From the IMG/VR virus record IMGVR_UViG_2880389630_000005: 64,000 bases of DNA. One strand, given 5' to 3'. Below are positions 1 through 64,000 of this stretch, one piece after another. The translations under genes and the position numbers were made by a program. The notes beneath the pieces were generated by a model. It had not been told where the DNA came from, made no database searches, and saw only the letters and a program-made list of their open reading frames with translations. How positions within the stretch are numbered: the first letter of the stretch is position 1; each line of letters opens with the position of its first letter. Source of the DNA: a virus. Its lineage: Duplodnaviria > Heunggongvirae > Uroviricota > Caudoviricetes.

Positions 1-747
1 ATGAATCATCTTTACGAACAACTGACCGCACTTAAACTCACCGGCTTCCGTGATGCGCTTAAAAAGCAACTTGCTCAACCGGGCACATACCAGGAGCTGG
101 GCTTCGAAGAACGCCTGTCATTACTGACAGCAGAAGAACTAACCTGCCGTGAAAACAGGAAGGCAGAGCGTCTGATCAAACATGCACGGTTCAGACTTAA
201 TGCTGAGTTATCAAAGCTGGATTATCGTAACAATAGAGGGCTGGACAGGGCCCTCATCCGTTCACTCAGTCAGGGAAACTGGTTAACCCTGAAACAAAAT
301 ATTTTACTGACCGGGGCCACCGGCAGCGGTAAAACGTTCCTGGCATGTGCACTTGGTCATAATGCCTGCCGACAGGGATACAAGGTCTACTATTATCGCC
401 TTAAAGCGCTGATGGAACAGTGCTATCAGGGGCATGCTGATGGAAGATACAGCAAACTTTTGACCAGGCTGAATAATAGCGATCTGCTGCTTCTGGATGA
501 CTGGGGGCTGGAACCTCTCTCATCAGAACAGCGTAGCGACCTGCTGGAAATAGTGGATCTGATGTACCAACGAGGCTCAATCATCGTAGTGAGCCAGTTG
601 CCGGTGGAAAACTGGTACAAAATGATCGGAGACTCCACACATGCGGATGCCATCCTAGATCGACTGGTTCATGGCAGTATCAAGATCGAACTTAAAGGAG
701 AATCAATGCGGAAAATACAATCTCCGTTGACCGAAGGAGATCAGTGA
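1..747 (+). CDS. istB: IS21-family transposition helper ATPase IstB
   Basis: 248 aa; Walker A GATGSGKT, Walker B LLLLDDWG; typical IstB size. Confidence 0.8.
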   Translation: MNHLYEQLTALKLTGFRDALKKQLAQPGTYQELGFEERLSLLTAEELTCRENRKAERLIKHARFRLNAELSKLDYRNNRGLDRALIRSLSQGNWLTLKQNILLTGATGSGKTFLACALGHNACRQGYKVYYYRLKALMEQCYQGHADGRYSKLLTRLNNSDLLLLDDWGLEPLSSEQRSDLLEIVDLMYQRGSIIVVSQLPVENWYKMIGDSTHADAILDRLVHGSIKIELKGESMRKIQSPLTEGDQ

Positions 748-800
748 AGGTAATTTAAAAACGGTTCTGTGAAAGTGACACGAACCGATCTCCATCGATG
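1..800 (+). mobile_element. IS21-family insertion sequence, 3' portion (istB plus right end); istA expected upstream of window; right boundary approximate
   Basis: Complete IstB-like ORF at 1-747, then ~90 bp before next ORF; terminal repeat cannot be verified without the left end. Confidence 0.5.
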
Positions 801-841
801 TTACTCACCGATCTCCTTCACGGTAATACGCAACGTACGAG

Positions 842-1180
842 TTGTACGAAGGTGACGCTGCCTACAAAGCTGCGCTTGACAAAGCATTAAAACCGGTCGG
901 ACTGAGCGGCATGTTCGGTAAAGGCGGGTATATGGATGGCCCTGGCGGAAACGTAACGCCAGTAACCATTAACGGTACAGTCTGGCTCCAGGGCGACGGT
1001 TGCAAAGCCAATACCTGCGGCTGGGACTTTATCGTAACACTCTATAACCCAAAAACCCATGAAGTCGTTGGCTACCGCTACTTTGGTTTAGATGACCCGG
1101 CCTACCTGGTTTGGTTCGGCGAAATTGGCGTGCATGAATTCGCGTATCTGGTGAAAAACTACGTAGCTGCGGTTAACTAA
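842..1180 (+). CDS. Hypothetical protein, possibly a 5'-truncated remnant next to the IS end
   Basis: 112-aa ORF with TTG start; in-frame stop only 15 nt upstream; contains a CKxxxCG motif; function unknown. Confidence 0.3.
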   Translation: MYEGDAAYKAALDKALKPVGLSGMFGKGGYMDGPGGNVTPVTINGTVWLQGDGCKANTCGWDFIVTLYNPKTHEVVGYRYFGLDDPAYLVWFGEIGVHEFAYLVKNYVAAVN

Positions 1181-1195
1181 TTTAAGGAGTCTGTC

Positions 1196-1606
1196 ATGAA
1201 AACTTTTATCAAAACTTTACTCGTTGCTGTAACTATTCTGTTCTCTGTCTTCGCTGCGGCGAAACAAGTAAAACTGCCAAACAACATCAAATACGTTAAT
1301 ACTACAGAGGCGTTTTCCTGTACTGAGATTGACGGTATGAATTGCCAGACGAAGAATCCGTTCAACTATAAAGATAACAGCTATGTTTTCGTGCTTGAAC
1401 GTGGTGGTGCCTGGTGTTACGACTACACTGTCTCGGTACTTAACCTGAAAACCGGGAAAGAACAGATGCTCGAATACAAAGACAACCAGCTGTGCTCAGG
1501 TAGCAACAAACCGTTCTTCGAAATCAAAAATGGCGTACCGACGGTAGGAGTCATCGACACATCCGGAAAACCTGTCGTTGTGGCTCTGGACAAACTTAAA
1601 ACCTGA
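1196..1606 (+). CDS. Exported hypothetical protein (signal peptide)
   Basis: 136 aa; N-terminal MKTFIKTLLVAVTILFSVFAAA hydrophobic leader; RBS aaggag 8 nt upstream. Confidence 0.6.
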   Translation: MKTFIKTLLVAVTILFSVFAAAKQVKLPNNIKYVNTTEAFSCTEIDGMNCQTKNPFNYKDNSYVFVLERGGAWCYDYTVSVLNLKTGKEQMLEYKDNQLCSGSNKPFFEIKNGVPTVGVIDTSGKPVVVALDKLKT

Positions 1607-1826
1607 GGAGTAAACCATGCGTTTCTCTGCACATTATTAATATCAAAGGTAAATACAGCCCCAGCCATTGTTGCCGGAAAGCCGCTTAATGCGTGGCTCG
1701 CCAGTGAAAGGCTTCTCAGACAATAAACCTCATTCATTTCACCCGTCAGGCCGCGTCTTCTCCGGGAGACGTGGCTTTTTTCATTTATTACACCAGTAAA
1801 TCTTAACCACCGATAAGGAGCAAATC

Positions 1827-2645
1827 ATGCGATTAACCAGTCGTTTTGGTTATGTAAACCAGATACGCCGTGACCGTCCGCTGACACACGAAGAACTGAT
1901 GCACCATGTACCGGGTATTTTCGGTGAAGACCGGCATACCTCCTGCAGTGAACGCTATACGTACATCCCCACCATCACCGTACTGGAAAGCCTGCAGCGG
2001 GAAGGCTTTCATCCATTCTTCGCCTGCCAGACCCGCGTACGTGACCCGGACCGCCGGGAATACACCAAACACATGCTGCGTCTGCGCCGTAACGGAGAGA
2101 TAAACGGAGAACATGTCCCTGAAATTATTCTGCTCAACTCTCATGACGGTACCTCCAGCTACCAGATGCTGCCGGGTTACTTCAGGTTCGTCTGCCAGAA
2201 CGGATGCGTCTGTGGTCAGTCTCTGGGGGAAGTGCGTGTTCCGCACCGGGGAAATGTGGTGGACAGAGTCATTGAAGGGGCTTACGAGGTGGTGGGCGTG
2301 TTTGACCGGATAGAGGAGAAGCGTGATGCCATGCAGTCGCTGATTCTGCCGCCACCGGCACGCCAGGCGCTGGCACAGGCGGCACTGACTTACCGTTATG
2401 GTGACGAACATCGGCCCGTCACCACCGCCGACATTCTGACGCCACGACGCCGGGAGGATTACGGTAAGGACCTGTGGAGTACTTATCAGACCATCCAGGA
2501 GAATATGCTGAAAGGCGGGATTTCCGGTCGCAGTGCAAAAGGAAAACGTATCCACACCCGTGCCATTCACAGCATCGACACCGATATTAAGCTCAACCGC
2601 GCATTGTGGGTAATGGCAGAAACGCTGCTGGAGAGCCTGCGCTGA
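1827..2645 (+). CDS. DUF932-family protein (YfjQ/YafZ-like) of CP4-type islands
   Basis: 272 aa; RBS aaggag upstream; resembles CP4 cryptic-prophage DUF932 proteins (from memory). Confidence 0.75.
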   Translation: MRLTSRFGYVNQIRRDRPLTHEELMHHVPGIFGEDRHTSCSERYTYIPTITVLESLQREGFHPFFACQTRVRDPDRREYTKHMLRLRRNGEINGEHVPEIILLNSHDGTSSYQMLPGYFRFVCQNGCVCGQSLGEVRVPHRGNVVDRVIEGAYEVVGVFDRIEEKRDAMQSLILPPPARQALAQAALTYRYGDEHRPVTTADILTPRRREDYGKDLWSTYQTIQENMLKGGISGRSAKGKRIHTRAIHSIDTDIKLNRALWVMAETLLESLR

Positions 2646-2890
2646 TGCAGCATGTCCCTGAAGGCGTGATTCAGGCACCAGAATCACCCGACGCCCCGGA
2701 GGCGCTGCCGGGGTGTCGTTCCATTTCTGATGATGACCTGTGCGCCTGGTGTACCCGTCTGCTTTACCGTCCCGGAGAAATCAGTCTGTGCAGACTGAGT
2801 ACAGGCAATGGCATCTGGCCATCCGTCTGTGACCGGAACGGTTACGCGTACGGCTGTCCGGAATTTCAGCCGAATATCATTCATCCCTGA
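2645..2890 (+). CDS. Small hypothetical protein, translationally coupled to DUF932 gene
   Basis: ATG overlaps upstream stop (TGATG); 81 aa; Cys-rich. Confidence 0.4.
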   Translation: MQHVPEGVIQAPESPDAPEALPGCRSISDDDLCAWCTRLLYRPGEISLCRLSTGNGIWPSVCDRNGYAYGCPEFQPNIIHP

Positions 2891-2983
2891 TATTACCGGG
2901 TCTCACGGTCAGTGATGAACGTGATGTTGCCAGCTCCCGACCTTTACTCCCTCTCATTTATTCACATTACAAGGATTTCATAC

Positions 2984-3457
2984 ATGAAAACATTGTCTCA
3001 GAACACCACCTCTTCGGCCTGTGCACCGGAGACTGGCCTGCAACAACTGGTTGCCACCATAGTCCCTGATGAACAGCGCATCAGCTTCTGGCCGCAGCAT
3101 TTTGGCCTCATTCCACAGTGGGTGACCCTGGAGCCCCGTGTCTTCGGCTGGATGGACCGTCTGTGCGAAAACTACTGCGGTGGTATCTGGAATCTGTACA
3201 CCCTGAACAACGGCGGGGCATTTATGGCCCCTGAACCGGATGACTATGATGACGAAACATGGGTACTGTTCAATGCCATGAACGGTAACCGCGCTGAAAT
3301 GAGCCCGGAAGCCGCCGGCATTGCCGCCTGTCTGATGACGTACAGTCATCACGCCTGCCGTACGGAGTGTTATGCCATGACGGTTCATTATTACCGTCTG
3401 CGGGATTACGCCCTGCAGCATCCGGAATGCAGCGCCATTATGCGCATTATTGACTGA
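2984..3457 (+). CDS. Antirestriction protein (YfjX/YafX-like)
   Basis: 157 aa from ATG 2984 (MKTLSQNTTSS...); position upstream of radC-like gene as in CP4 islands. Confidence 0.75.
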   Translation: MKTLSQNTTSSACAPETGLQQLVATIVPDEQRISFWPQHFGLIPQWVTLEPRVFGWMDRLCENYCGGIWNLYTLNNGGAFMAPEPDDYDDETWVLFNAMNGNRAEMSPEAAGIAACLMTYSHHACRTECYAMTVHYYRLRDYALQHPECSAIMRIID

Positions 3458-3472
3458 AAGGGGGCCGGAACA

Positions 3473-3949
3473 ATGCAACAGATTTCCTTTCTGCCCGGAG
3501 AAATGACAACCAGAGAGCGCAGCCTCATTCAGCGGGCCCTGAAAACCCTGGACCGCCATCTTCATGAACCCGGCGTGGCCTTCACCTCCACCCGTGCGGC
3601 ACGGGAATGGCTGATTCTGAACATGGCGGGACTGGAGCGTGAAGAATTCCGGGTGCTGTATCTGAATAACCAGAATCAGCTGATTGCCGGTGAAACCCTC
3701 TTCACCGGCACCATCAACCGCACGGAAGTCCATCCCCGGGAAGTGATTAAACGCGCCCTGTATCACAATGCCGCAGCCGTGGTGCTGGCGCACAATCACC
3801 CGTCCGGTGAAGTCACACCCAGTAAGGCAGACCGGCTTATCACCGAACGTCTGGTACAGGCACTGGGCCTGGTGGATATCCGGGTGCCGGACCATCTGAT
3901 AGTCGGTGGCAGCCAGGTTTTCTCCTTTGCCGAACATGGTCTGCTTTAA
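3473..3949 (+). CDS. yeeS: RadC-like JAB/MPN-domain protein (YeeS/YfjY family)
   Basis: 158 aa; JAMM motif HNHPSG; synteny with yeeT-cbeA-cbtA. Confidence 0.85.
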   Translation: MQQISFLPGEMTTRERSLIQRALKTLDRHLHEPGVAFTSTRAAREWLILNMAGLEREEFRVLYLNNQNQLIAGETLFTGTINRTEVHPREVIKRALYHNAAAVVLAHNHPSGEVTPSKADRLITERLVQALGLVDIRVPDHLIVGGSQVFSFAEHGLL

Positions 3950-4011
3950 CCCGTCACAACCACATCACACCTGTTTTCACTTTTATCTTCTGTCTTCAGA
4001 GGTATCCCACT

Positions 4012-4233
4012 ATGAAAATCATCACCCGTGGCGAAGCCATGCGTATTCACCGTCAGCATCCTGCATCCCGTCTTTTTCCGTTCTGTACCGGCAAATACCG
4101 CTGGCACGGCAGTGCTGAAGCGTATACCGGTCGTGAAGTGCAGGATATTCCCGGTGTGCTGGCCGTGTTTGCTGAACGCCGTAAGGACAGTTTTGGCCCG
4201 TATGTCCGGCTGATGAGCGTCACTCTGAACTGA
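4012..4233 (+). CDS. yeeT: DUF987 protein YeeT
   Basis: 73 aa MKIITRGEAMRIH...; matches YeeT family from memory. Confidence 0.8.
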   Translation: MKIITRGEAMRIHRQHPASRLFPFCTGKYRWHGSAEAYTGREVQDIPGVLAVFAERRKDSFGPYVRLMSVTLN

Positions 4234-4251
4234 GTCAGTAAGGGCATTCTG

Positions 4252-4329
4252 ATGAGCAGAATTATCACCACCACCGTGTATACACTGCATGAGCTATCCT
4301 CCACCGCACAGGAAAAAGCCCGCGACTGG
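4252..4329 (+). pseudogene. 5' fragment of an island gene (~205 aa when restored) disrupted by the Mu-like prophage
   Basis: ATG 4252 with RBS aaggg; frame continues exactly into 40148-40718 when the prophage and one repeat copy are removed. Confidence 0.7.
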
Positions 4330-4490
4330 TGTGGGGTAGTGATCAATTCTGGGCGGAGTTAGTGCAGCCTGGTAGAACCAGCAAGCCTTGTGTGGCGCGG
4401 GGTGTGGTGATTTAGTGTGATTCTGGGCGGATTTGTGAGAAATGACCAAAAACGCTTTTTTTGCGCTTTTTTCTGGGCGCTTTTGATCTG
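4330..4490 (+). repeat. Prophage left end with three direct copies of TTCTGGGCG (candidate transposase-binding sites)
   Basis: TTCTGGGCGG at 4347 and 4421, TTCTGGGCGC at 4471; same motif inverted at right end. Confidence 0.55.
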
Positions 4491-4640
4491 GTTCTGCTAC
4501 AAACTTAACGGGTTTTAAATGCTTTTAAAAAAGTGTTTTATCCTTACCCGTTTTCCTCAATTTGTTCTCATCTGTGTGTTCGGTTTTGTTGTGGTTATTG
4601 CTGATTAGCTAACAGCACACGCCCCGCCAAAACGAGGCGC

Positions 4641-5288
4641 TTATGCTGATTTCTTGTTTACAGGCTTAGTTTCTTGCTCCGGTGTGACGGGAACGCGATC
4701 ACCTGGTGTTCCAGCACAGAAAATAGCTTTGGCGCGGCGCAAAATCTCTTTGTCATTTTCCTCATCGCCAGCTAATGCCATGCAAACAGCGTCTTTAAGC
4801 GATTGCCTGATGTTCAGGCTTTGAATGGCCTTCCTTTGTTCCTCAAGTTCGCTATCGGCTTGCTTGGTTTGCCTGGTGGGTTGCTGTAGGCGTTCCAGGA
4901 CTCCTTTGATGCCAATACAACACAGCATATCAATAAGACGCTCTCTATCTTCTGGAGTAGCTCGCCTTAGTATTTCATCGACAATACTTGTGTTTGGGCG
5001 GTTAACGTCTTCTGTAGGCACCTTTTTTTCTATTATTGGATCATGCCTGCTCTCACCGTAGACCAACCATTCCAGTGATACATTCTCTAATTTTGCTATC
5101 GTAGCGACCACATTTAGGCCGGGAGTGGTGCCTTTCTCAAAGTAGTTATTTATGGTCGAGTACGGCAACCCCCAGTCTGAGGTGGCTTTACGCAGACTCC
5201 TAGTGCCAACCAGTTGCTTGATTCTGTCCTGAATGCTTTCTTTTCTATTCTGAGAAAAGGAAAAATCATCGGCGGTTTGTTTACTCAT
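4641..5288 (-). CDS. Prophage repressor (Mu c-like position), HTH DNA-binding
   Basis: 215 aa from ATG 5288 with RBS gaggaa; divergent from ner; N-terminal HTH-like segment. Confidence 0.7.
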   Translation of the reverse strand: MSKQTADDFSFSQNRKESIQDRIKQLVGTRSLRKATSDWGLPYSTINNYFEKGTTPGLNVVATIAKLENVSLEWLVYGESRHDPIIEKKVPTEDVNRPNTSIVDEILRRATPEDRERLIDMLCCIGIKGVLERLQQPTRQTKQADSELEEQRKAIQSLNIRQSLKDAVCMALAGDEENDKEILRRAKAIFCAGTPGDRVPVTPEQETKPVNKKSA

Positions 5289-5407
5289 TTTCTTTCCTCG
5301 CAATCTATTGATTTACAATGTATTTCTGCAAAAAGACTTTCTTTTCACCAAAGAAAGAAAAGAAAGCTTGTAATTTTCTATTTGTGGATCAATACTTATA
5401 TCCGAAG

Positions 5408-5429
5408 GGATAACACGGCGGTGTTATCC
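5408..5429. promoter_or_regulatory. Candidate operator: 9-bp inverted repeat GGATAACAC-N4-GTGTTATCC plus adjacent GGATAAC half-sites
   Basis: Palindrome in the c-ner intergenic region; extra half-site at 5434-5440. Confidence 0.5.
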
Positions 5430-5456
5430 GCACGGATAACTTTTAAGGGTAACCTA

Positions 5457-5693
5457 ATGATGGTTAGAAATGAAGTAATGAACAAAGACTGGCACCGCGA
5501 GTACATCGTTGCCGCTGTGCACACCAAAGGTTTTACATTGCGTGAACTTTCTGAACGCGCTGGTCTAAAAAAAGACTCTTTAAAAAATGCACTGTATCGC
5601 TCATGCCCTAAATATGAACGCATCATAGCCGATGCTATTGGTGTGGAACCTGCGGAGATCTGGCCAAGCCGGTATGCCAGTAAGGCGGCTTAA
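5457..5693 (+). CDS. ner: Ner-like DNA-binding protein
   Basis: 78 aa; resembles Mu Ner (…KDWHREYI…EIWPSRY…); immediately upstream of transposase. Confidence 0.8.
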   Translation: MMVRNEVMNKDWHREYIVAAVHTKGFTLRELSERAGLKKDSLKNALYRSCPKYERIIADAIGVEPAEIWPSRYASKAA

Positions 5694-7735
5694 TGTTTTA
5701 TTCAGCCAATGAGCTGGCCGGTCTTCCTGGTTTGCCCGGTACAGTTCAGGGGGTGCGCTGGACGCTCAATCGGATCACAGAGACGCACCCGGAATGGAAG
5801 CGCAAGCGTGAAGGCACCAAAGCATTCGAGTATCACATCGACTGCCTGCCCGCTGAAGCGCAGAAAGTTTTACGTAAGCGCCTGACCCATCAGGTCCTGG
5901 AAGATACGCAACTGCCCGCCGTGGTTGAGCAGAAGGCAGTTAAAAACGTCGCCGTTCGCGATGAACTGGAGGTGATGGTCAAATGCCCGGAACTGGCATT
6001 ACGCGAAGTCCAGGCACTGACTGACAAGCAAAAGGCCATCGCTGATGCGCGGATATTGCTGGCTACTGAAGTGCATAAACTGCGCGAATACGCCGGAATG
6101 ACCAGGAAGGCCGCGTTAAAGCACATCGTTGATGGTGTGCGCATGGGGGCGTTACCTGACCGCATTATCGAAGCAGCGAATACTGCAAATGCACGTCAGG
6201 GAAAGCGAACCGGTGTCAGCACCGGCAGCCTGGATAGCTGGTACTCCAGCTGGGTGATGGCGCGCGGTGATGCCAATCAGTTACTGGCGTTACTGGCTCC
6301 CGGTCATCATAAGGGAACACCGTGGGAGCAGGTCTGGTGGTTGAGCGATTTCTTTATGTTCTATCGCTCATGGAAGCGCCCGACCGTTGAATACGCGTAT
6401 CGCGAGTTTTCAGCCTGGTGGCATGAAAAACACGCGAATGATGCGGGAATGCTGGCAGTACTGCCTTCAGTTCACGCAGTCAGACGGGTGTTAAGCAGCG
6501 TCCCGGTGATTGTTAAAGAGCGTTTCCGCTCCACCGGTTCAGCCTGGCGTTCGCTCAATCCCTTTGTGCGGCGCGACTGGAGCACATTACCGGTTAATGC
6601 GGTATGGGTCGGGGATGGTCACTGTATGAAAATGACCGCGTTTAACCCACTGACCGGCAATATTTTCCGGCCAGAAGTGACGCTGGTTATGGATGCGGGT
6701 CAACGCTTTGTTGTGGGCTGGTCACTGTCCCTGTCGGAGAACGTGATAGCCGTTGCTGATGCGTTACGTTACGGCATGGCGCAGCACGGGATACCGCTGA
6801 TTTATTACTCCGATAACGGGGGCGGCGAAAAAAACCGGGTGCTTGACGCCGATATTACCGGGATTTTGCCCCGGCTGGGTGTGGAGCATCACACGGGGAT
6901 ACCAGGTAACCCACAGGGGCGCGGGGTGATTGAAAGGCTTAACAAGGAAATTCCCCGGGATGTGGCCCTGAGTTTCCAGACGTACTGCTCAAAGGGAGCA
7001 GACAAGGAAACCGTAATGATGCAGCAACGGATTATGCAGTCAGCCATTAAGGCCACCCACAAAGGGAAAGAACTGACAAAACGGCAGGTTAAGGCGAGGG
7101 ATGAAGTCCCCACCTTTGAGCAACTGATGGCAGCCATAGAACTGGAAGTCAGACGCTATAACAACCGGCCACACAGCAGCCTTCCTCGCAAAGAGGATGG
7201 CGAGCATTACAGCCCGGCAGCGTATCGCCGGAAACTGATAAAAGAGCAGAATGTTGAAATTGATTTCTTGTCGCCGGAAGAACTGCATGAAATGTTCAGA
7301 CCGGAGGTGACGCGCAAAACATTTCGCGGGGAAATTCAGTTATTCAACAATATTTATTACTCGTATGAGCTGGCCGCAGAGCACGGGAATGAAGTCAGGG
7401 TCAGTTACGATATTCATGATGCAAACAGCGTCATTGTCCGGCGGGCTGATGGCTCTTATATCTGCGATGCCATCTGGAACGGTAACAAGGTTGATGCCTT
7501 CGCTAAACCAGTTATCGAGCAAAAACTGGAGAAACGCGTCAGAGGCCGCATTGCACGGGCCACGCAGAAAATCGAAGAGGCTAAACGCGAGCTTACCCCG
7601 GCTATTACGCAGAAGCCTGACTTTAATCTGGGATATGGACTGGAACGCCCGGAGAAAAAGGAAAAAGAAGAACTTTATTTATTCGCATCTGAACGCGAAC
7701 GCAATTTAAAGAAAAACGGCACAAACAACCGTTAA
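5693..7735 (+). CDS. Mu A-like DDE transposase
   Basis: 680 aa; start overlaps ner stop (TAATG); size and position as Mu A. Confidence 0.9.
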   Translation: MFYSANELAGLPGLPGTVQGVRWTLNRITETHPEWKRKREGTKAFEYHIDCLPAEAQKVLRKRLTHQVLEDTQLPAVVEQKAVKNVAVRDELEVMVKCPELALREVQALTDKQKAIADARILLATEVHKLREYAGMTRKAALKHIVDGVRMGALPDRIIEAANTANARQGKRTGVSTGSLDSWYSSWVMARGDANQLLALLAPGHHKGTPWEQVWWLSDFFMFYRSWKRPTVEYAYREFSAWWHEKHANDAGMLAVLPSVHAVRRVLSSVPVIVKERFRSTGSAWRSLNPFVRRDWSTLPVNAVWVGDGHCMKMTAFNPLTGNIFRPEVTLVMDAGQRFVVGWSLSLSENVIAVADALRYGMAQHGIPLIYYSDNGGGEKNRVLDADITGILPRLGVEHHTGIPGNPQGRGVIERLNKEIPRDVALSFQTYCSKGADKETVMMQQRIMQSAIKATHKGKELTKRQVKARDEVPTFEQLMAAIELEVRRYNNRPHSSLPRKEDGEHYSPAAYRRKLIKEQNVEIDFLSPEELHEMFRPEVTRKTFRGEIQLFNNIYYSYELAAEHGNEVRVSYDIHDANSVIVRRADGSYICDAIWNGNKVDAFAKPVIEQKLEKRVRGRIARATQKIEEAKRELTPAITQKPDFNLGYGLERPEKKEKEELYLFASERERNLKKNGTNNR

Positions 7736-7753
7736 TTTAAAAGGTATTTAATT

Positions 7754-8647
7754 ATGAGTTTAATTACGCAATTAAATGACGTAATGGCCCGTCGCGGCTA
7801 TACGCAGACCCACGTCGCCCGTGCCATTGGTCGTAGCAGCGCCGTTATCAGCCAGTATTTACAGGGTAAATATCAGGGCGATATGGCTGATATTGAAGAA
7901 CGCATTTCTACCTTTGTGACCCGTGAGCGGGAAAAGGAAAACAGCCGCCGTATTAAAGCAAAGTTTGTGACCACCGGTATGGCTGCCAAAGGACTGGAGG
8001 TGCTGGCCTACGCTCACCTGGAATGTGAAATCTGTGTGCTGTATGGCGCAGCAGGTCTTGGCAAAACAATGATTCTGCGTGAATACGCCGCCAGAAACCG
8101 GGATGCGCTCCTGATTGAGGCTGACCCGGGCTATACAGCCAGAACACTGCTTGAGGAGTTGTGCCGCCAGCTGGGGGTAAAGGTTCGCGGCAACATTCAC
8201 GAACTGATAGATGCCTGTGTGCGCGAACTGCGTGATTCCGGTCGTCTGCTAATGGTGGACGAGGCTGAACTGCTCCCCTATCGCGCACTGGAGGTTCTGC
8301 GCCGTCTGCATGACAAAGCGGGTATCGGGGTTGTTCTGGCGGGTATGCCTCGTCTTCTGATTAACCTCAAGGGGCGTCGTGGTGAGTTCGCCCAGTTATA
8401 CAGCCGTGTGGCGCTGGCGCTTAACCTGGGCGATACGCTGGCGCAGGAAGATTTTAACCAGATAGCCACCGGGCTGATGCCGGAAGCAGCAGAACCGGAA
8501 ATCAGCGAGGCGCTTTATACACGTTCGCTGGGTAATGCCCGCCGCCTGTTCAAACTGGCGCGTGGTGTGTACCGGATTTGTGATATCAGCGATGCGCCGG
8601 TCAGTGTGCAGGCCATTGATAAATTCGCGGAAATGTTAATTCACTGA
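7754..8647 (+). CDS. Mu B-like AAA+ transposition/target-DNA activator
   Basis: 297 aa; Walker A GAAGLGKT; follows transposase. Confidence 0.9.
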   Translation: MSLITQLNDVMARRGYTQTHVARAIGRSSAVISQYLQGKYQGDMADIEERISTFVTREREKENSRRIKAKFVTTGMAAKGLEVLAYAHLECEICVLYGAAGLGKTMILREYAARNRDALLIEADPGYTARTLLEELCRQLGVKVRGNIHELIDACVRELRDSGRLLMVDEAELLPYRALEVLRRLHDKAGIGVVLAGMPRLLINLKGRRGEFAQLYSRVALALNLGDTLAQEDFNQIATGLMPEAAEPEISEALYTRSLGNARRLFKLARGVYRICDISDAPVSVQAIDKFAEMLIH

Positions 8648-8886
8648 TGGAGAACAAGACGATGGACAAGCAGACCATTAACGCCGTCCGTTCCCGTGCC
8701 CGTGTGGCCATCCACACCACCGGTGGTCGTGTAACGGGACAGCATCACCGTTTACCTGTGGTTTATGCCTGCCCACCTGTGGGTGGTCCTGTATGGCCGG
8801 TAACGGAAATCATCCAGACATTCAGCGGCCTGCGCCGCGTGGTGAAAACATCCTGTATCGACGGCTGCACCGTCGTATGGCAATGA
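8647..8886 (+). CDS. Hypothetical early protein
   Basis: 79 aa; ATG overlaps B stop (TGATG). Confidence 0.35.
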   Translation: MENKTMDKQTINAVRSRARVAIHTTGGRVTGQHHRLPVVYACPPVGGPVWPVTEIIQTFSGLRRVVKTSCIDGCTVVWQ

Positions 8887-8898
8887 GAGGAAATCAGA

Positions 8899-9114
8899 AT
8901 GGCGGTTAAGTTAGAAGTAATTATCTATACCGATGAAAAAGGCTGTGTTTTAACCCAGACCACGGGGAGTTATTCGAAGGACGGAGCTTCCGAAAAGGAG
9001 TTTCAGGTGGCAACAAGATTACATGATGCTATCAAGGAAACGCTCAGAAATGACTATAACGGCGTGAATCTTTTTTCTGAAAATGTTGCGCCTCGCGCAC
9101 ATAACACACATTAA
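8899..9114 (+). CDS. Hypothetical early protein
   Basis: 71 aa; RBS agaggaaa upstream. Confidence 0.45.
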   Translation: MAVKLEVIIYTDEKGCVLTQTTGSYSKDGASEKEFQVATRLHDAIKETLRNDYNGVNLFSENVAPRAHNTH

Positions 9115-9143
9115 TCTGTAAATATCACTGAGGTAATTTAATT

Positions 9144-9788
9144 ATGACGACTGAAAATAAAGTTAAGCAATACACGAAAACTCAAGCGCCTGAAGGTTAC
9201 TGGGTGGATGCCCGTGGCGTAATGACACCTGAAAGCCTTATCAAAGATATTGACCGCGACCGCGAGCAGCTGGTCGGTGAGCTTGTGGAGATGGTGATTG
9301 CTGCCTCCGCCTCACTGCGGGAACTGAAACTGCGTGCGTTTGGTGATATCCAGGCATTTATTGACCTGTCGGCGGAGAAATACGGTGCTGTGAAAGGCGG
9401 CAAAAAAGGGAATATCACGCTTTACAGCTTTGACGGGCGTTACAAGATTCAGCGCGCCATGCAGGACCGTATCGCGTTTGATGAACGCATTCAGACCGCG
9501 AAGGCGCTGATTGACGACTGTCTGGCTGACTGGACGGAAGGTGCGCGCCCTGAAATTAAAGCCATCATCAGTGAGGCATTCAGCACGGACAAGGAAGGCA
9601 ACATCAACACCGGGCGCGTTCTGGCCCTGCGTCGCCTCGAAATTGAGGACGAACGCTGGAATAACGCCATGTCGCTGATTGGTGAAGCCGTCCAGGTGAT
9701 TGGCAGCAAGAGCTATATTCGTGTGTATGAGCGCGTTGGTGATTCTGATGAATACCGCGCAATCCCTCTTGATATTGCAGGGGTTTAA
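9144..9788 (+). CDS. Conserved Mu-like early protein (possibly DUF3164-like)
   Basis: 214 aa; RBS gagg upstream; family assignment tentative, from memory. Confidence 0.6.
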   Translation: MTTENKVKQYTKTQAPEGYWVDARGVMTPESLIKDIDRDREQLVGELVEMVIAASASLRELKLRAFGDIQAFIDLSAEKYGAVKGGKKGNITLYSFDGRYKIQRAMQDRIAFDERIQTAKALIDDCLADWTEGARPEIKAIISEAFSTDKEGNINTGRVLALRRLEIEDERWNNAMSLIGEAVQVIGSKSYIRVYERVGDSDEYRAIPLDIAGV

Positions 9789-9789
9789 T

Positions 9790-10023
9790 ATGCATCAGAA
9801 TATCAAAGAGTACAGAGCCGGAAATAGTTGCGCGGCGTATTCGCTGGGCGCGTCCAGAGCAGAACAACGCGGCGATTATGACGAGGCAGAAAAACTGTGG
9901 CGCAAGGCAGCGCAAAGCCCGTGTAGCACCCTGCGCCGCATCTGGGCTGAACATCGTGCGGAGTTCTGCGCTAACGCTCACCTGAAGGGCTGGAGGCCAC
10001 GCCATGAATGCGAAGAACTTTAA
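9790..10023 (+). CDS. Hypothetical early protein
   Basis: 77 aa from ATG 9790 directly after upstream stop. Confidence 0.4.
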   Translation: MHQNIKEYRAGNSCAAYSLGASRAEQRGDYDEAEKLWRKAAQSPCSTLRRIWAEHRAEFCANAHLKGWRPRHECEEL

Positions 10024-10195
10024 TAAGCAGTATCCGGTAGGGGCTCGCTTCATGCACACTGCACATCCGGCGTTGCGTGGTGGTCGTGTGGTGAAAACCG
10101 TTTCACCTGCCAGAGATTTTAAATGTGGTTGTGTGGTTGAAATTAATGTCGAGCCTTATTTCGTTAAAGTCGAAACACTGAAAGCAGCGCATTAA
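10004..10195 (+). CDS. Hypothetical early protein
   Basis: 63 aa; RBS ggagg upstream. Confidence 0.4.
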   Translation: MNAKNFNKQYPVGARFMHTAHPALRGGRVVKTVSPARDFKCGCVVEINVEPYFVKVETLKAAH

Positions 10196-10269
10196 TTTAA
10201 TTCAATTTTAATTGTTATTTAAAACAGGCGTAAACCCGCCGGGGCTGGCTTACGCCTGAATCTAGAGAA

Positions 10270-10662
10270 ATGAAAATGAGTGTTACCGTTATCAATGAAA
10301 TGCTTGGGCGTACATTTAAAGAAGTAGTTAAGAATGAAAACGATGAACTTGTTTTTCGTGGTGATTATTCCCGGGGAGTATGGGGAACCGTGTTTACATT
10401 TTTCCACTTTCAGGAGGGCTGCGAAAAAGTCTGGATTGAGGACATCGTCGGAGACCTTGACGACCTGAAAGATGAACCGCTGACAGAGGCTGAAGTGGTT
10501 ACCGAAGAATGTGATGTTGGGGAAGGTCATCAGACATGGAGTTTCTTTAAGTTCGGCACATCAAAAGGCTGTGTAGTCGTCAGATGGTGCGGTGAGAGCG
10601 AGGGCTTTTATTCTGAGTGCGTTTCACTGAAGCGGGAATTAACTGACGTCTTCGATTTTTAA
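10270..10662 (+). CDS. Hypothetical acidic early protein
   Basis: 130 aa; strongly acidic (many D/E); no recognisable motif. Confidence 0.5.
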   Translation: MKMSVTVINEMLGRTFKEVVKNENDELVFRGDYSRGVWGTVFTFFHFQEGCEKVWIEDIVGDLDDLKDEPLTEAEVVTEECDVGEGHQTWSFFKFGTSKGCVVVRWCGESEGFYSECVSLKRELTDVFDF

Positions 10663-10725
10663 CTCTGACTTCGTTTTTTTATGGCGCAGGTAAACAGGTC
10701 TGCGCCTGAATAAGAGAAATTCATT

Positions 10726-11454
10726 ATGGAAAATAAAAGCAAATACATTGCCAAAATTAAAAAGCTGTTACGCCTTGCCAAAGGAACATCAAGCCCGGAA
10801 GAAGCCGCTAACGCTATTGCAAAAGCCCAGGCTTATATGCGCCAGCATGGTATCAGCGAAAACGACGCTGAATTGTTCGACATTCAGGAAGCTGCCAGCG
10901 CGGGTGCACCGAGTGATGCCAGTACGCCGCCGCTTTATATGCACATCCTGTGTGACCTGGTCTGTAAAGCCTTCGGCGTCGAGTGTTACATCTCCGGTGA
11001 GTACCGGGCTTCTGGTTTACTCAAACGTTACGTGCGTTTTTATGGCCCTGACAGCCGCCCGGAAATCGCGGCTTACGCGTTTGATGTGCTTTCCCGTCAG
11101 ATGATGGCTGAACGCAAGAAATATCAGGATAAACACTGCAAACGTTGCGGCCCGTCCACGCGGGTGGCCCGTGGCGACCAGTTCTGCGAAGGCTGGGTCT
11201 TTGGTGCCCGTGATGTCATTGCGGTGTATGACGTCTCCCCGGAAGAAAAAAGCCGCCTTGAGCTTTACAGAAAGAACCTGCACAGCACTAAAGGACTGCG
11301 CGACGGGGATATGCGTACGGCTAAAGCGTGCCGGGGTGCAGAGTTTGCCGCTACTGCCGGTTTTATCGCCGGGAAAAACGCCAGGCTGCATCAGGGGGTT
11401 AATGGTCAGAGCAACAGACCGCTGGCACTGGGAGGGTGTAACGATGGCTTTTAA
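10726..11454 (+). CDS. DUF2786-like phage protein
   Basis: 242 aa; N-terminal IAKIKKLLRLAKGTSSPEEAANAIAKAQAYMRQH matches the DUF2786 signature (from memory). Confidence 0.65.
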   Translation: MENKSKYIAKIKKLLRLAKGTSSPEEAANAIAKAQAYMRQHGISENDAELFDIQEAASAGAPSDASTPPLYMHILCDLVCKAFGVECYISGEYRASGLLKRYVRFYGPDSRPEIAAYAFDVLSRQMMAERKKYQDKHCKRCGPSTRVARGDQFCEGWVFGARDVIAVYDVSPEEKSRLELYRKNLHSTKGLRDGDMRTAKACRGAEFAATAGFIAGKNARLHQGVNGQSNRPLALGGCNDGF

Positions 11455-11671
11455 ACTTCTTAGTGTTACCGAAGCAATATACCAGCCTCCTGGAGAACGC
11501 CACGAATACAGGATGAATGACGGTAGCGCGGTGGTTGAGTTCCCCGGATATCCGGGGGCTTCCCGGTGGCGGTTCTACGACAGTGTGGGACGTCGGATTA
11601 TTAAAAGAACCGTGCACAACAATATGAAGGCTGCCGTAGAACGTCATAAGAGAAGGTTTAACTGCAAATGA
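11444..11671 (+). CDS. Hypothetical early protein
   Basis: 75 aa; RBS ggaggg upstream of ATG 11444. Confidence 0.4.
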   Translation: MAFKLLSVTEAIYQPPGERHEYRMNDGSAVVEFPGYPGASRWRFYDSVGRRIIKRTVHNNMKAAVERHKRRFNCK

Positions 11672-11898
11672 AAATTGAATTTTATGACCATGGGGTCACC
11701 GCAACTATCACTATTTCTTGTTGGTTCTGGGAGTTCCACCGTTACTTCAGAGTTGTAGATGCTGCGCTGTTTGTTGCACCGGGAGCGTTACATCACAGTG
11801 GAATCGGTATTGTTATGAACACTGTCATCAGCGGTAAAACGGTCCCGATGTTGCGGGCGTTTAAAGTGGCAAAACAGGAGGCTGGCAATGGTCATTGA
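11668..11898 (+). CDS. Hypothetical early protein
   Basis: 76 aa; start overlaps upstream stop. Confidence 0.3.
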   Translation: MKIEFYDHGVTATITISCWFWEFHRYFRVVDAALFVAPGALHHSGIGIVMNTVISGKTVPMLRAFKVAKQEAGNGH

Positions 11899-12178
11899 TA
11901 AAACGATAACGATAGATGTAGCCATGAATACAGGTCTGGCGCTTATCGGTTATGGCTATATCACTTTTATGTCATTCAGGTGGTTGATTTCTTCGATCTT
12001 TAAGCAGCGTGAAAAACGTCGTTGTAAAGACAAGCGCGCGAAGGCGCTAAATACGTTTAATGACGCTTTTGATATTGACCGTATGCAACAGGGCGACCCC
12101 GCACGTGTAATTACCCGGGGAGATATCGTGATTTTGGTATACCGGAGTGAAAAAAATGAGCAGGAGGCGGCGCAGTGA
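11888..12178 (+). CDS. Hypothetical small membrane protein
   Basis: 96 aa; hydrophobic segment LALIGYGYITFMSF; RBS ggagg. Confidence 0.45.
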   Translation: MVIDKTITIDVAMNTGLALIGYGYITFMSFRWLISSIFKQREKRRCKDKRAKALNTFNDAFDIDRMQQGDPARVITRGDIVILVYRSEKNEQEAAQ

Positions 12179-12483
12179 ACCAGCAAACCAGAATAAGCGA
12201 TAAGAGCCTGACCAGACTGATTGCCGATGCTGACAAAATGCTTGATATGCGCGGGCTGATTGTAGACAGAGAGTGGTGGACGCTTTTACGTCAGTCCCTG
12301 ACTGAACTTCAGGAGCGCCGCAAAAACAGCATTTCCGAATCTGGAATCCGTGCTGAAACCCTGAATGATTTAATCCGACATATTGACAGAAACGTGGATA
12401 TTGATGCGATGAAATCGCCGTTTGAACTGTCATCTGAAATTGTGGATTACGTTAATAAGCAACTGCACAAGGAGAATACGTAA
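12175..12483 (+). CDS. Hypothetical early protein
   Basis: 102 aa; GTG start with RBS aggagg. Confidence 0.45.
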   Translation: MNQQTRISDKSLTRLIADADKMLDMRGLIVDREWWTLLRQSLTELQERRKNSISESGIRAETLNDLIRHIDRNVDIDAMKSPFELSSEIVDYVNKQLHKENT

Positions 12484-12844
12484 TGCAGGTGGCATTTGTT
12501 GGCTTATTACCACATCCGATCCGTTTTTGGCTGTCATCGTCACTCATAAAGTCGCATGTTTTTACTGATGACAACGGCATCCCGCCCCCAAAGCGTCGTA
12601 CAGGTATTGCAGCTGCACGACGTGCAGCAAAGAAACGCAGGAGAGCAAAACGATGAAAAACCGTAAAGCAAGACTGCTGATAGCAAAACCCGGGCAGCTT
12701 ATCCGTATCTCAAATCGGCTTGTTGTTCGCTATAGATATCTTGGTTTTAGGGAGTGGTCCTCTATTCGTTTTTACGGTGTCTGGCGAAACAGAAGCGCAG
12801 CCCAAAACCGCTGGAAAAATCACGGTATGTAAAGGAGGTACCAA

Positions 12845-13255
12845 GTGAAGAAAATGATTTTTGTGGCGGCATTGCTAACCATTACCCAACATACGCAGGC
12901 TTCAGCAGTTATTGTGGCATCTACCGCTGCGACCACTGCTGCCGCAGCTGCAGCGAACTCTGCGAATATCGCAAACCAACAGGCACAGCGTGCTGCTAAT
13001 GCATCAGCCAGTGCTCTCCCGATTTCTGTTAAGGGCAGTAAGCAAAATCTGGGGTTCATAACGTGCGGTAAGCGTTCTTATGAAGCTGTAGGATCACTGG
13101 GATGTACGGTATATGGCGACAGTGAGAGCAGAGAAATTCCATGGAAAACGTGGCCCGGATACGTTCTTGGCTCGAAGCTCCCGGCCAGTTATGAGGTAAA
13201 CGCCGTGTCGTTTGATCACTATAACGACGTGGCAACTGTCTATTTCACATACTGA
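12845..13255 (+). CDS. Exported hypothetical protein (signal peptide), candidate moron
   Basis: 136 aa; RBS aaggagg; leader MKKMIFVAALLTITQHTQA; followed by hairpin at 13361-13386. Confidence 0.55.
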   Translation: MKKMIFVAALLTITQHTQASAVIVASTAATTAAAAAANSANIANQQAQRAANASASALPISVKGSKQNLGFITCGKRSYEAVGSLGCTVYGDSESREIPWKTWPGYVLGSKLPASYEVNAVSFDHYNDVATVYFTY

Positions 13256-13360
13256 GGCCCGGCATGAAATTTTCTGAATCACGGAGCAACAACACGATGA
13301 AAGCCATCACCGTAACTCGACGTTCCTGATTTCGCGAGTTGTTTAAACAGTAATCAAATG

Positions 13361-13386
13361 CAGACCAAAACATGTTTTTTGGTCTG
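13361..13386 (+). terminator. Hairpin CAGACCAAAA-loop-TTTTGGTCTG, terminator-like
   Basis: 10-bp perfect stem; T-rich 3' arm. Confidence 0.45.
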
Positions 13387-13409
13387 CCAAAAGTAGTGTT
13401 TTGGTCATT

Positions 13410-13688
13410 ATGAAGATTGAACAAATCGGAATGGCAGCCTTCCGGCAACAGGCTGAAAGCGGTGGCATGGATGAGTTCGTCGTGCAGCGGTTCGGTGGTG
13501 TGTATCACCTCTTCGCTGTGAATCGCCGCGCCGGGGTATCCTATTTTCTACAGGAACGCCGGGGCGATTACAAGACGTGGCTGTCTCTTGACCGTGCCGC
13601 CGCGTTCCTGTCAGGGATTGGCGTTTCACGTTTTACCGTGCGTTTTGAGGATAACAAACATGCTGAAAAAGATGATCGGGGCCATTAA
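13410..13688 (+). CDS. Hypothetical protein
   Basis: 92 aa from ATG 13410; overlaps start of GemA-like gene. Confidence 0.3.
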   Translation: MKIEQIGMAAFRQQAESGGMDEFVVQRFGGVYHLFAVNRRAGVSYFLQERRGDYKTWLSLDRAAAFLSGIGVSRFTVRFEDNKHAEKDDRGH

Positions 13689-14058
13689 AGCTGGTCAGGC
13701 GTATCTGGGGTGGGATGATGCCCTTTATCGCCAGACGCTGGCCCGCCTGACCGGTAAAACCAGCACCACACGCTGCAATCTCGATGAACTGCGCATCATC
13801 CGGGAATACATGCACGAACAGGGATTCCCGCGCAAGGCACCCACCGGTAAAGGTCGCCGCCCTCGTGTTGCAATGAGCAGAAAATCAGTATTATCCAAAA
13901 TTGAAGCGTTGCTGGCTGATGCAGGTCGTTCCTGGGCGTATGCAGAAGGACTGGCATCTCACATGTATAAGCAACATGTGATCGAATGGCTGACGGATGA
14001 ACAGCTTTTTGGAGTGATGGTGGCGCTGGTTAAAGATTCAAGAAGGAGAAATCAATGA
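13660..14058 (+). CDS. GemA-like protein (Mu gp16 family)
   Basis: 132 aa from ATG 13660 with RBS gagga; position just upstream of mor-like gene. Confidence 0.65.
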   Translation: MLKKMIGAIKAGQAYLGWDDALYRQTLARLTGKTSTTRCNLDELRIIREYMHEQGFPRKAPTGKGRRPRVAMSRKSVLSKIEALLADAGRSWAYAEGLASHMYKQHVIEWLTDEQLFGVMVALVKDSRRRNQ

Positions 14059-14531
14059 TGAAAAAATGGTTGTTTTGTTTAGTAGGGGTTATTTTCTCTT
14101 GTTCTGTGCTGGCACAGACAGAGGAACAGGCGCAAAAGGAACTGAAACGTTATCAGGATATGAAGCCATTGGCTGAACAGATGCTTCGGGAAAGTGGAAA
14201 ACTTTATTACGCTATGCCAGAAGCTGCATCGCAGTATCAGCAGGGAAATATTGAAGAGTGGAAGAATATCAAAAAAGGACTAAAACAACTGGATGAACAG
14301 GCCAGTAAACTGGGGGACGACCCGCTTGATCCTGTGTATGGTTCCTGCATAAAAATGAAAAACCAGCTACAGGATTACTGGTCTAACGTTATCAGGGATG
14401 ACAGGCAGTTTCTGGAACGTTCAAGAAATCAGTTTAAAGAATATCGTATGGATTGTTTTGATTCGTTTGTTTTTGGTAAAGAGCAAATAGAATCAAGAAA
14501 AGGCCTGGTTATTCTAGACCTGACTAAATAA
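14055..14531 (+). CDS. Exported hypothetical protein (signal peptide), candidate moron
   Basis: 158 aa; leader MMKKWLFCLVGVIFSCSVLA; strong terminator immediately downstream. Confidence 0.55.
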   Translation: MMKKWLFCLVGVIFSCSVLAQTEEQAQKELKRYQDMKPLAEQMLRESGKLYYAMPEAASQYQQGNIEEWKNIKKGLKQLDEQASKLGDDPLDPVYGSCIKMKNQLQDYWSNVIRDDRQFLERSRNQFKEYRMDCFDSFVFGKEQIESRKGLVILDLTK

Positions 14532-14543
14532 GACTTAGTTTAG

Positions 14544-14568
14544 CCCCTGCCATGCAGGGGATTTTTTT
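14544..14568 (+). terminator. Rho-independent terminator
   Basis: Stem CCCCTGC/GCAGGGG followed by TTTTTTT. Confidence 0.8.
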
Positions 14569-14631
14569 GTGGTCTGTACAGGCGATCATGTATGGCTATA
14601 ATAACAGTAAGTTACTACCGGAGACGCCATC

Positions 14632-15099
14632 ATGCAGACCTTCAGTGAAACAGATCTTCGCGATGCGCAGGCACTGCTGCCCGATTCCGTGCAGCAACTG
14701 ATTAGCGTGATTGGCTTCCCCGCCCTGACCCGGTTAATCCGTTCTTTTGGTGGTGTGACGTTAAGCGGTAAAACCGGCGCACACGCCGAACGCACCGGCG
14801 GTGTCCATGCCCTGTTACATGACGTGCTGACCGAAGACGAAATCAACAAACTGATCCGCTTTCTTGGCGGTGCACCGTTTTACATTCCCCGTTGTGATCA
14901 TGCTTTACGTGCCCTGCGTAACACCCGTTTTATGGCTGATTTACAGCAGCATGTAAAAGGCGGATGCTCACACCGACAGGCGCTGGCACTGCTCTGTCCC
15001 CGTTACGGCATTTCAGACCGGTACGCATGGCAACTGATACACCGACGACAAAAACAGACTTCGCTGAAAAGCCCCACCCAGGTGGGGCTTTTTGATTAA
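14632..15099 (+). CDS. Mor/C-family transcription activator (middle operon regulator-like)
   Basis: 155 aa; FYIPRCD and C-terminal RYGIS...AWQLIHRR resemble Mu Mor (from memory). Confidence 0.65.
   Translation: MQTFSETDLRDAQALLPDSVQQLISVIGFPALTRLIRSFGGVTLSGKTGAHAERTGGVHALLHDVLTEDEINKLIRFLGGAPFYIPRCDHALRALRNTRFMADLQQHVKGGCSHRQALALLCPRYGISDRYAWQLIHRRQKQTSLKSPTQVGLFD
15071..15093 (+). terminator. Rho-independent terminator overlapping the mor-like stop
   Basis: Stem GCCCCACC/GGTGGGGC followed by TTTTT. Confidence 0.65.
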
Positions 15100-15124
15100 T
15101 GGGCCTCAGAAAAAGGAGACACTT

Positions 15125-15403
15125 ATGACCAACTATACGGCACTTGGCGAGTATACGGCCTACTCAGAGCAGGCACGGGATGCTGCCGGACGCCGCTTCG
15201 CTTATATGAAAAACCTGGCCAACCAACTAAACCGAATGGCCGAACAACCGGATATGGTTGTTCAGGAAGAAGCGTTACAGTGTGCCATTGCTGACATCAT
15301 CGCCAGCGAAAACGAGATGCGCGCAGCGATGGAAAAGGCGAACGCCTCTGCTCCGCTTTGTAATAAACCTCTTATTACGCCGGATTCTCTTTCCCGCTTC
15401 TGA
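15125..15403 (+). CDS. Hypothetical protein
   Basis: 92 aa from ATG 15125; RBS aaaaaggaga. Confidence 0.4.
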   Translation: MTNYTALGEYTAYSEQARDAAGRRFAYMKNLANQLNRMAEQPDMVVQEEALQCAIADIIASENEMRAAMEKANASAPLCNKPLITPDSLSRF

Positions 15404-15585
15404 TTTAGCACCCCGCCGCCGCGGGGTGCTGAACTCCCCCAGCAGTACCCACCACACCAGACCGTTTACCCTGTCCACTCAGACCACAAGGCACCTTAAG
15501 GGATAGCGCCCTGCAAAAGGCTTTTGTGCCTTTGACAGGGTGTTATTTACGGGCCGTCAGTGGCTCAGATTTACAGGAGAAACTC

Positions 15586-15978
15586 ATGTCTGAACCCTTA
15601 TCAGGCGGCGGAGCTGTGGCAGTCACCATCGGTGGTGCCAGTGTGTTTGGCCTTCTCACCAATACCGATTTCGGGGTCGTGGTGGGCGCGTTTGCCGGGG
15701 CGCTTTTTGTTGTCACGCAGCAGAAAGAAATCCCGGTATGGCGAATGGCTATTCATCTGCTCGTCGCGTTTGTGGTTGGCGTTCTGGGGGCTGGCGTGGC
15801 TGCGTCACTGATGCAGTGGCTGACCCACTACAACGACAAGCCGCTCGATGCATTGTGTGCGGTCGGTGTCTCGGCGTTATCCATCAAGATACTGACCTTT
15901 CTTTATCAACAGGAAATTTCATCGCTGTTCGGCCTGTTTTCCAGACTGCGCGGCGGAGGGGGTGGAAATGGAAAGTAG
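15586..15978 (+). CDS. Putative holin-like membrane protein
   Basis: 130 aa from ATG 15586 with RBS aggaga; 3-4 predicted TM segments; upstream of endolysin. Confidence 0.5.
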   Translation: MSEPLSGGGAVAVTIGGASVFGLLTNTDFGVVVGAFAGALFVVTQQKEIPVWRMAIHLLVAFVVGVLGAGVAASLMQWLTHYNDKPLDALCAVGVSALSIKILTFLYQQEISSLFGLFSRLRGGGGGNGK

Positions 15979-16264
15979 CCTTGCCGGTATCGTGAACGTC
16001 TGGCTGTGTCTCGCCATTGTGCTGGGGTTGTTTGTGTATCGCCGCCACGGTGCGGCGCATAAACCGATGATTACCTGGCTGGCGTACTGGCTGATGCTCG
16101 GCTACGTCATCATCCCGTTCCGCTGGCTGTCCGGTACATACACGCACTCCAGCTGGCTGGTTGTGGCGCTGAATCTGGTTTTCTGTGCGCTTATCGTGTG
16201 GGCGCACGGGAATTTGTCAAAAATCCTTTCGTTACTGAGGCATCCACATGAAATCAAAAGATAA
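15968..16264 (+). CDS. Small membrane protein (holin/antiholin-like)
   Basis: ~98 aa; three hydrophobic segments; lies between holin-like gene and endolysin. Confidence 0.4.
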   Translation: MESSLAGIVNVWLCLAIVLGLFVYRRHGAAHKPMITWLAYWLMLGYVIIPFRWLSGTYTHSSWLVVALNLVFCALIVWAHGNLSKILSLLRHPHEIKR

Positions 16265-16793
16265 AATTTTTGATGAAGTCCTGGGCAAAGAAGGCGGTTA
16301 TGTCAATCACCCGGATGATAAGGGCGGTCCGACCAAATGGGGCATTACGGAAAAAGTCGCCCGCGCCCACGGATACCGTGGCGATATGCGCGATTTAACC
16401 CGCGAACAGGCGCTGGACATCCTTGAAGCCGATTACTGGTATGGCCCGCGATTTGACCAGATCGCCGCATTATCCCCTGATATTGCCGCAGAGCTGTGTG
16501 ATACCGGTGTGAATATGGGGCCAACCGTGGCGTCCAGAATGCTTCAGCGCTGGCTGAATGTGTTCAATCTGCGCGGCAGGCTGTACCCGGATATGGACGC
16601 AGACGGACGCATCGGGCCTCGTACCATCAGTGCATTGCGCGCCTTCCTGAATAATCGCGGTCAGGACGGTGAACGGGTGATGCTGACGGCCCTGAACTGT
16701 ACGCAGGGGGACCGCTATCTGGAACTGGCGGAGAAACGCGAGGCTAATGAATCGTTTGTTTATGGCTGGCTGAAGGAGCGCGTGGCGATATGA
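16248..16793 (+). CDS. Endolysin, GH108-type muramidase with peptidoglycan-binding domain
   Basis: 181 aa; GGYVNHPDDKGGPTKWGIT N-terminus typical of GH108/PG_binding_3 proteins. Confidence 0.85.
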   Translation: MKSKDKIFDEVLGKEGGYVNHPDDKGGPTKWGITEKVARAHGYRGDMRDLTREQALDILEADYWYGPRFDQIAALSPDIAAELCDTGVNMGPTVASRMLQRWLNVFNLRGRLYPDMDADGRIGPRTISALRAFLNNRGQDGERVMLTALNCTQGDRYLELAEKREANESFVYGWLKERVAI

Positions 16794-16972
16794 CGCGTCA
16801 GCACTGGACCCACAGAACGCCACGTAAAGCCGCGCGCTGTGTTCTGGCCCTGTTTCTGGTGATGTTGCTTCCGGTGGGATGCACAGACATTAACAGAACG
16901 GGACAGCTGTTAGACGCGGCGGCGCAGGTCTGCCGGATTATTGACGGCATCCGGCAGTGTTCACAGAACTGA
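16790..16972 (+). CDS. Putative lipoprotein (possible spanin component)
   Basis: 60 aa; hydrophobic leader ending LLPVGC; start overlaps endolysin stop. Confidence 0.4.
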   Translation: MTRQHWTHRTPRKAARCVLALFLVMLLPVGCTDINRTGQLLDAAAQVCRIIDGIRQCSQN

Positions 16973-17199
16973 TTTTTCGAAGGTCTGACACAGTGAGCAT
17001 TATCAGATTTACAGAATACAGAGGTTCAGGAGGTGCTGGCGCTGTCATGGTGCTCGCTGAACGCATCACCCATTTTTACCGTCAGTACGGTACACATGAT
17101 GGCACGGTCATTGAACTGGATACCGGGAAAAACGTGTTTGTTCTTGAAAATCCCGACGAAGTTCAGCGCAGGATTGAACAGGCTCAGAAGGACACTTAA
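16957..17199 (+). CDS. Hypothetical protein
   Basis: 80 aa ORF; start uncertain (alternative GTG 16993). Confidence 0.3.
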   Translation: MFTELIFRRSDTVSIIRFTEYRGSGGAGAVMVLAERITHFYRQYGTHDGTVIELDTGKNVFVLENPDEVQRRIEQAQKDT

Positions 17200-17699
17200 T
17201 GGCGTGGTCACAGGATATCAGGGACAAAGTCCGTAACGGGTACATCTTTGACCAGCTTCCGCTGGATATCGTCGCCATGAAATACGCCGTGCCGCACGAT
17301 ACCGCGCGGCGCTGGAAAACGCAGGCGATGAAGAACGGCGACGACTGGGACAAGCTGCGGGCCGCTCACGCGCTCGCCGGTGACGGGCTGGAAAGTGTCG
17401 CCCGCACCGTACTTATCAGTCTGGTGGTGAAGTGTCAGACGACGCTTGAGCGGCTGAACCAGAACCCGGACATCCCGCCGCAGGAGTCCGTCGAACTGCT
17501 GGCGAGTCTGTCTGACAGTCTCAGTAAGGCGGTGGCCAGCAGCAAAAAAATCCTGCCGGAAACCGATCGGCTCGCCACGGCACTGGAAGTGGTGCAGCGG
17601 CTCGGCGCGTTCATCAAGGAGCGTCACCCGGCACAGTATGCCCCGTTTCTTGAGGTGCTCGAAGGCTTCGCTAAAGAGCTTGAGGATAATTTCAGTTAA
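17199..17699 (+). CDS. Mu gp27-like protein (putative terminase small subunit)
   Basis: 166 aa; position and N-terminal similarity to Mu gp27. Confidence 0.65.
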   Translation: MAWSQDIRDKVRNGYIFDQLPLDIVAMKYAVPHDTARRWKTQAMKNGDDWDKLRAAHALAGDGLESVARTVLISLVVKCQTTLERLNQNPDIPPQESVELLASLSDSLSKAVASSKKILPETDRLATALEVVQRLGAFIKERHPAQYAPFLEVLEGFAKELEDNFS

Positions 17700-17745
17700 C
17701 CACAGCGGCCCGGTTTTCCGGGCCGTCTGATATTCGGGATTTGTA

Positions 17746-18486
17746 ATGCAAAAACAGATTATTGGTAACGCAACGTTGTATTGCGGTGATGTTCTTGATG
17801 TGCTGCCGGCGTTATCTGAACGTTTTGATGCCGTCATTACCGACCCGCCTTACAGCAGTGGTGGCACACACAAATCAGACCGCAGCATGGCCCCTTCGGA
17901 CAAGTATGTCGGTCACACCCAGTATGCCGAGTTCAGCGGGGATAACCGCGACCAGCGCAGCTGGGCATACTGGAGCACCCTGTGGATGTCCGGGGCTGCC
18001 CGCCTTGTGCGCCCCGGTGGTTATGTCATGGTGTTCAGTGACTGGCGACAGCTTCCCACCATGACCGACGTTTTTCAGGCCGGTGGTGTGCTGTGGCGTG
18101 GTCTTGTTGTCTGGGATAAAACGCAGGCTTCCCGTGCGCCACACACCGGCTATTTCCGGCATCAGGCCGAGTATGTGGTCTGGGGCAGCAACGGAAAACT
18201 CGACAAATGTCCGCACGGTGGCCCGTTCCCGGGTGTGATTACGCAGCGTGTTGTCCCGTCCGAAAAACTGCACATGACCGCAAAGCCGGTTCAGCTGATG
18301 GCCGAGCTGGTTAAACCGCTGGCACCGGATGCGCACGTTCTCGATCCGTTTATGGGAAGCGGCACCACCGCCATCCCTGTACTTGCCCGTGGCGGACGGT
18401 TTACCGGCATTGAAATGACTAACCAGTATTTTGATATCGCCTGCGCACGTATTGAAAAAGCGCAGGCAGAAGCAGCGCAGGTGTGA
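17746..18486 (+). CDS. Orphan DNA methyltransferase (N6-adenine or N4-cytosine; beta-class)
   Basis: 246 aa; catalytic DPPY (ITDPPYSSGG) precedes AdoMet motif FMGSGTT; no adjacent restriction gene. Confidence 0.9.
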   Translation: MQKQIIGNATLYCGDVLDVLPALSERFDAVITDPPYSSGGTHKSDRSMAPSDKYVGHTQYAEFSGDNRDQRSWAYWSTLWMSGAARLVRPGGYVMVFSDWRQLPTMTDVFQAGGVLWRGLVVWDKTQASRAPHTGYFRHQAEYVVWGSNGKLDKCPHGGPFPGVITQRVVPSEKLHMTAKPVQLMAELVKPLAPDAHVLDPFMGSGTTAIPVLARGGRFTGIEMTNQYFDIACARIEKAQAEAAQV

Positions 18487-18487
18487 C

Positions 18488-20128
18488 GTGGCAAAACGTA
18501 AACTTTCCATTAAAGAGTTTCAGAGAAGCCTGCAGGAGTACATCGCCAACCTCCGCCAGACCATCGAGGCTGAATGTCTGGGGTTCGATGTTAACCCGCA
18601 GGCCACACAGGCCCGCCGGGCGGCAGTCTGCGACCCGGTGACGGGCTACGATTATTTTGTCGAAAACTATTTCCCGCATTACGTCCGCAACCCGGCAAAA
18701 AGTGAGCTGCATAAATACCTGTTCAGCCGTCTGCCACAGGTTGTGGCAAGCCCGGACCCGGAGAACGACGCCATCGCCGCCCCCCGTGGTGAAGCAAAAT
18801 CCACGCTGGTGACTCAGCTGTTTACCCTGTGGAACATTATCCGGGCCATTAAACATTATCCGGTCATCATTATGGACAGTATCGACCAGGCTTATCCGAT
18901 GCTGGAAGCCATCAAGGCTGAACTGGAATTTAACCCCCGTTTAAAAAACGATTTCCCGGAAGTGTGCGGGCAGGGTCGCGTCTGGCGTATGGGGACCATC
19001 GTCACGGCCAACAATATCAAGGTGACCGTTGCCGGTAGTGGTAAAAAGCTGCGTGGTCTGCGCCACGGTCCGTACCGTCCTGACCTGGTTATCCTCGACG
19101 ACATCGAGAACGACGAGATGGTGCGTAACCCGGAGCAGCGCGACAAGCTGCATGACTGGCTCACCAAAACCGTGATGCCGCTGGGCGAGGCTGGCGGTAA
19201 AACCGATATTATTTATATCGGGACCATCCTGCATTACGACTCCGTACTGTCACGCACGCTGAATAACCCGATGTGGAAAACGGCCCGCTTTAAGGCTGTC
19301 ATTCAGTGGCCTGCCAATATGAAGCTGTGGGACGAGTGGGAAGAACTCATCCGCAACAAACAGCCGGAAGCAGCAGAGGCACTTTACCGACAGAACGAAG
19401 CCGACATGCTCGCCGGGTCGGTGGTGTCATGGGCGGCGCGTCCCCTGCTGGCACTGATGAAAATCCGTGTCCGTGACGGTCATGACACCTTTGATTCTGA
19501 ATACCAGAACGACCCGGTCAGCGGTGAAGATGCGCTGTTTGCGGGCTGCATTAAGTTCTGGGTTAACCGTCTTGATGAATGGGTGTTTTATGGTGCTGTT
19601 GACCCCAGTCTCGGGAAGAAAAACAAAAACCGCGACCCGTCGGCCATTCTCGTGGGGGGCTTTAACCGCTTTACCGGCATTCTGGATGTGGTTGAAGCCG
19701 ATATCCGCCGACGTCTGCCAAACAAACTTATCGAAGACGTGATTAAGTATCAGCGGGAATACCACTGTCTGTGCTGGTCGTTTGAGTCCGTCCAGTTTCA
19801 GGAGTTTCTGCGTACCGTGCTGGTTGAGCGTTCGGCGGCGCTGGGCGTGCCGGTTCCGGCGCTGCCGGTCATCCCGCTGGAGGATAAAGCGCTGCGTATT
19901 GAGTCCCTTCAGCCGCATATGGCCAATGGCCTGATCCGCATCAGTCCGGCACATCAGACGCTGATTGACCAGCTGCGCCACTACCCCAAAGCCGACCACG
20001 ATGATGGCCCGGACTGTCTGCACATGCTGTGGACGCTGGCGGTATCGCGCAGCGCAAAATTTCAGATACACACCCCACGCAGCAGCGGGCGTGACCGTGG
20101 CGGGCGTTTTGGTTCAGGAGGATGGTAA
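18488..20128 (+). CDS. Terminase large subunit (Mu gp28-like)
   Basis: 546 aa from GTG 18488; longest ORF 18431-20128; position before portal. Confidence 0.85.
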   Translation: MAKRKLSIKEFQRSLQEYIANLRQTIEAECLGFDVNPQATQARRAAVCDPVTGYDYFVENYFPHYVRNPAKSELHKYLFSRLPQVVASPDPENDAIAAPRGEAKSTLVTQLFTLWNIIRAIKHYPVIIMDSIDQAYPMLEAIKAELEFNPRLKNDFPEVCGQGRVWRMGTIVTANNIKVTVAGSGKKLRGLRHGPYRPDLVILDDIENDEMVRNPEQRDKLHDWLTKTVMPLGEAGGKTDIIYIGTILHYDSVLSRTLNNPMWKTARFKAVIQWPANMKLWDEWEELIRNKQPEAAEALYRQNEADMLAGSVVSWAARPLLALMKIRVRDGHDTFDSEYQNDPVSGEDALFAGCIKFWVNRLDEWVFYGAVDPSLGKKNKNRDPSAILVGGFNRFTGILDVVEADIRRRLPNKLIEDVIKYQREYHCLCWSFESVQFQEFLRTVLVERSAALGVPVPALPVIPLEDKALRIESLQPHMANGLIRISPAHQTLIDQLRHYPKADHDDGPDCLHMLWTLAVSRSAKFQIHTPRSSGRDRGGRFGSGGW

Positions 20129-20131
20129 TTA

Positions 20132-21727
20132 ATGGCACAGCTTGTTGATATTTACGGACGCCCGCTGAAACGTGAGGCACTCAAAACAACGCAGTCGGTC
20201 AGAGTGGCGGAACGACTGCGCATCTATCCCGATCACCCGTCCCGTGGTCTGAACATCAGAAAACTGCCGCGTATTCTGGAAGCAGCCGAACGCGGTTATC
20301 TTCCGGCGCAGGCGATGCTGTTTGCGGATATGGAAGAACGTGATGGCCATCTGTTCGCCGAGATGGAAAAGCGCAAAAAAGCGTTGCTGACGCTGGACTG
20401 GTCGGTGGAGCCGCCCCGCAATGCCTCGAAGGCAGAAAAGGAGCTGGCCGCCGCCGTGGATGAATGGCTGCACGGCATCCCGGACATGGAGGACATCATC
20501 CTCAACGGGATGAGCGGTGTCGGTTACGGCTTCAGCTGTCAGGAAATCAGCTGGGCGTTCGTGGATAAAACATGGTTACCGGATGCGGTGACGCTGCGCC
20601 CGCATAACTGGTTCATAACTCTGCCGGAACACAATGACGAACTCCGGCTGGATGACGGCAACCGTGGGGAAGACGGTAAGGACGGTTCCGCATTGTGGCC
20701 GTTCGGCTGGCTGGTTCACCGTTACAACGCCCGGTCGGGGTTCCTGGGTTCATCCGGCCTGTTCCGCGTACTGGTCTGGCCGTATCTGTTTAAAAACTTC
20801 GCGCTGCGTGATATGGCGGAATTTCTGGAGATTTACGGTCTTCCAGCGCGCATTGCGTACTATGCACAGGGCACCAGTGACGCGGACCGGGACAACATTC
20901 TTGAGGCGCTGGTCAATCTGGGGCATGAAGCGGTGGCAGCCCTGCCGCAGGGTAACGAAATCGAGTTCAAGGAAGCCGCATCCGGCGGACCGGAGGCATT
21001 CATGTCGATGGTGGAATGGGCGGAGCGTACCACCTCAAAAGTGATTCTGGGCAGTACGCTGACCAGCCAGGCCGACGGTAAAACCTCCACCAACGCACTG
21101 GGTAATGTCCATAACGAGGTCCGGCACGACATTCTGACCGCTGATGCACGCCAGCTGTCCGGCATGTTCAGCAGTCTGATACAGATGATGGCCAGTCTCA
21201 ACGGCTGGCAGGATATCCCGTCACGCCGTCTTCCGCGACTGGTGTTTGATGTGCAGCAGGAAGCCGACATTAAGGGCGTGGCGGAAGCCGTCAGCGTGCT
21301 GCTCAACAATGTGGGGATGAAGGATATCCCGGCGTCGTGGGTACGCAAAAAAACCGGTATCCCCACCCCGAAAGACGGCGAAGAGGTACTGGTGCCGGTG
21401 GCACAGCGTCTCCCTGTGCAGGCGGGCCTCAGCCAGTTGCGTGAGCGGCTGAATGTCGTCGCACTCAGTCAGCAGGACAACGGGGAGGACGACCCGGCAC
21501 AGAACGCCATCGACCGGGCAGAGCTTCCGGCAGAGGCCATCGCGCAGGGGATGAACGAACTGGTGGCCCCACTGGTGCAGGCCATACAGGAAGGCCGGGA
21601 TGCAGACGAGGCTATGAACGTACTGGCGGAAGCGTGGCCGGAGCTGCCGGATGAAACGCTGCGGCAGTTGCTGACACAGGCATTCTTTGTGGCGGATATC
21701 TGGGGGCGACTGAATGCCGACAGCTGA
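20132..21727 (+). CDS. Portal protein (Mu gp29-like)
   Basis: 531 aa; follows terminase; Mu portal-like. Confidence 0.9.
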   Translation: MAQLVDIYGRPLKREALKTTQSVRVAERLRIYPDHPSRGLNIRKLPRILEAAERGYLPAQAMLFADMEERDGHLFAEMEKRKKALLTLDWSVEPPRNASKAEKELAAAVDEWLHGIPDMEDIILNGMSGVGYGFSCQEISWAFVDKTWLPDAVTLRPHNWFITLPEHNDELRLDDGNRGEDGKDGSALWPFGWLVHRYNARSGFLGSSGLFRVLVWPYLFKNFALRDMAEFLEIYGLPARIAYYAQGTSDADRDNILEALVNLGHEAVAALPQGNEIEFKEAASGGPEAFMSMVEWAERTTSKVILGSTLTSQADGKTSTNALGNVHNEVRHDILTADARQLSGMFSSLIQMMASLNGWQDIPSRRLPRLVFDVQQEADIKGVAEAVSVLLNNVGMKDIPASWVRKKTGIPTPKDGEEVLVPVAQRLPVQAGLSQLRERLNVVALSQQDNGEDDPAQNAIDRAELPAEAIAQGMNELVAPLVQAIQEGRDADEAMNVLAEAWPELPDETLRQLLTQAFFVADIWGRLNADS

Positions 21728-22880
21728 CGATGTTGACCTGGGTTATGCGTACACCCTGAAGCCGGAAGAAGCGATTAAGTATTTCGAAAGCAAGGGATAC
21801 GTTATCGGCTTCCGCTGGCACGATGTGAAGGACATCGCCAACGCCCGGGCGTTCACTGTGGCGGGCGTGCTGAAACTGGATGTGCTGAAGGATATCCGTG
21901 ATGGCCTGACGGCCACACTGGCTGACGGCGGGACGTTCCGGGAGTTTGCTGCACAACTGGAACCACTGCTGGAATCAAAAGGCTGGCTGGGTAAAAAACT
22001 GATTGTGGACGAGGACACCGGCGAACTGCACGGCAGACAACTGACGCCGCGCCGGTTGCGCACGATATTTGATACCAACATTCAGTCGTCATATAACGCC
22101 GGGCGTTATCAGCAACAGATGGCGAACGTGGCTGACCGGCCTTATTTTGAGCGCGTGGCGGTGATGGACCTTCACACCCGCCCGAAACACGCCGCCCTGA
22201 ACGGTTTTACCGCCCGGGCGGATGACCCTGTCTGGGAGTATTTCTACGCGCCGGACGGATACGGATGCCGCTGCCGTATCCGTGCGCGTTCGGCGTCTGA
22301 TGTGGAGAAATACGGCCTGACGGTGCAGAGCAGCGAGGGGCGACTGGTTGAGGTTGAACAGGAATATGACCAGCCGGGCCAGACCATCAGAACGATGGGG
22401 CTGAAGATGCCGGATGGCTCCGTGTATACCGCCGACCCGGGCTTCGGATTTAATCCCGGTCGGGTGGCATGGCAGCCGGAACTGGAAAAATATGATTACC
22501 GTAGCGCCCGCCAGTATGTCACCGGCACCCTGACCGGGCCGGATTTTGCCCGGGGACTGGCGAACGTCAGCGAACTGGATGCGCGCCAGCGATATCCGCT
22601 GGCCATCCGTTCACCGGAACAGGTCGCTGCCACGGGCGCTGCACGGCAGACGGTAAACCTTACGGCTGACGTCATGAAACGCCTCAGTGCAACAAACACA
22701 CCCCCGACCGCCGCCGACTATGTGCTGATGCAGCAGACCATCGAACGGGCGGAGCATGTCACACAGGACGGCAACGCGTGGCGGTATGCGTTACAGTCGG
22801 GCGACCGCTGGTCGGTGGTGACAGTTGAGGATGACGCGCTGACAGACTGGGTTATGCAGGATACCCCGGAGGCATCATGA
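21714..22880 (+). CDS. Head morphogenesis protein (Mu F-like)
   Basis: 388 aa; HTRPKHAALNGF...GYGCRCRIRA motif of the Mu F family. Confidence 0.9.
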   Translation: MPTADDVDLGYAYTLKPEEAIKYFESKGYVIGFRWHDVKDIANARAFTVAGVLKLDVLKDIRDGLTATLADGGTFREFAAQLEPLLESKGWLGKKLIVDEDTGELHGRQLTPRRLRTIFDTNIQSSYNAGRYQQQMANVADRPYFERVAVMDLHTRPKHAALNGFTARADDPVWEYFYAPDGYGCRCRIRARSASDVEKYGLTVQSSEGRLVEVEQEYDQPGQTIRTMGLKMPDGSVYTADPGFGFNPGRVAWQPELEKYDYRSARQYVTGTLTGPDFARGLANVSELDARQRYPLAIRSPEQVAATGAARQTVNLTADVMKRLSATNTPPTAADYVLMQQTIERAEHVTQDGNAWRYALQSGDRWSVVTVEDDALTDWVMQDTPEAS

Positions 22881-23428
22881 GCAACGGTAAACTGGATATT
22901 AAGATTGATTTAAGCGCGTATAACACCACGCTGGGGAAACTGATTCGTTCCGTGAAGGACCGGCACGACCTGATGACGGCACTTGCGGGTTCCATGCTGG
23001 ATGCGGTTGAGACTAACTTTGAACAACAGGGTCGCCCGAAATGGATGGGCTGGAGTCCGGCTTATGCGAAGCGACGCGGCCCCGGGCAAATCCTTCAGAA
23101 GTCCGGGCGACTGGCTGCCAGTATCCGCTCTGCGGTTAACAATAACGAGGCCACGGTCGGGACAAACGTCCGTTATGCCCGTATCCACAACGAAGGCGGC
23201 GAAATCCGCCATCAGGCACGGACGCAGAACCTGTATTTTAAACAGTACAAAAACGGCAGCGTCAGCACCCGCTTTGTGAAAAAGCGCAACAGTAATTTTG
23301 TGCAGAGCGCAACTGTCGGGGCATATACGGTCAACATGCCCGCGCGCCCCTTCCTTCAGCTCGTGCAGGACGACATCGACGAGCTGGAGAACACCGCAAA
23401 CCGCTATTTTGCGCGTGTGATTGACTGA
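22877..23428 (+). CDS. Virion morphogenesis protein (Mu G-like)
   Basis: 183 aa; position after F; ARPFL C-terminal motif. Confidence 0.8.
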   Translation: MSNGKLDIKIDLSAYNTTLGKLIRSVKDRHDLMTALAGSMLDAVETNFEQQGRPKWMGWSPAYAKRRGPGQILQKSGRLAASIRSAVNNNEATVGTNVRYARIHNEGGEIRHQARTQNLYFKQYKNGSVSTRFVKKRNSNFVQSATVGAYTVNMPARPFLQLVQDDIDELENTANRYFARVID

Positions 23429-23583
23429 ATGGCGACAAACGCGCTGTAATCGGCTGTGACGGCATAAACGCCTCACGGATGAGGCATAACAGCACCGCGC
23501 CCCATAAATGCCGTCAGAATCGTTTTTAAAAGGGTTTTAAAAACGGTTTTATTTCCCTTTTTATCCTTTCGCGTTATGGCAGG

Positions 23584-24753
23584 GTGCTGAACACCCTCCA
23601 CAGTACCCCGGCTTCCCCTTCCGTCATCATGCCGCGTATGAAACTGAAAATTGCGGCGTTAAGCCTCGAAATTACTAAAGCAACCCACAGCGAAATCCAG
23701 CTGTTACCGGCAGGCGAGTTCAGCGCGGTGGATGGTCGCCCACATACCGATGAAGTCGAAAGCGGTAAATGGGTGCTGACTGCCGAACTGGCCGCGCAGC
23801 TTGTCGCACAGGTGGCCGCCCGCGCCACGCCTTTTGTCATTGATTACGAACATCAGACGCTGCGCGCCGTAAACAACGGCAAGCCCGCCCCGGCGGCGGG
23901 CTGGTTCAGCCAGGTGGAATGGCGTGAAGGTTCGGGCTTGTATGCCACCGGTGTGGAGTGGACGGAGAACGCGGCGGCCATGATTGCCGCCGGTGAGTAC
24001 AAATTTATTTCCCCGGTATTTGGATACAACCGGCGCGGCGAAGTCATTGAACTGTTACACGCCGCACTGACCAATACCCCGGCGCTGGACGGTATGGACG
24101 CGGTCATGCTGGCTGCGGCCAGCCGTCTGGCGAGTCTGTCAACTGAAACGGAGACCACAACAGTGGATGAAGAACTGTTAAACGATTTGCTGTCCAGTCT
24201 GCGCTGGATGCTTAACCTCCCGGTTACCTCAACGGCGGAAGATATCAAAAACGAGCTGCAAAAGGTCGTTGACATGATTTCGAACGGTCAGGGAACGGCG
24301 GCGGCATCCGTCAGCCTGCTGGCCCTGCTGAATCAGAAAGATGAGCAAATCGCCAGCCTGTCAGCCAGTGCCTATGACCCGTCAAAACACATTTCCCTTG
24401 CTGCCTTCGAAGAACTTCAGGGGCGTTATGCCGCACTGGCGCAACAGTCCGGTGAGGCCGAAGCCGGGACACTGATTCAGGCGGCGCTGTCTGACGGGCG
24501 ACTGCTTCCGGCACAGGAAGACTGGGCGAAAGATTACGCCAGCCGCGATATCAACGGCTTTAAGTCCTGGCTGGAGAACGCACCGAAACTTGTTGCGCTC
24601 AGTCAGACACAGACCGGCGGCAAAGCCCCCAAAACGCCGTCGCCTGCCCCGGCGCAGATTAAAACCGGCGATGACGTCGATGTCGATATCGCCATTTGTT
24701 CAATGATGGGCGTCGATCCAGAGGATGTCGCCCGTTACGCAGGAGATGAGTAA
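23584..24753 (+). CDS. Head maturation protease/scaffold (Mu I-like)
   Basis: Up to 389 aa; true start may be ATG 23629 or 23638; position between G and major head. Confidence 0.8.
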   Translation: MLNTLHSTPASPSVIMPRMKLKIAALSLEITKATHSEIQLLPAGEFSAVDGRPHTDEVESGKWVLTAELAAQLVAQVAARATPFVIDYEHQTLRAVNNGKPAPAAGWFSQVEWREGSGLYATGVEWTENAAAMIAAGEYKFISPVFGYNRRGEVIELLHAALTNTPALDGMDAVMLAAASRLASLSTETETTTVDEELLNDLLSSLRWMLNLPVTSTAEDIKNELQKVVDMISNGQGTAAASVSLLALLNQKDEQIASLSASAYDPSKHISLAAFEELQGRYAALAQQSGEAEAGTLIQAALSDGRLLPAQEDWAKDYASRDINGFKSWLENAPKLVALSQTQTGGKAPKTPSPAPAQIKTGDDVDVDIAICSMMGVDPEDVARYAGDE

Positions 24754-25149
24754 ATGGATCGCAATACCCCCTACCGTGACGGCGAACTGAACCCGGTGCC
24801 GGTTGCCGCTGCGACCGAAATTTTTGGTGGTCATATGGTGGCCGTTAACGCATCCGGTTATGCCGTTCCGGCCAGTGCCACGGCCTCACAGATTACGCTG
24901 GGCGTGTCTGATGGCTGGGCGGATAACAGTACCGGCAGCGATGGCGATGTCACCGTTCTGGTGCGTTGCGGCAAAGATTTTCTGATGGTGAACAGCACCT
25001 CAGACCCGGTCACACAATCGCAGGTCGGCAAGCTGTGCTACGTGGAAGACAGCGTAACCGTGGCAAAAACCGACAACAGCAGCGCCCGTCCTGTCGCCGG
25101 GAAAGTGATCGGCATCTGTGGCGATGGCGTCTGGGTTCATTTCAGTTAA
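24754..25149 (+). CDS. Hypothetical head-associated protein
   Basis: 131 aa; between protease/scaffold and major head genes. Confidence 0.55.
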   Translation: MDRNTPYRDGELNPVPVAAATEIFGGHMVAVNASGYAVPASATASQITLGVSDGWADNSTGSDGDVTVLVRCGKDFLMVNSTSDPVTQSQVGKLCYVEDSVTVAKTDNSSARPVAGKVIGICGDGVWVHFS

Positions 25150-25159
25150 GGAGCAAAAC

Positions 25160-26068
25160 GTGTTAGTCAACGTTAAAAACGTCAAACAGATTTTTATCAA
25201 TCTGAAGGCCACCTTCCAGAAAGCCTTCGACCAGTCGCCAACTGACTGGCAGAAGGTGGCAATGGAAGTGCCATCAAACGGCAAGGAAAACGACTACAGC
25301 TGGTTAAGTCGTTTCCCGAAAATGCGCGAGTGGATTGGCGACAAGGTCGTTAAATCACTGGCGGCATTTAACTACACCATCCGTAACAAGGACTGGGAAG
25401 CCACGGTTGAAGTCGATCGTAACGACATCGAGGACGACCAGATTATGGGCTATGCCCTTCAGGCAAAAGGAGCCGGACAGTCGGCGGCAGAACTCCCGGC
25501 AGATATTGTGGCGTCCCTTATCAGTAACGGTTTTACCAATCCCTGTTACGACGGCCAGATGTTCTTTGATACCGACCACCTGGTCGCCGGTAAATCGGTG
25601 TCCAATAAAGGCACCAAAAAACTCAAAGTTGGCTCGCTTGCCGAGGCGAAAGCCTCCTACGGTGCCGCCCGTACTGCCATGCGCAGCCTGAAAGATGACG
25701 AAGGCGCATCCCTCAAAATTCGCCCGAATCTGCTGGTTGTGCCACCGGCGCTGGAAGATGACGCGAACTACCTGATGACCGCCGAGAAGTTCCCGGACGG
25801 TACGCCGAACCCGTACCGCAGTACCGCCGACGTGCTGGTGATGCCGGAGCTGGCGTCGGATTCTGCGTGGTTCCTGTTTGACACCACCAAACCGGTGAAA
25901 CCGCTGATTTATCAGCTGCGTAAAAAGCCTGTTTTTGTGGAGCAGACGGACTACAACAGCGACAACGTGTTCAAGCGTAAGAAGTTCCTGTTTGGTGCCG
26001 AAGCGCGCTGTAACGGCGGTTACGGCTTCTGGCAGATGGCATTTGGTTCTGATGGTACGACGGAGTAA
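25160..26068 (+). CDS. Major head subunit (Mu T-like)
   Basis: 302 aa from GTG 25160 with RBS aaggagcaaaac; longest ORF begins 25118. Confidence 0.9.
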   Translation: MLVNVKNVKQIFINLKATFQKAFDQSPTDWQKVAMEVPSNGKENDYSWLSRFPKMREWIGDKVVKSLAAFNYTIRNKDWEATVEVDRNDIEDDQIMGYALQAKGAGQSAAELPADIVASLISNGFTNPCYDGQMFFDTDHLVAGKSVSNKGTKKLKVGSLAEAKASYGAARTAMRSLKDDEGASLKIRPNLLVVPPALEDDANYLMTAEKFPDGTPNPYRSTADVLVMPELASDSAWFLFDTTKPVKPLIYQLRKKPVFVEQTDYNSDNVFKRKKFLFGAEARCNGGYGFWQMAFGSDGTTE

Positions 26069-26071
26069 TGC

Positions 26072-26413
26072 ATGGAAAAGGTGATTGAAATTACCGCCCG
26101 CCGCGAGGGTTTTCGCCGCTGCGGTGTGGCACACAGCGCAACCACGAAGGCATGGCCTGTGGATGCGTTCACCCCGGAACAGCTGGCGGTGCTGAAGGCT
26201 GACCCCATGCTGATTGTGGTGGAGCGCGATAAAGCGTCCGGTCAGAACGACGCGGTCCGGGGTGATGAACTGGCCGCACAGCTGGATGCCGAACGTCAGA
26301 AAGTCAGCGAACTGACGGCGCAGCTGGAAGAAGAACGCCAGAAAGTCAGTGAACTGACCGCACAGCTGAACGCCGCACAGAAAACACAAAAAGCGGAGAA
26401 AAAGGAGAAGTAA
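26072..26413 (+). CDS. Hypothetical coiled-coil protein with internal tandem repeat
   Basis: 113 aa; ERQKVSELTAQL repeated twice; K/E-rich tail. Confidence 0.5.
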   Translation: MEKVIEITARREGFRRCGVAHSATTKAWPVDAFTPEQLAVLKADPMLIVVERDKASGQNDAVRGDELAAQLDAERQKVSELTAQLEEERQKVSELTAQLNAAQKTQKAEKKEK

Positions 26414-26416
26414 CCC

Positions 26417-26848
26417 ATGTCTTACGCCACACCGGAACAGTTCATCAGGGCGTTCAGTGAACGCGAGGCGTGCACACTGACGGATGAAGAGATGACCGGG
26501 CTTATCAACGAGGAAAAGCTGGCCTCCGCGCTTGCGCGTGCCAGTGCCCAGATTGATGGCTATCTGGTGGGGCGTTACCGGACCCCGTGGCCTGACAGCC
26601 CGGGGATTCTGGTGGGTTACTGCTGCGATATCGCCCGTTATCACCTGGCGACCGATTACCGTATCTGCTCAGAAGAAATTCAGATGCGCTACCGGGACGC
26701 CATCCGCTTTCTGGAGAAAGTCGCGGCAGGACAAATCAACCTCGGGCGGGATACGTCCGGCAGCGTGATCCCGTCATCGTCACAGGTGCGTATCCGCTCC
26801 GGCTCCCGTCAGTTCGGGCGTGAGTCCACGCGGGGAGGTGCATTCTGA
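26417..26848 (+). CDS. Mu gp36-like head-tail connector protein
   Basis: 143 aa; position and similarity to Mu gp36 family. Confidence 0.75.
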   Translation: MSYATPEQFIRAFSEREACTLTDEEMTGLINEEKLASALARASAQIDGYLVGRYRTPWPDSPGILVGYCCDIARYHLATDYRICSEEIQMRYRDAIRFLEKVAAGQINLGRDTSGSVIPSSSQVRIRSGSRQFGRESTRGGAF

Positions 26849-26901
26849 TTACTGAAATTGAACGGGCGCTGGTTGAACGTCTGCGTTGTGGTCTGGGGAA
26901 A

Positions 26902-27483
26902 ATGGTGCGGGAAGTCCGCACCTATGCCGGTGAACTGGATGAAGACCCGGGCCGGATTGTTCGCAGCCTTCCGGCAGCCTGGGTGACGTTCGGCGGCATC
27001 GCGAAAACCGAACGCTATTCCACGTCACGCCAGAAATACATTGCCACCGGACGCTTTGTGGTTGTGGTGGGTGATTACAACACCCGCAGCGAACAGAGCG
27101 CCAGACAGGGAGGCACCGTCCGGGATGAGGTCGGTACAAACCTGCTGGTTGAATCCGTCCGTCGCCTGCTGACCGGTCAGGATTTGGGGCTGGAGATTGA
27201 TTATTTCGAACCCGGGCGTGTCAGGACGCTGTTTAACACCGGCGTGGCAGAGCGGGCAATGTCCGTGTTTGCCTGTGAGTTTGATACCCGCTGGGTGGAG
27301 CACGCGCTGGAGAACGGCAAATGGCCGGAGCGCGGTGCAGAAGCGGATATGGCTTTCAACCGTTACCACGGCCGTCTGTCAGACCCCGACCCGGATTTAC
27401 TGCGAATTGGTACGCAATACGGCGCAGATATCTGTGGTCTGGATGAATTAAGAGAGCAACAGCATGAACAAAATGAAGGTTAA
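26902..27483 (+). CDS. Mu gp37-like protein
   Basis: 193 aa; start may lie upstream (frame open from 26848). Confidence 0.7.
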   Translation: MVREVRTYAGELDEDPGRIVRSLPAAWVTFGGIAKTERYSTSRQKYIATGRFVVVVGDYNTRSEQSARQGGTVRDEVGTNLLVESVRRLLTGQDLGLEIDYFEPGRVRTLFNTGVAERAMSVFACEFDTRWVEHALENGKWPERGAEADMAFNRYHGRLSDPDPDLLRIGTQYGADICGLDELREQQHEQNEG

Positions 27484-27697
27484 GGCGGCTCCCGGGATGA
27501 AGTTCCCGATGGAGGATAACGCCCGGAAATACATCACCACGGAAGCGGTGATCGTTGAAAACACCGCTTATTACCGGCGCGCTGTTCAGGATGGTGACCT
27601 GATTCTGGTGGCTGAAGAGCCTGAAACGGCAGAACAGGACACCGGACCAGAAAAAGCGAAGGTGAAGAAAGAGAAACAGGTGGGCTCCGATGAGTGA
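27464..27697 (+). CDS. Mu gp38-like small protein
   Basis: 77 aa; immediately upstream of sheath gene. Confidence 0.55.
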   Translation: MNKMKVKAAPGMKFPMEDNARKYITTEAVIVENTAYYRRAVQDGDLILVAEEPETAEQDTGPEKAKVKKEKQVGSDE

Positions 27698-29111
27698 AAT
27701 TCAGTTTGACACCATTTCGGGCAGTATCCGTAAGCCCGGTGTGCATTTTGAGTTTAATACCCGGCTGGCCGTTAACACGTTGCCGGGTAACGAACAGCGT
27801 GTTCTGGTGATTGGCCCGATGCTGCCTGATGGCACCGCCACCCCCCTGAATGCGGTTTCTGTGTATTCCGAAGACGAAGCGGATTTGTATTTCGGGGCCG
27901 GTTCACTGGCCGCAGCAATGGCGCGCGCGGCCATTAACGCCAACAGCTATCTGCAACTGGATGTTATCGGTATTGCAGACGGTGGTGCAGGAAAAGCAGC
28001 AACAGGCGCAGTTAAAGTCACCGGCACTGCAACCAGCAGCGGTACGCTGTCGGTATGGATTGCTGGCGAGCAGATCGCCATTAATGTGGACGTCGGGGAT
28101 GAACCGTCGAAAATCATTCCGGCACTGGTGACGGCAATGACGCAGACGCCATCGCTTCTGGTCACGGGGGAATACAAATCTGACACCTCTCAACTGACAG
28201 TGACCGCCCGGACCAAAGGTACCTGGGGGAATGATATCACCCTGTCGGTATCCACCACTGCAACCGGCCTTGTAGTGGCTACCACGCCGATGGCGAGCGG
28301 CGAAATGGACCCGGATATTCAGCCCGCACTTGATGCGGTCTTTGCTGCCGGTCACAACATTCTGATTTGTCCGTTCAGTACCACGCCAGCCCTTGCCGCC
28401 CTGAAGCAGCACCTGGAGAAAACCGGGAACGCGATGGAACAGCGTGGCGCGATTGGTTGTGCGGGCTGGACAGGTAGTCTGGGAAACGGGATCACCCTGG
28501 CAGCCGGTGTGAACAGCGGGCGCGTGTCTGTCCCCTGGTATCGTGGTTCTGTGATGCTTCCTGCTGTGCTGGCCGCCATCTACGGCGCAGTAATGGCGAG
28601 CGAAGAAGACCCGGCACGCCCGCTGAACTCGCTGGCGCTGTCCGGGCTGGATGTGGTCGCCATGTCACAGCGCGAAAGCCGTAACGAGCAGGAAAGCGCC
28701 CTGCATAACGGCCTGACACCGGTTGAGGTTGGACCGGGTAATACGGTGCAGATTGTGCGTGCGGTCAGTACCTACACGGTGAACGCTCAGGGTGTGGCTG
28801 ATGTCTCGTTACTGGATATCACGTCCATCAGAACACTGGACTACACCCGCAAGGCGTGCCGCGAACGTATCAGCCTTCGCTTCCCGCGTGAAAAACTCAG
28901 CACCCGAACCATCGCAAAAGTGGAAAGCGAACTGTATGACGTGCTGCTCAAGCTGGAGGAGTCTGAAATTCTGGAGAATGTGGAAGCGAATAAGGCAAAA
29001 CTGCGCGTTCAGCGAAACGGGAAAGATGCAAATCGCCTGGACTGCGCGATCCCTGCCGACGTGGTTAACGGCCTGCATGTGTTTGCCGGTCGCATCGACA
29101 TGATTTTGTAA
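27690..29111 (+). CDS. Tail sheath protein (Mu L-like)
   Basis: 473 aa; contractile-tail sheath size and position. Confidence 0.9.
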   Translation: MSEIQFDTISGSIRKPGVHFEFNTRLAVNTLPGNEQRVLVIGPMLPDGTATPLNAVSVYSEDEADLYFGAGSLAAAMARAAINANSYLQLDVIGIADGGAGKAATGAVKVTGTATSSGTLSVWIAGEQIAINVDVGDEPSKIIPALVTAMTQTPSLLVTGEYKSDTSQLTVTARTKGTWGNDITLSVSTTATGLVVATTPMASGEMDPDIQPALDAVFAAGHNILICPFSTTPALAALKQHLEKTGNAMEQRGAIGCAGWTGSLGNGITLAAGVNSGRVSVPWYRGSVMLPAVLAAIYGAVMASEEDPARPLNSLALSGLDVVAMSQRESRNEQESALHNGLTPVEVGPGNTVQIVRAVSTYTVNAQGVADVSLLDITSIRTLDYTRKACRERISLRFPREKLSTRTIAKVESELYDVLLKLEESEILENVEANKAKLRVQRNGKDANRLDCAIPADVVNGLHVFAGRIDMIL

Positions 29112-29123
29112 GGAGCCTGATAA

Positions 29124-29498
29124 ATGTCCCTGAAAGAATATATCGGCTCGATTGTGTTGGAAATTGACAGCCAGGAAATCGAGATCACCGACCTTGATGT
29201 TCAGATCAACACCGGGCGAAAGCTGGTCAAGACCATGAACAAAACCGGCAGGGCTAAAGGCTTTGCCCGTGGCATTGCCACCTACGAACTGTCCGTTTCG
29301 GCGGTTATTCCTGATACCAACGAGCCGGACTGGGAAAATCTGGAAGGTGTGAAAATCTCGCTGTACCCGCTCAGTAACAGCGGCAAACGCACCTCTTATC
29401 TGGACTGCTTCACAACCGAAGTGGGTGAGAAATACACCGTCGATAATGAAGCGAAAATTGATATCAAAATGGCTGCACTCAGGAAGGTGGAAGGATGA
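29124..29498 (+). CDS. Tail tube protein (Mu M-like)
   Basis: 124 aa; follows sheath. Confidence 0.85.
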   Translation: MSLKEYIGSIVLEIDSQEIEITDLDVQINTGRKLVKTMNKTGRAKGFARGIATYELSVSAVIPDTNEPDWENLEGVKISLYPLSNSGKRTSYLDCFTTEVGEKYTVDNEAKIDIKMAALRKVEG

Positions 29499-29878
29499 CG
29501 ATTATCGCTACACAGACCGGCGAACTGTCCGATGGCCTGGTTTTTAACGGCACCATTCATAAAAACTTTGAGCTGCGTCTGCCGGTCATGCGTGATAACG
29601 GGCAGGCACTGGAAGAAACTGAAGAACGCTTTCAGACAGTGGACGGCTTCGCGGCGGATTATTACTACCGCTGTGCGGTGATGGCGGCAACGCTGGTCCG
29701 TCTGGGGGATATTCCGCAGGAAGAACTGACGGCGGAGCTGTTGCACGACAACATGACGCCGGAAGATTTTAATATTCTGCTGGCATCACGCAACGTCCTG
29801 AAGGTAAAGCGGAACGGCGGGAATCCCGGCTCGCCGGACTCCGGCTCGCAGTCCTTATCCTCGGGCGCTACGGAATAA
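29495..29878 (+). CDS. Tail assembly chaperone (Mu gp41-like)
   Basis: 127 aa; between tube and tape measure. Confidence 0.65.
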   Translation: MTIIATQTGELSDGLVFNGTIHKNFELRLPVMRDNGQALEETEERFQTVDGFAADYYYRCAVMAATLVRLGDIPQEELTAELLHDNMTPEDFNILLASRNVLKVKRNGGNPGSPDSGSQSLSSGATE

Positions 29879-29892
29879 CCGAAGAACAAATC

Positions 29893-30051
29893 ATGACCAT
29901 GAGCCGTCCCGAGCTGGACGGCTGGCTTGCCGCCGTTGACAGGCTGAACGGCGGCGGCTCAGGAAGAAAGGACACCTCACAGACCACCCGCCAGTCATTT
30001 AAATCCCTCAGAAAGAAACGCAGAAAAGGTAAACAGAAAAATGGCCGGTAA
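29893..30051 (+). CDS. Small basic ORF between chaperone and tape measure (possible frameshift extension)
   Basis: 52 aa, very basic tail; overlaps tape-measure start. Confidence 0.25.
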   Translation: MTMSRPELDGWLAAVDRLNGGGSGRKDTSQTTRQSFKSLRKKRRKGKQKNGR

Positions 30052-32314
30052 TTTCAAAGTTGGCATGACCCTGACTGCGAAGGACGAAGCCTCGCAGGTT
30101 CTGGAAAAGGGACAAAAACAGGTTATCAAAGCCACCGAAGGTGTAACAAAGGCAACCCGGAAGGCAGGCGCAGAGCAGACGCGTACCGGGCAGGAAAGCG
30201 TTAACAGCACGAAAAAGGCGGCAAAAGAGATACAGCGTGCCGCCCGTGCCCGGGAAACGCTCGGTATTCGTGCAGAACGTGAAATCCGGCGTGAAATTTA
30301 TCAGACGGTTGCCAGCTATAACCGTCTGGCCCGCGCCGGTTTTGAATCTGCGCAGGAGCAGGAGCGCGCCATGCAGGCCACCCGGGAAAAAGCCCGGGCA
30401 CTCAAGCGTGAACTGGATGGCGTTACTCAGGCACAGATGAAGATGGCGAAAACGCCTGTTATCCCCGAACGGGGGCGTTTTGCGCGTGCGGCTGCATTTG
30501 GCGGGAATGCCATGACAATAGGCGGCGGAATTATGGCAGGAGCCGCCATTATGACGCAACCAGTCAGAAATCAAATGAGTTATGAACGTCAGCTCAGCAT
30601 GATGGCGAACACGGAGTTCAGTGATGGTGGTCTGGAAGGCAGGCAGTTTGGGCGTGAAAAGCTGAAAAACAGTATCCGCGCGGCGGTAACGTATGGTGGC
30701 GGAACGAAAGAGGATGCAGCTGAAGCAATGAATGAGATGTTGGCCAGCGGCGCTTTTTCCTGGGATACCGCGAATAATCTCTTACCGCAGATTATGAAAT
30801 TTGCTACTGCATCCGGCGCATCTCCACGCGATCTGGTCACTATGGCGGCCAAAGCTAAACAAACATTTGGACTGACAGATGACGACCTCCCGGCCATGTT
30901 TAATATGGCTGTCGCAGCAGGTAAAGCGGGTAATTTTGAGCTACGGGATATGGCGGAATATCTTGGACCTCAGATGGCATTAGCTGGTAACGCCGGAATG
31001 AAAGGACTGGATGGACTCCAGAAATTACTGGCATTTAATGAGGTCGCAGGGATTGCCGCAGGCAGCAGCAGTGAAGCAGGTAATAACGTTGTAAACCTGC
31101 TGGCCAAACTTTTCAGTAGTGAATCAGCAACAAGGGCGAAAAGCATCACGATTGATGGCAAAGGTATTGATCTACCTGGTACGTTGACCCGAGCTATGGA
31201 AAACGGCATTGATCCGATAGAAGCATTTTCACGCCTCACTGATAAAGTCACCGCGAACAACAAACAATATCAGGAGCTTCAGAAGCGTCTGGCAGCAACA
31301 AAAGACAAAGGCCAGCAGGACAAAATCCTAGAGTCTATGGCGAAAATTCTTGAGGGGTTCGGTGTTGGTGAGCTTGTTGGTGATATGCAGGCACTGAAGG
31401 CAATCCTGGCTTACAGGAATAACCCGGAATACCTAAAGCAGGTCGAAACTGAAATCAGTCAGCAACGCACCCTGCCGGAAGGTCAGCGCGCCGGAGATCT
31501 GGATTTTAAATTCATGTCAGGTACGAATGATTTTAAAACCGAACAGGCTAAAAACACGCTTGAATTTTCACAAATGGACAGCGTGAAAAAGCTGGCTGAT
31601 GCGTCCGGTACTGTGGCCGATGCCATAAGCTGGGCGGGTGAAAAGTTTCCGGGGCTGACCACGGCAGTGGTGGGTGCTACGACCGCAATTGAAGCGATGA
31701 CCGCAGCGGCTCTGACATGGGCCGGGATCAAAATCCTGACCGGGGGTAAACCCGGTGGCAAGGCTGGCGAGGTTGTTGGTGATGTAATTGAAAACACGGT
31801 CAAAAAAGGCAAAGGATTTAAATTCCCCGGTATTGCCGGTGGCCTGCTTTCTTTAGGTGGCACTGTTACGGCACTGGCCACCGCAACCAGCCCGGAAGAA
31901 GACGCCGCCGTCGAAGGAAGCGAAGAACGCTGGAAACGCATCCGCGCCCGATACACCCAGGAAGAAATCGACGCCGCCCGCAAAAAATACCAGCCATGGT
32001 GGCAGTTTGGGGAAGGCTATTCCACCGAAAACGAAGAATGGTTGAGGCGCTGGGAGGAAGACAGGAAAAAAGCCGCAGCTGATGCCCTGCCATCACCGGC
32101 GCAGGTTAACAAAGCCGCAGGAAACACAAAGCCTGAACCGGCATCAACACAACCCGGACGCATCACCCAGCCGGAATACCTCACGCACTGGGGGCCACCT
32201 GCCAGCCCCATTAATTTCACCACACAACTGGTGCTCGATGGTCAGGTCGTGGCGGAGGCAGTGAACAAATACAACCTTCAGGACGGTAACAGAGGTACGG
32301 GAGGAACTTACTGA
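30041..32314 (+). CDS. Tail tape measure protein
   Basis: 757 aa; Ala/Gly-rich helical protein at the tape-measure position. Confidence 0.9.
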   Translation: MAGNFKVGMTLTAKDEASQVLEKGQKQVIKATEGVTKATRKAGAEQTRTGQESVNSTKKAAKEIQRAARARETLGIRAEREIRREIYQTVASYNRLARAGFESAQEQERAMQATREKARALKRELDGVTQAQMKMAKTPVIPERGRFARAAAFGGNAMTIGGGIMAGAAIMTQPVRNQMSYERQLSMMANTEFSDGGLEGRQFGREKLKNSIRAAVTYGGGTKEDAAEAMNEMLASGAFSWDTANNLLPQIMKFATASGASPRDLVTMAAKAKQTFGLTDDDLPAMFNMAVAAGKAGNFELRDMAEYLGPQMALAGNAGMKGLDGLQKLLAFNEVAGIAAGSSSEAGNNVVNLLAKLFSSESATRAKSITIDGKGIDLPGTLTRAMENGIDPIEAFSRLTDKVTANNKQYQELQKRLAATKDKGQQDKILESMAKILEGFGVGELVGDMQALKAILAYRNNPEYLKQVETEISQQRTLPEGQRAGDLDFKFMSGTNDFKTEQAKNTLEFSQMDSVKKLADASGTVADAISWAGEKFPGLTTAVVGATTAIEAMTAAALTWAGIKILTGGKPGGKAGEVVGDVIENTVKKGKGFKFPGIAGGLLSLGGTVTALATATSPEEDAAVEGSEERWKRIRARYTQEEIDAARKKYQPWWQFGEGYSTENEEWLRRWEEDRKKAAADALPSPAQVNKAAGNTKPEPASTQPGRITQPEYLTHWGPPASPINFTTQLVLDGQVVAEAVNKYNLQDGNRGTGGTY

Positions 32315-33663
32315 TGGGCTGGGCTGAAAACCTGCAAAACGCTTCCTTTCGTGGCGTGCAGTTTGAGGTGCTGAATACTGACGAACAAATCAGCCGCGAC
32401 CATGCGGTCTATGAATACCCGTTTGTTGACGGGGCGGATTTGCACGACCTCGGACGCAAGGCGCGACCGTTCCGCATGACGGCGTTCCTGTGGGGCGATG
32501 ACTATGAATATAAACTCGGGAAACTGACCGCCGCCCTGGATGAAGGCGGCGATGGTGAACTGATTCATCCGGTTTATGGCTCTGTGCCGTCGGTGATTGT
32601 GACCGGCTACAACATCCGCCATGACGCAGAAAGCCCGGACAGCTGCACCATTGACATGAGTTTTCTGGAAAACCGCACCGGTAGCGCGTTGTTCAGCACC
32701 CCGTTACCGGAGCTGTTCGCGCAACAGTTGTTTGATGAACTGGACACTTTACAGGCGCGGTTAAGTGATTTTTTTGATGCCGTTACTGCACCTTTAAATA
32801 CCGTTAACGGCATGATTAAAAAAGCCCAGACAGTGCGTGCCACACTGGTGAATACCCTGCTGTCGTTCAAAAGTGATTTTGTCTCCACTGTCGATAATAT
32901 CGTGTCACTGGCAGGCGAACCCGGAAAATTTATCAATGAACTGGCAGAGGTGCTGGAAATCCACACATCAGATGTCGGGCAACCGGTGCAGGTTCTGCAA
33001 CGTGTTGATTCTGCCACCCGGACCGGGTTGGCAGGAGAGACGACCGTCGCCAGTTCTGCGACAGTGATGAACTGCTGGAATAAGGTCATCACTGATATGG
33101 ATGAATTTGTTGCGTTGCCTGTTACCCTGGTCAGTGGCGATAAAGTAGCGGAGGTGGCACTTCCTGCGGATGCCTCGCCAGACGATGTGCAGGATGTGAA
33201 AGCAGTTTACGCAACACAGGCCGCATCTGAACTGGCCAGTGTTGCAATGGCGATACTGGTTGATGATGCGCAGTCAGAACAGCTTATACCGGCGGATATC
33301 GGGCGACTGGTCGGGGATGTGCGCACCCGCTTACAGGCTGCCATCACGCTGTTCCGTGAACGCTATGAAGGCGAACGCGAACGGATAACCGAAACCGCAT
33401 CACCGCTGGGGCTGATGTACCCGGAAATCATTCAGAGCATGAAAAACGTGGCGGCAACCGTGCAGGATGTCGGCCTGCTGGTTCTGTCACGCCGCCCACC
33501 GCTGACGCAGAAACAGGTGCAGGCGGACAGCTGTCTGCTGTTGCTGGCGTGGCAGTGGTACGGCGATTACAGTCGTGCGGCAGAACTGCAACGCCTGAAC
33601 CCGCAGTTACGTGACCCGAACAACATAACCGCCGGGGTGGTAATTAATGCCTACGCCAAATAA
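32314..33663 (+). CDS. DNA circularisation protein (Mu N-like)
   Basis: 449 aa; position after tape measure; Mu N-like N-terminus. Confidence 0.8.
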   Translation: MGWAENLQNASFRGVQFEVLNTDEQISRDHAVYEYPFVDGADLHDLGRKARPFRMTAFLWGDDYEYKLGKLTAALDEGGDGELIHPVYGSVPSVIVTGYNIRHDAESPDSCTIDMSFLENRTGSALFSTPLPELFAQQLFDELDTLQARLSDFFDAVTAPLNTVNGMIKKAQTVRATLVNTLLSFKSDFVSTVDNIVSLAGEPGKFINELAEVLEIHTSDVGQPVQVLQRVDSATRTGLAGETTVASSATVMNCWNKVITDMDEFVALPVTLVSGDKVAEVALPADASPDDVQDVKAVYATQAASELASVAMAILVDDAQSEQLIPADIGRLVGDVRTRLQAAITLFRERYEGERERITETASPLGLMYPEIIQSMKNVAATVQDVGLLVLSRRPPLTQKQVQADSCLLLLAWQWYGDYSRAAELQRLNPQLRDPNNITAGVVINAYAK

Positions 33664-34858
33664 CGAAGACAAAATTAGCCTGGTCATTGCCGGAAGGTCG
33701 CATTCTGACTGGAGCAGTTATCGTATTGACAGCGATTTCCTGAAAGCTGCCGACGGCTGGCAGCTTCAGCTGGGGCTGCCTGAAAAGGTGTTCCCGGCGG
33801 ATATCGTCCGGGGCGCACAAATCCGGTTGCAGGTGGGAGATGAAACGGTGCTCAGTGGGCGCATAGACAGCGTGCGCCGTAGTGTGTCCCGTCAGAGCTG
33901 CACGCTGGCCCTGTCCGGGCGTGATGATGCCGCCATCCTGGTGGACTGTGCCGCGCCGGTGTTCAGCGCCAACCAGCTGACGCTGGACGAGGTCATCGAC
34001 AGGATAGTCAGACCACTGGGGATACAGCGCATCCGTATACAGGCGTCCGGTGTGTCACGTAATGACAAAGTTGTTATTGAGCCGGGGATGCGTGCGTGGG
34101 ATGCACTGGCCAAAGCTGCCGCCGGTCGCGGCTTATGGCCGTGGTTTGAGCCTGACGGGACGCTGGTTGTGGGTGGCCCTGACTACACCACCACGCCGGT
34201 GGATACGCTGATTCTGAAGCTGAACGGCACCGGGAACAACGTGATGGAGCTGGACGATACCCGATCCATTAACGGCTGTTTCTCCGAACTGACGGTGCTG
34301 GCCCAGAGCCACGCCCGCCGCGCAGACAGCAAGAAACAGGTGGCCGTGGTGCCGCTGGATATCTGGAACGAGGACGGCAGCGTGCGCACATTATCCGGGC
34401 AGGACAGCGGTAATACGGACTGTGGTCAGACAGGCATTCATAACATGAAAGCCGTGGCCACCGACCCCACCGTGGATTATTACCGCCCGCAGATTATCAC
34501 CCAGGGCGACACCAGCAATCTGGAGCAGGTGAGCTGGCGCGCAAAAAAAATGATGAGTGATGCCCGCCTGTCGGGGCTGGATATCGTCGCACTGGTTGCA
34601 GGTCATCGCACGGCAGATGGTGTTCTGTGGCAGCCCGGCCAGCGGGTGCGGATTGTCAGCGAACTCCACGGCATTGATGCCATCTTTTTCCTGATGGGGC
34701 GTGAGTTCAGCGGAGGCCGGAACGGGCAGACAACCCGGCTTCGCTTTAAGGAGGACGGCGTGTGGATACCTGACGCCTTCCCGCGCGAGAAGAAACGCCA
34801 TCACCGCAGGGGCAAAAAGAAAAAAGAGGTCGCCATTGTTAAGGTCTGGGAGAAATGA
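33647..34858 (+). CDS. Tail/baseplate hub protein (Mu P-like)
   Basis: 403 aa; position. Confidence 0.8.
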   Translation: MPTPNNEDKISLVIAGRSHSDWSSYRIDSDFLKAADGWQLQLGLPEKVFPADIVRGAQIRLQVGDETVLSGRIDSVRRSVSRQSCTLALSGRDDAAILVDCAAPVFSANQLTLDEVIDRIVRPLGIQRIRIQASGVSRNDKVVIEPGMRAWDALAKAAAGRGLWPWFEPDGTLVVGGPDYTTTPVDTLILKLNGTGNNVMELDDTRSINGCFSELTVLAQSHARRADSKKQVAVVPLDIWNEDGSVRTLSGQDSGNTDCGQTGIHNMKAVATDPTVDYYRPQIITQGDTSNLEQVSWRAKKMMSDARLSGLDIVALVAGHRTADGVLWQPGQRVRIVSELHGIDAIFFLMGREFSGGRNGQTTRLRFKEDGVWIPDAFPREKKRHHRRGKKKKEVAIVKVWEK

Positions 34859-35508
34859 TGTGGGACAAGGTTAATCAGCGCGTACAGCAGGCACTGGCCG
34901 CCGTTCGCCAGGCATTCAGGGTGGTGATCGGTACGGTGGACAGTTCGACCAAAGTACAGCTGCTTCAGCTGAACGGGCTGGCAGGCGAACAGCTGGATGG
35001 TGCGGAGTATTTTCAGCATTACGGCCTCACCACATCCCCGCCGCCCGGCTCAATGGGTATTGCCGTTCCGCTGAATGGCAATACCTCCCATACCGTCATC
35101 GTGGCCACAGAGCACGGCGCATATCGCCTGACGGAACTGAAACCCGGCGAGGTGGCCCTGTATACCGACGAAGGCGCGAAAATCGTATTGAAGCGCGGGC
35201 GGATTATTGAAACAGAATGTGACGTTTACCGGGTGAAATGCAAACGCTATGAGGTTGAGGCAGAGGAGAACGCCGCATTCACGACACCGTTACTGACGGC
35301 CAGCGATAAGCTGACGGTGGAAGGTAAAATCACCGGCAACGGTGGCATGGCCATCCGTGGCGGCAAGGAATACGCCGCCACTTTTGAAGGCAACATCAAC
35401 CATGTGGGTGGTGTGCTTACCTCCGTTGATGTCACCATTAATGGCATTAAAATCGGAACACACAAACACCCAACCCCACACGGCATGTCTGACACGCCGG
35501 TTAATTAA
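34855..35508 (+). CDS. Baseplate assembly protein V-like (spike)
   Basis: 217 aa; gpV-like C-terminus. Confidence 0.8.
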   Translation: MMWDKVNQRVQQALAAVRQAFRVVIGTVDSSTKVQLLQLNGLAGEQLDGAEYFQHYGLTTSPPPGSMGIAVPLNGNTSHTVIVATEHGAYRLTELKPGEVALYTDEGAKIVLKRGRIIETECDVYRVKCKRYEVEAEENAAFTTPLLTASDKLTVEGKITGNGGMAIRGGKEYAATFEGNINHVGGVLTSVDVTINGIKIGTHKHPTPHGMSDTPVN

Positions 35509-35561
35509 GTGCTGAACACCCTCACCTGATTCTGACCTGTCCATGCTGCCAGACTGGCGGC

Positions 35562-35912
35562 ATGGACCAGACGATTTCACCTGCAACCGGCGACTACGAA
35601 CGCCGCCGGATTTATACACTCCATAACGCGGTTTATCTGCGACTGGCGACACCGCTTGGCAGTTACTGGGCGGATGCGTTGCTGGGGTCACGCCTGCACG
35701 AACTGAAGCGGGAAAAAGACGTTTCCCGTGTTCACAGGCTGGCGGCGCAGTATGCCAGCCAGGCACTTCAGCCCCTGCTTGATGACGGGCGGGCAAAATC
35801 CATTACTGTTGACACGAAACCGGGTCAGCGCGGCTGGCTGTTGCTGTTAATCACCGTCACGGATAACGCGGGCACACCGCAGACATTTGAACACCCTGTG
35901 AGGATTATGTAA
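35562..35912 (+). CDS. Baseplate protein (Mu gp46-like)
   Basis: 116 aa; position. Confidence 0.7.
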   Translation: MDQTISPATGDYERRRIYTLHNAVYLRLATPLGSYWADALLGSRLHELKREKDVSRVHRLAAQYASQALQPLLDDGRAKSITVDTKPGQRGWLLLLITVTDNAGTPQTFEHPVRIM

Positions 35913-36991
35913 TGCCGTTTCCTGTTCCGGGCGTTGCTGAAAACACAGAACGCCAGCTACGTGATATCGCTAACGCCCTGCCGGGAGAAACCATCGACAC
36001 CAGCGCTGACAGCGATTACCGCATTCGTGCAAATGCCGTATCCGGTGTGGCTGACGGGCTTTATATGCATCAGGGGTGGATACTCCGTCAGGTGTTTCCT
36101 GACACGGCAGACCCTGAATATCTGGAGCTGCACTGCCGCACGCGCAATGTTTTTCGTAAAAAAGCGACCGCCTCATCCGGTCCGGTGGTGATTACCGGCA
36201 CTCCCGGTAAGACACTGCCAGCCGGTGCGGAAATTCGTGGTGAAGGTGTCAGCGTGTCCACCACAGCAGACTGCACCATCGGCCACGAAGGCAGCGCAGA
36301 GGTGACGGTAAAAAGCACTGCCACGGGGGCACTGACGAATGCATCCACGACGCAGACGGCAACGCTGGTCAGTCCGCCGGAAGGCATCAACAGCACGGTG
36401 ACGATTAAATCCCTGACCGGTGGAACAGACAGGGAAAGCAACGCCGACCTGCTGGCGCGTTATCTGGACATTCTGCGCAGGCCGCCCGCTGGCGGTAATA
36501 AATATGATTACAAACGCTGGGCGCTGGAAGTGGATGGCGTTACCTCGGCATATGTGGAGCCATTACGTCGTGGACTGGGGACGGTTGATGTGGCCATTAC
36601 GTCAGCCAATGACCTTCCCTCGCAGGAACTGATTAATGCCGTGCTGGCACATATTGAGGAAGTCTGCCCGGTCACAGCAAAGGACACGATGGTACTGGCC
36701 CCGACGAAAAAAGCCGTTGATTTCGTTGTCCGGGTAAAAACCAGCGGCCTGACCGTTGAGCAGATAAAACCACAGATAACTGAAGTTATCACGGATTTTA
36801 TGAACCGACTGGAGCCGGGGCAGGAATTAATTATTTCACAACTGGAAACTCAGATTTCATTAATTTCTGGCGTCAGTGACCGGCGGATTATTATGCCGTC
36901 AGATAATGTAAAAGCAGTTGTCAATGAATCCACATGGGAGTGGCTGCGTCCGGGGAGTATTGATATCCAGCCATTTCCCCGGGAGAGTTAA
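35912..36991 (+). CDS. Baseplate J-like protein (Mu gp47-like)
   Basis: 359 aa; position and size. Confidence 0.85.
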   Translation: MPFPVPGVAENTERQLRDIANALPGETIDTSADSDYRIRANAVSGVADGLYMHQGWILRQVFPDTADPEYLELHCRTRNVFRKKATASSGPVVITGTPGKTLPAGAEIRGEGVSVSTTADCTIGHEGSAEVTVKSTATGALTNASTTQTATLVSPPEGINSTVTIKSLTGGTDRESNADLLARYLDILRRPPAGGNKYDYKRWALEVDGVTSAYVEPLRRGLGTVDVAITSANDLPSQELINAVLAHIEEVCPVTAKDTMVLAPTKKAVDFVVRVKTSGLTVEQIKPQITEVITDFMNRLEPGQELIISQLETQISLISGVSDRRIIMPSDNVKAVVNESTWEWLRPGSIDIQPFPRES

Positions 36992-36994
36992 TAC

Positions 36995-37567
36995 ATGAAT
37001 ACGGTTGATTTATTTCGTGCCATGTTACCACCGGTCAGCTATGACCCGAACGGGAAATATATTTCAACAGAACTGAACGCAGAAGCAGCCATTATGGATG
37101 AAGTAAAAGCGTCAGCTGCACGAGTGCTTGCATCTGTCACACCATTTTACGCATCCATGACACTGTCTGACTGGGAACGAGTGTATGAAGTAATACCCCG
37201 CGATGGTGCCACACAGCAGGAACGCCGAGAAAATATTCTTATAAAGATGGCTGCAACTGGTGGGTTATCTATCCCTTATTTTAAACAACTTGCAGCCAGC
37301 CTCGGGTACACCATAACAATTACTGAACTCCATCCATTTAGAACGGGGGTAAACCGATGTGGTGATCGTCTCTATATAACAGATGCCCGATGGATTTGGC
37401 AGGTTAATGTCACAGGAAGCAAAACGCCAGCTTACAGATTCAGAACCGGAGTATCTGCTGCCGGGGAACCGTTACTTTCCTTTGGTGCCCCTGTACTGGA
37501 AGAAACATTTAAAGAGCTTAAACCCGCTTTTACTTATTGCCATTTCACATATAAGGAGGAGCAGTAA
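36995..37567 (+). CDS. Tail protein (Mu gp48-like)
   Basis: 190 aa; position. Confidence 0.75.
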
Positions 37568-39945
37568 TGCAAAATCTGATGCCCCCGATAAATACACCGG
37601 ATCAATTGTTTCATGATGGTGACCCCACTCAGGGGATAGAAGGAACCATCGTAACTGCTGATTATTTAAACAATCAGCAGGGGGCAATCCGTGATTTACA
37701 GCAGGAACTCCTTAATGTTCTTGGTAGTGTACATATTCAACCTGCCCCCCAAAAAACGGATCAGCTACTTACCGCGCTTCGTGCGCTGCTGTTAAGCCGC
37801 AAGAATCCGTTTGGCGATATCAAATCGGATGGCACGGTAGAACGCGCTCTTGAAAATCTGGGGTTACAGGATGTAAAAGCTGGTTCATTGAACAATCTGT
37901 ACACTAACCATTCCCGTAGTGTCTTAATGGAATTGCCGTTATTATTCCCGGACTACGATACGGTGCTGGCTGCTCAGTCTGGTGCGGAATATATGTATCC
38001 ACAGGGATTTGTGGTGACAGGAGAAAAAATCTATCTGAGTTATACCGTTGAGCCAAAGCAGACACGGAACGTTATAGTTCAGTACACAACATCCGGCGAA
38101 TATGAGGGATATTATTATGTCGATAATGGAGGTCGTGGCGTTGTCAGCGAAGGCCTTGTGGTGACAACGGATTACGGTGGATTACGTTTGTTCATGTCAG
38201 GAGAAAATGGATTACTGAAACAGTTTTCGCTTGATGGGGCAATTTCTGGTTCAGTATTGCCGTTAATTGATGAACATGATGTCGGTGTTTACAACCAGTT
38301 CAGCTATCGTAAAAACCGCTGGGTGGTTGAACAGTCAGCGCCGGAAGTGGGAGGCCTGATCACCCGCACAGTATTTGCGGTGTATGATTTTCAGTTTCGT
38401 CGGACAGGGACATTCACATTACCGTTGCATGATTCCGGATATATCACGGAAAGCACAGACAGCTATGCAAGACGCTTCACAAAACGTCAGGGAATTGCTG
38501 TGGGAGACGATTATATTGCCTGTTCTTATGGTGGCTATTTTAATACCGGGGCATCAGCCGGATTTAACCAGTTTCAGGGGGTTAAGGTCTTTTCTCCGGA
38601 TGGAGTAAAGCAGCAGGAATCCATTCTTCATCCCCAAAAAATGATAGATGTGCTTACCAGGCAGGGTTTTACACCTTCGCGCATTGAGAACGAAGGAATT
38701 TGTATTTCTGACGACGGCGGCAGTATATATTCGCTTTATATCTTTCTGGAGCGTGGGTTACCACAGGCTTATCAGAAAGGAATTGTTCTGATGAAAGAGT
38801 TCAGTACTGGCAGAGATGCTATTGATTTTCGTCAGGCAGCCTGGTTGTACACGGGGTTTGATGTGTCTCATGCCAGTATTGGAACATTTCCCCGTAGTGC
38901 CCAGGGGTTGGTAAACCCGGTGTTGGGGACGGTATTCACATCCCTGTCTGAAATTCTGGCATATATGCGTTCTGTGAGTCAGAAATGGTTTTGTCTGCAT
39001 ACAACCACGACACCGATTAAAGATCTGAGTGGAAATGACATTCCTGCTGACAATTATGTGTTCATCAAGAATGCTAATAACCAGACATTCTATATAACGC
39101 AGGAGTCAGCTGAAGGTGGAATAAAATATAAAGCTGTCACTACAGACAGCGGAGAATATGGTTTTCAGCGACAAAGAGAGGCAATCTGGTCCAATGTTAT
39201 CACCATCGCACAAAAGAGCGATGGTGAGGATCAGTTTAATCGTATTATCGCTGCCTCGAAAAGTGGTTCGGGTAAAAATCAGGATAAAATACTGGTAGTT
39301 GACCAACAGGCATCAGAGGGGAATAACACGCTGGTAATTGGCGGTGGTTCATCTGTGTTCAGGTCAGCGACAGTGATTGATTTTGCAACGAATCAGGATG
39401 CAAATGCCACAGGAGGAGAAAAGAGATGGCGCATAGATTCATCAGGAAATCTCCGCCCTTATACAGATAATACGTATTCGATCGGTTATGCCTCATGGCG
39501 ACCCGCACAGGTTTATTCAGCTACGGGAAGTATCAGTACATCAGACCGGACTCATAAACAGGACGAAACAATTCTGTCGGATGCAGAAAAAAGGGTTGCC
39601 AGAAAGCTGCTCGGGTATATCTGTCGGTTCCGTTTCAGGGATGCAGTGTCCAGCAAAGGGAACGCAGCCAGATGGCATGTAGGAGTGATTGCTCAGGACG
39701 TACAGAAGGTCTTCTCCGAGGAAGGGCTGGACGCTTTTGATTACGGTATTTTGTGTCGTGATGAATATCCGGCGGAATATGAAGTGGTTTACGGGACTCG
39801 TATGGAGCTTGGTTCTGACGGACTCCTTACAATGGAAGAATACGATACCGGAGAGCGCAAGCTGGTCAGGGAGGCTGGTGAAATAATGTCTGTAAGGAAT
39901 GATGAGCTGCATTATTTCATGCTGGCATCGCTGTCTGGCCAGTGA
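37567..39945 (+). CDS. Tail fibre protein with C-terminal intramolecular chaperone (peptidase S74-like) domain
   Basis: 792 aa; C-terminal SDRTHKQDE...[11 protein letters not shown] matches the self-cleaving chaperone signature; last gene before prophage right end. Confidence 0.8.
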
Positions 39946-40060
39946 ATAATATTAATGTAAGGAGCGATATAAGCTCCTTACATCATGCATTTTATGCTGC
40001 GATTATGCGTTCTCCTGTTGTTTGTTGCTGAGAGTGAAACACCGGAAACATAACTAATAA

Positions 40061-40147
40061 GTTAGCGCCCAATTCTGGGCTTTTTGGCTGAGATCTCCCC
40101 GCCCAGAATTGGGCGCTAATTAGCCCAGAAAAAAACGCGAAGTTACA
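40061..40147 (+). repeat. Prophage right end: 19-bp inverted repeat TTAGCGCCCAATTCTGGGC/GCCCAGAATTGGGCGCTAA plus inverted TTCTGGGC motif copies
   Basis: Perfect inverted repeat at 40061-40080 and 40101-40119; CCCAGAA at 40123-40130. Confidence 0.55.
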
Positions 40148-40718
40148 CTGGTACCGTCAGCATCATGCTGACAGCAACTGGTATGAAAACGTGTATGAGG
40201 ACTTCAGGGCGGTCTGTGGCATTTTCGGAATTGACCTCCGCCAGCGCGTTTTCCGGCTCAGCAACGGCAGGTTTATGGAAGAGGCGTGCATCTGGTTCAG
40301 CGGATTCTGCAGCCAGGGGGACGGAGCCTGTTTTGAAGGACGCTGGCACTGGCAGCCAGCAACAGCCAGAAGGCTCCGGGAGTATGCCACACAGGACCAT
40401 GAACTCCATCGTATCGCGGATGCCCTGCAGGCGGTGCAGAAACGTAACTTCTGGCAACTGCAGGCTGAAATCCACCACCGGGGACGTTACTGCCATCCGT
40501 ACAGCATGGATATCACTGTTACCCGGAACAGTCCGACTGGTCAGGCTATGACAGCCGATGCGGAAGCCGCTGTCAGCGAAGCCCTGCGCGACCTGGCCTT
40601 CTGGTTGTACCGTCAGCTGGAAAACGAGTACGACAGGCTGACCTCTGATGCCGCTGTGGATGAGGCCCTTCTCATCAACGAATACACCTTCACCGAAGCC
40701 GGTCTGCGCGCCGGCTGA
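40148..40718 (+). pseudogene. 3' fragment of the island gene disrupted by the Mu-like prophage
   Basis: Frame of 40191-40718 extends upstream to the junction and joins 4252-4329 in frame; stop TGA at 40716-40718. Confidence 0.7.
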
Positions 40719-40733
40719 CCTGAGGACTTTATC

Positions 40734-41102
40734 GTGTCAGACAAACTCCATGAGACAAATTATCCCGACGACCATAACGACCGCCTCTGGTGGGGACTGC
40801 CCTGCACCGTGACGCCCTGTTTCGGGGCACGTCTGGTGCAGGAGGGTAACCGGTTGCATTACCTTGCCGACCGCGCCGGTATCAGAGGCCTGTTCAGCGA
40901 TGCAGATGCGTACCACCTGGACCAGGCCTTTCCGCTGCTGATGAAACAACTGGAACTCATGCTCACCAGCGGTGAACTGAATCCCCGCCATCAGCATACC
41001 GTCACGCTGTATGCAAAAGGGCTGACCTGCAAAGCCGATACCCTCAGCAGTTGTGGTTACGTTTATCTGGCTGTTTATCCGACGCCCGAAATGAAAAATT
41101 AA
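40734..41102 (+). CDS. cbeA: Type IV antitoxin CbeA (YeeU)
   Basis: 122 aa; GTG start; near-identical to K-12 YeeU from memory (…WWGLPCTVTPCFGARLVQEGNRLHYLADRAG…). Confidence 0.9.
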   Translation: MSDKLHETNYPDDHNDRLWWGLPCTVTPCFGARLVQEGNRLHYLADRAGIRGLFSDADAYHLDQAFPLLMKQLELMLTSGELNPRHQHTVTLYAKGLTCKADTLSSCGYVYLAVYPTPEMKN

Positions 41103-41190
41103 CTCTCCAGAATAGCCTTCTGCTACGGCCTGGTGTTTTCACCACGCCACTTTTCCATTTTTATATCTGCATATCAGGAAAATCTTCAGT

Positions 41191-41565
41191 ATGAAAACAT
41201 TACCTGTATTACCCGGGCAGGCGGCCAGTTCTCGCCCGTCTCCTGTTGAAATCTGGCAGATACTGCTGTCCCGACTGCTGGACCAGCACTATGGCCTCAC
41301 ACTGAATGACACACCGTTTGCCGATGAACGTGTGATTGAGCAGCATATTGAGGCAGGCATTTCACTGTGTGATGCGGTGAACTTTCTCGTGGAAAAATAC
41401 GCGCTGGTGCGTACCGACCAGCCGGGATTCAGCGCCTGTACCCGCTCTCAGTTAATAAACAGCATCGATATCCTCCGGGCTCGCAGGGCGACCGGCCTGA
41501 TGACCAGCGACAATTACAGAACGGTAAATAACATTACCCTGGGTAAGTATCCGGAGGCGAAATGA
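41191..41565 (+). CDS. cbtA: Type IV toxin CbtA (YeeV)
   Basis: 124 aa; MKTLPVLPGQAASSRPSPVEIWQILLSRLL... matches YeeV from memory. Confidence 0.9.
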   Translation: MKTLPVLPGQAASSRPSPVEIWQILLSRLLDQHYGLTLNDTPFADERVIEQHIEAGISLCDAVNFLVEKYALVRTDQPGFSACTRSQLINSIDILRARRATGLMTSDNYRTVNNITLGKYPEAK

Positions 41566-41756
41566 TGACACTGGAAGCCGACAGCGTTAACGTACAGGCG
41601 CTGGATATGGGGCACATTGTCGTTGACATTGATGGTGTTAATATCACTGAACTGATTAATAAGGCCGCTGAAAACGGTTATTCACTCCGCGTGGTGGATG
41701 ACCGTGACTCTACCGAAACACCGGCAACTTATGCCAGCCCTCACCAGTTGCTGTAA
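41562..41756 (+). CDS. yeeW: YeeW-like small protein
   Basis: 64 aa; start overlaps cbtA stop. Confidence 0.7.
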   Translation: MMTLEADSVNVQALDMGHIVVDIDGVNITELINKAAENGYSLRVVDDRDSTETPATYASPHQLL

Positions 41757-41912
41757 GACAATGCAGTGATACAGGGTATAGTGCCATTAACCACAGAAAC
41801 AGCACTGTTGTCCTGTATTAAGCAGGCAAGAGAAGATGTCCTTACCCTGCGCCATCTGCAGCTTCTGCACCAGAACCGGTGAATCTCACTCAACAGGCTT
41901 CATTTCCCCTGA

Positions 41913-41941
41913 CGCCAGCCTGAATACAGCTGGCGTTTTCA
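41913..41941 (+). terminator. Rho-independent terminator
   Basis: Stem CGCCAGC/GCTGGCG followed by TTTTCATTT. Confidence 0.6.
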
Positions 41942-42196
41942 TTTATAAACAGAAAGGAAAACCGATAATAATGGAATGGACGCCCCGACCATGAAGCAAC
42001 GGTAGGATATTACTGATAAACCTTCCAGTGGAGGTGCGTTATGGCCGTTTTAACGATTAGCATTGACCTGACAAAAAATGAATTCCAAATCCACGGTCTG
42101 GGTAGGAACAGAAAAATCTAAGCTCAGAAAACGGATTAAAGTAAGCGTCAACGGAGCACCGTATTGACGCTTATTTATTGGTGAGAACTACGTTCC

Positions 42197-42553
42197 ATGG
42201 CAGGAGTTCGTCAACACGGTTGGAGGGCCATTCCGGCAGTATGCTCAGAATATGGCGCAGATACGCTTCCGGATCGATACCGTTCAGACGGCAGGTGCCT
42301 GCTTTTCCGGCAACAAGCAGGAATCTCAGCGCTGAAGCAGGAATTAGAGGTAAAAACGCCCTACCGGGCCATGAATCACCCGGTCATTGGAGTAGTAACC
42401 AAAGCAGATTTAGCCAGCATGGAACAAATATCTTTGGTGACAAGTTGGTTACGGGAAGCTGGAGCGCACAACGTGTTAGTAACCAGTGCAGTTAATAACA
42501 ATGGAGTTACAGAACTTTTTGCCTTGCTGCATACAGAAGAAGGCTGTTGTTAA
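42197..42553 (+). pseudogene. yoeF: YoeF-like remnant (C-terminal fragment of a P-loop GTPase-like protein)
   Basis: 118-aa ORF with no convincing start; position matches the K-12 yoeF pseudogene (from memory). Confidence 0.35.
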
Positions 42554-42653
42554 TTTCGATTGGTTCTCAGATGAGAATGATGACGGTGATACACAGATAA
42601 GAATCAATGAGCAATGAGGGTTGCCGGGCAACCCTCATTGAATAAAACGGGAA

Positions 42654-42983
42654 TTACTTCGCTTCGCCGTTTTTCATTTCGCCCATAGCTTTCAGCTTTT
42701 TGGAGATATCGCGGCGTTCTTTGGAGAGCTCGGCATTTTTGATGATGTAATCGTCAACGCGATCTTCATAGTCACCTTTCATGCTGGCGATGATGCCCTG
42801 GATTGCTTCAACGCTCATCCCTGGCTTGATGTAATCGCTCAGGTTGTCCAGCAACAGGACGCGCTTCTGGTTGTCACGGATCTTTTTCTCAACGTCCTGA
42901 ATTTCACGTTGCAGTTTGTTCTTACGACGGAACAGACGAACAAATTCCAGTACGTCCTGGAATGAAGGCTTGGTAGTTTCCAT
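42654..42983 (-). CDS. yeeX: UPF0265/DUF496 protein YeeX
   Basis: 109 aa from [15 protein letters not shown]...; matches K-12 YeeX. Confidence 0.9.
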
Positions 42984-43154
42984 TTTTATACCCCTGATAA
43001 TGTGAGAGTCGGATTCGTTTAAGCAACCGCTATTCGTTAGGGCCAACATTACTCATAGCTGCCGCAGATGACAATGCTTTTATCCCTTTTCACTATCATA
43101 CCCTTTATCCTTGCTGAATCGAAGCAGCAGCAAGATGATTCTGAAGTTCAGGAA

Positions 43155-44213
43155 TTATTTGCGCAAGGCCCGGCAAATCAGATTCGATAGCAACTCAAGC
43201 TGATGTGCCGTTTCCATGTTCAGCCACACATAACCATAGATTGGTGTTTCCAAGACTTTCAGGTCATGGTGGTTATCGAGCAACTGACGCAGCTCTTCCA
43301 CAGCATCGTTCAATTTTTCCGTATTGGCAAAAACCGGCTGCGGATTACCTTCGTACAGCGCATGAACAAGGCTCAGCAGTATTTGCTGCATCATGTGCTG
43401 GGTATCACGAAGTTTTTGCGCGTTCAATAACACGAAATGGCTGGGGCGCGTGGCCCAGTATGCATTGATTTGCAACTCCAGCATACAAACCAGATTGCGA
43501 TTAATGGTCTGGATACCTTCATATATCGATTTGGGAATACGGGTTTCTTTGCTGGCGGGCGCAATCAGCCCACGCATTTTCACGGCATCGGTCAGGAGTT
43601 TTTGTAGATGGCTTTCCAGACGTGGGCGTTCGAGTAAGTTCGGTGAGAATGCAGATTGATAGACCCGATTATACTCGGTCAGACTTTTCGCCAGTTGAAT
43701 GCGCCAGTGGATGAACGCCCGTTGTGGCCAGATACCGGTAAACAACATTGCCAGTAAAGAGCCGAGGATCACATCGCCGCTTCGCCATAACGCCGTATCA
43801 ATTTCACCTGTCGGGGAACCCACAACAATTGCCAGCGTCACCCCAATCAATAATCCTTGATACGGTTTCTTGCCCAGCGCCAGCCAACCGCAAAGAAACA
43901 TCGCCGCCGCGCACCAGACTAACATCAGCGGTAACGAAATTAACTCCAGTTGCAGAGCGATAAGACCTAAAATCGAACCCAACACCGTACCGCCAATACG
44001 TTCGAAGGCACGAGGGACAACGTTCCCCCAGAACGAGATTGGCCCCATAATCACCACCATGGTGACCAGCGGCCAGGTGCTTTCCGGGATAGTAAACAGG
44101 CGGATAATGAGAAAAGTGAGCAGGAATGCCAGCGCGACCCGAGTACCATGCACAATGCGGTAATGGCGGTATACCCGGATTTCAAACGGGCTTAATGACT
44201 TATCGGCACGCAC
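43155..44213 (-). CDS. yeeA: FUSC-family inner membrane protein YeeA
   Basis: 352 aa from GTG 44213; multiple TM segments; matches K-12 YeeA. Confidence 0.85.
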   Translation of the reverse strand: MRADKSLSPFEIRVYRHYRIVHGTRVALAFLLTFLIIRLFTIPESTWPLVTMVVIMGPISFWGNVVPRAFERIGGTVLGSILGLIALQLELISLPLMLVWCAAAMFLCGWLALGKKPYQGLLIGVTLAIVVGSPTGEIDTALWRSGDVILGSLLAMLFTGIWPQRAFIHWRIQLAKSLTEYNRVYQSAFSPNLLERPRLESHLQKLLTDAVKMRGLIAPASKETRIPKSIYEGIQTINRNLVCMLELQINAYWATRPSHFVLLNAQKLRDTQHMMQQILLSLVHALYEGNPQPVFANTEKLNDAVEELRQLLDNHHDLKVLETPIYGYVWLNMETAHQLELLSNLICRALRK

Positions 44214-44410
44214 GCAGAAACTCCGTAATGAAGATGAAAAGCGCTCATAACACATCTGTCGGCCAGAAGGCGCGCCTCTGAGTTATCCGACGGACATACC
44301 GGGAACAGTGTAATTTCCCGGCAGGAGCGAAAAATTTGAAAGGCGCATCTTACTCTTTTCGCTTTCAAAAAAAGAGTGGTCTTCGCGTTAACACACCGCC
44401 CTGAGATGAA

Positions 44411-44884
44411 TTAGTGATGTTTTGGCTGCACCGCAACATACATTTCGATATCCCAGTACCCATCTTCCGCGCCATTGTTCAAGTAAACCTCGAAGCAGGG
44501 CTTTGGTAACATTTCATAAGCACTGTCCTGCAAGAGGCTATTAAAGAACTGATACCAGGGTTTAGCAAAATCATCACCGACTACACGAGCCACCGCCACC
44601 GCATACTGACCACCTGAAATTTCTGTCAGAATGACGCCCTCACTGTTTTCGGGGAGCGTAAAGTTATTCGGTACCGTCACGACGGTGTCGCAGCGTAATT
44701 TTTCGGCGGGTGTTTCATCTGGATTGTCGTAATAGACAGCAACCCACTCCTTCGGCACAATATTTTTGCTATCTATCCACATCATCAACTGCTCAAAACC
44801 TTTCTTTACCATCTGCTCCCACGGGCCAACAAGATGGAAACCTGCAACGGTACGTTTATCTTCCTGCTTAATCTCGTAGTTCAT
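44411..44884 (-). CDS. sbmC: DNA gyrase inhibitor SbmC (GyrI)
   Basis: 157 aa; [24 protein letters not shown]... matches SbmC. Confidence 0.9.
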
Positions 44885-44899
44885 GACGCCTCCACTAAC

Positions 44900-44919
44900 A
44901 CTGTTTTTATATACAGTAT
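44900..44919. promoter_or_regulatory. LexA (SOS) box upstream of sbmC
   Basis: ACTGTTTTTATATACAGTAT fits the CTGT-N8-ACAG consensus; sbmC is SOS-inducible. Confidence 0.75.
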
Positions 44920-45002
44920 AGTTGCAATATTAAAACCACAAGGAATGAGTGTTGATTATGCGAGCAGACTCGCACTCCTGCCAGTCTGCTGCAAAAGAAA
45001 GG

Positions 45003-46175
45003 TCAGGCCTTATGGTGGAAATAATCACTCAGGCGGGAAAACATGCTGCCTTCCCCGACAGATTCCAGGGTAACCAGCGGCCAGTGCGCCACCTGTTTAT
45101 CACGGTCGTAAAGTTCAATTTCCCCTACCCGCTGATGGGCGCTAATTGGCGCGGTGAGTTCTTTACCATCAAGGGTATATTTGGCTTTGATATGTGGAAT
45201 TTCGGCTTTCGGTAGCACCATCCAGAACTCTTGTTCCGTTCCCAGGGCGATATTTTCTTTATCACCATACCAGATGCGTTCCGTACCGACCTTTTTCCCA
45301 CGGTGCAAAATTTGCACCGTAGTAAAGTTTTGTTGCCCCCAACGCAGTAATTTTCTTGCCTCTTCCTCACGACCTTTTGCGCTGTCAGCCCCCATTACCA
45401 CTGCAATGAGGCGACGCTGCCCGTCTACAGCCGAAGCAATAAGATTAAACCCGGCACCAGAAGTATGGCCCGTTTTCAGGCCGTCAACATTCATGGTTTT
45501 ATCCCACAATAACCCGTTACGGTTTTGCTGGGTGATACCGTTCCAGGTGAGGCTTTTCTCACTGTACATATGATAAAACTCGGGCTCGCCGTGGATGATA
45601 GCGCGAGAAAGCACGGCTAAATCATAAGCCGAGCTATGCTGGCCAGGTGCATCCAGACCATGCACTGTTTCAAAATGCGTATCCTTGAGATGCAGCTTCT
45701 CGGCATAGTTGTTCATCATTTCAACAAACTGCCGTTGCCCACCGGCAATATAGTCAGCCAGAGCAACACAAGCGTCATTTCCGGAATCCACAATTAAACC
45801 ACGGCTTAAATCACGTACCGATACGCGATCGCCCTCTTTCAAAAACATCAGTGAAGAACCGACAAACACCGGATTATCTTTCGCCCACGCATCACGCCCC
45901 ACGGTGACAATATCGTCTGGCGTAATGCGATGACTATCGATAGCGCGATCCACGACATAGCCCGTCATCAGCTTTGTCAGGCTGGCGGGATTGCGCTGTT
46001 GATGCTCATTACCCGCGGTGAGAATCTGACCGGTGGTGTAATCCATCAATACCCAGGACCCGGCATGAATCTCTGGAGGCTGAGGTGAAAAAGGAATGTT
46101 TTCCGCCGCAAAACCAGACGATAAATTAAAAACGAACAAAGAAGCAGCAATAATAAGACGGCGTTTCAACAGCAA
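45003..46175 (-). CDS. dacD: D-alanyl-D-alanine carboxypeptidase DacD (PBP6b)
   Basis: ~388-390 aa; signal peptide; matches DacD from memory. Confidence 0.9.
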   Translation of the reverse strand: MLLKRRLIIAASLFVFNLSSGFAAENIPFSPQPPEIHAGSWVLMDYTTGQILTAGNEHQQRNPASLTKLMTGYVVDRAIDSHRITPDDIVTVGRDAWAKDNPVFVGSSLMFLKEGDRVSVRDLSRGLIVDSGNDACVALADYIAGGQRQFVEMMNNYAEKLHLKDTHFETVHGLDAPGQHSSAYDLAVLSRAIIHGEPEFYHMYSEKSLTWNGITQQNRNGLLWDKTMNVDGLKTGHTSGAGFNLIASAVDGQRRLIAVVMGADSAKGREEEARKLLRWGQQNFTTVQILHRGKKVGTERIWYGDKENIALGTEQEFWMVLPKAEIPHIKAKYTLDGKELTAPISAHQRVGEIELYDRDKQVAHWPLVTLESVGEGSMFSRLSDYFHHKA

Positions 46176-46377
46176 ACCCTCAGGTGTTTCAAATAGCTGT
46201 TCTTTTTACGGAAATACTTATGAACTGGCTGGAATAAAGTGCAAGAAAATGTGACTACTATCTCATTTTTATCTGACATGATCTGTTGCCACTCGCTGCC
46301 AAATTGTCGCGCTAAAGCTGATTAGCACGGTGATATTTGATACTCTGGCAGACAGCAGAAATAACGGATTTAACCTA

Positions 46378-46425
46378 ATGATGAATGACGGTAAGCAACA
46401 ATCTACCTTTTTGTTTCACGATTAC
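46378..46425 (+). pseudogene. sbcB: sbcB (exonuclease I) 5' stump, truncated by P22-like prophage insertion
   Basis: Encodes MMNDGKQQSTFLFHDY (SbcB N-terminus from memory), then diverges and stops at 46438-46440. Confidence 0.8.
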
Positions 46426-46962
46426 GCGCAACACCCCTGAGAACCGCCATGAACAAGGGTTTCATGATTTGTGATTTTAGTTTGGTACGCAATTTGGTAC
46501 ACAACACAATTTTCACTTCAGCGGGTAGTCATCAAACTCACCATAACGAGCATCGTTGATGATGTATGTGATCACCACAAATATCACATCTGGACTAGTT
46601 CCGTCTTCATGCGCAGGTATTTGTTCACGCCTCCCTTTCTGCAAATCCTAAAGATGAGATTTTGGGGTTTTGGGATATCTTTTTATCCTCAGTTCTCTAT
46701 CCATTCTACAAAGCAGTAATGAACCATCACCGTGTGATAGTGAGGCATCCGCTACGTTAAGCGCAGAGAAATGATGCAGTGGTGGTCGGACTGGATTGAT
46801 GAAAAGGTGTAGCAACCAACATTGCTATATCTCAGATAGCACAAAGCCTTGCAATCCAGTGCAAAGCTTTGTGTGTCTCAGTTTTTATAAATTCTTAAGC
46901 AAGAATTATAGTTATAACTATTATGTAAATTTTATGATATATATTGTATTTAAATGCTGGTT

Positions 46963-64000: not shown

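What the first reader, a model, noticed from the sequence alone, without database searches (positions are those of the whole stretch)
4252..40718. Island gene split by the Mu-like prophage; reading frame restored exactly across the junction
An ORF starts at ATG 4252 (MSRIITTTVYTLHELSSTAQEKARDW...) and runs into the prophage end. The frame of ORF 40191-40718 extends upstream to the right junction. Removing 4330-40147 and one copy of the shared ACTGGT/CTGG repeat joins the two parts in frame into a ~205-aa protein. K-12 CP4-44 has no such gene between yeeT and cbeA as far as I recall, so the gene is strain-specific and of unknown function.
Basis: seen in the sequence. Interest (0 to 1): 0.5.

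Follow-up and report, generated by a model that had tools for sequence, protein, structure and literature searches.

The report
Island gene split by Mu-like prophage
A 35.8-kb Mu-like transposable prophage has recently jumped into a common but uncharacterised 214-codon gene of an E. coli genomic island, which is an ordinary insertional knock-out; a sister strain still has the gene intact.

Summary
An ORF starting at ATG 4252 is cut after codon 26 by a 35,818-bp Mu-like prophage (4330-40147, ends TG...CA). It resumes at 40152. Removing the prophage and one copy of the 4-bp duplication CTGG gives an in-frame 214-aa ORF (not ~205).

The rebuilt 1,049-bp site is 100% identical to many E. coli chromosomes, where the gene is annotated WP_000086752.1 "hypothetical protein" between yeeT and cbeA. 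Strain S5 is an isogenic empty site: 100% identical over 1.9 kb on the left and 14.5 kb on the right. Neither junction occurs in any of 5,426 complete E. coli genomes. The same phage, with 1 SNP, sits in a different gene in strains S13 and R4. The insertion is therefore recent and private.

The gene is not strain-specific. About 36% of complete E. coli genomes carry it, and K-12 keeps a deletion remnant. Its family is very large, spans islands, conjugative plasmids and phages, and has no Pfam or NCBIfam model and no structural relative. NCBI's "antitoxin" label is unsupported.

Two side results came up. This phage lineage makes 4-bp target duplications, not Mu's 5 bp. A P22-like prophage interrupts sbcB at about 46427.

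Verdict: a real feature, well explained and ordinary.

The parts
4012..4233 (+). yeeT (DUF987), the gene upstream of the split gene
   Evidence: Pfam PF06174, E=1.5e-40. Annotated yeeT at the matching position in JJ1887 and S5.
4252..4329 (+). 5' fragment of the split gene 'X' (codons 1-26 of WP_000086752.1). As it stands, the ORF reads on into the phage and stops at 4360-4362, giving a 36-aa product.
   Evidence: 100% identical to JJ1887 L001 6323-6400 and to S5.
4326..4329 (.). Left copy of the 4-bp target-site duplication CTGG
   Evidence: Six independent insertions of this phage lineage all carry a perfect 4-bp repeat abutting TG...CA.
4330..40147 (+). Mu-like transposable prophage, 35,818 bp, with TG...CA termini
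   Evidence: The Pfam hits and the S13 annotation show a CI-type repressor, MuA-like transposase, MuB-like ATPase, DUF3164, Mor, gpT head protein, DNA circularisation protein, tail sheath and baseplate genes. It differs by 1 mismatch from the S13 copy, which sits at another locus.
4330..4480 (+). Left phage end with three direct TTCTGGGCG repeats (4347, 4421, 4471), which are putative transposase-binding sites
   Evidence: 8 hits in the window against 1.27 expected, and 6 of the 8 lie within 150 bp of the prophage termini.
4641..5303 (-). Phage repressor (CI-type HTH), transcribed divergently from the early operon
   Evidence: Pfam Phage_CI_repr, E=1.4e-5. The equivalent S13 CDS is annotated as a helix-turn-helix domain-containing protein.
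5457..5693 (+). Small HTH gene in the position where Mu has ner (Mu gene order from memory), first gene of the early operon
   Evidence: Mapped from S13 CDS L002 14128-14364, a helix-turn-helix protein. The two copies are identical apart from 1 SNP elsewhere. The gene was not scanned separately here.
5693..7735 (+). MuA-type DDE transposase (680 aa)
   Evidence: Pfam HTH_Tnp_Mu_1, rve and Mu-transpos_C. The best isolated-phage relatives are only 41-49% identical: VW-6B, Klebsiella ST405-OXA48phi1.1, Yersinia Tongde and SuMu.
7754..8647 (+). MuB-like AAA+ transposition ATPase
   Evidence: Pfam AAA_22 and TniB.
37567..39945 (+). Tail fibre (792 aa, with an S74 chaperone domain), the last phage gene
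40060..40147 (+). Right phage end carrying TTCTGGGCK repeats: 40100-40108 and 40122-40130 inverted relative to the left end, and 40073-40081 direct
40148..40151 (.). Right copy of the 4-bp target-site duplication CTGG
40152..40718 (+). 3' fragment of gene X (codons 27-214 plus stop). The only in-frame start left is GTG 40191, which would give 175 aa.
   Evidence: 100% identical to JJ1887 and S5.
40734..41102 (+). cbeA (YeeU-family type IV antitoxin), starting 16 nt after the X stop codon
   Evidence: Pfam PF06154, E=7e-53. Annotation.
41191..41565 (+). cbtA toxin, followed by yeeW at 41562-41756
   Evidence: Pfam PF06755 and PF25638.

Best explanation
A complete, apparently functional Mu-like transposable phage integrated by DDE transposition into the coding sequence of a 214-codon conserved hypothetical gene. 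That gene (WP_000086752.1, called X here) lies between yeeT and cbeA in the CP4-44-equivalent island of an E. coli chromosome whose flanks are identical to ST131 genomes. The transposase joined the phage's TG...CA ends to target strands cut 4 bp apart, and repair of the gaps duplicated CTGG. The break falls exactly between codons 26 (W) and 27 (Y). What remains is a 36-residue stub and a promoter-less, start-less 188-codon tail, so the gene is knocked out. The 35.8-kb insert also separates cbeA-cbtA-yeeW from the tightly packed upstream genes. The event is recent and private to this strain. The insertion, its boundaries, the duplication and the intact allele are all shown directly. Loss of function and any polar effect on cbeA and cbtA are inferred. 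X itself is most likely an accessory 'early-entry or establishment' protein of mobile elements and not an antitoxin; that part is a low-confidence inference from gene context only.
For: - Frame restoration: only the join that removes the prophage plus 4 bp restores the frame.
- Intact allele: the rebuilt site is 100% identical over 1,049 nt to many genomes. The intact CDS is annotated in JJ1887 and S5.
- Flank identity: the flanks are 100% identical to JJ1887 over 4,330 and 6,280 bp. They are 100% identical to S5 over 1,903 and 14,504 bp, including the neighbouring sbcB::P22-like prophage junction.
- Private event: neither junction is present in any of 5,426 complete genomes.
- Mu-type gene set and clustered end repeats.
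- Mobility: the same phage, with 1 mismatch in 35,818 bp, lies in a TonB-dependent receptor gene in S13. About 36 genomes carry >=80% of it at different sites, for example in eutC in E2348/69 and in mhpT in CFS3292.
- Duplication length: six independent sites have perfect 4-bp duplications.
- Loss of function: residues invariant in close homologues (T8, V9, Y10, E14, L15, A23, R24, W26, Y27, W36) lie in or next to the part cut off.
- X context: with ArdB/KlcA-type antirestriction, RadC, DUF987 and the CbeA/CbtA pair in enterobacterial islands. Between ParB_N and strawberry-notch genes, with ArdC nearby, on alphaproteobacterial conjugative plasmids that show no CbeA or CbtA within about 7 kb on either side. 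Inside the terminal repeats of giant Caulobacter phages.
Confidence: 0.95

Rival explanations
1. The juxtaposition is an assembly artefact or chimera, and no prophage really sits inside the gene.
For: No other complete genome has these junctions, so the arrangement has no independent confirmation.
Against: Both junctions fall at exactly the same phage terminal nucleotides as in six other copies. They are flanked by a perfect 4-bp duplication, as every other copy is. A misjoin would not create a target duplication or restore the frame to the base. The phage is full length and colinear with the S13 copy.
Confidence: 0.01
2. The insertion made a canonical Mu-type 5-bp duplication (ACTGG or CTGGT), and one phage terminus is a base shorter than it appears.
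For: In the window the shared string is 6 nt (ACTGGT), so a 5-bp reading is possible here. It is also possible in E2348/69 and SCAID WND1. Mu makes 5 bp and B3 makes 6 bp (PMC8705779).
Against: At the S13/AVS0151 site, in CFS3292 and in Ec55, no register gives a 5-bp repeat, while a 4-bp repeat is perfect. The terminal T and A are constant in all copies and so belong to the phage.
Confidence: 0.04
3. X is a true antitoxin or a third component of the CbeA/CbtA module, as NCBI's name 'antitoxin of toxin-antitoxin stability system' implies. Its disruption would then perturb toxin control.
For: X lies 16 nt upstream of cbeA in E. coli. It lies between cbeA and cbtA in Klebsiella michiganensis. Rare 342-343-aa predicted proteins join X to a CbeA domain.
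Against: X shows no similarity to CbeA (hhalign probability 0.07%). No Pfam or NCBIfam model supports the name. K-12 keeps cbeA-cbtA without X. X homologues on alphaproteobacterial plasmids and ICE-like regions show no CbeA or CbtA in the flanks examined. X also occurs in lytic phage genomes. The window strain carries cbtA with X disrupted.
Confidence: 0.1
4. The insertion was selected, for example for loss of X or for altered cbeA/cbtA expression, and is not a neutral hit by a randomly transposing phage.
For: This phage lineage is found in functional genes whose loss can be adaptive. One example is the TonB-dependent receptor gene hit in S13, R4 and AVS0151.
Against: Insertion sites differ in every lineage examined. 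The X insertion is seen only once. K-12 lacks X, so loss of X has happened before and is evidently tolerated.
Confidence: 0.08

Closest known systems
Bacteriophage Mu (the 'mutator' phage) and insertional gene inactivation by transposable phages
   Same: A roughly 36-kb myovirus-type genome with a leftward repressor. The rightward early operon has an HTH gene, a MuA-type DDE transposase and a MuB-type ATPase. It also has Mor, gpT-type head, portal, DNA-circularisation (N-like) and baseplate genes. The termini are TG...CA with clustered repeats. Integration is near-random, with a short target duplication that knocks out host genes.
   Different: It is only a distant relative. There is almost no nucleotide match to any isolated phage. 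Mu is not among the top 25 transposase hits, and the best hit is 49% identical. The target duplication is 4 bp, not 5 bp.
The prophage inserted in eutC of EPEC E2348/69, and its relatives in about 36 complete E. coli genomes
   Same: The same phage lineage: 85-98% nucleotide identity over most of the genome in the blastn HSPs, identical termini and a 4-bp duplication.
   Different: The insertion site differs (eutC versus gene X). The accessory early genes and the tail-fibre module also differ.
K-12 cryptic prophage CP4-44 (yeeS-yeeT-cbeA-cbtA-yeeW)
   Same: The same chromosomal locus, next to tmaR-yeeA-sbmC-dacD-sbcB, and the same gene order.
   Different: K-12 lacks X. Its 73-bp yeeT-cbeA spacer keeps only the ATG and first 8 codons of X, plus the last few bases before cbeA.
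CbeA/YeeU type IV antitoxin family (PF06154), the likely origin of X's database name
   Same: Genomic adjacency only.
   Different: No sequence or profile similarity. X is 214 aa with a different predicted alpha/beta architecture.
PHROG family phrog_5162 (function unknown)
   Same: X matches it over its full length, E=5e-37. Homologues occur in 69 phage genomes.
   Different: The family has no assigned function, so membership does not explain what X does.

Membership tests
Mu-like transposable phages | MuA-type DDE transposase (Mu DNA-binding domain, rve core and Mu C-terminal domain) | tested here: met
   Pfam HTH_Tnp_Mu_1 1.7e-10, rve 7.9e-5 and Mu-transpos_C 6e-17 on ORF 5693-7735.
Mu-like transposable phages | MuB-like AAA+ ATPase immediately downstream of the transposase | tested here: met
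   ORF 7754-8647 hits AAA_22 at 1.8e-22 and TniB at 7e-7.
Mu-like transposable phages | Termini 5'-TG...CA-3' with several transposase-binding repeats at each end | tested here: met
   The ends TGTGGGG... and ...GTTACA are identical in 7 copies. The TTCTGGGCK repeats are clustered at both ends. Binding itself was not tested.
Mu-like transposable phages | Different insertion site in each host lineage, each flanked by a short target duplication | tested here: met
   Six independent sites: gene X, a TonB-dependent receptor gene, eutC, mhpT, between major-capsid and prohead-protease gene fragments of another prophage, and ypdF. Each has a perfect 4-bp repeat.
Mu-like transposable phages | Mu-type morphogenesis genes (gpT head, portal DUF935, gpF-like, N-like DNA circularisation protein, contractile tail) | tested here: met
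   Pfam Mu-like_gpT 3e-94 and DNA_circ_N 7e-28, plus the PGAP names on the S13 copy.
Phage Mu in the strict sense (Mu, D108) | 5-bp target-site duplication | tested here: not met
   A 4-bp repeat fits all six sites, and a 5-bp repeat is impossible at three of them.
Phage Mu in the strict sense (Mu, D108) | Close sequence relationship to Mu | tested here: not met
   No nucleotide match above 2% coverage in 50,697 phage records. The top transposase hits are non-Mu phages at <=49% identity.
CbeA/YeeU antitoxin family (for gene X) | Match to PF06154 or profile similarity to CbeA | tested here: not met
   No Pfam hit for X or for 118 homologues. hhalign probability against CbeA is 0.07%.
Toxin-antitoxin antitoxin, in the functional sense (for gene X) | Neutralises a cognate toxin and is always paired with a toxin gene | tested here: inconclusive
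   X is paired with cbtA and cbeA in Enterobacteriaceae. No toxin partner appears in the flanks examined in alphaproteobacterial elements or in phage genomes. Neutralisation cannot be tested with these tools.
Known anti-restriction or anti-defence proteins (ArdA, ArdB/KlcA, ArdC and others) (for gene X) | Sequence or fold similarity to a characterised member | tested here: not met

The most novel reading that the evidence does not exclude
Gene X may be the founding member of a very large, unrecognised family of early-entry or establishment proteins of mobile elements, possibly counter-defence proteins. The family has at least 6,235 clusters at 50% identity and no Pfam model. It has a confidently predicted fold with no PDB relative and a near-invariant SGFxSQGDGAxFxG loop plus His141. 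It occurs on conjugative plasmids, ICE-like islands and phages. The window strain and strain S5 form a natural isogenic knock-out and wild-type pair on which to test this. Separately, this phage lineage may be the first Mu-type transposition system found to use a 4-bp stagger.
Probability: 0.3. Interest if true: 0.6.

Novelty: new member of a known kind. Interest (0 to 1): 0.25.

Why it matters
In itself the finding matters little. Transposable phages are named for exactly this kind of insertional mutation, and the gene hit is non-essential, since K-12 lacks it. It has three uses.

1. It documents that this Mu-like lineage is active now in a clinically important E. coli background. Its flanks are identical to ST131 genomes. 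Sister isolates carry the same phage, with 1 SNP, in a TonB-dependent receptor gene, so the phage is generating gene knock-outs in circulating strains.
2. It supplies a natural isogenic mutant and wild-type pair for a widespread, mis-annotated protein family of unknown function that sits beside anti-restriction genes and the CbtA/CbeA toxin pair.
3. It shows that this lineage makes a 4-bp target duplication. Prophage-boundary callers that assume 5 or 6 bp would place the ends wrongly by a base.

Tried and rejected
- Pfam, NCBIfam and PADLOC scans of X gave no hits. A Pfam scan of 118 diverse homologues gave only sporadic single hits at E > 1e-3.
- PDB sequence and profile searches with two alignments found nothing below E = 0.15.
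- Foldseek against the PDB found nothing below E = 0.1. Foldseek against BFVD returned only uncharacterised phage proteins. The afdb50 library was unavailable.
- Literature searches for the protein accession, for NCBI's product name, and for the island gene set found nothing describing X. Searches for the E2348/69 Mu-like prophage found nothing on its ends.
- An exact-sequence look-up of the 175-aa truncated product, meant to find other assemblies with this insertion, returned nothing on record.
- A megablast of the prophage against isolated phages gave at most 2% coverage, so no named phage can be assigned.
- I considered and rejected a 5-bp duplication, an assembly artefact, and homology between X and CbeA.


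Full report
**Observation**

The ATG at 4252 opens MSRIITTTVYTLHELSSTAQEKARDW. After codon 26 (TGG, 4327-4329) the DNA becomes TGTGGGGTAGTGATCAATTCTGGGCGG..., and the frame ends at TAG 4360-4362. At the other side the element ends ...CGCGAAGTTACA at 40147. The frame of ORF 40191-40718 is open upstream through that junction. I tested four possible joins. Only joining 4329 to 40152 gives an uninterrupted ORF, of 214 aa plus a stop. That join removes 35,822 bp: the 35,818-bp element plus 4 bp.

**Is it real?**

- The rebuilt 1,049-nt empty site matches many E. coli chromosomes at 100% identity over its full length. 416 records are at >=99% identity, and 1,927 of 5,426 complete genomes cover >=80% of it.
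- In ST131 strain JJ1887 a 645-nt CDS sits exactly there, between yeeT and cbeA. It is WP_000086752.1, annotated 'hypothetical protein'.
- The window's flanks are 100% identical to JJ1887 over 4,330 bp on the left and 6,280 bp on the right. The two alignments overlap by the 6 nt ACTGGT.
- Strain S5 (Gothenburg, NZ_CP107137.1) is a better match. It is 100% identical over 1,903 bp on the left and 14,504 bp on the right, including the junction of a second prophage in sbcB, and it has X intact. S5 is in effect the isogenic empty site.
- Neither junction is present in any of the 5,426 complete genomes. The insertion is private to the window's strain as far as these data go.

**The inserted element**

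It is a Mu-like transposable phage.
- Gene content:
  - At the left end, a CI-type repressor read leftwards (4641-5303).
  - A small HTH gene (5457-5693), a MuA-type transposase (5693-7735; Mu DNA-binding domain, rve core and Mu C-terminal domain) and a MuB-like AAA+ ATPase (7754-8647).
  - DUF3164, Mor, holins and a GH108 lysin, a DNA methyltransferase and TerL.
  - A DUF935 portal, a head-morphogenesis protein, a protease and a gpT major head protein.
  - Tail sheath, tape measure, an N-like DNA circularisation protein, baseplate genes and a 792-aa tail fibre.
- The 9-mer TTCTGGGCK occurs 8 times in the window against 1.27 expected. Six of those lie within 150 bp of the two termini: three direct at the left end, and two inverted plus one direct at the right end. 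This fits multiple transposase-binding sites.
- It is not a close relative of Mu. There is almost no nucleotide match to 50,697 phage records. The transposase is at best 49% identical to those of isolated phages: Pseudomonas VW-6B, Klebsiella ST405-OXA48phi1.1, Yersinia Tongde, Mannheimia 3927AP2 and Haemophilus SuMu.
- The same lineage is present in about 36 complete E. coli genomes at different sites. It interrupts eutC in EPEC E2348/69 and mhpT in CFS3292.
- The copy in strains S13 and R4, which come from the same Gothenburg submission as S5, lies in a TonB-dependent receptor gene next to yeiG. The S13 copy differs from the window's copy by one mismatch in 35,818 bp. The phage has therefore moved, or newly infected, very recently in closely related bacteria.

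**Target duplication**

I compared both junctions of seven copies representing six independent insertions.
- All copies have the same termini, TGTGGGGTAG...AAGTTACA.
- All six insertions have a perfect 4-bp direct repeat abutting the termini: CTGG (window), CATT, CACT, ATTC, ACTT and CGCT.
- At three sites (S13/AVS0151, CFS3292 and Ec55) no register allows a 5-bp repeat.
- The window's shared ACTGGT is therefore the 4-bp duplication CTGG plus the phage's own terminal A and T.
- Published descriptions give 5 bp for Mu and 6 bp for B3 (PMC8705779). I found no report of 4 bp, but my literature search was shallow.

**The interrupted gene (X)**

*Distribution*
- X is not strain-specific. About 1,950 of 5,426 complete E. 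coli genomes match the part of X next to the insertion point.
- A homology search finds 2,461 proteins. A profile search finds 6,235 clusters at 50% identity, of which 1,089 have E <= 1e-30. Hosts include Salmonella, Klebsiella, Citrobacter, Tistrella and Methylosinus.
- K-12 CP4-44 has only 73 bp between yeeT and cbeA. That spacer still begins with ATGAGCAGAATTATCGCCACTACC, the first 8 codons of X. It ends like the X-cbeA junction. K-12 therefore lost X by an internal deletion.

*Family and structure*
- X has no Pfam, NCBIfam or PADLOC match, and neither do 118 diverse homologues. It matches phrog_5162, a family of unknown function.
- AlphaFold2 gives a confident alpha/beta model (pLDDT 90, pTM 0.82).
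- Across 118 representatives at 36-58% identity to X, the near-invariant positions are E14, L15, the loop G77-F-x-x-Q-G-D-G-A-x-F-x-G89, H141, W177, Y179, N202, F206 and G210.

*The 'antitoxin' name*
- NCBI's frequent name is 'antitoxin of toxin-antitoxin stability system', and it has no support. X shows no similarity to CbeA (hhalign probability 0.07%).
- X occurs without CbeA or CbtA in the flanks examined on alphaproteobacterial conjugative plasmids and chromosomal elements. There it sits in a conserved block: ParB_N, a 137-aa ORF, X, a strawberry-notch helicase, a toprim protein and a YAcAr protein. ArdC lies nearby in two of the three loci examined.
- X also occurs in 69 phage genomes. 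In giant Caulobacter phages it lies inside the terminal repeats.
- In Enterobacteriaceae X is always close to the CbeA/CbtA pair, but its position varies. The order is yeeT-X-cbeA-cbtA in E. coli and yeeT-cbeA-X-cbtA in Klebsiella michiganensis. Rare 342-343-aa predicted proteins join X to a CbeA domain.

*Best guess at function*

At low confidence, X is an accessory protein that mobile elements express on entering a new host. This matches the company it keeps: ArdB/KlcA-type antirestriction, ArdC, RadC and ParB. Iyer et al. 2017 discuss such genes as conflict genes of phages and conjugative elements (PMC5512222).

**Consequences**

- The insertion leaves a 36-residue stub and a 188-codon tail. 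The only in-frame start left in the tail is GTG 40191.
- Ten residues that are invariant among close homologues lie in the first 36 positions. Loss of function is therefore very likely, though it is inferred.
- The island genes from DUF932 to yeeW are packed on one strand, with short spacers and no consensus promoter. The insert may therefore also cut cbeA-cbtA-yeeW off from upstream transcription. This rests only on a weak consensus scan.

**Verdict**

Biologically this is a textbook insertional mutation by a transposable phage, so it is of low surprise. The by-products are worth keeping on file: the 4-bp duplication of this Mu-like lineage, evidence that the phage is active now in an E. coli background with ST131-identical flanks, and a natural knock-out of a huge, unnamed, mis-annotated protein family.

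Noticed in passing
window 4326-4329 and 40148-40151; L002, L003, L004/L005, L009-L014: This Mu-like phage lineage makes 4-bp target-site duplications: CTGG, CATT, CACT, ATTC, ACTT and CGCT at six independent sites. A 5-bp repeat is impossible at three of them. Mu makes 5 bp and B3 makes 6 bp. I found no report of 4 bp, but my literature search was shallow.
   Followed up: yes
window 46378-64000: A second prophage, P22-like, interrupts sbcB 49 nt into the gene. Identity to JJ1887 ends at 46426. It encodes a tailspike with a head-binding domain, an antirepressor, injection proteins, a stabilisation protein and a P22 coat protein. The same junction is present in 556 complete E. coli genomes. Sf101-type phages are known to integrate in sbcB (from memory).
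   Followed up: partly
window 55811-56629: An IS3-family transposase ORF (rve, HTH_21) sits among the P22-like injection genes, next to the Inj_translocase ORF at 56505-57461. It is probably an IS insertion inside that prophage.
   Followed up: no
L008 (K-12 MG1655) 3040-3112: The 73-bp yeeT-cbeA spacer of K-12 CP4-44 is a deletion remnant of gene X. It keeps the ATG and the first 8 codons, joined to the last bases before cbeA.
   Followed up: yes
L015/L016 (Klebsiella michiganensis) 7610-8996: In Klebsiella the X homologue lies between cbeA and cbtA, not upstream of cbeA. Some assemblies predict 342-343-aa proteins that join X to a CbeA domain (P0002, P0006-P0013).
   Followed up: partly
L002 (E. 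coli S13) 12018-13001 and 48821-49671; L009/L010 (AVS0151): The same phage (1 SNP in S13) disrupts a TonB-dependent receptor gene next to yeiG in S13, R4 and AVS0151. In K-12 cirA occupies that position (from memory). Loss of that receptor could affect susceptibility to siderophore-antibiotic conjugates and colicins. AVS0151 has a second match to the phage elsewhere in its chromosome.
   Followed up: no
L006, L007, L017: Alphaproteobacterial conjugative plasmids and chromosomal elements share a conserved block: ParB_N (about 710 aa), an unnamed 137-aa ORF whose end overlaps the X start by 8 nt, X, a strawberry-notch helicase, a toprim protein and a YAcAr protein. An ArdC gene lies a few kb upstream in L006 and L017. 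The 137-aa partner also has no Pfam family.
   Followed up: partly
window 1-747: The window opens inside an IS21-like ISEc12 element (istB). In JJ1887 this element splits a hypothetical island gene. The arrangement is identical in the ST131 genomes examined.
   Followed up: no
H227-H237 (Caulobacter phages CcrPW, CcrBL9 and CcrSC): X homologues in giant Caulobacter phages lie inside the terminal repeats, so each genome has two copies. This could mean very early expression after infection, if terminal-repeat DNA enters the cell first as in T5-like phages (from memory).
   Followed up: no

What the first reader, a model, noticed from the sequence alone, without database searches (positions are those of the whole stretch)
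4330..40147. Complete-looking Mu-like transposable prophage inserted in the CP4-44-like island
Gene order c / ner / A / B / early accessory genes / GemA / Mor / lysis / terminase / portal / F / G / I / T / sheath / tube / tape measure / N / P / baseplate / fibre mirrors Mu. No obvious frameshifts were seen in the large structural genes. It lacks a G-inversion segment, gin and mom. A transposable phage sitting inside another cryptic prophage is a nested arrangement and a potential active mutator.
Basis: partly seen in the sequence, partly recalled or inferred. Interest (0 to 1): 0.6.

Follow-up and report, generated by a model that had tools for sequence, protein, structure and literature searches.

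The report
Intact Mu-like transposable prophage in CP4-44
This is a complete, apparently still mobile Mu-type "jumping" phage that has landed inside an old cryptic prophage of E. coli; it is an ordinary member of a known kind, but its lineage duplicates 4 bases of target DNA where Mu duplicates 5.

Summary
Window 4330-40147 is a 35,818-bp element with TGT...ACA tips and 51 intact ORFs in Mu gene order. It interrupts a 214-aa ORF between yeeT and cbeA of the CP4-44 island. Removing the element plus one CTGG copy restores a sequence 100% identical to the uninterrupted site in many E. coli genomes. A copy differing by 1 nucleotide sits in cirA of strain S13. Relatives sit in aslB, ypdF, eutC (EPEC E2348/69) and another prophage's capsid gene, so integration is by transposition and recent. 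It is not Mu, D108 or SfMu. There is no nucleotide match to any deposited phage. Its transposase is 21-22% identical to MuA, and its repressor and large terminase are unrelated to Mu's. It has no G segment, gin or mom. Instead it carries an orphan type II DNA methyltransferase and a fibre with a self-chaperoning S74 domain. The target duplication is 4 bp at all nine sites examined, against 5 bp for Mu and 6 bp for B3. Depositors annotated the same 4 bp for Sp18-like phages. Verdict: a new member of a known kind, of modest interest. Nesting inside mobile elements is common for E. coli Mu-like phages.

The parts
4254..4329 (+). 5' part of the interrupted host ORF (214 aa when rejoined, no Pfam family) between yeeT and cbeA of CP4-44; its last 4 bases (4326-4329, CTGG) are the left copy of the target duplication
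   Evidence: The rejoined flanks minus one CTGG match uninterrupted E. coli sites at 100% over 796 nt.
4330..4480 (+). Left end (attL-like). The tip is TGT. Three direct TTCTGGGCG repeats lie at 4347-4355 (L1), 4421-4429 (L2) and 4471-4479 (L3); these are putative transposase-binding sites.
   Evidence: Exact copies of the 9-mer occur only at the element's ends in the 64-kb window (4347, 4421, 4471 and 40100).
4641..5288 (-). Repressor c, a CI-type HTH protein of 215 aa with no peptidase domain detected
   Evidence: PF07022. No similarity to Mu c. 67% identical to the E2348/69 counterpart.
5289..5456 (.). c-ner divergent regulatory region with an inverted repeat GGATAACAC...GTGTTATCC (operator-like; inferred)
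   Evidence: sequence. The consensus promoter scan found nothing.
5457..5693 (+). ner-like early regulator
   Evidence: HTH_35, 9e-26
5693..7735 (+). Transposase A, 680 aa: N-terminal Mu DNA-binding domain, DDE (rve) core and Mu-transpos_C domain
   Evidence: The closest deposited phage homologue is 48.8% identical; identity to MuA is 21-22%.
7754..8647 (+). Transposition ATPase B (MuB-like AAA+)
   Evidence: 33% identity to MuB over 214 aa, E = 8e-22.
8662..13688 (+). Early accessory region: a kil-like gene (8662-8886), DUF3164, ANR, DUF7448, DUF2786, DUF4752 and small ORFs of unknown function. No Gam homologue was detected.
13660..14058 (+). GemA family protein
   Evidence: PF06252, 2.5e-18
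14632..15099 (+). Mor-family transcription activator, the only Mor/C family member found
   Evidence: PF08765
15586..16793 (+). Lysis cassette: two holins and a GH108 endolysin
17199..17699 (+). DUF1804 protein, in the position of Mu gp27 (small terminase)
   Evidence: 2.8e-52; position as in Mu
17746..18486 (+). Orphan type II N6/N4 DNA methyltransferase with no adjacent restriction gene
18488..20128 (+). Large terminase, a different lineage from Mu gp28
   Evidence: phrog_38, 1.7e-142; no significant match to Mu gp28
20132..23428 (+). Portal (Portal_Mu), head morphogenesis protein F and virion morphogenesis protein G
23429..23637 (.). G-I intergenic region, 53% of the way along the element. 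It is a candidate central strong gyrase site and shares a GGCATAA...TTTTTAAA core with the Mu region that holds the annotated gyrase cut site.
   Evidence: Position is analogous to Mu (PMC10052514). Function is inferred.
23638..27697 (+). Protease/scaffold I, a virion structural protein, major head protein T, and head-tail joining genes (gp35-38 equivalents)
27690..32314 (+). Contractile tail: sheath, tube, assembly chaperone and tape measure
32314..37567 (+). DNA circularisation protein N and the baseplate (P, gp45, gp46, gp47/J, gp48)
37567..39945 (+). Tail fibre, 792 aa, with a C-terminal Peptidase_S74 intramolecular chaperone domain. There is no separate assembly gene. GC is lower (about 46%), consistent with an exchanged module.
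39990..40147 (+). Right end (attR-like). The tip is ...ACA. Repeats lie at 40122-40130 (R1) and 40100-40108 (R2), pointing inward, and at 40073-40081 (R3), inverted.
40148..40718 (+). 3' part of the interrupted host ORF; its first 4 bases (40148-40151, CTGG) are the right copy of the target duplication

Best explanation
Window 4330-40147 is an intact temperate myovirus of the transposable (Mu-like) class. It integrated by DDE transposition into a small ORF of the cryptic prophage CP4-44.

Shown:
- Exact ends and a 4-bp target duplication.
- A matching empty site in other E. coli genomes.
- Complete coding capacity.
- A near-identical copy at another locus in another strain.

Inferred mechanism. 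The CI-type repressor c holds the early operon (ner-A-B) silent. On derepression, transposase A binds the three TTCTGGGCG-type repeats at each end and pairs the ends, possibly helped by a central gyrase site between G and I. It nicks at the terminal CA-3' and, with the MuB-like ATPase choosing targets, joins the ends to target DNA across a 4-bp stagger. Repeated replicative transposition amplifies the genome. A Mor-family activator turns on lysis and morphogenesis genes. Headful packaging from the integrated copies would give virions carrying host DNA at both ends. The orphan methyltransferase probably protects phage DNA from restriction, in place of Mom. The fibre folds through its own S74 chaperone domain, in place of the S/U genes and G-segment switching.
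For: - Ends and empty site. Flanks rejoined with one CTGG removed match at 100% over 796 nt in many genomes.
- cirA control: the S13 cirA site rejoined with one CATT removed matches at 100% over 500 nt.
- Recent mobility: S13 carries the same 35,818-bp element with 1 mismatch, in cirA.
- Many sites, each with a 4-bp duplication: aslB, ypdF, eutC, a prophage capsid gene and IMG/VR contigs.
- Coding capacity: 51 of 51 ORFs intact, with family assignments.
- Transposase: D374-N375 aligns with MuA D336-N337, and GDG and G-x-G-x-I-E-R motifs are present.
- End repeats: at 18, 92 and 142 nt from the left tip and at 18, 40 and 67 (inverted) nt from the right tip.
- Central site: the G-I spacer shares a core with the Mu region holding the gyrase cut site (PMC10052514).
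- Distribution: 34 of 5,426 complete E. coli genomes hold at least 80% of the first 24 kb.
Against: - No experiment shows induction, particle formation or transposition of this copy.
- Only one Mor/C-family activator was found, where Mu uses two.
- No Gam homologue was found.
- The consensus promoter scan found no sigma-70 promoter in the c-ner region.
- The two copies in strain AVS0151 are different variants, so they do not demonstrate replicative transposition within one genome.
- A regulatory point mutation would be invisible to these analyses.
Confidence: 0.88

Rival explanations
1. It is a member of the Mu species group (Mu, D108, SfMu; genus Muvirus) that has lost the G segment, gin and mom.
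For: Same gene order and many shared Pfam families. MuB is 33% identical and the major head protein about 40%.
Against: Megablast found no nucleotide match to Mu, D108 or SfMu. Identity to MuA is 21-22%. The repressor and large terminase show no significant similarity to Mu's. The target duplication is 4 bp, not 5. The nearest deposited phage is Klebsiella phage ST405-OXA48phi1.1, at 34-72% amino-acid identity.
Confidence: 0.02
2. It is a recently immobilised (defective) prophage. It looks intact but is locked in place by a regulatory or subtle missense defect, so it is not an active mutator.
For: No functional data exist. Only one late activator was recognised, and no promoter consensus was found in the c-ner region. 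The strain the window comes from is unknown.
Against: All 51 ORFs are open. Only 1 nt in 35,818 differs from a copy at another locus. Both ends and the duplication are perfect. A close relative at 95-100% protein identity keeps every gene at the same length.
Confidence: 0.1
3. The element entered by site-specific or homologous recombination, for example exchange with a resident copy, and not by transposition. On this view the short repeat is coincidental.
For: A single 4-bp repeat is expected by chance once in 256 junctions.
Against: No integrase or recombinase gene is present. Nine unrelated sites all carry a 4-bp repeat of different sequence. Two empty sites were reconstructed exactly.
Confidence: 0.01

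Closest known systems
Mu-like prophage in eutC of EPEC O127:H6 E2348/69 (NC_011601, about 2,715,935-2,751,670)
   Same: 49 of 51 proteins are shared, mostly at 95-100% identity. The end sequences are the same, the orphan methyltransferase is the same, and the duplication is 4 bp (CACT).
   Different: The repressor is only 67% identical, so the immunity type is probably different. Several early ORFs are swapped. The E2348/69 element has a short fibre plus two oppositely oriented fibre/assembly gene sets, resembling a G segment but with no gin in the element. The window element has one long S74-type fibre.
Prophage in cirA of E. coli S13, R4 and AVS0151 (e.g. NZ_CP107117 3,165,469-3,201,286)
   Same: The same phage: 35,818 bp with 1 mismatch.
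   Different: It is inserted in cirA with the duplication CATT, not in CP4-44 with CTGG. PGAP splits its fibre gene into fragments although the sequence is identical there.
Sp18 of E. coli O157:H7 Sakai and Sp18-like phages inserted in Stx phages (LC727895, LC727881)
   Same: These are E. coli Mu-like myoviruses that insert at variable sites, often inside other prophages. The depositors annotated 4-bp duplications, which were checked here as AGAG and GATG (PMC10132054, PMC2669165).
   Different: The transposase is only about 45% identical. The end repeats differ (TTTGATACC type). One tip reads TA, not CA. Sp18 has an invertible host-range segment (PMC2669165).
Klebsiella phage ST405-OXA48phi1.1 (MK388859)
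   Same: This is the nearest deposited phage record. 30 of 51 proteins match in the same order, at 34-72% identity.
   Different: Its repressor, most early genes, lysis genes and fibre are different. It has no methyltransferase between the terminase genes.
Bacteriophage Mu (NC_000929)
   Same: Overall architecture is the same: c/ner/A/B, a semi-essential early region with kil and GemA, Mor, lysis, a DUF1804/gp27-type protein, a DUF935 portal, F, G, I, T, a contractile tail, N, P and the baseplate. The tips are TG...CA. The three-plus-three end-repeat layout resembles what I recall for Mu. A non-coding G-I spacer lies at mid-genome.
   Different: Its duplication is 5 bp. Mu's repressor is related to the MuA N-terminus, whereas here it is CI-type. 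Mu has a second activator C, Gam, the G segment with gin, and com/mom. Its large terminase is of a different lineage. Identity to MuA is 21-22%.

Membership tests
Transposable (Mu-like) phages | DDE transposase of the MuA type | tested here: met
   PF02316, rve and PF09299 are found in a 680-aa ORF. It aligns to MuA with D374-N375 matching D336-N337.
Transposable (Mu-like) phages | MuB-like AAA+ target-selection ATPase next to the transposase gene | tested here: met
   AAA_22/TniB-like protein of 297 aa; 33% identical to MuB, E = 8e-22.
Transposable (Mu-like) phages | TG...CA tips with repeated transposase-binding sites at both ends | tested here: met
   The tips are TGT...ACA. Six TTCTGGGCG-type repeats are confined to the two ends. 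Binding itself was not tested.
Transposable (Mu-like) phages | Short target-site duplication flanking the prophage, with one copy in the empty site | tested here: met
   CTGG flanks the element here. Empty sites were reconstructed at 100% identity. Nine sites show a 4-bp duplication.
Transposable (Mu-like) phages | Integration at many unrelated loci | tested here: met
   Insertions are seen in a CP4-44 ORF, cirA, aslB, ypdF, eutC, a prophage capsid gene and further sites.
Transposable (Mu-like) phages | Virion DNA carries variable host sequences at both ends (headful packaging of integrated copies) | not testable with these tools
   This needs sequencing of particle DNA.
Genus Muvirus (Mu, D108, SfMu) | Nucleotide similarity across the genome to Mu | tested here: not met
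   Megablast of the whole element against 50,697 phage records gave no hit to Mu, D108 or SfMu beyond a 98-nt fibre fragment shared with SfV-type phages. Protein identities to Mu range from 21-49% down to none.
Genus Muvirus (Mu, D108, SfMu) | 5-bp target duplication | tested here: not met
   The duplication is 4 bp at all nine sites. A 5-bp reading fails at seven; at the window and SCAID sites it cannot be excluded from the junction alone.
Genus Muvirus (Mu, D108, SfMu) | Invertible G segment with gin, and com/mom at the right end | tested here: not met
   A single 792-aa fibre ORF runs to 39945, followed only by the 202-bp right end.
B3-type transposable phages | 6-bp target duplication (PMC8705779) | tested here: not met
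   The duplication is 4 bp (calls as above). The transposase carries the Mu-type N- and C-terminal domains.

The most novel reading that the evidence does not exclude
The E2348/69-type phages, including this one, and the Sp18-type phages would together form a clade of Mu-type transposases that cut the target with a 4-bp stagger. The stagger is 5 bp for Mu and 6 bp for B3. They may also prefer 5'-M-N-N-K-3' targets: position 1 is C or A at 9 of 9 sites, and position 4 is G or T at 8 of 9.

The review text I could read lists only 5 and 6 bp for transposable phages (PMC8705779). The 4-bp duplication appears only as a feature line in GenBank records LC727895 and LC727881. If it is truly undescribed, it offers a natural variant for asking what sets the spacing of the two active sites in a Mu-type transpososome.
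Probability: 0.45. Interest if true: 0.45.

Novelty: new member of a known kind. Interest (0 to 1): 0.3.

Why it matters
For the host strain, this is a probably live insertional mutagen and transducing phage. In close relatives it has already knocked out cirA (a siderophore and colicin receptor), aslB, ypdF and eutC. Here it splits an ORF just upstream of the cbeA/cbtA toxin-antitoxin pair.

For phage biology, it documents an E. coli Mu-like lineage that has no deposited phage genome at the nucleotide level. It is present in about 0.6% of complete E. coli genomes (34 of 5,426).

The lineage has replaced three Mu hallmarks with other solutions:
- mom by an orphan methyltransferase;
- the S/U genes and G inversion by a self-chaperoning fibre;
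- the Mu-type repressor by a CI-type one.

It also makes 4-bp target duplications. None of this changes current understanding. It is a well-preserved example, useful for comparative work on transposition.

Tried and rejected
1. Whole-proteome BLAST against Mu in Python was not possible, because the Mu locus (L002) was never exported to /data. I used five pairwise comparisons and one alignment instead.
2. A 5-bp duplication was considered. The window site alone allows ACTGG or CTGGT if one tip base is reassigned. This was rejected because it fails at cirA, aslB, ypdF, eutC and the IMG/VR sites, and because both end repeats sit exactly 18 nt from the tips only when the tips are 4330 and 40147.
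3. I hoped the two copies in strain AVS0151 would show replicative transposition within one genome. They encode different protein accessions, so they are two related phages.
4. A scan of one genome per species (GTDB) for the exact left end found nothing. The lineage's exact ends were seen only in E. coli-derived records.
5. The consensus promoter scan of the left 1.5 kb found no sigma-70 site.
6. PADLOC found no defence system among ten accessory proteins, apart from the methyltransferase.
7. Rfam found no RNA family inside the element.
8. Iguchi et al. 2009 (E2348/69 genome) and Harshey 2014 (Mu review) are not held. Statements about them rest on memory and are marked as such in the full report.
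9. Literature searches for a 4-bp duplication in Mu-like phages found nothing relevant.
Full report
**Observation.**

The window carries a long run of + strand ORFs between about 4.3 and 40.1 kb, with raised GC and positive GC skew. It contains no tRNA gene.

Megablast against 5,426 complete E. coli genomes gives matches that begin exactly at window 4330 and end exactly at 40147. The sequence there reads ...GACTGG|TGTGGGGTAG... and ...GCGAAGTTACA|CTGGTACC....

I mapped the RefSeq annotation of the best hit (strain S13) onto the window. All 50 CDSs and the 792-aa fibre ORF are open.

**What the genes are.**

Pfam and PHROGs assign the following, in this order:
- a CI-type HTH repressor on the minus strand;
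- a Ner-type HTH protein;
- a 680-aa transposase with the Mu DNA-binding domain, an rve core and the Mu-transpos_C domain;
- a MuB-like AAA+ ATPase;
- a Kil homologue;
- about 15 small early ORFs, mostly of unknown function (DUF3164, ANR, DUF7448, DUF2786, DUF4752);
- GemA and one Mor-family activator;
- two holins and a GH108 endolysin;
- a DUF1804 protein in the position of Mu gp27;
- an N6/N4 DNA methyltransferase;
- a large terminase;
- a Portal_Mu protein, Mu F, G, I (protease/scaffold) and a structural protein;
- the gpT major head protein and head-tail joining proteins;
- sheath, tube, chaperone and tape measure;
- DNA-circularisation protein N and the baseplate proteins P, gp45, gp46, J and gp48;
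- a fibre whose C-terminus is a Peptidase_S74 intramolecular chaperone domain.

Nothing resembling gin, an inverted fibre segment, com or mom is present. The fibre gene ends 202 bp from the right tip. No Gam homologue and no second Mor/C-type activator were found.

**How it got there.**

The flanks are IS21 istB, DUF932, an antirestriction protein, RadC/YeeS and YeeT on the left. On the right are CbeA, CbtA, then FUSC (yeeA-like), GyrI-like (sbmC-like) and PBP5-type (dacD-like) genes. From my knowledge of the K-12 map, this is CP4-44 in its usual neighbourhood.

The element splits a 214-aa ORF with no Pfam family. Joining the flanks after removing one CTGG gives a 796-nt sequence found uninterrupted at 100% identity in many E. 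coli genomes, annotated there as "hypothetical protein" next to yeeT and yeeS.

Strain S13 carries the same 35,818-bp element with a single mismatch, but inside cirA. Rejoining the S13 flanks after removing one CATT gives intact cirA at 100% over 500 nt.

Further copies or close relatives lie in:
- aslB (AVS0151);
- ypdF (Ec55);
- a capsid/protease gene of another prophage (SCAID WND1-2021);
- eutC (E2348/69);
- other sites in IMG/VR contigs from isolate genomes.

The element has no integrase. Integration is therefore by transposition, and given the 1-nt difference it was recent.

**The duplication is 4 bp.**

The nine sites with both flanks show these repeats:
- CTGG (window);
- CATT (cirA);
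- AGAT (aslB);
- ACTT (SCAID);
- CGCT (ypdF);
- CACT (eutC);
- CTTG;
- CATG;
- AACC (this one is pieced from sister assemblies).

A 5-bp reading is possible at the window and SCAID sites if a tip base is reassigned, but it fails at the others. The cirA empty site leaves no room for a fifth base.

Independent support for tips at 4330 and 40147 comes from the first end repeat, which starts exactly 18 nt from each tip.

The Sp18-like Mu-like phages inserted in Stx phages have a transposase about 45% identical to this one. GenBank annotates them with 4-bp duplications, and I checked these in the sequence as AGAG and GATG. The 4-bp stagger is thus a trait of a wider E. coli clade.

The one review-type text I could read gives 5 bp for Mu and 6 bp for B3 and calls "the 5/6 bp duplication" the recognisable scar (PMC8705779). 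Searches for a 4-bp case in Mu-like phages found nothing relevant.

In this small sample, position 1 of the duplication is C or A in 9 of 9 sites and position 4 is G or T in 8 of 9. That is a symmetric M-N-N-K pattern and needs more sites to be trusted.

**Ends and internal sites.**

Exact copies of the 9-mer TTCTGGGCG occur only at the element's ends within the 64-kb window. Counting one-mismatch copies, there are three at each end:
- Left end: 18, 92 and 142 nt from the tip, all pointing inward.
- Right end: 18 and 40 nt from the tip pointing inward, and a third at 67 nt, inverted.

From memory of the Mu literature, this resembles the L1-L3 and R1-R3 layout; I could not check that here. Binding by the transposase is inferred.

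The 209-bp non-coding spacer between G and I lies 53% of the way along the element. Mu's strong gyrase site lies between G and I near the genome centre (PMC10052514; annotated cut site in NC_000929). The window spacer, the Mu spacer and that of a Klebsiella relative share a GGCATAA...TTTTTAAA core. A central gyrase site is therefore a reasonable inference but is not shown.

**Relation to known phages.**

Megablast of the whole element against 50,697 phage records finds only short mosaic fragments. These are an Ea22-like piece, a 98-nt fibre piece shared with SfV-type phages, and a 538-nt early-region piece shared with two Yersinia phages. There is no match to Mu, D108 or SfMu.

Protein comparisons to Mu:

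| Protein | Result against Mu |
|---|---|
| Transposase A | 21-22% identity |
| B | 33% |
| Major head T | about 40-49% in blocks |
| Large terminase | not significant |
| Repressor c | not significant |

In the transposase, D374-N375 aligns with MuA D336-N337. A GDG motif at 307-309 and a G-R-G-V-I-E-R motif at 409-415 match the first and third catalytic positions of rve-type enzymes; this last point is my reading of the alignments.

The nearest deposited phage is Klebsiella phage ST405-OXA48phi1.1, with 30 of 51 proteins at 34-72% identity in the same order.

The nearest relative overall is the eutC prophage of EPEC E2348/69, with 49 of 51 proteins mostly at 95-100% identity. It differs in the repressor (67%), a few early ORFs and the distal fibre module. 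There E2348/69 has two oppositely oriented fibre/assembly sets and no gin. I recall that this prophage was listed as Mu-like in the E2348/69 genome paper, but that paper is not held.

Thirty-four of 5,426 complete genomes hold at least 80% of the first 24 kb.

**Mechanism, with what is shown and what is inferred.**

Shown: structure, ends, duplication, empty sites, multiple loci and near-identity between loci.

Inferred from the families involved:
1. Repressor c silences the ner-A-B operon.
2. A, bound to the end repeats, nicks at the CA-3' tips and joins them to targets captured by B across a 4-bp stagger.
3. Replication through the joints amplifies the genome.
4. Mor switches on later genes.
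5. The terminase packages integrated copies by the headful.

The methyltransferase is an orphan type II enzyme. It probably serves self-protection against restriction, the role Mom plays in Mu.

The S74 domain explains the missing fibre-assembly gene, because such domains fold and then cleave themselves off trimeric fibres (established for endosialidase-type fibres).

The repressor shows only an HTH domain, and the Mu-like Sp18 is reported as not MMC-inducible (PMC2669165).

**Is the nesting special?**

No. In the CC119 STEC study, 6 of 10 Mu-like phages lay inside other mobile elements, including Stx phages (PMC10132054). One relative found here sits in another prophage's capsid gene.

**Verdict.**

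It is a new member (a new insertion) of a known kind.

The only less ordinary point is the consistent 4-bp duplication of this clade. It is visible in public annotation but, as far as I could find, is not discussed in the literature.

Interest is 0.3.

Noticed in passing
window 46963-64000: A second prophage, P22-like, starts right after the dacD-like gene. It has a tailspike with the P22 head-binding domain and a beta-helix (46963-49044, minus strand), the Ant antirepressor (49254-50186, minus strand), and sar antisense RNA (Rfam RF00262, 97 bits, 50157-50224). A PIN-domain gene and large minus-strand ORFs follow, in a low-GC (40%) stretch. The tailspike lies at the very edge next to dacD, with no int or gtr genes in between.
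   Followed up: partly
window 17746-18486: An orphan type II N6/N4 DNA methyltransferase sits between the DUF1804 (small-terminase-position) gene and terL. It is 99.6% conserved in the E2348/69 relative and absent at that position in the Klebsiella relative. Its target motif is unknown.
   Followed up: partly
window 14055-14531: A 158-aa ORF between GemA and Mor has no Pfam, PHROG or PADLOC match. It is 100% identical in the E2348/69 prophage.
   Followed up: partly
L003 (NC_011601) 46257-48618: The E2348/69 relative carries a G-segment-like arrangement: fibre and assembly genes on one strand facing assembly and gp53-like genes on the other. There is no invertase gene inside the prophage, so inversion, if any, would need a recombinase encoded elsewhere.
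   Followed up: no
L012/L013 (LC727895) and L017 (LC727881): Sp18-like Mu-like phages inserted in Stx phages have one tip reading TG and the other TA (TGTAACC... and TATAGCG... read inward). Their repeats are TTTGATACC-type, and they also have 4-bp duplications.
   Followed up: partly
NZ_CP124372 (AVS0151), 5,143,246-5,179,061 and about 3,290,109-3,326,002: One strain carries two related but non-identical members of this phage lineage, in cirA and aslB. The cirA copy shares its exact site and duplication with S13 and R4 yet scored 99.3% rather than 100% to the window over the first 24 kb. That could reflect recombination between the two residents.
   Followed up: partly
window 39960-40052: The 93 nt just downstream of the fibre gene are 100% identical to a sequence found in 52 other complete genomes, many of them ST131, that lack this phage's right end. 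This points to a fibre module exchanged with an unrelated prophage.
   Followed up: no
window 1-747: The window begins inside an IS21-family element (IstB ATPase ORF). It lies within or at the left part of the CP4-44-like island.
   Followed up: no

Follow-up and report, generated by a model that had tools for sequence, protein, structure and literature searches.

The stretch of DNA analyzed here, a single strand of 64,000 nucleotides from an IMG/VR virus record (hereafter the window), includes a Mu-like transposable prophage of 35,818 bp. It extends on the plus strand from 4330 to 40147, between the ends 5′-TGTGGGGTAG...GAAGTTACA-3′, and its boundaries were defined from end matches. The early region, just inside the left end, follows the order repressor, ner, A, B: a repressor with a CI-type HTH (4641–5303, minus strand; Pfam Phage_CI_repr), a Ner-like regulator with an HTH_35 domain (5457–5693, plus strand; Pfam), a 680 aa transposase A of the MuA family (5693–7735, plus strand; Pfam and a match of its AF2 model to 4FCY) and a 297 aa MuB-like AAA+ ATPase (7754–8647, plus strand; Pfam AAA_22 and TniB). 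In near-identical copies from other E. coli genomes, the annotation includes Mor, GemA-like, Mu gpT head, contractile tail and baseplate genes, and this Mu-like gene content, together with the four left-end genes, identifies the element as a Mu-like transposable prophage. A MuA-fold DDE transposase and an AAA+ ATPase adjoining the left end constitute a Mu-type transposition module. The lineage is present in many E. coli genomes, among them that of the reference EPEC strain E2348/69.

At the other extremity, a stem of 11 bp closing a loop of 7 nt and followed by a T-rich tail (39955–39983) comes directly after the last late gene and is likely to be the late-operon terminator, separate from the end sites described below. 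Over its 3′-terminal part (39848–40052), the tail-fibre gene is 100% identical to tail-fibre genes of many ST131 and other genomes which do not carry the right end of this prophage, and the complete right end was common to only five genomes in a strict megablast search; the terminus of the late region thus appears recombinationally mosaic. Some genomes, including NZ_CP124372.1 (AVS0151), show two to four right-end matches each, which suggests that several copies of this or of related transposable prophages can reside in one chromosome.

Among E. coli complete genomes, more than 20 unrelated loci have left-end matches that start at 4330, and right-end matches end at 40147. Since right ends diverge, the strict megablast search retrieved few of them and blastn at a relaxed E-value was needed, which gave right-end matches in roughly 650 E. 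coli genomes. In the window, the two junctions share a 6-bp repeat, ACTGGT (4325–4330 and 40147–40152), and in matches to empty sites the two flanks overlap by exactly these six bases, so that the length of the target duplication is ambiguous from this insertion alone. A preliminary description of the window had pointed out this terminal ambiguity, and had also noted that a 4-bp duplication (CTGG) would place TG and CA at the two ends where a 5-bp duplication would leave only one of them. Both junctions were therefore read in 12 independent simple insertions, this window included. All 12 show a perfect 4-bp direct repeat around TGTGGGG...GTTACA: CTGG in the window (4326–4329 and 40148–40151), CATT in S13, CACT in E2348/69, CGCT in Ec55, ACTT in SCAID, ATTC in CFS3292, AGTA in STEC346, GAGA in tcmA_3, GACA in 160-11H1, AAAG in STEC313, ATTG in OkiPb01701 and AATG in M8.

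These insertions also speak to the possibility of a canonical Mu-type duplication of 5 bp (ACTGG or CTGGT in the window), with TG or CA at one end only. Six of them (the window, E2348/69, SCAID, STEC346, tcmA_3 and STEC313) are compatible with 5 bp, the target base preceding the 4-bp repeat happening to be A in each. However, a 5-bp duplication with a right end in ...GTTAC needs an A before the left repeat, and the base found there is C in S13 and Ec55, T in CFS3292 and G in 160-11H1, OkiPb01701 and M8, although GTTAC is followed by A in every case; these six insertions refute it. The other 5-bp register, with the T included in the duplication, fits only 4 of the 12, and the sister elements of the Sp18 type (see below) also duplicate 4 bp. 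A 5-bp duplication is therefore highly improbable. The element ends in 5′-TG...CA-3′ and duplicates 4 bp of target, which we regard as practically certain because all 12 insertions fit 4 bp and half of them exclude 5 bp. The terminal nucleotides are the same from one insertion to another, and the 4-bp option of the preliminary description is the one borne out.

Removal of positions 4330–40151 (the element and one copy of the repeat) restores a continuous host ORF of 214 aa which has no Pfam match. The interrupted gene (4252–4329 joined to 40152 onward) lies downstream of RadC-like and DUF987 (YeeT-like) genes in a CP4-44-type island, and one RefSeq record names its product 'antitoxin of toxin-antitoxin stability system'. 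Elsewhere the targets include eutC, ycgB, ypdF, mhpT, fliH, yfcC, melR-melA and the yjfJ-yjfK spacer, as well as an Rhs/PAAR gene, a TonB-dependent receptor gene and a phage capsid gene. Many unrelated chromosomal sites are thus hit, and the choice of target is near-random. As to target preference, an A precedes the duplication in 6 of the 12 insertions (p ~0.05 by our own binomial estimate), which is too weak to claim one. All the prophages compared are integrated copies, and their many different locations suggest that the prophage is active. A thirteenth copy, in F163 (L008, NZ_OY754349.1), was left out of the 12 as rearranged. No target duplication flanks this copy, which ends on the right in ACT where ACA is usual and sits between a 3′-truncated phnJ and a 5′-truncated ABC-ATPase gene. 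This suggests an adjacent deletion or rearrangement and a terminal point change which would immobilise the copy.

Both ends of the prophage carry repeats of a common motif. The exact 9-mer TTCTGGGCG occurs four times on the two strands of the window, at 4347, 4421 and 4471 (plus strand) and at 40100–40108 (minus strand), none of them more than 150 bp from an end of the prophage. Two copies with one mismatch, TTCTGGGCT, at 40122–40130 (minus strand) and 40073–40081 (plus strand), bring the set to six; the latter runs opposite to the other two copies at the right end and forms with its partner at 40100–40118 a perfect 19-nt inverted repeat. The three direct copies at the left end are therefore just as the preliminary description had reported them. 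Its inverted motif at 40100–40130 is likewise correctly placed, with an exact copy at 40100 and, at 40122–40130, the one-mismatch variant rather than the motif itself; the copy at 40073–40081 had been missed.

Each repeat is part of a longer putative transposase site. On the left these are L1 (4337–4355, plus strand, TAGTGATCAATTCTGGGCG), with a core starting 18 nt from the left terminus, L2 (4411–4429, plus strand), with its core at 92 and an upstream half-site TAG instead of GCG, and L3 (4461–4479, plus strand, TTGCGCTTTTTTCTGGGCG), with its core at 142. On the right they are R1 (40122–40140, minus strand, core TTCTGGGCT), whose core lies 18 nt from the right terminus as does that of L1 from the left, R2 (40100–40118, minus strand), with its core at 40, that is 22 bp from R1, and R3 (40063–40081, plus strand, core TTCTGGGCT), with its core at 68 and inverted relative to R1 and R2. 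Three sites per end are thus asymmetrically spaced, by 74 and 50 bp on the left and by 22 and 27 bp on the right with R3 inverted. This arrangement is found in 13 of 13 E. coli variants, with core starts at 18, 92 and 142/143 from the left terminus and at 18, 40 and 67/68 (inverted) from the right, and the right-end sites persist there even where the sequence between them is strongly diverged. A consensus of about 19 bp, T-N-GCG-N5-TTCTGGGC(G/T), was derived from 31 distinct site sequences. All 31 copies agree in the T at −10, in the G at −6 and at positions 1, 2, 5, 6 and 7 of the TTCTGGGC core; core positions 3, 4 and 8 each vary in a single copy, the spacer varies freely and the GCG half is missing from L2. 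The E. coli variants show hardly any change in the L1-L2 spacer (4356–4410), and a GCAAGCCTTG / GAAGCCTTG block within it is kept in Citrobacter, Yersinia and Salmonella relatives. In Mu, this spacer is bound by HU, and the block could be a host-factor site.

Relatives of the element which also start with TGTGGGG occur in other genera, and their transposases are 45–87% identical to that of the window: 87% in E. albertii, 85% in Citrobacter, 77% in Yersinia, 72% and 60% in Salmonella, 71% in Edwardsiella, 63% in a metagenomic contig and ~45% in Pantoea and Sodalis. Their own cores, found by a de novo search for triplets, lie at 18, 89–92 and 141–143 and read TTCTGGA(C/T). These relatives therefore have in common with the element the terminus, the site positions, the TTCTGG core and the early gene order. 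In contrast, among the left ends compared, the relatives have GAC or GAT as the 3′ half of the core, where the present element has GGCG. The exact 9-mer TTCTGGGCG is absent upstream of transposases that are 62% identical or less and is specific to one E. coli sublineage. By sequence comparison it is a derived variant of a family-wide TTCTGGR core, seen only in the E. coli copies examined. Conservation of the repeats among relatives, on which the preliminary description had made its reading depend, thus holds for the positions of the sites and for the family core TTCTGGR, but the exact 9-mer is restricted to that sublineage.

In Mu, each end carries three non-equivalent MuA sites, the termini are CA and the stagger is 5 bp (PMC3562280; PMC3145075). 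Measured on Mu itself, the CGAAA cores occupy left-end positions 22, 127 and 167 and right-end positions 22, 44 and 56, the last of these inverted. In both phages the first site is equidistant from the two termini (18 here, 22 in Mu), the step from R1 to R2 is 22 bp, R3 is inverted and L2-L3 form a distant pair. They also share TG...CA termini, the asymmetric arrangement of three sites per end, the early order repressor, ner, A, B, a MuA-fold transposase and near-random insertion. The resemblance to L1-L3/R1-R3 of Mu with a different consensus, which the preliminary description had recognized, is therefore supported by fixed distances in 13 variants which parallel the Mu positions. The differences from Mu are the site consensus, T-N-GCG-N5-TTCTGGGC(G/T) without a CGAAA-type core, an L1-L2 distance of 74 bp instead of 105 bp, a duplication of 4 bp instead of 5 bp and a transposase only 21% identical to MuA over the catalytic core, without similarity at the DNA level. 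A megablast search with the early region gave no match among the 50,697 phage records of INPHARED. Because of this and of the low identity to MuA, the element is judged not to be Mu and appears to represent a distinct lineage, as had been proposed. It lacks the CGAAA-core consensus, the 5-bp duplication and the similarity to Mu which are characteristic of the genus Muvirus in the strict sense (Mu, D108, SfMu).

Pfam recognizes HTH_Tnp_Mu_1, rve (weakly) and Mu-transpos_C in the 680 aa transposase and does not detect the Mu Iβ domain (HTH_Tnp_Mu_2). Identity to MuA reaches 34% over the first 67 residues. The AlphaFold2 model is of moderate confidence (mean pLDDT 72.7, pTM 0.40); among PDB structures it matches that of the Mu transpososome, 4FCY, best (E 1.8e-14, ~560–580 columns), in an alignment which spans Iβ-Iγ-core-IIIα and hence essentially the whole of the crystallised MuA; TnsB of Tn7 and of CAST come next. 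From this model, the end-binding domain would be the helical region between the Iα-like domain and the DDE core. Residues 141–220 are the most diverged internal segment with respect to Salmonella relatives of 70–74% identity (59–70% identical, compared to 86–88% for the core), a divergence that would fit a DNA-recognition region and is only suggestive. The Iα-like N-terminal domain (residues 1–75, 5693–5917) is 53–68% identical in three relatives whose transposases are 85–91% identical overall (P0003, P0030, P0037). The pattern resembles a mosaic exchange in which the enhancer/operator-binding domain was replaced along with the immunity region, and a similar difference separates Mu from D108. 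The nearest transposases of sequenced phages, 40–49% identical, are those of Pseudomonas VW-6B, Klebsiella ST405-OXA48phi1.1 and Yersinia Tongde, along with those of Sp18-like elements, Mannheimia 3927AP2 and SuMu.

A more distant set of elements, from Klebsiella, Raoultella, Limnobaculum and Pluralibacter and including Sp18 of the EHEC strain Sakai, carries triplets of TTTGATAC with the first site at 18. The termini of the Sp18 type, defined from independent insertions, are TGTAACC...GCGCTATA, and the duplications are TAAA in Sakai and AGAG in Mu_JNE122137 (LC727895), a record in which the depositors had labelled two 4-bp features as 'duplication due to insertion'. Elements of the Sp18 type resemble the one studied here in a transposase ~45% identical, a 4-bp duplication, a first site at 18 from both ends and a 22-bp step from R1 to R2. 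They differ in the site core (TTTGATAC), in the left spacing (95/52 in Sp18 itself and 71/42 in the Klebsiella-type relatives), in a direct orientation of R3 and in a right terminus TA, within the terminal sequence TGTAACC...CTATA. Sp18 was accordingly rejected as a member of the same phage type on the basis of its termini TGTAACC...CTATA and of its TTTGATAC motif. Reading the Sp18 junction as a 5-bp duplication, CCAGG, was also rejected once independent insertions gave 4 bp. Ends of the form 5′-TG...TA-3′, with TA and not CA, are found in two independent Sp18-type insertions (L010:471/L011:625 in Sakai and L064:1094-40430 in LC727895). Among other transposable phages, the D3112-like and B3-like phages of Pseudomonas have TG...CA ends, as here; the D3112-like transposase is ~30% identical to that of the element, and B3 differs by its Tn552-type transposase. 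The D3112-like phage Ab30 inserts with a five-base offset and a 5-bp duplication (PMC5977238). The duplication is 5 bp for Mu and 6 bp for B3, and a '5/6 bp duplication' has been taken as a recognisable scar (PMC8705779). Full-text searches of the literature turned up no report of Mu-like phages duplicating 4 bp: such a duplication is unmentioned in the paper linked to LC727895, and the SuMu and PluMu papers are silent on duplication length. The 4-bp scar is therefore on record at the annotation level for the sister Sp18 lineage, and no description of it was found for the present one.

What the six repeats represent can be examined in the light of these observations. One-mismatch matches to the motif are frequent in the window (33 compared to 17 expected), as might be anticipated if the repeats had arisen by chance in G+C-neutral sequence. 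However, the four exact copies compare with 0.57 expected, none of 100 shuffled sequences reaches four, all are terminal and the positions of the sites are kept in relatives from other genera, so that chance is hardly credible. The location of the left-end repeats, in non-coding DNA beside the repressor gene, would suit a regulatory function, whether as operators bound by the repressor or Ner, as promoter elements or as sites for host factors. Yet the motif recurs at the opposite extremity of the prophage, 35 kb away from any early promoter, and has there an inverted orientation and an identical distance of 18 nt from the terminus. The expected place for operators, the repressor-ner intergenic region, contains no copy. 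Nor does the motif fit the IHF consensus, WATCAANNNNTTR. We consider a regulatory role of this kind improbable.

The perfect inverted repeat of R3 and R2 could also be taken for an RNA or DNA hairpin, for example the late-operon terminator, rather than for a pair of protein sites. The segment 40062–40119 has a predicted fold of −38.7 kcal/mol (z-score −6.6), and a weak terminator-like pattern is present inside R3. In E2348/69 and STEC346, however, bases outside the core differ between the two arms without compensation (GCGTCCAA versus GCGCACAA) and the predicted fold changes. A canonical hairpin with a T-run already follows the last gene, and R3 is in direct orientation in the Sp18 type. This interpretation appears no more probable than the regulatory one.

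We favor the view that the six repeats are the end-recognition sites of the Mu-like prophage and that its transposase very probably binds them. Several observations lead to this: the enrichment of the motif at the termini, its fixed positions, the parallel with Mu and the conservation in relatives; the equal distance of L1 and R1 from their own termini; the confinement of exact copies to the ends, the next one-mismatch match after 4479 being at 6668, within the transposase gene, together with the lack of copies between repressor and ner; the 4-bp TG...CA ends of 12 of 12 insertions; and a transposase identified as MuA-like by Pfam, by the match to 4FCY and by the adjoining AAA+ ATPase. In transposition, six protomers of the 680 aa protein would bind the bipartite sites through the region between the Iα-like domain and the DDE core. 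The bound transposase would then pair the two ends in a synapse and nick next to the terminal CA. With the help of the MuB-like ATPase, the 3′ ends would be joined to target phosphates 4 bp apart, and repair of this stagger would generate the 4-bp duplication, CTGG in the window. The data are therefore best read as an end architecture of the Mu type whose site consensus differs from that of Mu and whose stagger is 4 bp, binding of the sites by the transposase being deduced from their arrangement.

For this lineage of Mu-like prophages of E. coli, the boundaries are now defined to the nucleotide, together with the site consensus and the length of the scar, 4 bp. Procedures for delimiting such prophages which expect a repeat of 5 or 6 bp (PMC8705779) will mis-call the ends by one base, and the ambiguity encountered in the window is an example of this. 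The general picture of Mu-type transposition is unchanged. The association of a Mu end architecture with a 4-bp stagger offers a convenient comparison for how transpososome geometry sets the spacing of strand transfer, and a second, orthogonal Mu-type pair of ends and transposase could serve in mini-transposon work. It is probable that an entire clade of MuA-family elements of Enterobacterales, comprising the TGTGGGG/TTCTGG lineage and the Sp18 type, uses a 4-bp stagger where Mu uses 5 bp, with TA at one end in the Sp18 branch. If this is true, it would correct the '5/6 bp scar' rule for the delimitation of transposable prophages and, with the 5-bp Mu/D3112-like phages and the 6-bp B3, would supply a natural series for the study of stagger length and of the choice of terminal dinucleotide in DDE transpososomes.

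Follow-up and report, generated by a model that had tools for sequence, protein, structure and literature searches.

What kind of genes a Mu-like prophage carries behind its transposition module, and whether they serve host takeover and anti-defence as proposed in the first-pass annotation, is the question raised by this locus. In the window (the whole 64,000-nucleotide stretch of DNA analysed), 13 plus-strand ORFs were counted between 8647 and 12832 (Table 1), directly 3′ of the genes for a Mu-type transposase (5693–7735) and a B ATPase (7754–8647), and most of them are preceded by Shine-Dalgarno-like sequences, in agreement with the initial description of about 13 short ORFs with their own ribosome-binding sites after gene B. 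Stop and start codons overlap in many cases. Every one of the 13 ORFs matches a PHROG phage family (E values from 8e-10 to 4e-94), and they are therefore real genes rather than chance ORFs. The region is read here, with a probability of roughly three in four, as the distal, "semi-essential" portion of the early operon in an active-type Mu-like transposable Escherichia coli prophage, organized as a mosaic of backbone genes and swap slots. The initial observation is partly confirmed, its description having missed a Kil homologue, and the suggested host-takeover and anti-defence reading is partly supported. Gene reality, family membership, synteny, variation among cassettes, the conserved and covarying hairpin, and the mutual exclusion of Gam and DUF3164 rest on observation; whatever biochemical functions are discussed below for the 13 products are predictions.

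Table 1. Features of the gene block downstream of the B gene, with positions counted from the first nucleotide of the window.
Feature	Coordinates	Strand	Size (aa)	Family match	Remark
Kil-like small basic protein	8647..8886	+	79		ATG overlaps B stop codon; RefSeq start 8662 gives 74 aa
o2	8899..9114	+	71	phrog_7438, E 1e-52
DUF3164 protein	9144..9788	+		PF11363, E 2.5e-81	Sits in Gam position
o4, ANR-family (Aar-like) small anti-regulator	9790..10023	+	77	NF033650
o5, basic	10004..10195	+	63	phrog_5591, E 2e-39	Last gene of conserved proximal block
Hairpin element, copy A	10217..10262	+			AU-rich tract, GGCGTAA...TTACGCC stem-loop, TGAAT; 8 nt before DUF7448 start
DUF7448 acidic all-beta protein	10270..10662	+	130, or 128 from 10276		Exchangeable cassette, variable slot 1
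Hairpin element, variant copy B	10673..10712	+			GGCGCAG...CTGCGCC; before DUF2786 gene
DUF2786 (N-terminal helical hairpin) + DUF7168 (alpha/beta core) protein	10726..11454	+	242
o8, basic	11444..11671	+	75	phrog_9400, E 1.6e-39	Unannotated in identical RefSeq record
o9	11668..11898	+	76	phrog_1001, E 4e-29
DUF4752 protein	11888..12178	+	96	PF15944, E 2e-39; phrog_667
o11	12175..12483	+	102	phrog_14672, E 1e-21, N-terminal half only	Slot 2 start
o12, very basic	12483..12656	+	57	phrog_13831, E 6e-24	Unannotated in RefSeq
o13, very basic (pI 12)	12653..12832	+	59	phrog_1380, E 8e-10

The identical prophage is already present in RefSeq with DUF labels, and the literature on the five DUF names was found to consist of genome-annotation mentions. 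Nothing specific favors the view that the ORFs are decaying, now functionless leftovers of a defective prophage, even if the prophage is inserted into a host receptor gene and two of the 13 ORFs (o8 and o12) carry no annotation in RefSeq. Against decay, all ORFs are intact and have phage family matches, a full complement of genes for lysis, head, and tail lies downstream, and the exact Kil-like protein occurs in 6,559 assembly-collection blocks with differing insertion sites, so that decay is considered highly improbable.

In the preferred reading, all 13 genes would be expressed from a single long rightward early transcript, running from an early promoter upstream of ner/A/B to a strong terminator at 14544–14560, with translational coupling probable for many of them. 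Two kinds of genes would be combined—that is, a conserved backbone, comprising the Kil homologue, DUF3164, the ANR-type protein, o5, DUF2786/DUF7168, and o8, which would travel together with the transposition module, and two plasticity slots. Such a layout is typical of Mu-like phages, and a gene cluster after B was to be expected. The semi-essential (SE) early region of Mu (kil, gp6–9, gam, gp11–15, gemA, and mor) resembles the present block in its place after A and B, its orientation, and its operon logic. Both open with a Kil homologue, close with GemA and a Mor-family activator, contain numerous small genes without a known function, and have the same hairpin element behind the conserved proximal block. 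However, no SE protein other than Kil and GemA is shared with Mu by BLASTP; DUF3164 takes the place of Gam, and the ANR, DUF2786/DUF7168, DUF7448, and DUF4752 proteins are not found in Mu.

The first gene after B is Kil-like, as in Mu, the B stop codon lying at 8647. Over its full 79 profile positions, phrog_2679 ("Kil protein") matches this ORF with an E value of 8.4e-38; phrog_2679 and the family of Mu Kil itself, phrog_2743, match each other reciprocally; and BLASTP aligns the ORF directly to Mu Kil (34% identity over 44 aa, E 6e-4). The length of 74–79 aa also agrees with that of Mu Kil (74 aa). No Pfam Kil_protein match is on record for the exact protein. The profile match, the cross-match, the BLASTP alignment, the length, and the position together contradict the earlier statement that none of the products resembles Kil. 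The homologue would block host cell division.

The companion statement, that none resembles Gam, was borne out: neither Pfam (PF07352) nor PHROG searches matched Gam to any ORF in the region, and BLASTP and tblastn queries with Mu Gam found nothing in the window. Its position is occupied by the DUF3164 gene, the most conserved of the block, with 3,072 homologues, the best 120 of which show 65–97% identity. Gam was present in none of 80 DUF3164 loci, and DUF3164 in none of 80 Gam loci. Homology between the two was rejected because the hhalign comparison of the DUF3164 profile with Mu Gam was not significant (probability 0.65%), and positional exclusivity alone was retained. DUF3164 would take the role that Gam plays in Mu, and the mutual exclusion of the two at one genomic position makes DUF3164 a testable candidate for Gam-independent handling of DNA ends.

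Adjoining DUF3164 is o4, for which membership in the ANR family—Aar of enteroaggregative E. coli, Rnr, and Cnr—is indicated by its small size, an NCBIfam NF033650 match above the cut-off (E 4.9e-16; 58.3 bits against 32), and the seven signature residues. ANR proteins are defined by a mass below 10 kDa and the conserved residues A10, E14, A22, W26, A29, W43, and R47 (PMC4983702). All seven are present in o4 as A21, E25, A33, W37, A40, W52, and R56, the spacing of the first five being exact, whereas the loop between helices 2 and 3 is shortened by two residues ahead of W52 and R56, which are followed by F59–C60. Unlike known members, o4 lies in a phage early operon and not beside a virulence AraC-type activator or in its regulon. 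ANR-type genes occur in 30 of the 80 Mu-like loci, mostly next to DUF3164. The protein would titrate H-NS and/or AraC-family regulators through protein–protein binding, which would lift silencing of the phage DNA or reprogramme the host.

As first noted, the 10726–11454 product has a DUF2786-like N-terminus: Pfam places DUF2786 (PF10979) at residues 6–45 (E 5.8e-13), followed by DUF7168 (PF23771) at residues 62–189 (E 5.1e-28). Its KH-like core has neither the first helix nor the GXXG loop of KH domains, the equivalent loop containing conserved A61, P62, S63, A65, and P69. The o5 gene, which is immediately followed by the hairpin element, was detected in 41 of 80 loci, and o8 in 30 of 80, often right behind DUF2786; o8 is called as a gene in locus L014. 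The o2 gene, by comparison, is restricted to close relatives (6 of 80 loci). A transmembrane call for the DUF4752 protein was dropped, its Kyte–Doolittle maximum being just 1.24.

A serious but less favored possibility is that the conserved backbone proteins DUF3164, o5, DUF2786/DUF7168, and o8 are the phage's own factors for replicative transposition or DNA handling (for example, to protect ends, choose targets, or bind single strands) rather than host-directed effectors. Nucleic-acid binding is not implied by a KH-like core that is devoid of its first helix and GXXG loop, and no sequence or profile link of the backbone proteins to any replication or transposition protein was found; searches of PDB sequences with the DUF3164, DUF7448, and DUF2786 proteins and profiles likewise gave no significant match. 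Furthermore, the corresponding SE region of Mu is dispensable under laboratory growth conditions (PMC3820752).

The acidic protein occupies slot 1 (10196–10725), where its gene is an exchangeable cassette. It belongs to DUF7448 (Pfam PF24240; 57.4 bits against a cut-off of 27), a family whose profile retrieves 4,611 cluster representatives and in which the acidic charge is kept, as are His, Cys, and Glu residues and a GESNGYYSE motif. With a pI of 4.41, 27 D+E against 13 K+R, and a net charge of −14, the product is indeed acidic, if moderately so at 21% D+E. The first-pass annotation had gone further and suggested a possible DNA-mimic type of inhibitor; of this, the net negative charge stands, and structural likeness to a known mimic was not detected. 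Small size, negative charge, and phage early expression are shared with DNA-mimic anti-restriction proteins such as Ocr and ArdA, but no structural similarity to these was found, and DUF7448 is all-beta instead of elongated helical or charge-patterned. That the cluster is essentially an anti-defence or host-takeover island whose acidic protein mimics DNA and so inhibits restriction, RecBCD, or further defence proteins that bind DNA is quite improbable. PADLOC defence models matched the ORF cluster only at o8, below threshold.

Most likely, DUF7448 is a protein that stoichiometrically inhibits a nuclease or a basic protein that binds nucleic acid, and not a classical DNA mimic. A similarity to PIM7 (PDB 8owu_E), which confers immunity to the DNase polymorphic toxin PT7, was kept as a lead only, since Foldseek comparison of the DUF7448 model with the PDB returned nothing at E ≤ 0.001 and did not recover PIM7. 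[quoted passage not shown] No toxin gene adjoins the DUF7448 gene, whose neighbors are o5 and DUF2786, nor was any toxin domain detected, and a Pfam scan for informative fusions found a YAcAr/SLOG domain in only 2 of 41 long DUF7448 proteins.

Slot 1 contains two copies of a hairpin element. Copy A is an inverted repeat with 16-nt arms (RNA fold −19.2 kcal/mol, z −3.0; covariance-model score 60.6 bits), and copy B is a variant of it (−17.4 kcal/mol, z −3.2; 41.8 bits, E 8e-8). The stem covaries, the copy number tracks the number of cassettes, and 25 gene families were found downstream of the hairpin, which always lies at a boundary between conserved and variable DNA, in fixed orientation and at a short, fixed distance from the next start codon. 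In the E2348/69 prophage, slot 1 holds a plus-strand 60-aa cassette that is the same as in other relatives. The element is present in Mu as well, after gam (Mu coordinates 6358–6403); no paper on a stem-loop in the Mu early region was found, and no Rfam family was assigned to the hairpin in a search of 4300–15300. Each cassette is preceded by a conserved unit of AU-rich tract, stable hairpin, and TGAAT about 15 nt upstream of its start codon, and this unit would act as a homology joint for cassette gain, loss, and swap; on the mRNA, the hairpin may additionally serve as a processing site and 5′ stabilizer that keeps each cassette expressed. Two other readings were dropped, namely a CsrA site (GGA in the loop and at the ribosome-binding site), because copies A and B are without GGA, and a minus-strand terminator, because a T-run follows on neither strand.

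Alternatively, the hairpin may not be an RNA element with a role in expression, but a palindromic protein-binding DNA site or a mere patch of homology left by recombination. The near-perfect palindrome with conserved half-sites GGCGTAA/TTACGCC and its invariable place at the border of conserved and variable DNA are compatible with this. Two stem versions (TAA/TTA and CAG/CTG) in the same phage, however, speak against one sequence-specific binder, and the inner stem in Klebsiella has another sequence with pairing kept. Two G–U pairs on the plus strand, together with the fixed orientation and spacing noted above, point in the same direction, and the alternative is regarded as somewhat unlikely.

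Slot 2 (about 12175–12832, behind DUF4752) holds small basic proteins common to the ea/ead regions of lambdoid phages. Relatives carry ead/Ea22-like, XF1762, or other genes in place of o11; the DNA of o12 shows 78–86% identity to genes from the ea/ead regions of phages Stx, 933W, and phiV10; and o13 is common to lambdoid and epsilon15-like phages.

Comparable arrangements are known. In the study of Pseudomonas aeruginosa Mu-like phages by Cazares et al. (2014; PMC4378225), a core genome with "regions of genomic plasticity" is described, in which short accessory ORFs of 34–100 codons interrupt a conserved backbone only at set positions, mainly in the left (early) arm, as in the present prophage, albeit in other hosts and with other genes; its passages on DUF, Gam, and early genes make no mention of a conserved hairpin at slot boundaries. 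In T4-type phages, promoter/stem-loop cassettes (PeSLs) mediate modular shuffling (PMC2839356; PMC4122927), and resemble the present element in that a short conserved motif with a stem-loop recurs at the edges of variable genes, where insertions, deletions, and replacements map. In PeSLs, however, an early promoter is joined to a stem-loop of the terminator type, whereas the present hairpin lies inside a long operon, directly before a ribosome-binding site, with neither a sigma-70 consensus at it nor a U-run after its stem. Nor is the system integron-like: the hairpin is 5′ and not 3′ of the cassette, as an attC-type site would be, and the prophage stretch examined (L001, from the repressor to the head genes) has no annotated integrase gene.

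A more far-reaching proposal, considered unlikely if conceivable, is that the hairpin site behind the proximal block is a dedicated platform for cassette exchange and expression, from Mu to the Mu-like phages of E. coli and Klebsiella, which collects host-takeover or anti-defence cargo; that DUF7448 is a new and widespread phage protein that inhibits either a host nuclease or a defence protein binding nucleic acids; that DUF3164 is a non-homologous replacement of Gam; and that the phage ANR protein is an anti-H-NS factor. ANR proteins have so far been studied as virulence modulators, and many Mu-like phages carry one in their conserved early operon, which suggests a phage origin or use, such as countering H-NS silencing. 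This point is relevant to EPEC E2348/69, a carrier of the same prophage type. For the Mu-like phages, Mu included, the hairpin pinpoints the site at which accessory genes are swapped, and could be used as a cheap sequence handle with which to harvest accessory cargo, maybe anti-defence genes, from their prophages.

The cluster at 8647-12833 sits within a Mu-like transposable prophage and is an ordinary Mu-type semi-essential region, with a sequence that is already public and DUF-annotated. According to the E. coli S13 annotation, the gene order is repressor, ner-like HTH, Mu-type transposase, AAA ATPase (B), small genes, gp16/GemA, Mor, holins, endolysin, terminase, and head genes. B shares 33% identity with Mu B (BLASTP, E 7e-21), and A, GemA, and Mor/C were likewise confirmed against Mu by BLASTP. 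By megablast, the stretch is present at 100% identity in E. coli S13, R4, and AVS0151; among 5,426 complete genomes of the species, 15, one of them EPEC E2348/69, cover 83-100% of it at 91-100% identity. A protein identical to the first small one is listed for 6,559 blocks in the assembly collection. Four strains carry the prophage at four separate chromosomal sites, in keeping with a phage that transposes. The insertion site in the S13 annotation is a truncated TonB-dependent receptor gene adjoining yeiG and folE; as the left end of the prophage abuts this truncated gene in the window, a host outer-membrane receptor gene has been inactivated by the insertion. Well away from the early region, a low-G+C segment is possibly another horizontally acquired island. 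Coordinates are collected in the table, in which o-numbers denote the ORFs of the cluster by order.

Features of the window and of related loci
Feature	Location	Strand	Description
Truncated TonB-dependent receptor gene	~3347-4640		abutted by left end of prophage
ORF 4	9790-10023	+	NF033650, 58.3 bits (cut-off 32)
Element copy A	10217-10262	+	upstream of DUF7448: AU-rich tract, CAGGCGTAAACCCGCC/GGCTGGCTTACGCCTG (16-nt arms), AAT, RBS, ATG
DUF7448 gene	10270-10662	+	product pI 4.41; 27 acidic vs 13 basic residues
Element variant copy B	10673-10712	+	downstream of DUF7448, before DUF2786: GGCGCAGGTAAACAGGTCTGCGCCTGAAT
DUF2786 gene	10726-11454	+	DUF2786 (PF10979, residues 6-45, E 5.8e-13), then DUF7168 (PF23771, E 5e-28)
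o8	11444-11671	+	phage-family match, E 1.6e-39
o12	12483-12656	+	phage-family match, E 6e-24
Early-region ORF	12845-13255		signal-peptide-like N-terminus, MKKMIFVAALLTITQHTQASA...
Inverted repeat	13360-13387		11-bp stem (GCAGACCAAAAAACATGTTTTGGTCTGC on minus strand), in 13255-13410 spacer
Early-region ORF	14055-14531		signal-peptide-like N-terminus, MMKKWLFCLVGVIFSCSVLAQ..., lipobox-like
Strong terminator-like hairpin (14544-14560) and promoter-like site	14544-14602		CCCCTGCCATGCAGGGG and T-run
Mor/C-family activator gene	14632-15099
Low-G+C segment	46000-53000		G+C falls to ~0.40 across ~7 kb
Hairpin and 60-aa cassette, E. coli E2348/69 (L002)	5689-5907	+	slot between o5 and DUF2786; MNIAKQ...
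Element in Mu (L003)	6358-6403
DUF7448 gene, metagenomic contig (L009)	5815-6183
Element in L010, one of many other loci with it	5943-5988

The first-pass annotation had described about 13 short ORFs with their own ribosome-binding sites after B. Indeed, 8647-12832 is packed with 13 plus-strand ORFs that leave hardly any gaps, several starts overlapping the preceding stop; a Shine-Dalgarno-like sequence precedes most of them. All 13 match a PHROG phage family (E 8e-10 to 4e-94), indicating that they are genes and not chance ORFs, yet o8 and o12 are unannotated in the identical RefSeq record NZ_CP107117.1; other assemblies do have o8 annotated as a gene. A consensus scan found no strong promoter or terminator inside 8647-12833; it did locate a GC-rich hairpin and T-run beyond the last early gene, at 14544-14560. 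Together with the precedent of Mu, in which a single long Pe transcript spans the semi-essential region (PMC3820752), we infer that the cluster forms one polycistronic early transcript. The site in the region that most resembles a promoter (10/12 matches) lies 15 nt past the terminator-like hairpin, just upstream of the Mor/C-family activator gene, which may thus have its own promoter, unlike in Mu. The early operon has few other non-coding gaps, among them the spacer holding an inverted repeat. Outside the cluster, two early-region products with signal-peptide-like segments, the second of which has no PHROG or Pfam match, are possibly exported or surface proteins of the prophage.

Two members of the cluster, Kil and ANR, had been missed in the first reading. 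Against PHROG 2679 ("Kil protein for bacterial septation inhibition"), the first ORF scores E 6e-35, improving to 8e-38 over the full profile when begun at ATG 8647, which overlaps the B stop; this supports the start originally given. Mu Kil, a member of PHROG 2743, cross-matches PHROG 2679 at 9e-5, and the first ORF cross-matches PHROG 2743 at 5e-3. With 34% identity to Mu Kil over the C-terminal 44 residues (BLASTP, E 6e-4) and the same length and position, the first ORF is a distant Kil homologue, contrary to the earlier statement that nothing resembled Kil. ORF 4 carries A21, E25, A33, W37, A40, W52, and R56, corresponding to the ANR family signature A10, E14, A22, W26, A29, W43, and R47 (PMC4983702), and, with its NF033650 score, is an ANR-family protein by sequence; members of the family work by binding AraC-family activators and H-NS (PMC4983702; PMC5570504, PMC10148876).

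The absence of a Gam-like ORF was borne out: no ORF of the cluster matches the Gam families, and tblastn with Mu Gam returned no match across the 64-kb window. DUF3164, which is highly conserved (3,072 homologues; mean column identity of 71% in a sample), is placed, like Gam, between B/Kil and the variable region. Among 160 viral loci (L016-L175), a Gam homologue occurs in 0 of 80 DUF3164 loci, and DUF3164 in 0 of 80 Gam-encoding loci (phmmer; DUF3164 HMM). DUF2786 is found in nine of the 80 Gam-encoding loci and so occurs with either. This exclusivity is a lead for functional replacement; as the 160 loci represent few lineages, common descent would account for it adequately as well. Comparison of the DUF3164 and Gam profiles was not significant, and no solved-structure relative of DUF3164 was found.

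The calls of an acidic product and of a DUF2786-like N-terminus in its neighbor both held. A word-indexed search gave 25 close homologues of the acidic protein, and a profile search 4,611 cluster representatives, making DUF7448 a large family. Acidity is uniform among stand-alone members (median pI 4.3; 96% below pI 5), and the alignment contains a GESNGYYSE motif and invariant H, CC, E, W, and R. AlphaFold gave a confident model (pLDDT 84, pTM 0.81) that is nearly all beta; with it, Foldseek returned nothing significant, the best match being Tsi3 (E 0.05), an immunity protein, as is PIM7, which the sequence profile does not reach. No known DNA mimic is among the matches listed in either search. 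The proposed DNA-mimic inhibitor is not supported, and the acidic protein was over-read. DUF7448 possibly inhibits, as a protein inhibitor, some basic enzyme of nucleic acids; a ligand- or metal-binding protein would also fit, consistent with the conserved polar motifs. The Klebsiella gene likewise follows DUF3164 in a Mu-like early region; in the metagenomic contig, apparently of a lytic phage, the DUF7448 gene is found among ribonucleotide reductase, PhoH, dUTPase, ThyX, two DNA methylase, HNH, and GIY-YIG genes. A YAcAr/SLOG domain is fused in two of 41 long DUF7448 proteins.

Every window and Mu early protein was scored against the ORFs of 80 DUF3164-encoding viral contigs, in which the recurrent order is Ner-A-B-(Kil)-DUF3164-(ANR)-(o5)-(DUF2786)-(o8)-...-GemA-Mor. 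DUF3164 was present in 80, o5 in 41, DUF2786 in 36, ANR and o8 in 30 each, o2, o9-o15, and DUF4752 in two to six each, and DUF7448 in one. Thus, a conserved backbone makes up about half of the cluster and local cargo the remainder, the same architecture as that reported by Cazares et al. (PMC4378225) for Pseudomonas Mu-like phages, with core genes and fixed "regions of genomic plasticity" chiefly in the left arm. Near-identical E. coli prophages vary at two slots: the o5-DUF2786 gap and the position after DUF4752, where relatives carry ead/Ea22-like, XF1762, and other genes. The small basic genes o12 and o13 of this second slot share 78-86% DNA identity with genes adjoining ead/Ea22 in Stx phages, 933W, and phiV10.

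The only spacers of the cluster flank the DUF7448 gene and hold two copies of an element, the conserved unit of which—an AU-rich tract, a 30-nt hairpin, and TGAAT—stands ahead of every cassette gene in the variable slot. In relatives it recurs before each cassette, giving the arrays hairpin-DUF2786, hairpin-60aa-DUF2786, hairpin-181aa-hairpin-DUF2786, hairpin-DUF7448-variant-181aa-hairpin-DUF2786, and a three-cassette version; the cassette order is constant, which would follow from deletion of cassettes by recombination between the repeats. At this slot in E. coli E2348/69, RefSeq annotates a 72-aa ORF on the minus strand; since the sequence is the same hairpin and plus-strand 60-aa cassette as in other relatives, that strand call is probably wrong. 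A covariance model built from 16 variants, with matches always on the plus strand, placed the element directly 3′ of the o5 homologue at 58 places in the window and DUF3164 lineage, and ~36 nt past gam in 48 of 48 close Mu relatives, among them Mu itself. Over 44 distinct sequences, 99.3% of cells in the 7-bp outer stem are paired, and double-sided changes affect three pairs (TAA/TTA, CGA/TCG, CAG/CTG). As intact stems were a criterion in choosing the seed set and the alignment to the model is biased towards the structure, the weight rests on the three stem versions, the coexistence of two stem versions in one phage, and the Klebsiella inner stem, which differs in sequence and still pairs. The RNA folds are stable, at -15.6 to -19.2 kcal/mol (z from -2.1 to -3.2), and leave the ribosome-binding site free. 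Downstream of 103 elements, the next ORF start lies at a median of 15 nt and belongs to 25 unrelated families; nine tested cargo families gave no Pfam match, and no Rfam family matches the element.

Among known systems, the PeSL motif of T4-type phages (PMC2839356, PMC4122927) comes closest; the element differs from it in having neither promoter nor U-tract. The element would serve as a homology joint for cassette exchange and may also act as an mRNA processing and stabilising leader, in which a 5′ hairpin would follow an AU-rich RNase E-type site. Overall, the hairpin-marked cassette hotspot that Mu shares, the mutual exclusivity of Gam and DUF3164, and the phage-borne ANR protein are directly testable leads of modest interest.

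Follow-up and report, generated by a model that had tools for sequence, protein, structure and literature searches.

Functions in superinfection exclusion and envelope modification often come from exported accessory proteins of phages, most of which are uncharacterised. Classical morons as Hendrix and colleagues defined them, such as bor and lom of lambda and those of HK97 and HK022, have a promoter and a terminator of their own and are expressed while the prophage is repressed. T4 Imm, T4 Sp and T5 Llp, the last of which is a lipoprotein, are small exported or membrane proteins that are made early in lytic infection and act at the envelope. Temperate phages also have accessory hot-spots, among them the P2/P4-like defence hot-spots and, in Mu-like phages of Pseudomonas, the anti-CRISPR locus.

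The window, i.e., the whole stretch of 64,000 nucleotides that was analysed, is E. coli chromosome with a Mu-like transposable prophage. The subject of this report is a pair of small genes of this prophage, ORF1 and ORF2, the latter located between gemA and mor. Like morons, they are found in some close relatives only, the base composition of ORF2 is atypical, and the predicted products are exported or located at the envelope. Unlike morons, they have no detectable promoter and are tied into the early operon; the hairpin and the terminator found next to them are those of the phage backbone. They resemble T4 Imm, T4 Sp and T5 Llp in their probable early timing and envelope location and in that relatives of ORF1 occur in virulent phages, a likeness of timing and place and not of homology; neither protein shares sequence or profile similarity with them and ORF2, unlike T5 Llp, is not a lipoprotein. 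The gemA-mor slot is comparable to the accessory hot-spots because it lies at a fixed position between core genes, holds unrelated cargo or none, and is exchanged via conserved flanks. It differs from them in that all of its cargo families have signal peptides, one joint lies inside signal-peptide codons, and the cargo did not match any PADLOC defence model.

Results

Genetic context of ORF1 and ORF2

The gene order around ORF2 is of the Mu type (repressor, transposase, MuB-like ATPase, holins, endolysin, head and tail genes), with GemA on one side and Mor on the other. Both ORFs extend exactly as an earlier note on this DNA had described them, and PGAP lists each as a hypothetical protein in strain S13, which is 100% identical. 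The features of the region are as follows.

12483-12832, plus strand: two small ORFs, 12483-12656 (unannotated) and 12653-12832, with stop/start overlaps and the Shine-Dalgarno sequence AAGGAG
12845-13255, plus strand: ORF1, 136 amino acids, predicted exported cargo protein of the PHROG 8805 family (ORF; PGAP CDS)
12845-12901, plus strand: predicted ORF1 signal peptide, MKKMIFVAALLTITQHTQA (hydropathy and layout), with predicted cleavage after TQA, then SAV
13256-13359, no strand assigned: non-coding remnant past ORF1, with a 10-codon stub at 13297-13329 (alignment A6 and sequence comparison)
13360-13387, no strand assigned: hairpin or palindrome, GCAGACCAAAA-N6-TTTTGGTCTGC, with arms invariant in five prophages whether ORF1 is present or not
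13660-14058, plus strand: gemA (Mu gp16 family; Pfam GemA, E 2.5e-18), left flank of the ORF2 slot
14055-14531, plus strand: ORF2, 158 amino acids, predicted exported four-helix-bundle cargo protein (ORF; PGAP CDS; alignment A7)
14055-14114, plus strand: predicted ORF2 signal peptide, MMKKWLFCLVGVIFSCSVLA, with predicted cleavage after VLA, then QTEE
14544-14568, plus strand: intrinsic terminator, CCCCTGC-CAT-GCAGGGG followed by T7 (terminator scan and folding energy)
14575-14602, plus strand: sigma-70-like promoter ahead of mor, TGTACA-16-TATAAT (10 of 12 positions, the best in 8 kb)
14632-15099, plus strand: mor, late activator of the Mor/C family (Pfam Mor, E 1e-6; phrog_836, E 1.2e-42), right flank of the slot

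The two small ORFs provide a gap-free bridge from the upstream early genes to ORF1, which is the last of a chain of abutting early ORFs and follows 12653-12832 after a gap of 12 nt. ORF1 starts with GTG and ORF2 with ATG, and both have a strong Shine-Dalgarno site ahead (AAAGGAGGT and AGAAGGAGA, respectively). The ATG of ORF2 overlaps the TGA stop codon of gemA (ATGA), and this overlap is conserved in the relatives.

Relatives of the locus were obtained from the E. coli genome collection and by exact-protein look-ups. A Mor search over contigs representing one genome per species did not find any relative, no mention of WP_000976762 was found in the literature, and nothing relevant was found in the literature on Mu-like prophages and exclusion or morons.

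Predicted export of the ORF1 and ORF2 products

The signal peptides claimed in the earlier note were upheld. Hydropathy and inspection identified in both proteins a basic n-region, a hydrophobic h-region with a length in the range of 10-16 residues, and small amino acids at positions -3 and -1. The n, h and c regions are MKK, MIFVAALLTIT and QHTQA (followed by S) in ORF1, and MMKK, WLFCLVGVIFSCS and VLA (followed by Q) in ORF2. The call is based on inspection and on conservation across homologues: the layout was kept in all 18 members of the ORF2 family and in all members of the ORF1 family examined, and it persists in homologues with identities otherwise as low as 16-30%. The ORF1 homologue of KW1E_UTAR has an analogous yet different signal peptide, VKKIVIALSLALLTSTAANA. 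Both signal peptides are predicted to be of the signal-peptidase-I type. That of ORF1 has no cysteine and so no lipobox. The possibility that ORF2 is a lipoprotein was considered due to the presence of an IFSC motif, and it was rejected because Cys16 is replaced by Phe in P0003 and P0005; this residue has no counterpart in distant family members, and the lipobox +1 cysteine is thus not conserved. Each family has two invariant cysteines. Both proteins would be exported by Sec, cleaved by signal peptidase I and soluble in the periplasm, each stabilised by a disulfide, predicted as C74-C87 in ORF1 and as C98-C134 in ORF2.

Properties of the two protein families

The AlphaFold2 model of ORF2 consists of four helices (pLDDT 89.5), and the mature protein would be a four-helix bundle of 138 amino acids. 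The residues invariant across the family are G64, C98, W109 and C134 (alignment A7). The family is small; a search of 1.84 billion representatives returned just 11 clusters at E <= 0.001. Mature ORF1 has an Ala/Thr-rich segment followed by a C-terminal domain of about 70 amino acids, which includes the invariant Cys74 and Cys87. The AlphaFold2 model of ORF1 had a pLDDT of 51 and was unusable for fold searches. ORF1 matched phrog_8805 with an E value of 9.9e-82, PHROG 8805 being without an assigned function; its homologues formed 56 clusters when a single sequence was the query and 117 when a profile was used, and all those that are named are from enterobacteria or their phages.

Searches of Pfam, NCBIfam and PDB produced only noise for ORF1 and ORF2, no PHROG function category was matched, and no PADLOC defence model matched either protein below E 0.01; across Pfam, NCBIfam, PADLOC and PDB there was no sequence or profile similarity to known exclusion or defence families. 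Homology to a virion component, named beforehand in the earlier note as evidence against its proposal, was not found for either protein. The idea that they are virion components was discarded, as no homology to structural proteins was detected and the genes lie within the early operon.

ORF1 and ORF2 are exchangeable cargo

The contents of the gemA-mor slot were compared in 57 E. coli genomes. The slot was empty in 19 of them, while ORF2 was found as allele 1 in 11 and as allele 2, assigned by DNA match, in another 11. Other cargo occupied the slot in 16 genomes, an exported protein of 112 amino acids in 11 and one of 174 amino acids in 5, both unrelated to ORF2. These contents were judged by the span of the slot, with the 977-, 1298- and 1548-nt spans checked on one locus each. 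One locus, L035, is a chimera in which residues 1-13 of ORF2 are joined to an unrelated cargo of 167 amino acids. All three cargo families seen in the slot carry signal peptides, and it seems that the slot accepts exported proteins only.

The DNA identity of ORF2 between relatives was 52-87%, whereas that of the gemA and mor flanks was mostly 92-100% (85% at the lowest), and the island of divergence coincides exactly with ORF2. At the protein level, identities were 62-82% for ORF2 and 94-99% for GemA and Mor. The GC content of ORF2 is 0.40 versus 0.52 for gemA and 0.54 for mor, with the same contrast in all four prophages compared. The dS values of ORF2 (1.0-2.5) were 4-10 times higher than those of the flanks (0.11-0.40), and its dN/dS was 0.10-0.16, i.e., the gene is under purifying selection. 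Taken together, these values indicate that old ORF2 alleles were moved by recombination. Positive selection as the cause of the divergence was ruled out by the low dN/dS together with the raised dS. The cargo would be swapped by homologous recombination through the conserved flanks, with the 3' end of gemA and the signal-peptide codons of ORF2 as the left arm and the T-tract of the terminator and the mor promoter as the right arm.

ORF1 is missing in E2348/69 and in a Yersinia relative. At the site of the 10-codon stub, one or two extra small cargo genes are present in relatives. The GC content of ORF1 is 0.50 versus 0.45-0.53 in the neighbouring genes. Its family is also found in strings of early genes of lambdoid prophages, in plasmids of about 96 kb and in virulent phages, and ORF1 is retained in at least four unrelated phage types. 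The ORF1 family serves lytic growth, as its homologues in a virulent phage of the Vequintavirinae show. ORF1 and ORF2 are real, non-core, horizontally exchanged cargo genes, and the early-operon slots that they occupy are prone to swapping.

The hairpin and the terminator are features of the backbone

The hairpin at 13360-13387 has an 11-bp stem with a folding energy of -19.5 kcal/mol (z -4.2), and none of 200 shuffled sequences was as good. It is located 105 nt past the ORF1 stop codon and 22 nt ahead of the gene at 13410-13688. Since it has no U-tract on the plus strand, the feature expected of an intrinsic terminator, and is kept in prophages without ORF1, this hairpin is not a terminator of ORF1. 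It is a backbone landmark that marks the invariable right-hand end of the ORF1 cargo slot. The hairpin is present as a single copy in the window, which rules out a repeated regulatory motif, and its best Rfam match scored 21.9 bits versus a gathering score of 55.8, which discards a known RNA family.

The terminator at 14544-14568, in whose 7-bp stem 6 pairs are G-C, has a folding energy of -17.1 kcal/mol (z -2.6) and heads the list in an 8-kb scan (15 sites versus 9.1 +/- 2.8 in shuffled sequences). In relatives the stem differs (CCTCCGC..GCGGAGG) while the hairpin is retained, with compensatory variants in L005, L006, L024 and L012. This terminator was found behind every cargo type and in strain C5, where the slot is empty. 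Because it is present where there is no cargo, it is the terminator of the backbone early operon and not that of ORF2. The hexamers of the mor promoter are invariant, and their surroundings nearly so, in all relatives compared.

A crude consensus scan detected no sigma-70-like site (at least 9 of 12 positions) ahead of ORF1 or ORF2, a scan of a kind that may miss weak or non-sigma-70 promoters. The earlier note had described two exported-protein cassettes with their own terminators. Its export signals and the cargo status of both genes were confirmed, the hairpin is real and the terminator genuine. The autonomy of the cassettes was not: a promoter-like site is missing, the reading frames overlap (ATGA) or abut those upstream, the hairpin lacks a U-tract, and both structures are part of the backbone. 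ORF1 and ORF2 are ordinary phage cargo genes and not self-contained cassettes.

Discussion

ORF1 and ORF2 would be transcribed from the phage early promoter without promoters of their own, and ORF2 would be the final cistron ahead of the backbone terminator. From this arrangement, most of their expression can be expected to follow infection or induction. Conserved residues that look catalytic were found in neither protein, which suggests that they probably bind a component of the envelope or the periplasm in the infected cell. Periplasmic binding proteins made alongside the early lytic genes is the most likely description of both. Superinfection exclusion is a possible role, and the most plausible one is that they would block the entry of, or the damage by, further phages during lytic development. 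The presence of ORF1 in at least four unrelated phage types would argue against a receptor-specific block by this protein if these types, as is likely, use different receptors. Our favoured explanation, which we regard as probable, is that ORF1 and ORF2 are accessory cargo in two early-operon slots of a Mu-like prophage, both prone to recombination, and that they are read from the early promoter and encode Sec-exported periplasmic proteins, which would bind an envelope or periplasmic component and most plausibly exclude further phages.

The proposal that they are classical morons, transcribed independently from the repressed prophage and protecting or modifying the lysogen by exclusion or changes in the envelope, appears unlikely. 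The export of the products, the low GC content of ORF2 and the strong terminator behind it are what would be expected of such genes, and so is the presence/absence polymorphism, the part of the moron claim that held. An own promoter and an own terminator, however, were not found; the starts of both ORFs abut or overlap upstream genes, the hairpin and the terminator remain where the cargo is absent, and ORF1 has relatives in virulent phages, where lysogeny does not occur. With those relatives and no promoter-like site, the further claim that the proteins act in the lysogen was left unsupported. Some expression in the lysogen may nonetheless occur from a promoter missed by the consensus scan. 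A role of ORF2 in the periplasm as a timer of lysis, comparable to the T4 antiholin RI and directed at the holins or the endolysin, is also improbable. The product is predicted to be helical and periplasmic, and its family always adjoins Mor and in distant relatives lies directly ahead of lysis genes, with the order Mor-X-endolysin or Mor-X-holin in L010, L014, L015 and L017, but the holin WP_001372993.1 is identical alongside ORF2 allele 1, the 112-amino-acid cargo or the empty slot. Furthermore, prophages that share 100% identity in their first holin have 62% identity in ORF2, and the lysis cassette appears complete without ORF2.

We assign a similarly low probability to host-directed factors, such as periplasmic decoys, colonisation factors or proteins that modulate sensor kinases or chemoreceptors, which would change bacterial behaviour and not the competition between phages. 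The four-helix fold invites a comparison with periplasmic sensor bundles, to which the identity of ORF2 was 2-12%, mostly 6-7%, with talin and designed bundles scoring equally. Unlike the ligand-binding four-helix-bundle domains of chemoreceptors and histidine kinases, ORF2 would be a free, soluble protein; no transmembrane or signalling module was present, and Pfam returned no match to a 4HB_MCP-type or other sensor domain. The predicted expression in the lytic phase is a poor fit to a benefit for the host. Least probable by far is that one or both are non-functional leftovers or mis-called frames. Neither ORF has a known domain, and truncated or frameshifted copies occur, e.g., P0010 and P0063, yet ORF2 is under purifying selection despite saturated synonymous divergence, its fold is predicted with confidence, residues are invariant family-wide, the ribosome-binding sites are strong, and phages of four unrelated types retain ORF1.

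These findings correct the gene model of this group of prophages, in which the terminator and the mor promoter-like site are backbone regulatory elements; apart from this correction and the slot, the locus is nothing unusual for a mosaic phage genome. A broader proposal, tentative and rather doubtful at present, is that gemA-mor is a dedicated slot for exported proteins where unrelated mature periplasmic domains are swapped via a shared signal peptide and the terminator/promoter arms, and that its three or more uncharacterised cargo families, together with the ORF1 family, would represent new classes of envelope-level exclusion or counter-defence factors made early in lytic growth. The ORF1 family (PHROG 8805), the four-helix family of ORF2, the 112-amino-acid cargo family and the 167/174-amino-acid cargo family are candidate periplasmic effectors.

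Export signals and genomic setting

ORF1 and ORF2 are real genes under selection that carry export signals; they are exchangeable cargo of the early operon, and the hairpins next to them belong to the phage backbone. The features concerned are:

12483-12656: unannotated ORF of 57 codons (ribosome-binding site AAGGAG), overlapping the stop of 12175-12483 with its start codon and the start of 12653-12832 with its stop codon
12845-13255, + strand: ORF1, 136 aa
13360-13387: hairpin
13660-14058: GemA (Pfam, E 2.5e-18)
14055-14531, + strand: ORF2, 158 aa
14544-14568: terminator-like site
14575-14602: promoter-like TGTACA-16-TATAAT downstream of the terminator, the top promoter match over the 8 kb scanned
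14632-15099: Mor (Pfam, E 1e-6)

Both ORFs exist as the earlier note gave them and are called by PGAP as hypothetical proteins; strong ribosome-binding sites precede both. Their predicted signal peptides, also recognized earlier, have a basic n-region, a hydrophobic core and small residues at -3/-1 (ORF1, MKKMIFVAALLTITQHTQA/SAV; ORF2, MMKKWLFCLVGVIFSCSVLA/QTEE; the slash marks the predicted cleavage). This layout is kept in 18/18 members of the ORF2 family, at identities down to 16%, and in the ~39%-identical ORF1 relative found in phage KW1E_UTAR. A lipoprotein nature of ORF2 was ruled out, as Cys16 in its signal peptide is replaced by Phe in two homologues. The mature part of each family contains two invariant cysteines (ORF1, C74 and C87; ORF2, C98 and C134), a pattern that would fit an oxidising periplasmic location.

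The chromosomes of E. coli S13, R4 and CFS3292 matched the region 12600-14800 at 100% identity. In the S13 annotation, a Mu-like transposable prophage adjoins yeiG. Its genes run from a repressor, a Ner-like HTH protein, a Mu-type transposase, an AAA ATPase and many small early genes to gp16/GemA, Mor, two holins, a GH108 endolysin, terminase, portal, and head and tail-sheath genes. The positions of GemA and Mor in this Mu-like order place ORF1 and ORF2 at the end of the early operon. Beside yeiG, at the repressor end of the prophage, lies a TonB-dependent receptor pseudogene without its N-terminus (3347-4330; L001 coordinates 5748-6731). Going by the K-12 gene order, we take it to be probably cirA, disrupted when the Mu-like phage transposed into it, in which case a colicin and phage receptor would be lost.

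Both ORFs had been proposed to be autonomous cassettes. Their arrangement speaks against this: the ORF2 ATG overlaps the gemA stop (ATGA), and this persists even where the homologue in a relative shares only 27% identity with ORF2; ORF1, 12 nt further on, closes the otherwise gap-free chain 12175-12483, 12483-12656 and 12653-12832; and a consensus scan of 8 kb found no sigma-70-like site before either gene. In the simplest reading, both would be co-transcribed from the early promoter and expressed after infection or induction. The 57-codon ORF in the chain is probably a gene that annotation overlooked. DNA at about 12603-12684, in its 3′ part, is shared at ~90% identity with Stx-converting phages and phiV10.

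Exchange of cargo between gemA and mor

The gemA and mor flanks were joined and used as a query against E. coli complete genomes, matching 57/57 genomes that carry the lineage. By the distance between the flanks, these genomes sorted into five classes.

Classes of the gemA-mor slot (span; content; genomes). Figures are genome counts in which several genomes are clonal, so that they do not represent independent events; the 977-, 1298- and 1548-nt classes stand for one checked locus each, and allele 2 was assigned from the DNA match.
1440 nt; ORF2 allele 1; 11
1437 nt; ORF2 allele 2, 76-77% DNA identity; 11
1298 nt; 112-aa protein, N-terminus MKKLLLLILTLCFTGISHA/SD; 11
1548 nt; 174-aa protein, N-terminus VKSKIINSIIIGSLLLSTPVFA/DW; 5
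977 nt; empty slot; 19

A 167-aa relative of the 174-aa protein fills the slot in other assemblies, and signal peptides were present in all three unrelated cargo families. At 2501-3004 of the IMG/VR contig L035 (UViG_2737471844_000002), the first 13 residues of ORF2 (MMKKWLFCLVGVI) are fused to the unrelated 167-aa exported protein, and therefore one recombination joint lies inside the signal-peptide codons.

The composition and divergence of ORF2 also differ from those of its flanks. Its GC content is 0.40, versus 0.52-0.54 for gemA and mor. Compared with three relatives, gemA and mor are mostly 92-100% identical in DNA (lowest, 85%), and the value falls to 52-87% over precisely the stretch of ORF2 and the hairpin. 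At the protein level, ORF2 is 62-82% identical and GemA and Mor 94-99%, and dS for ORF2 is 1.0-2.5 versus 0.11-0.40 for the flanks. An adaptive origin of this divergence was ruled out by the ORF2 dN/dS of 0.10-0.16 together with the high dS; the divergence is old. Therefore, ORF2 is functional, and long-separated alleles have moved between near-identical backbones. This polymorphism, together with the patchy presence of ORF1, bears out the proposal that both are accessory genes, exchangeable cargo encoding exported proteins. They are of a known kind, the cargo genes of phage accessory hot-spots; that the gemA-mor slot seems to be reserved for exported proteins is the one modestly unusual feature.

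The hairpins and the promoter-like site before mor

The earlier note had assigned a hairpin or terminator to each ORF. Its genes, signal peptides and one true terminator stand, the last being 14544-14568, the top-listed terminator-like site of the 8-kb scan (7-bp stem, 6 G-C pairs, T7). The second hairpin, 13360-13387 (11-bp stem, −19.5 kcal/mol, z −4.2), lies 105 nt beyond the end of ORF1; it lacks a U-tract on the + strand and does not qualify as a terminator. Neither element is the property of the preceding ORF. Alignment of the region 3′ of the slot across relatives showed a hairpin and T-run in every prophage, with compensatory stem changes (CCCCTGC..GCAGGGG vs CCTCCGC..GCGGAGG). Strain C5, in which the slot is empty, still has the same terminator and promoter; therefore, the terminator is part of the backbone and ends the early operon before mor. 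The relatives VW-6B and Kp4852-3, in which gemA and mor overlap or abut, have neither a terminator between them nor an ORF2-type gene. The arms of 13360-13387 do not vary among five prophages, E2348/69 and a Yersinia relative without ORF1 among them, and the hairpin always directly precedes the gene upstream of gemA. It is the right edge of the variable region. An Rfam search with it found no matching family.

The promoter-like hexamers are invariant in relatives, and the remainder of the ~70-nt stretch that reaches to the mor ribosome-binding site is nearly so. With a backbone terminator and a near-consensus promoter-like site before it, mor, the gene for the late activator, looks like a transcription unit of its own. 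A second G+C hairpin followed by T5 (15067-15097) overlaps the mor stop codon. Within 13363-13406, the 3′ arm of the conserved hairpin after ORF1 can alternatively pair with 13387-13406, just before an ATG at 13410 that has no obvious Shine-Dalgarno site. Such pairing could serve to control how the gene ahead of gemA is translated.

Distribution of the two families

ORF1 belongs to PHROG 8805, a family without assigned function. Searches with a single sequence and with a profile returned 56 and 117 clusters, respectively, and all named members were enterobacteria or their phages; no Pfam domain was found in family members, and structure prediction gave no usable model (pLDDT 51). ORF1 is present in many, not all, members of the Mu-like lineage; the region around it is a mosaic in which ead/Ea22-like genes and genes for further small membrane or exported proteins are also found. 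Homologues occur after replication gene P in a lambdoid prophage, among phage-like-looking genes of ~96-kb plasmids and, at 70% identity, in the virulent Vequintavirinae phage Av-05. The ~45-kb phages KW1E_UTAR and Klebsiella KLB16/KLB22 have only the C-terminal domain, behind a different signal peptide. In annotated prophage and plasmid contexts, the gene belongs to a run of small genes, and its start overlaps the preceding gene or lies close behind it; Av-05 and its relatives have a similar run, with a 65-nt gap ahead of the gene.

The 104 nt that follow ORF1 in the window are a deletion scar, at which relatives have one or two additional small genes. A ten-codon stub (13297-13329, MKAITVTRRS*) matches the starts of longer genes in relatives L006 and L007, and marks where more cargo was deleted from the interval between ORF1 and the hairpin. 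In L018, a 107-aa gene lies on the opposite strand (4404-4727) in this variable region; therefore, cargo in reverse orientation, for which a promoter of its own would be needed, can also enter the slot after ORF1.

The ORF2 family is small. A word-indexed search returned 10 homologue clusters, the named ones from E. coli, E. albertii, Salmonella and Yersinia, and an exhaustive profile search of 1.84 billion representatives only 11 at E <= 0.001. Wherever context was recoverable (contig L016 is too short for neighbours), homologues lay next to Mor in a Mu-like prophage, either between GemA and Mor or directly after Mor before the lysis genes. An unannotated family member also follows Mor in Klebsiella phage ST405-OXA48phi1.1. 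The mature protein was confidently modelled as a four-helix bundle (pLDDT 89.5), and nothing was found for ORF2 in BFVD, Pfam, PHROGs, NCBIfam, PADLOC or PDB sequence searches.

Possible role of the exported proteins

The proteins would be made alongside the early lytic genes; Sec would export them, signal peptidase I would remove the signal peptide, and oxidation would follow in the periplasm. They may act through binding some envelope component, since the invariant positions (G, C, W and C in ORF2) include no conserved catalytic-looking residues. Of the interpretation as morons acting in the lysogen, the accessory exported proteins hold, the autonomous cassettes do not, and lysogen-specific action is probably not the case.

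In virulent phages, exported proteins made early, among them T4 Imm and Sp and T5 Llp, serve in exclusion, and the tolerance of the slot for so many unrelated exported proteins suggests a role in competition that favours diversity. By this analogy, an exclusion or defence-type function may be offered as a tentative and rather doubtful guess. We consider the description as a whole, early-operon cargo that is exported, binds the envelope and, as a guess, serves exclusion, somewhat probable. A receptor-specific block by ORF1 looks unlikely because its family occurs in at least four unrelated phage types, probably with different receptors. A lysis-timing function of ORF2 is likewise disfavoured: one identical holin protein is found in prophages whose slot contains ORF2, another cargo or nothing.

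A 60-aa ORF (16790-16972) that overlaps the endolysin gene at its end has a lipobox-like LLPVGC motif; within the lysis cassette, it is a candidate for a spanin component. The gene directly after mor (15125-15403) shows 43% identity in the Salmonella and Yersinia relatives versus 94-96% for mor; this second divergence island may be a third exchangeable slot.

What the first reader, a model, noticed from the sequence alone, without database searches (positions are those of the whole stretch)
15404..15432. GC-rich hairpin without a T-tract upstream of the lysis module
GCACCCCGC-CGCC-GCGGGGTGC forms a 9-bp stem but is not followed by a U-run. It lies between the mor-like region and the holin-like gene, where a Mor/C-dependent promoter or an RNA regulatory structure could sit.
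Basis: seen in the sequence. Interest (0 to 1): 0.2.

Follow-up and report, generated by a model that had tools for sequence, protein, structure and literature searches.

The report
Operon-end RNA hairpin beside late promoter
The GC-rich hairpin is real, but it is most likely an ordinary stem-loop that caps the messenger RNA of the last early gene of a Mu-like prophage; the activator-dependent promoter for the lysis genes starts right next to it rather than in it.

Summary
The hairpin exists as described. The core stem is GCACCCCGC-CGCC-GCGGGGTGC at 15408-15429, and it extends to 13 pairs (15404-15433) in RNA. No T-run follows, and it is far more stable than shuffles (z about -5.5). It starts 4 nt after the stop codon of a 92-aa gene that follows the Mor-family activator gene of a Mu-like E. 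coli prophage.

Homologues of that gene from other bacteria carry a stable stem-loop in the same place. The stem sequences are unrelated, none has a T-run, and the wobble pairs work only in + strand RNA. This points to an RNA-level 3'-end structure.

The sequence just downstream is C-rich and G-poor, like Rho-dependent 3' ends in E. coli. My best reading is a protective or terminating stem-loop at the early/late boundary.

The expected Mor/C-type promoter is adjacent:
- The motif TGCTGAAC-N-CCC-N-C begins at 15427.
- It recurs at 23585 and 35510, in front of the head and baseplate operons.
- Each copy has an xAxxxT hexamer at offset +40.

The hairpin overlaps this motif by only 3 nt (7 nt for the extended stem). 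Relatives with a nearly identical activator lack the hairpin's 5' arm, so the hairpin is not needed for the promoter. Overall this is an ordinary feature, of low interest.

The parts
15408..15429 (+). Core hairpin: 9-bp G+C stem GCACCCCGC/GCGGGGTGC with loop CGCC (the finding)
15404..15433 (+). Extended 13-pair RNA helix, which adds A-U and U.G pairs from the flanking TTTA and TGAA
   Evidence: (I12)
15125..15403 (+). 92-aa ORF (phrog_7152, unknown function, predicted two-helix hairpin). Its TGA (15401-3) lies 4 nt before the core stem. It is the last gene before the late promoter.
14632..15099 (+). Mor-family transcription activator gene. It is the only one annotated in the stretch of the near-identical E2348/69 prophage that I fetched.
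15066..15093 (+). Terminator-like hairpin AAAAGCCCCACC-CA-GGTGGGGCTTTTT, lying inside the 3' end of the Mor-family ORF
   Evidence: (I11); not listed by the scan
15427..15444 (+). Proposed activator site of the lysis promoter P1: core TGCTGAACTCCCCC, with the dyad TGCTG-N8-CAGCA. This is about -52 to -35 relative to the predicted start. It overlaps the core stem by 3 nt.
15467..15472 (+). -10-like hexamer TACCCT at offset +40 from the motif. Relatives have TATCTT, TATCCT, TATTCT, GACAAT, CAGTAT or GATACT at the same place, and the A and the final T are invariant.
15479..15479 (+). Predicted transcription start of the lysis operon (inferred, +/- 2 nt)
   Evidence: Inference, using the Mu Pm/Plys geometry (PMC4390567, PMC2582627)
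15430..15509 (+). Untranslated C-rich, G-poor stretch (40% C, 17.5% G) immediately 3' of the hairpin; resembles a Rho loading (rut) site
15501..15549 (+). Long imperfect hairpin in the predicted 107-nt leader of the holin mRNA. One pair changes on both sides in relatives.
15586..15978 (+). Holin gene (Phage_holin_8), first gene of the lysis cassette. It is followed by a second holin (15962-16264) and a GH108 endolysin (16248-16793).
23585..23630 (+). P2: the same motif, TGCTGAACACCCTC, with CATCAT at offset +40. It sits in front of the Mu I-like protease gene (ATG 23638).
35510..35555 (+). P3: the same motif, TGCTGAACACCCTC, with CAGACT at offset +40. It sits in front of the gp46-like baseplate gene (ATG 35562).

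Best explanation
The hairpin acts in + strand RNA as the 3'-end stem-loop of the early transcription unit (the Mor-like gene plus the 92-aa gene) of a Mu-like prophage.

Proposed mechanism, all inferred:
1. RNA polymerase coming from the early operon transcribes past the stop codon at 15401-3, and the stem-loop forms.
2. The untranslated, C-rich and G-poor RNA just downstream (15430-15509) lets Rho load and stop transcription before the holin gene.
3. 3'-to-5' exonucleases trim the RNA back to the stem-loop, which then protects the upstream message.

The result would be a defined, stable 3' end for the early message. It would also insulate the lysis genes from early read-through, so that they fire only from the adjacent activator-dependent late promoter P1 (site 15427-44, -10 at 15467-72, start about 15479).

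Shown here: the structure, its position, its recurrence in relatives, the composition downstream, and the promoter motif. Inferred: Rho action, trimming, and dependence of the promoter on the activator.
For: 1. The structure is real and improbable by chance.

2. It begins 4 nt after the stop of the 92-aa ORF. All genes here are on the + strand.

3. In 10 of 11 lineages of the 92-aa family, the first 50 nt after the stop hold a stem-loop more stable than dinucleotide shuffles (each p <= 0.032; Fisher 8.5e-12, lineages not all independent). The stems are unrelated in sequence:
- window: GCACCCCGC/GCGGGGTGC
- L016 (Enterobacter mori): ATTCCTCCCC/GGGGAGGAAT
- L063: CTCCCTCGGC/GCCGGGGGAG
- L017 (Aeromonas veronii): GGTCACCC/GGGTGGCC
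- L050: TGCGCCCCG/CGGGGCGCA
- L038 group: CTGC[C/T]GGGGGT/ACCCCCAGCAG
- L020 group: GCAGGTACTGCTG/CAGCAGTACCTGC
. None is followed by a T-run.

4. The wobble pairs in L013 (G.U), L017 (U.G) and L063 (U.G) pair only in + strand RNA.

5. Among close relatives all four loop positions vary (CGCC, CGCG, CGCT, CACG, GATA, AATA), while 11 of 13 stem pairs never change.

6. In L017 the hairpin stays next to the stop codon although the promoter motif lies about 140 nt further on. The hairpin therefore belongs to the gene's 3' end, not to the promoter.

7. The downstream 80 nt are 40% C and 17.5% G, the 99.7th percentile of C minus G in the window (GC skew down to -0.52).

8. [quoted passage not shown]

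9. Phage Mu has the same layout. A hairpin directly after the C gene stop (ATAACCGGC-ATCCT-GCCGGTTAT, -16.5 kcal/mol, z -4.8) abuts the Plys region, and the hairpin after mor abuts Pm.
Against: - There are no transcript data, so Rho dependence and the 3' end are inferred.
- C-richness of the top strand is also seen at P2, P3 and Mu Plys. It may therefore be a promoter property rather than a rut site.
- L017 and L050 do not have a C-rich tract after their hairpins.
- Among close homologues there is no pair changed on both sides, and the shuffles do not separate from the observed values. The outermost G-C pair of the window is a T/C mismatch in 5 of 7 variants.
- The 3' arm is also constrained by the promoter motif, so its conservation is ambiguous.
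- In this lineage a terminator-like hairpin with a T-run already lies after the Mor-like gene (15066-93). How much transcription reaches the 92-aa gene is therefore unknown.
- The Klebsiella phage ST405-OXA48phi1.1 has the promoter motif without any upstream hairpin.
Confidence: 0.55

Rival explanations
1. A weak, non-canonical intrinsic terminator or pause hairpin. The stem-loop itself makes some polymerases stop or pause at 15430-15440, without Rho and without a proper U-run.
For: - The stem is very stable: -23.8 kcal/mol for 30 nt.
- It sits at the end of a transcription unit.
- In L016 and L063 the stem is followed by UUGCU, a rudimentary U-rich start.
- In Mu, the equivalent hairpins after mor and after C do carry T-runs.
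Against: - There are only 2 T in the 8 nt after the core stem (TGAACTCC), and the scan does not list it.
- None of the eight independent hairpin designs has acquired a T-run. That is unexpected if intrinsic termination were the selected activity.
- Established knowledge: E. coli intrinsic termination depends strongly on the U-tract.
Confidence: 0.17
2. A DNA-level element of the late promoter: an extra or extended binding site for the Mor-like activator, or for the RNA polymerase alpha C-terminal domain (alpha-CTD), upstream of the core site.
For: - The 3' arm, GGGGTGC, is part of the extended similarity between P1 and P2 (GGGTGCTGAAC).
- Mor and C bind dyad-symmetric elements centred at -43.5, and alpha-CTD binds just upstream of the Mor site in Pm (PMC4390567, PMC2582627).
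- The hairpin covers about -71 to -50.
- In the L020 and L038 groups the hairpin is built from the promoter motif itself.
Against: - P2 and P3 have the motif but no inverted copy of GGGTGC upstream.
- The L038 group has a nearly identical Mor-like protein and core motif, with a different upstream sequence.
- The dyad centres of the three hairpin designs differ: about -61, -48 and -43.5.
- Stems in L016, L063 and L017 share no sequence.
- In L017 the hairpin is about 140 nt away from the motif.
- The wobble pairs would be mismatches in a DNA-symmetry reading.
- The alpha-CTD site in Pm is A/T-rich, whereas this is G/C-rich.
Confidence: 0.1
3. An mRNA stabiliser only. A stem-loop blocks 3' exonucleases after processing or read-through, with no role in stopping transcription. 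Early transcripts would continue into the lysis genes.
For: The structural evidence is the same as for the best explanation. There is no T-run. The hairpin adjoins the stop codon, as intercistronic stabilisers do.
Against: - Unrestrained early read-through into two holin genes and an endolysin gene would risk premature lysis.
- The gap is 182 nt, untranslated and C-rich, which are conditions under which Rho normally acts (established knowledge).
- This reading overlaps largely with the best explanation.
Confidence: 0.13
4. A chance palindrome in G+C-rich intergenic DNA, with no function.
For: There is no covariation among close relatives, and the outer pair is broken in most variants.
Against: - 0 of 200 shuffles fold as well.
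- 0.06 occurrences are expected per window.
- Unrelated hairpins occupy the same position in diverged relatives.
Confidence: 0.05

Closest known systems
[quoted passage not shown]
   Same: A stable stem-loop with no U-run, lying just after a stop codon in an untranslated gap, with C-rich and G-poor sequence immediately downstream.
   Different: Rho dependence and exonuclease trimming have not been shown here. The C-rich tract doubles as the spacer of an activator-dependent promoter.
Phage Mu operon boundaries: the hairpin after mor next to Pm, and the hairpin after C next to Plys
   Same: The hairpin that ends one temporal transcription unit abuts or overlaps the activator site of the next promoter. 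A Mor/C-family activator is present. The promoter has a -10 but no -35, with a conserved element about 40-52 bp upstream of the start.
   Different: - Mu's hairpins are followed by T-runs and have A/T-rich flanks.
- Mu uses two activators (Mor, then C) in three tiers. This prophage shows one Mor-family gene and one motif at all three late promoters.
- The motif (TGCTGAAC-N-CCC) is unlike the Mu Pm and Plys sequences read here.
- The protein is only about 27% identical to Mor, over 78 residues.
Canonical intrinsic (Rho-independent) terminator
   Same: A G+C-rich stem-loop at the end of a gene.
   Different: There is no U-run. An example with a T-run lies 340 nt upstream, at 15066-15093.
REP/BIME-type intergenic palindromes that stabilise upstream mRNA
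   Same: An intergenic G+C-rich palindrome that could block 3' exonucleases.
   Different: It is single-copy in the window, even allowing 3 mismatches, and it belongs to the prophage rather than the host.

Membership tests
Intrinsic (Rho-independent) terminator | G+C-rich stem-loop at the end of a transcription unit | tested here: met
   9-bp G+C stem (13 pairs in RNA), -23.8 kcal/mol, starting 4 nt after a stop codon
Intrinsic (Rho-independent) terminator | Run of U (at least about 5 of 8) directly after the stem | tested here: not met
   The following bases are TGAACTCC (2 T). The scan does not report it. None of the hairpins in relatives has a T-run.
Rho-dependent terminator with protective 3' stem-loop | Stable stem-loop without a U-run at the position of the RNA 3' end | tested here: inconclusive
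   The structure is present and recurs in relatives. The RNA 3' end itself has not been observed.
Rho-dependent terminator with protective 3' stem-loop | C-rich, G-poor, untranslated RNA downstream (rut-like) | tested here: met
   15430-15509 is 40% C and 17.5% G, the 99.7th percentile of the window. There is a 182-nt gap to the next start codon. Caveat: P2, P3 and Mu Plys are also C-rich.
Rho-dependent terminator with protective 3' stem-loop | Termination abolished by bicyclomycin or a rho mutation | not testable with these tools
   This needs an experiment.
Mor/C-type activator-dependent promoter (applied to the adjacent P1, and to the question of whether the hairpin is part of it) | A Mor/C-family activator encoded by the same element | tested here: met
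   14632-15099 matches PF08765 at 29.1 bits (cut-off 24.9) and phrog_836 at E 1e-42
Mor/C-type activator-dependent promoter (applied to the adjacent P1, and to the question of whether the hairpin is part of it) | A conserved element about -52 to -36, replacing the -35, at fixed distance from a -10 hexamer | tested here: met
   The core TGCTGAACNCCCNC has an xAxxxT hexamer at offset +40 (+41 in one) in 8 promoters. CTGAA and the A and T of the hexamer are invariant. No TTGACA-like hexamer lies at the right spacing. The start site is inferred.
Mor/C-type activator-dependent promoter (applied to the adjacent P1, and to the question of whether the hairpin is part of it) | The same element repeated in front of each late operon | tested here: met
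   There are 3 matches on the + strand, at 15427, 23585 and 35510, against 0.32 expected and with 0 of 100 shuffles reaching 3. They precede the lysis, Mu I-like protease and gp46/baseplate J genes.
Mor/C-type activator-dependent promoter (applied to the adjacent P1, and to the question of whether the hairpin is part of it) | Dyad symmetry of the element | tested here: inconclusive
   P1 has a perfect TGCTG-N8-CAGCA. P2 and P3 have only the left half.
Mor/C-type activator-dependent promoter (applied to the adjacent P1, and to the question of whether the hairpin is part of it) | The hairpin's 5' arm and loop are required as part of the site | tested here: not met
   The L038 group has a nearly identical Mor-like protein and core motif without this arm. 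P2 and P3 lack it. In L017 the hairpin is about 140 nt from the motif.
Mor/C-type activator-dependent promoter (applied to the adjacent P1, and to the question of whether the hairpin is part of it) | Transcription depends on the activator | not testable with these tools
   This needs a reporter assay or in vitro transcription.
REP/BIME repeated extragenic palindrome | Many dispersed copies of the same palindrome | tested here: not met
   One copy in 64 kb with up to 3 mismatches allowed
Curated RNA families (Rfam 15) | Match to a covariance model | tested here: not met
   No match covers 15404-15433, even at E <= 10.

The most novel reading that the evidence does not exclude
Three unrelated hairpin designs each use a piece of the conserved late-promoter sequence as one arm:
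- window type: the 3' arm is GGGGTGC, at the promoter's upstream edge;
- L038 type: the arms flank GCTGAAC;
- L020 type: 13-bp arms flank AACTCCCC.

This could reflect selected coupling rather than mere compaction. One possibility is a structure that forms in read-through RNA, or in underwound or replicating DNA, and gates access of the Mor-like activator. That would tie the early-to-late switch to read-through or to replication.
Probability: 0.06. Interest if true: 0.55.

Novelty: new member of a known kind. Interest (0 to 1): 0.2.

Why it matters
By itself the hairpin is an ordinary operon-end structure, so the finding ranks low. Re-examining it does give a usable regulatory map of an uncharacterised Mu-like prophage lineage that occurs in E. 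coli (including EPEC E2348/69), Escherichia albertii, Citrobacter and Enterobacter:
- a single Mor-family activator;
- a new candidate recognition motif (TGCTGAAC-N-CCC, about 40 bp upstream of a weak -10) at three late promoters;
- an early/late boundary marked by a stem-loop without a U-run, followed by a C-rich tract.

If it is confirmed, the boundary would be a compact, testable case of Rho-type insulation of lysis genes next to an activator-dependent promoter.

Tried and rejected
- **Phage collection, DNA searches.** Megablast and blastn with the locus found nothing. Only tblastn with the Mor-like protein found distant isolates.
- **Rfam.** At E <= 10, no hit covers the hairpin.
- **Genome-contig scan with the holin.** It returned a single locus (L002, labelled Vagococcus). 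An IS transposase lies upstream and the 92-aa gene is absent, so it is uninformative.
- **Metagenome scan.** Only 8 loci were returned. P0014's contig had no DNA available.
- **Homologues with no gap.** L019, L064 and L066-L068 carry homologues directly followed by another gene, so there is no intergenic gap to compare.
- **Covariation among close relatives.** No pair is changed on both sides, and the shuffles are uninformative. The support for structure therefore rests on non-homologous replacement between lineages.
- **Hairpin as a Mor-type dyad centred at -43.5.** Rejected. The position 43.5 bp downstream of its centre would need a -10 at 15450-55 (CACCAC), and there is none.
- **A perfect TTGACA at 15532-37.** It has no -10 partner at 16-18 bp.
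- **A Pm-like promoter for the 92-aa gene.** GCTGAA occurs at 15066-71 and TGCTGAAC at L016:2450, with hexamers at offset 30 rather than 40. It is absent in L017 and L063, so I make no claim.
- **Structure of the 92-aa protein.** pLDDT is 91.7 and the fold is a two-helix hairpin. No PDB match reaches E <= 0.001, so there is no hint that it binds the hairpin.
- **Stoddard and Howe 1990 (Mu C-operon transcript ends).** The paper is not held. The Mu comparison therefore rests on the Mu sequence itself.

Full report
**Setting**

The window is E. coli chromosome carrying a Mu-like prophage. The stretch 14600-16300 is 100% identical to strains S13 and R4, and 98% identical to a prophage of EPEC E2348/69. 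The annotation of the E2348/69 copy runs as follows: repressor-like genes, Mu transposase, AAA ATPase, a gp16/GemA-like gene, a Mor-family activator, a hypothetical protein, two holins, a GH108 endolysin, then terminase, portal, the Mu F, G, I and T homologues, and tail genes.

In the window the corresponding genes are:
- GemA-like: 13660-14058
- Mor-family: 14632-15099 (PF08765; phrog_836, E 1e-42)
- 92-aa ORF: 15125-15403 (phrog_7152, function unknown)
- holin: 15586-15978 (PF16931)
- second holin: 15962-16264
- endolysin: 16248-16793 (for the phrog matches)

No isolated phage in the collection matches the locus at the DNA level.

**The observation**

The sequence GCACCCCGC-CGCC-GCGGGGTGC lies at 15408-15429. 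With its flanks it forms a 13-pair RNA helix, 15404-16 with 15421-33. The 30-nt element folds at -23.8 kcal/mol, z -5.85, and no shuffle out of 200 does as well. It is single-copy in the window, with 0.06 occurrences expected. The bases that follow are TGAACTCCCC, so there is no T-run on either strand, and the terminator scan does not call it. The one correction is that the hairpin is separated from the mor-like gene by the 92-aa ORF, and it begins 4 nt after that ORF's TGA (15401-3).

**Where the promoter is**

While testing the dyad TGCTG-N8-CAGCA, which starts at the 3' end of the stem, I found that the core TGCTGAAC-N-CCC-N-C occurs exactly three times in 64 kb. All three are on the + strand, at 15427, 23585 and 35510. 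The expectation is 0.32, and none of 100 shuffles reached three. Each copy sits in front of a late gene block:
- the lysis cassette (P1);
- the Mu I-like protease gene, PF10123 (P2);
- the gp46-like and baseplate J genes (P3).

Each copy has an xAxxxT hexamer at offset +40: TACCCT, CATCAT and CAGACT. In relatives the spacer diverges, but a hexamer stays at the same offset: TATCTT, TATCCT, TATTCT, GACAAT and CAGTAT. In Klebsiella phage ST405-OXA48phi1.1, whose Mor-like protein is 41% identical, the hexamer is GATACT at offset 41. In an alignment of eight such promoters, the invariant columns are CTGAA, three C positions in the motif and one more C in the spacer, and the A and final T of the hexamer.

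If the hexamer is taken as -12 to -7, the core lies at -52 to -39 and the P1 dyad is centred at -43.5. This is the published geometry for Mu:
- The Mor site in Pm is a 16-bp element at -51 to -36, centred at -43.5.
- The C sites in the four late promoters have a -10 and no -35 (PMC4390567, PMC4287176, PMC2582627).

I therefore place a Mor-type late promoter, P1, at 15427-15479. Its dependence on the activator and the exact start are inferred.

**Is the hairpin part of that promoter?**

The evidence says no.
- P2 and P3 have no comparable upstream palindrome.
- A group of viral contigs (L027, L029-L032, L035, L038) has a nearly identical Mor-like protein, holin and core motif. Its middle gene is a 95-aa homologue only 45% identical to the window's, and the sequence upstream of the motif is different.
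- In the Aeromonas veronii relative (L017) the hairpin stays next to the stop codon, while the GCTGAAG motif lies about 140 nt further downstream.

**Does the hairpin recur?**

It does, as a structure rather than as a sequence. I collected homologues of the 92-aa protein. I then folded the first 50 nt after each stop codon against 1000 dinucleotide shuffles. Ten of eleven lineages have a significantly stable stem-loop (p 0.001-0.032; Fisher 8.5e-12, with the caveat that some lineages are related). The stems are unrelated:

| Lineage | 5' arm / 3' arm | Note |
|---|---|---|
| L016, Enterobacter mori | ATTCCTCCCC / GGGGAGGAAT | abuts TGCTGAAG |
| L063 | CTCCCTCGGC / GCCGGGGGAG | abuts TGCTGAAC |
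| L017 | GGTCACCC / GGGTGGCC | next to the stop codon |
| L050 | TGCGCCCCG / CGGGGCGCA | |
| L038 group | CTGC[C/T]GGGGGT / ACCCCCAGCAG | loop is GCTGAAC of the motif |
| L020/L014 group | GCAGGTACTGCTG / CAGCAGTACCTGC | 13 bp, z -8.2, around AACTCCCC |

. None is followed by a T-run. Three lineages contain a wobble pair that would be an A/C mismatch on the other strand (L013, L017, L063), which points to + strand RNA.

Among close homologues of the window type, all four loop positions vary (CGCC, CGCG, CGCT, CACG, GATA, AATA) and 11 of 13 stem pairs never change. However, no pair is changed on both sides, and the outer G-C pair of the window is a mismatch in 5 of 7 variants. Covariation in the strict sense is therefore absent. 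The support comes from repeated, independent replacement.

**Mechanism**

All local genes are on the + strand, and the hairpin follows a stop codon. It is followed by 182 untranslated nt, of which the first 80 are 40% C and 17.5% G. That is the 99.7th percentile of C minus G in the window, with GC skew down to -0.52.

[quoted passage not shown] Those stem-loops protect against PNPase and RNase II, and rut sites lie immediately downstream (PMC6061677). The anatomy here matches that description.

I therefore propose that the hairpin is the 3'-end stem-loop of the early unit (Mor-like gene plus 92-aa gene), and that Rho terminates read-through in the C-rich gap before the holin. On this view the lysis genes are expressed only from P1. 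This is inference.

The main caveats are:
- P2, P3 and Mu Plys are also C-rich.
- L017 and L050 lack a C-rich tract.
- In this lineage a terminator-like hairpin with a T-run already lies at 15066-93, inside the 3' end of the Mor-like ORF. The flux reaching the 92-aa gene is therefore unknown.

**Comparison with Mu**

In the Mu genome, the hairpin GCCGG-TTAAT-CCGGC-TTTTTTT follows mor and lies at Pm. A 12-pair hairpin, ATAACCGGC-ATCCT-GCCGGTTAT, follows the stop of C and abuts the Plys region. The layout is the same: an operon-end hairpin touching the next activator site.

The differences are:
- Mu's hairpins carry T-runs.
- Mu has two activators.
- The motif here is unrelated to the Mu promoter sequences read.
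- The protein here is only about 27% identical to Mor over 78 residues.

Only one Mor-family gene is annotated in the fetched part of the E2348/69 copy, which runs from the left end into the tape measure gene. That, together with one motif serving all three late promoters, suggests a two-tier cascade.

**Verdict**

The hairpin is a new member of a known kind, and I score interest at 0.2.

The least ordinary point is that three independent hairpin designs each borrow late-promoter sequence as one arm. The simplest explanation is compaction of a short gap. A functional coupling is not excluded, but I give it about 6%.

Noticed in passing
window 23585-23640 and 35510-35564: At P2 and P3 the first ATG of the downstream gene lies 7 and 6 nt after the -10-like hexamer. 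These are the Mu I-like protease gene (ATG 23638) and the gp46-like gene (ATG 35562). Neither has a Shine-Dalgarno sequence. The head and baseplate late mRNAs are therefore predicted to be leaderless, whereas P1 has a leader of about 107 nt.
   Followed up: partly
window 15501-15549 (leader of the holin mRNA); L069 680-770: A long imperfect hairpin lies in the predicted holin leader, and one pair changes on both sides in relatives (CCCTG/CAGGG to CCCGG/CCGGG). The 3' part of the leader plus the ribosome-binding site is about 76% identical to the region upstream of 'putative holin' genes in prophages of 161 other E. coli records, DH5alpha among them. There, GGGCC-GCTGGT-GGCCC-TTTTTT looks like a terminator. 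The lysis cassette seems to travel together with its leader.
   Followed up: partly
window 15066-15099: The terminator-like hairpin with a T-run (AAAAGCCCCACC-CA-GGTGGGGCTTTTT) lies inside the coding sequence of the Mor-family protein (stop at 15097-99). It encodes the protein's last residues. The start of the 92-aa gene is only about 30 nt downstream.
   Followed up: partly
window 15065-15100; L016 2450-2500: A GCTGAA or TGCTGAAC motif also lies 50-60 nt before the start of the 92-aa gene, with ATTAAT or TATTTT at offset 30 rather than 40. It is absent in L017 and L063. It may be a second promoter class, or it may be coincidence.
   Followed up: partly
L038 4111-4440 (and L027, L029-L032, L035) versus window 15125-15444: The 92-aa gene behaves as an exchangeable module. 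These contigs keep a nearly identical Mor-like gene and holin, but carry a 95-aa homologue that is 45% identical. The junction falls at the promoter motif, and the hairpin is built differently.
   Followed up: yes
window 15125-15403: The 92-aa protein is predicted with high confidence (pLDDT 91.7) as a two-helix hairpin. It has no informative structural or Pfam match. It is conserved next to Mor-like genes in Escherichia, Citrobacter, Enterobacter and Aeromonas.
   Followed up: partly
L070 2720-2810 (Klebsiella phage ST405-OXA48phi1.1): A distant isolated relative has CACTGAAGCCCCTC with GATACT at offset 41, in front of its GH19 endolysin gene. A hairpin (GACACCAC/GTGGTGTC) lies in the short leader instead of upstream of the motif.
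   Followed up: partly
window 23518-23560: An A/T-rich inverted repeat (AATCGTTTTTAAAA/TTTTAAAAACGGTT) followed by T-rich sequence lies just upstream of P2. It may be the terminator of the lysis and early-head operon.
   Followed up: no
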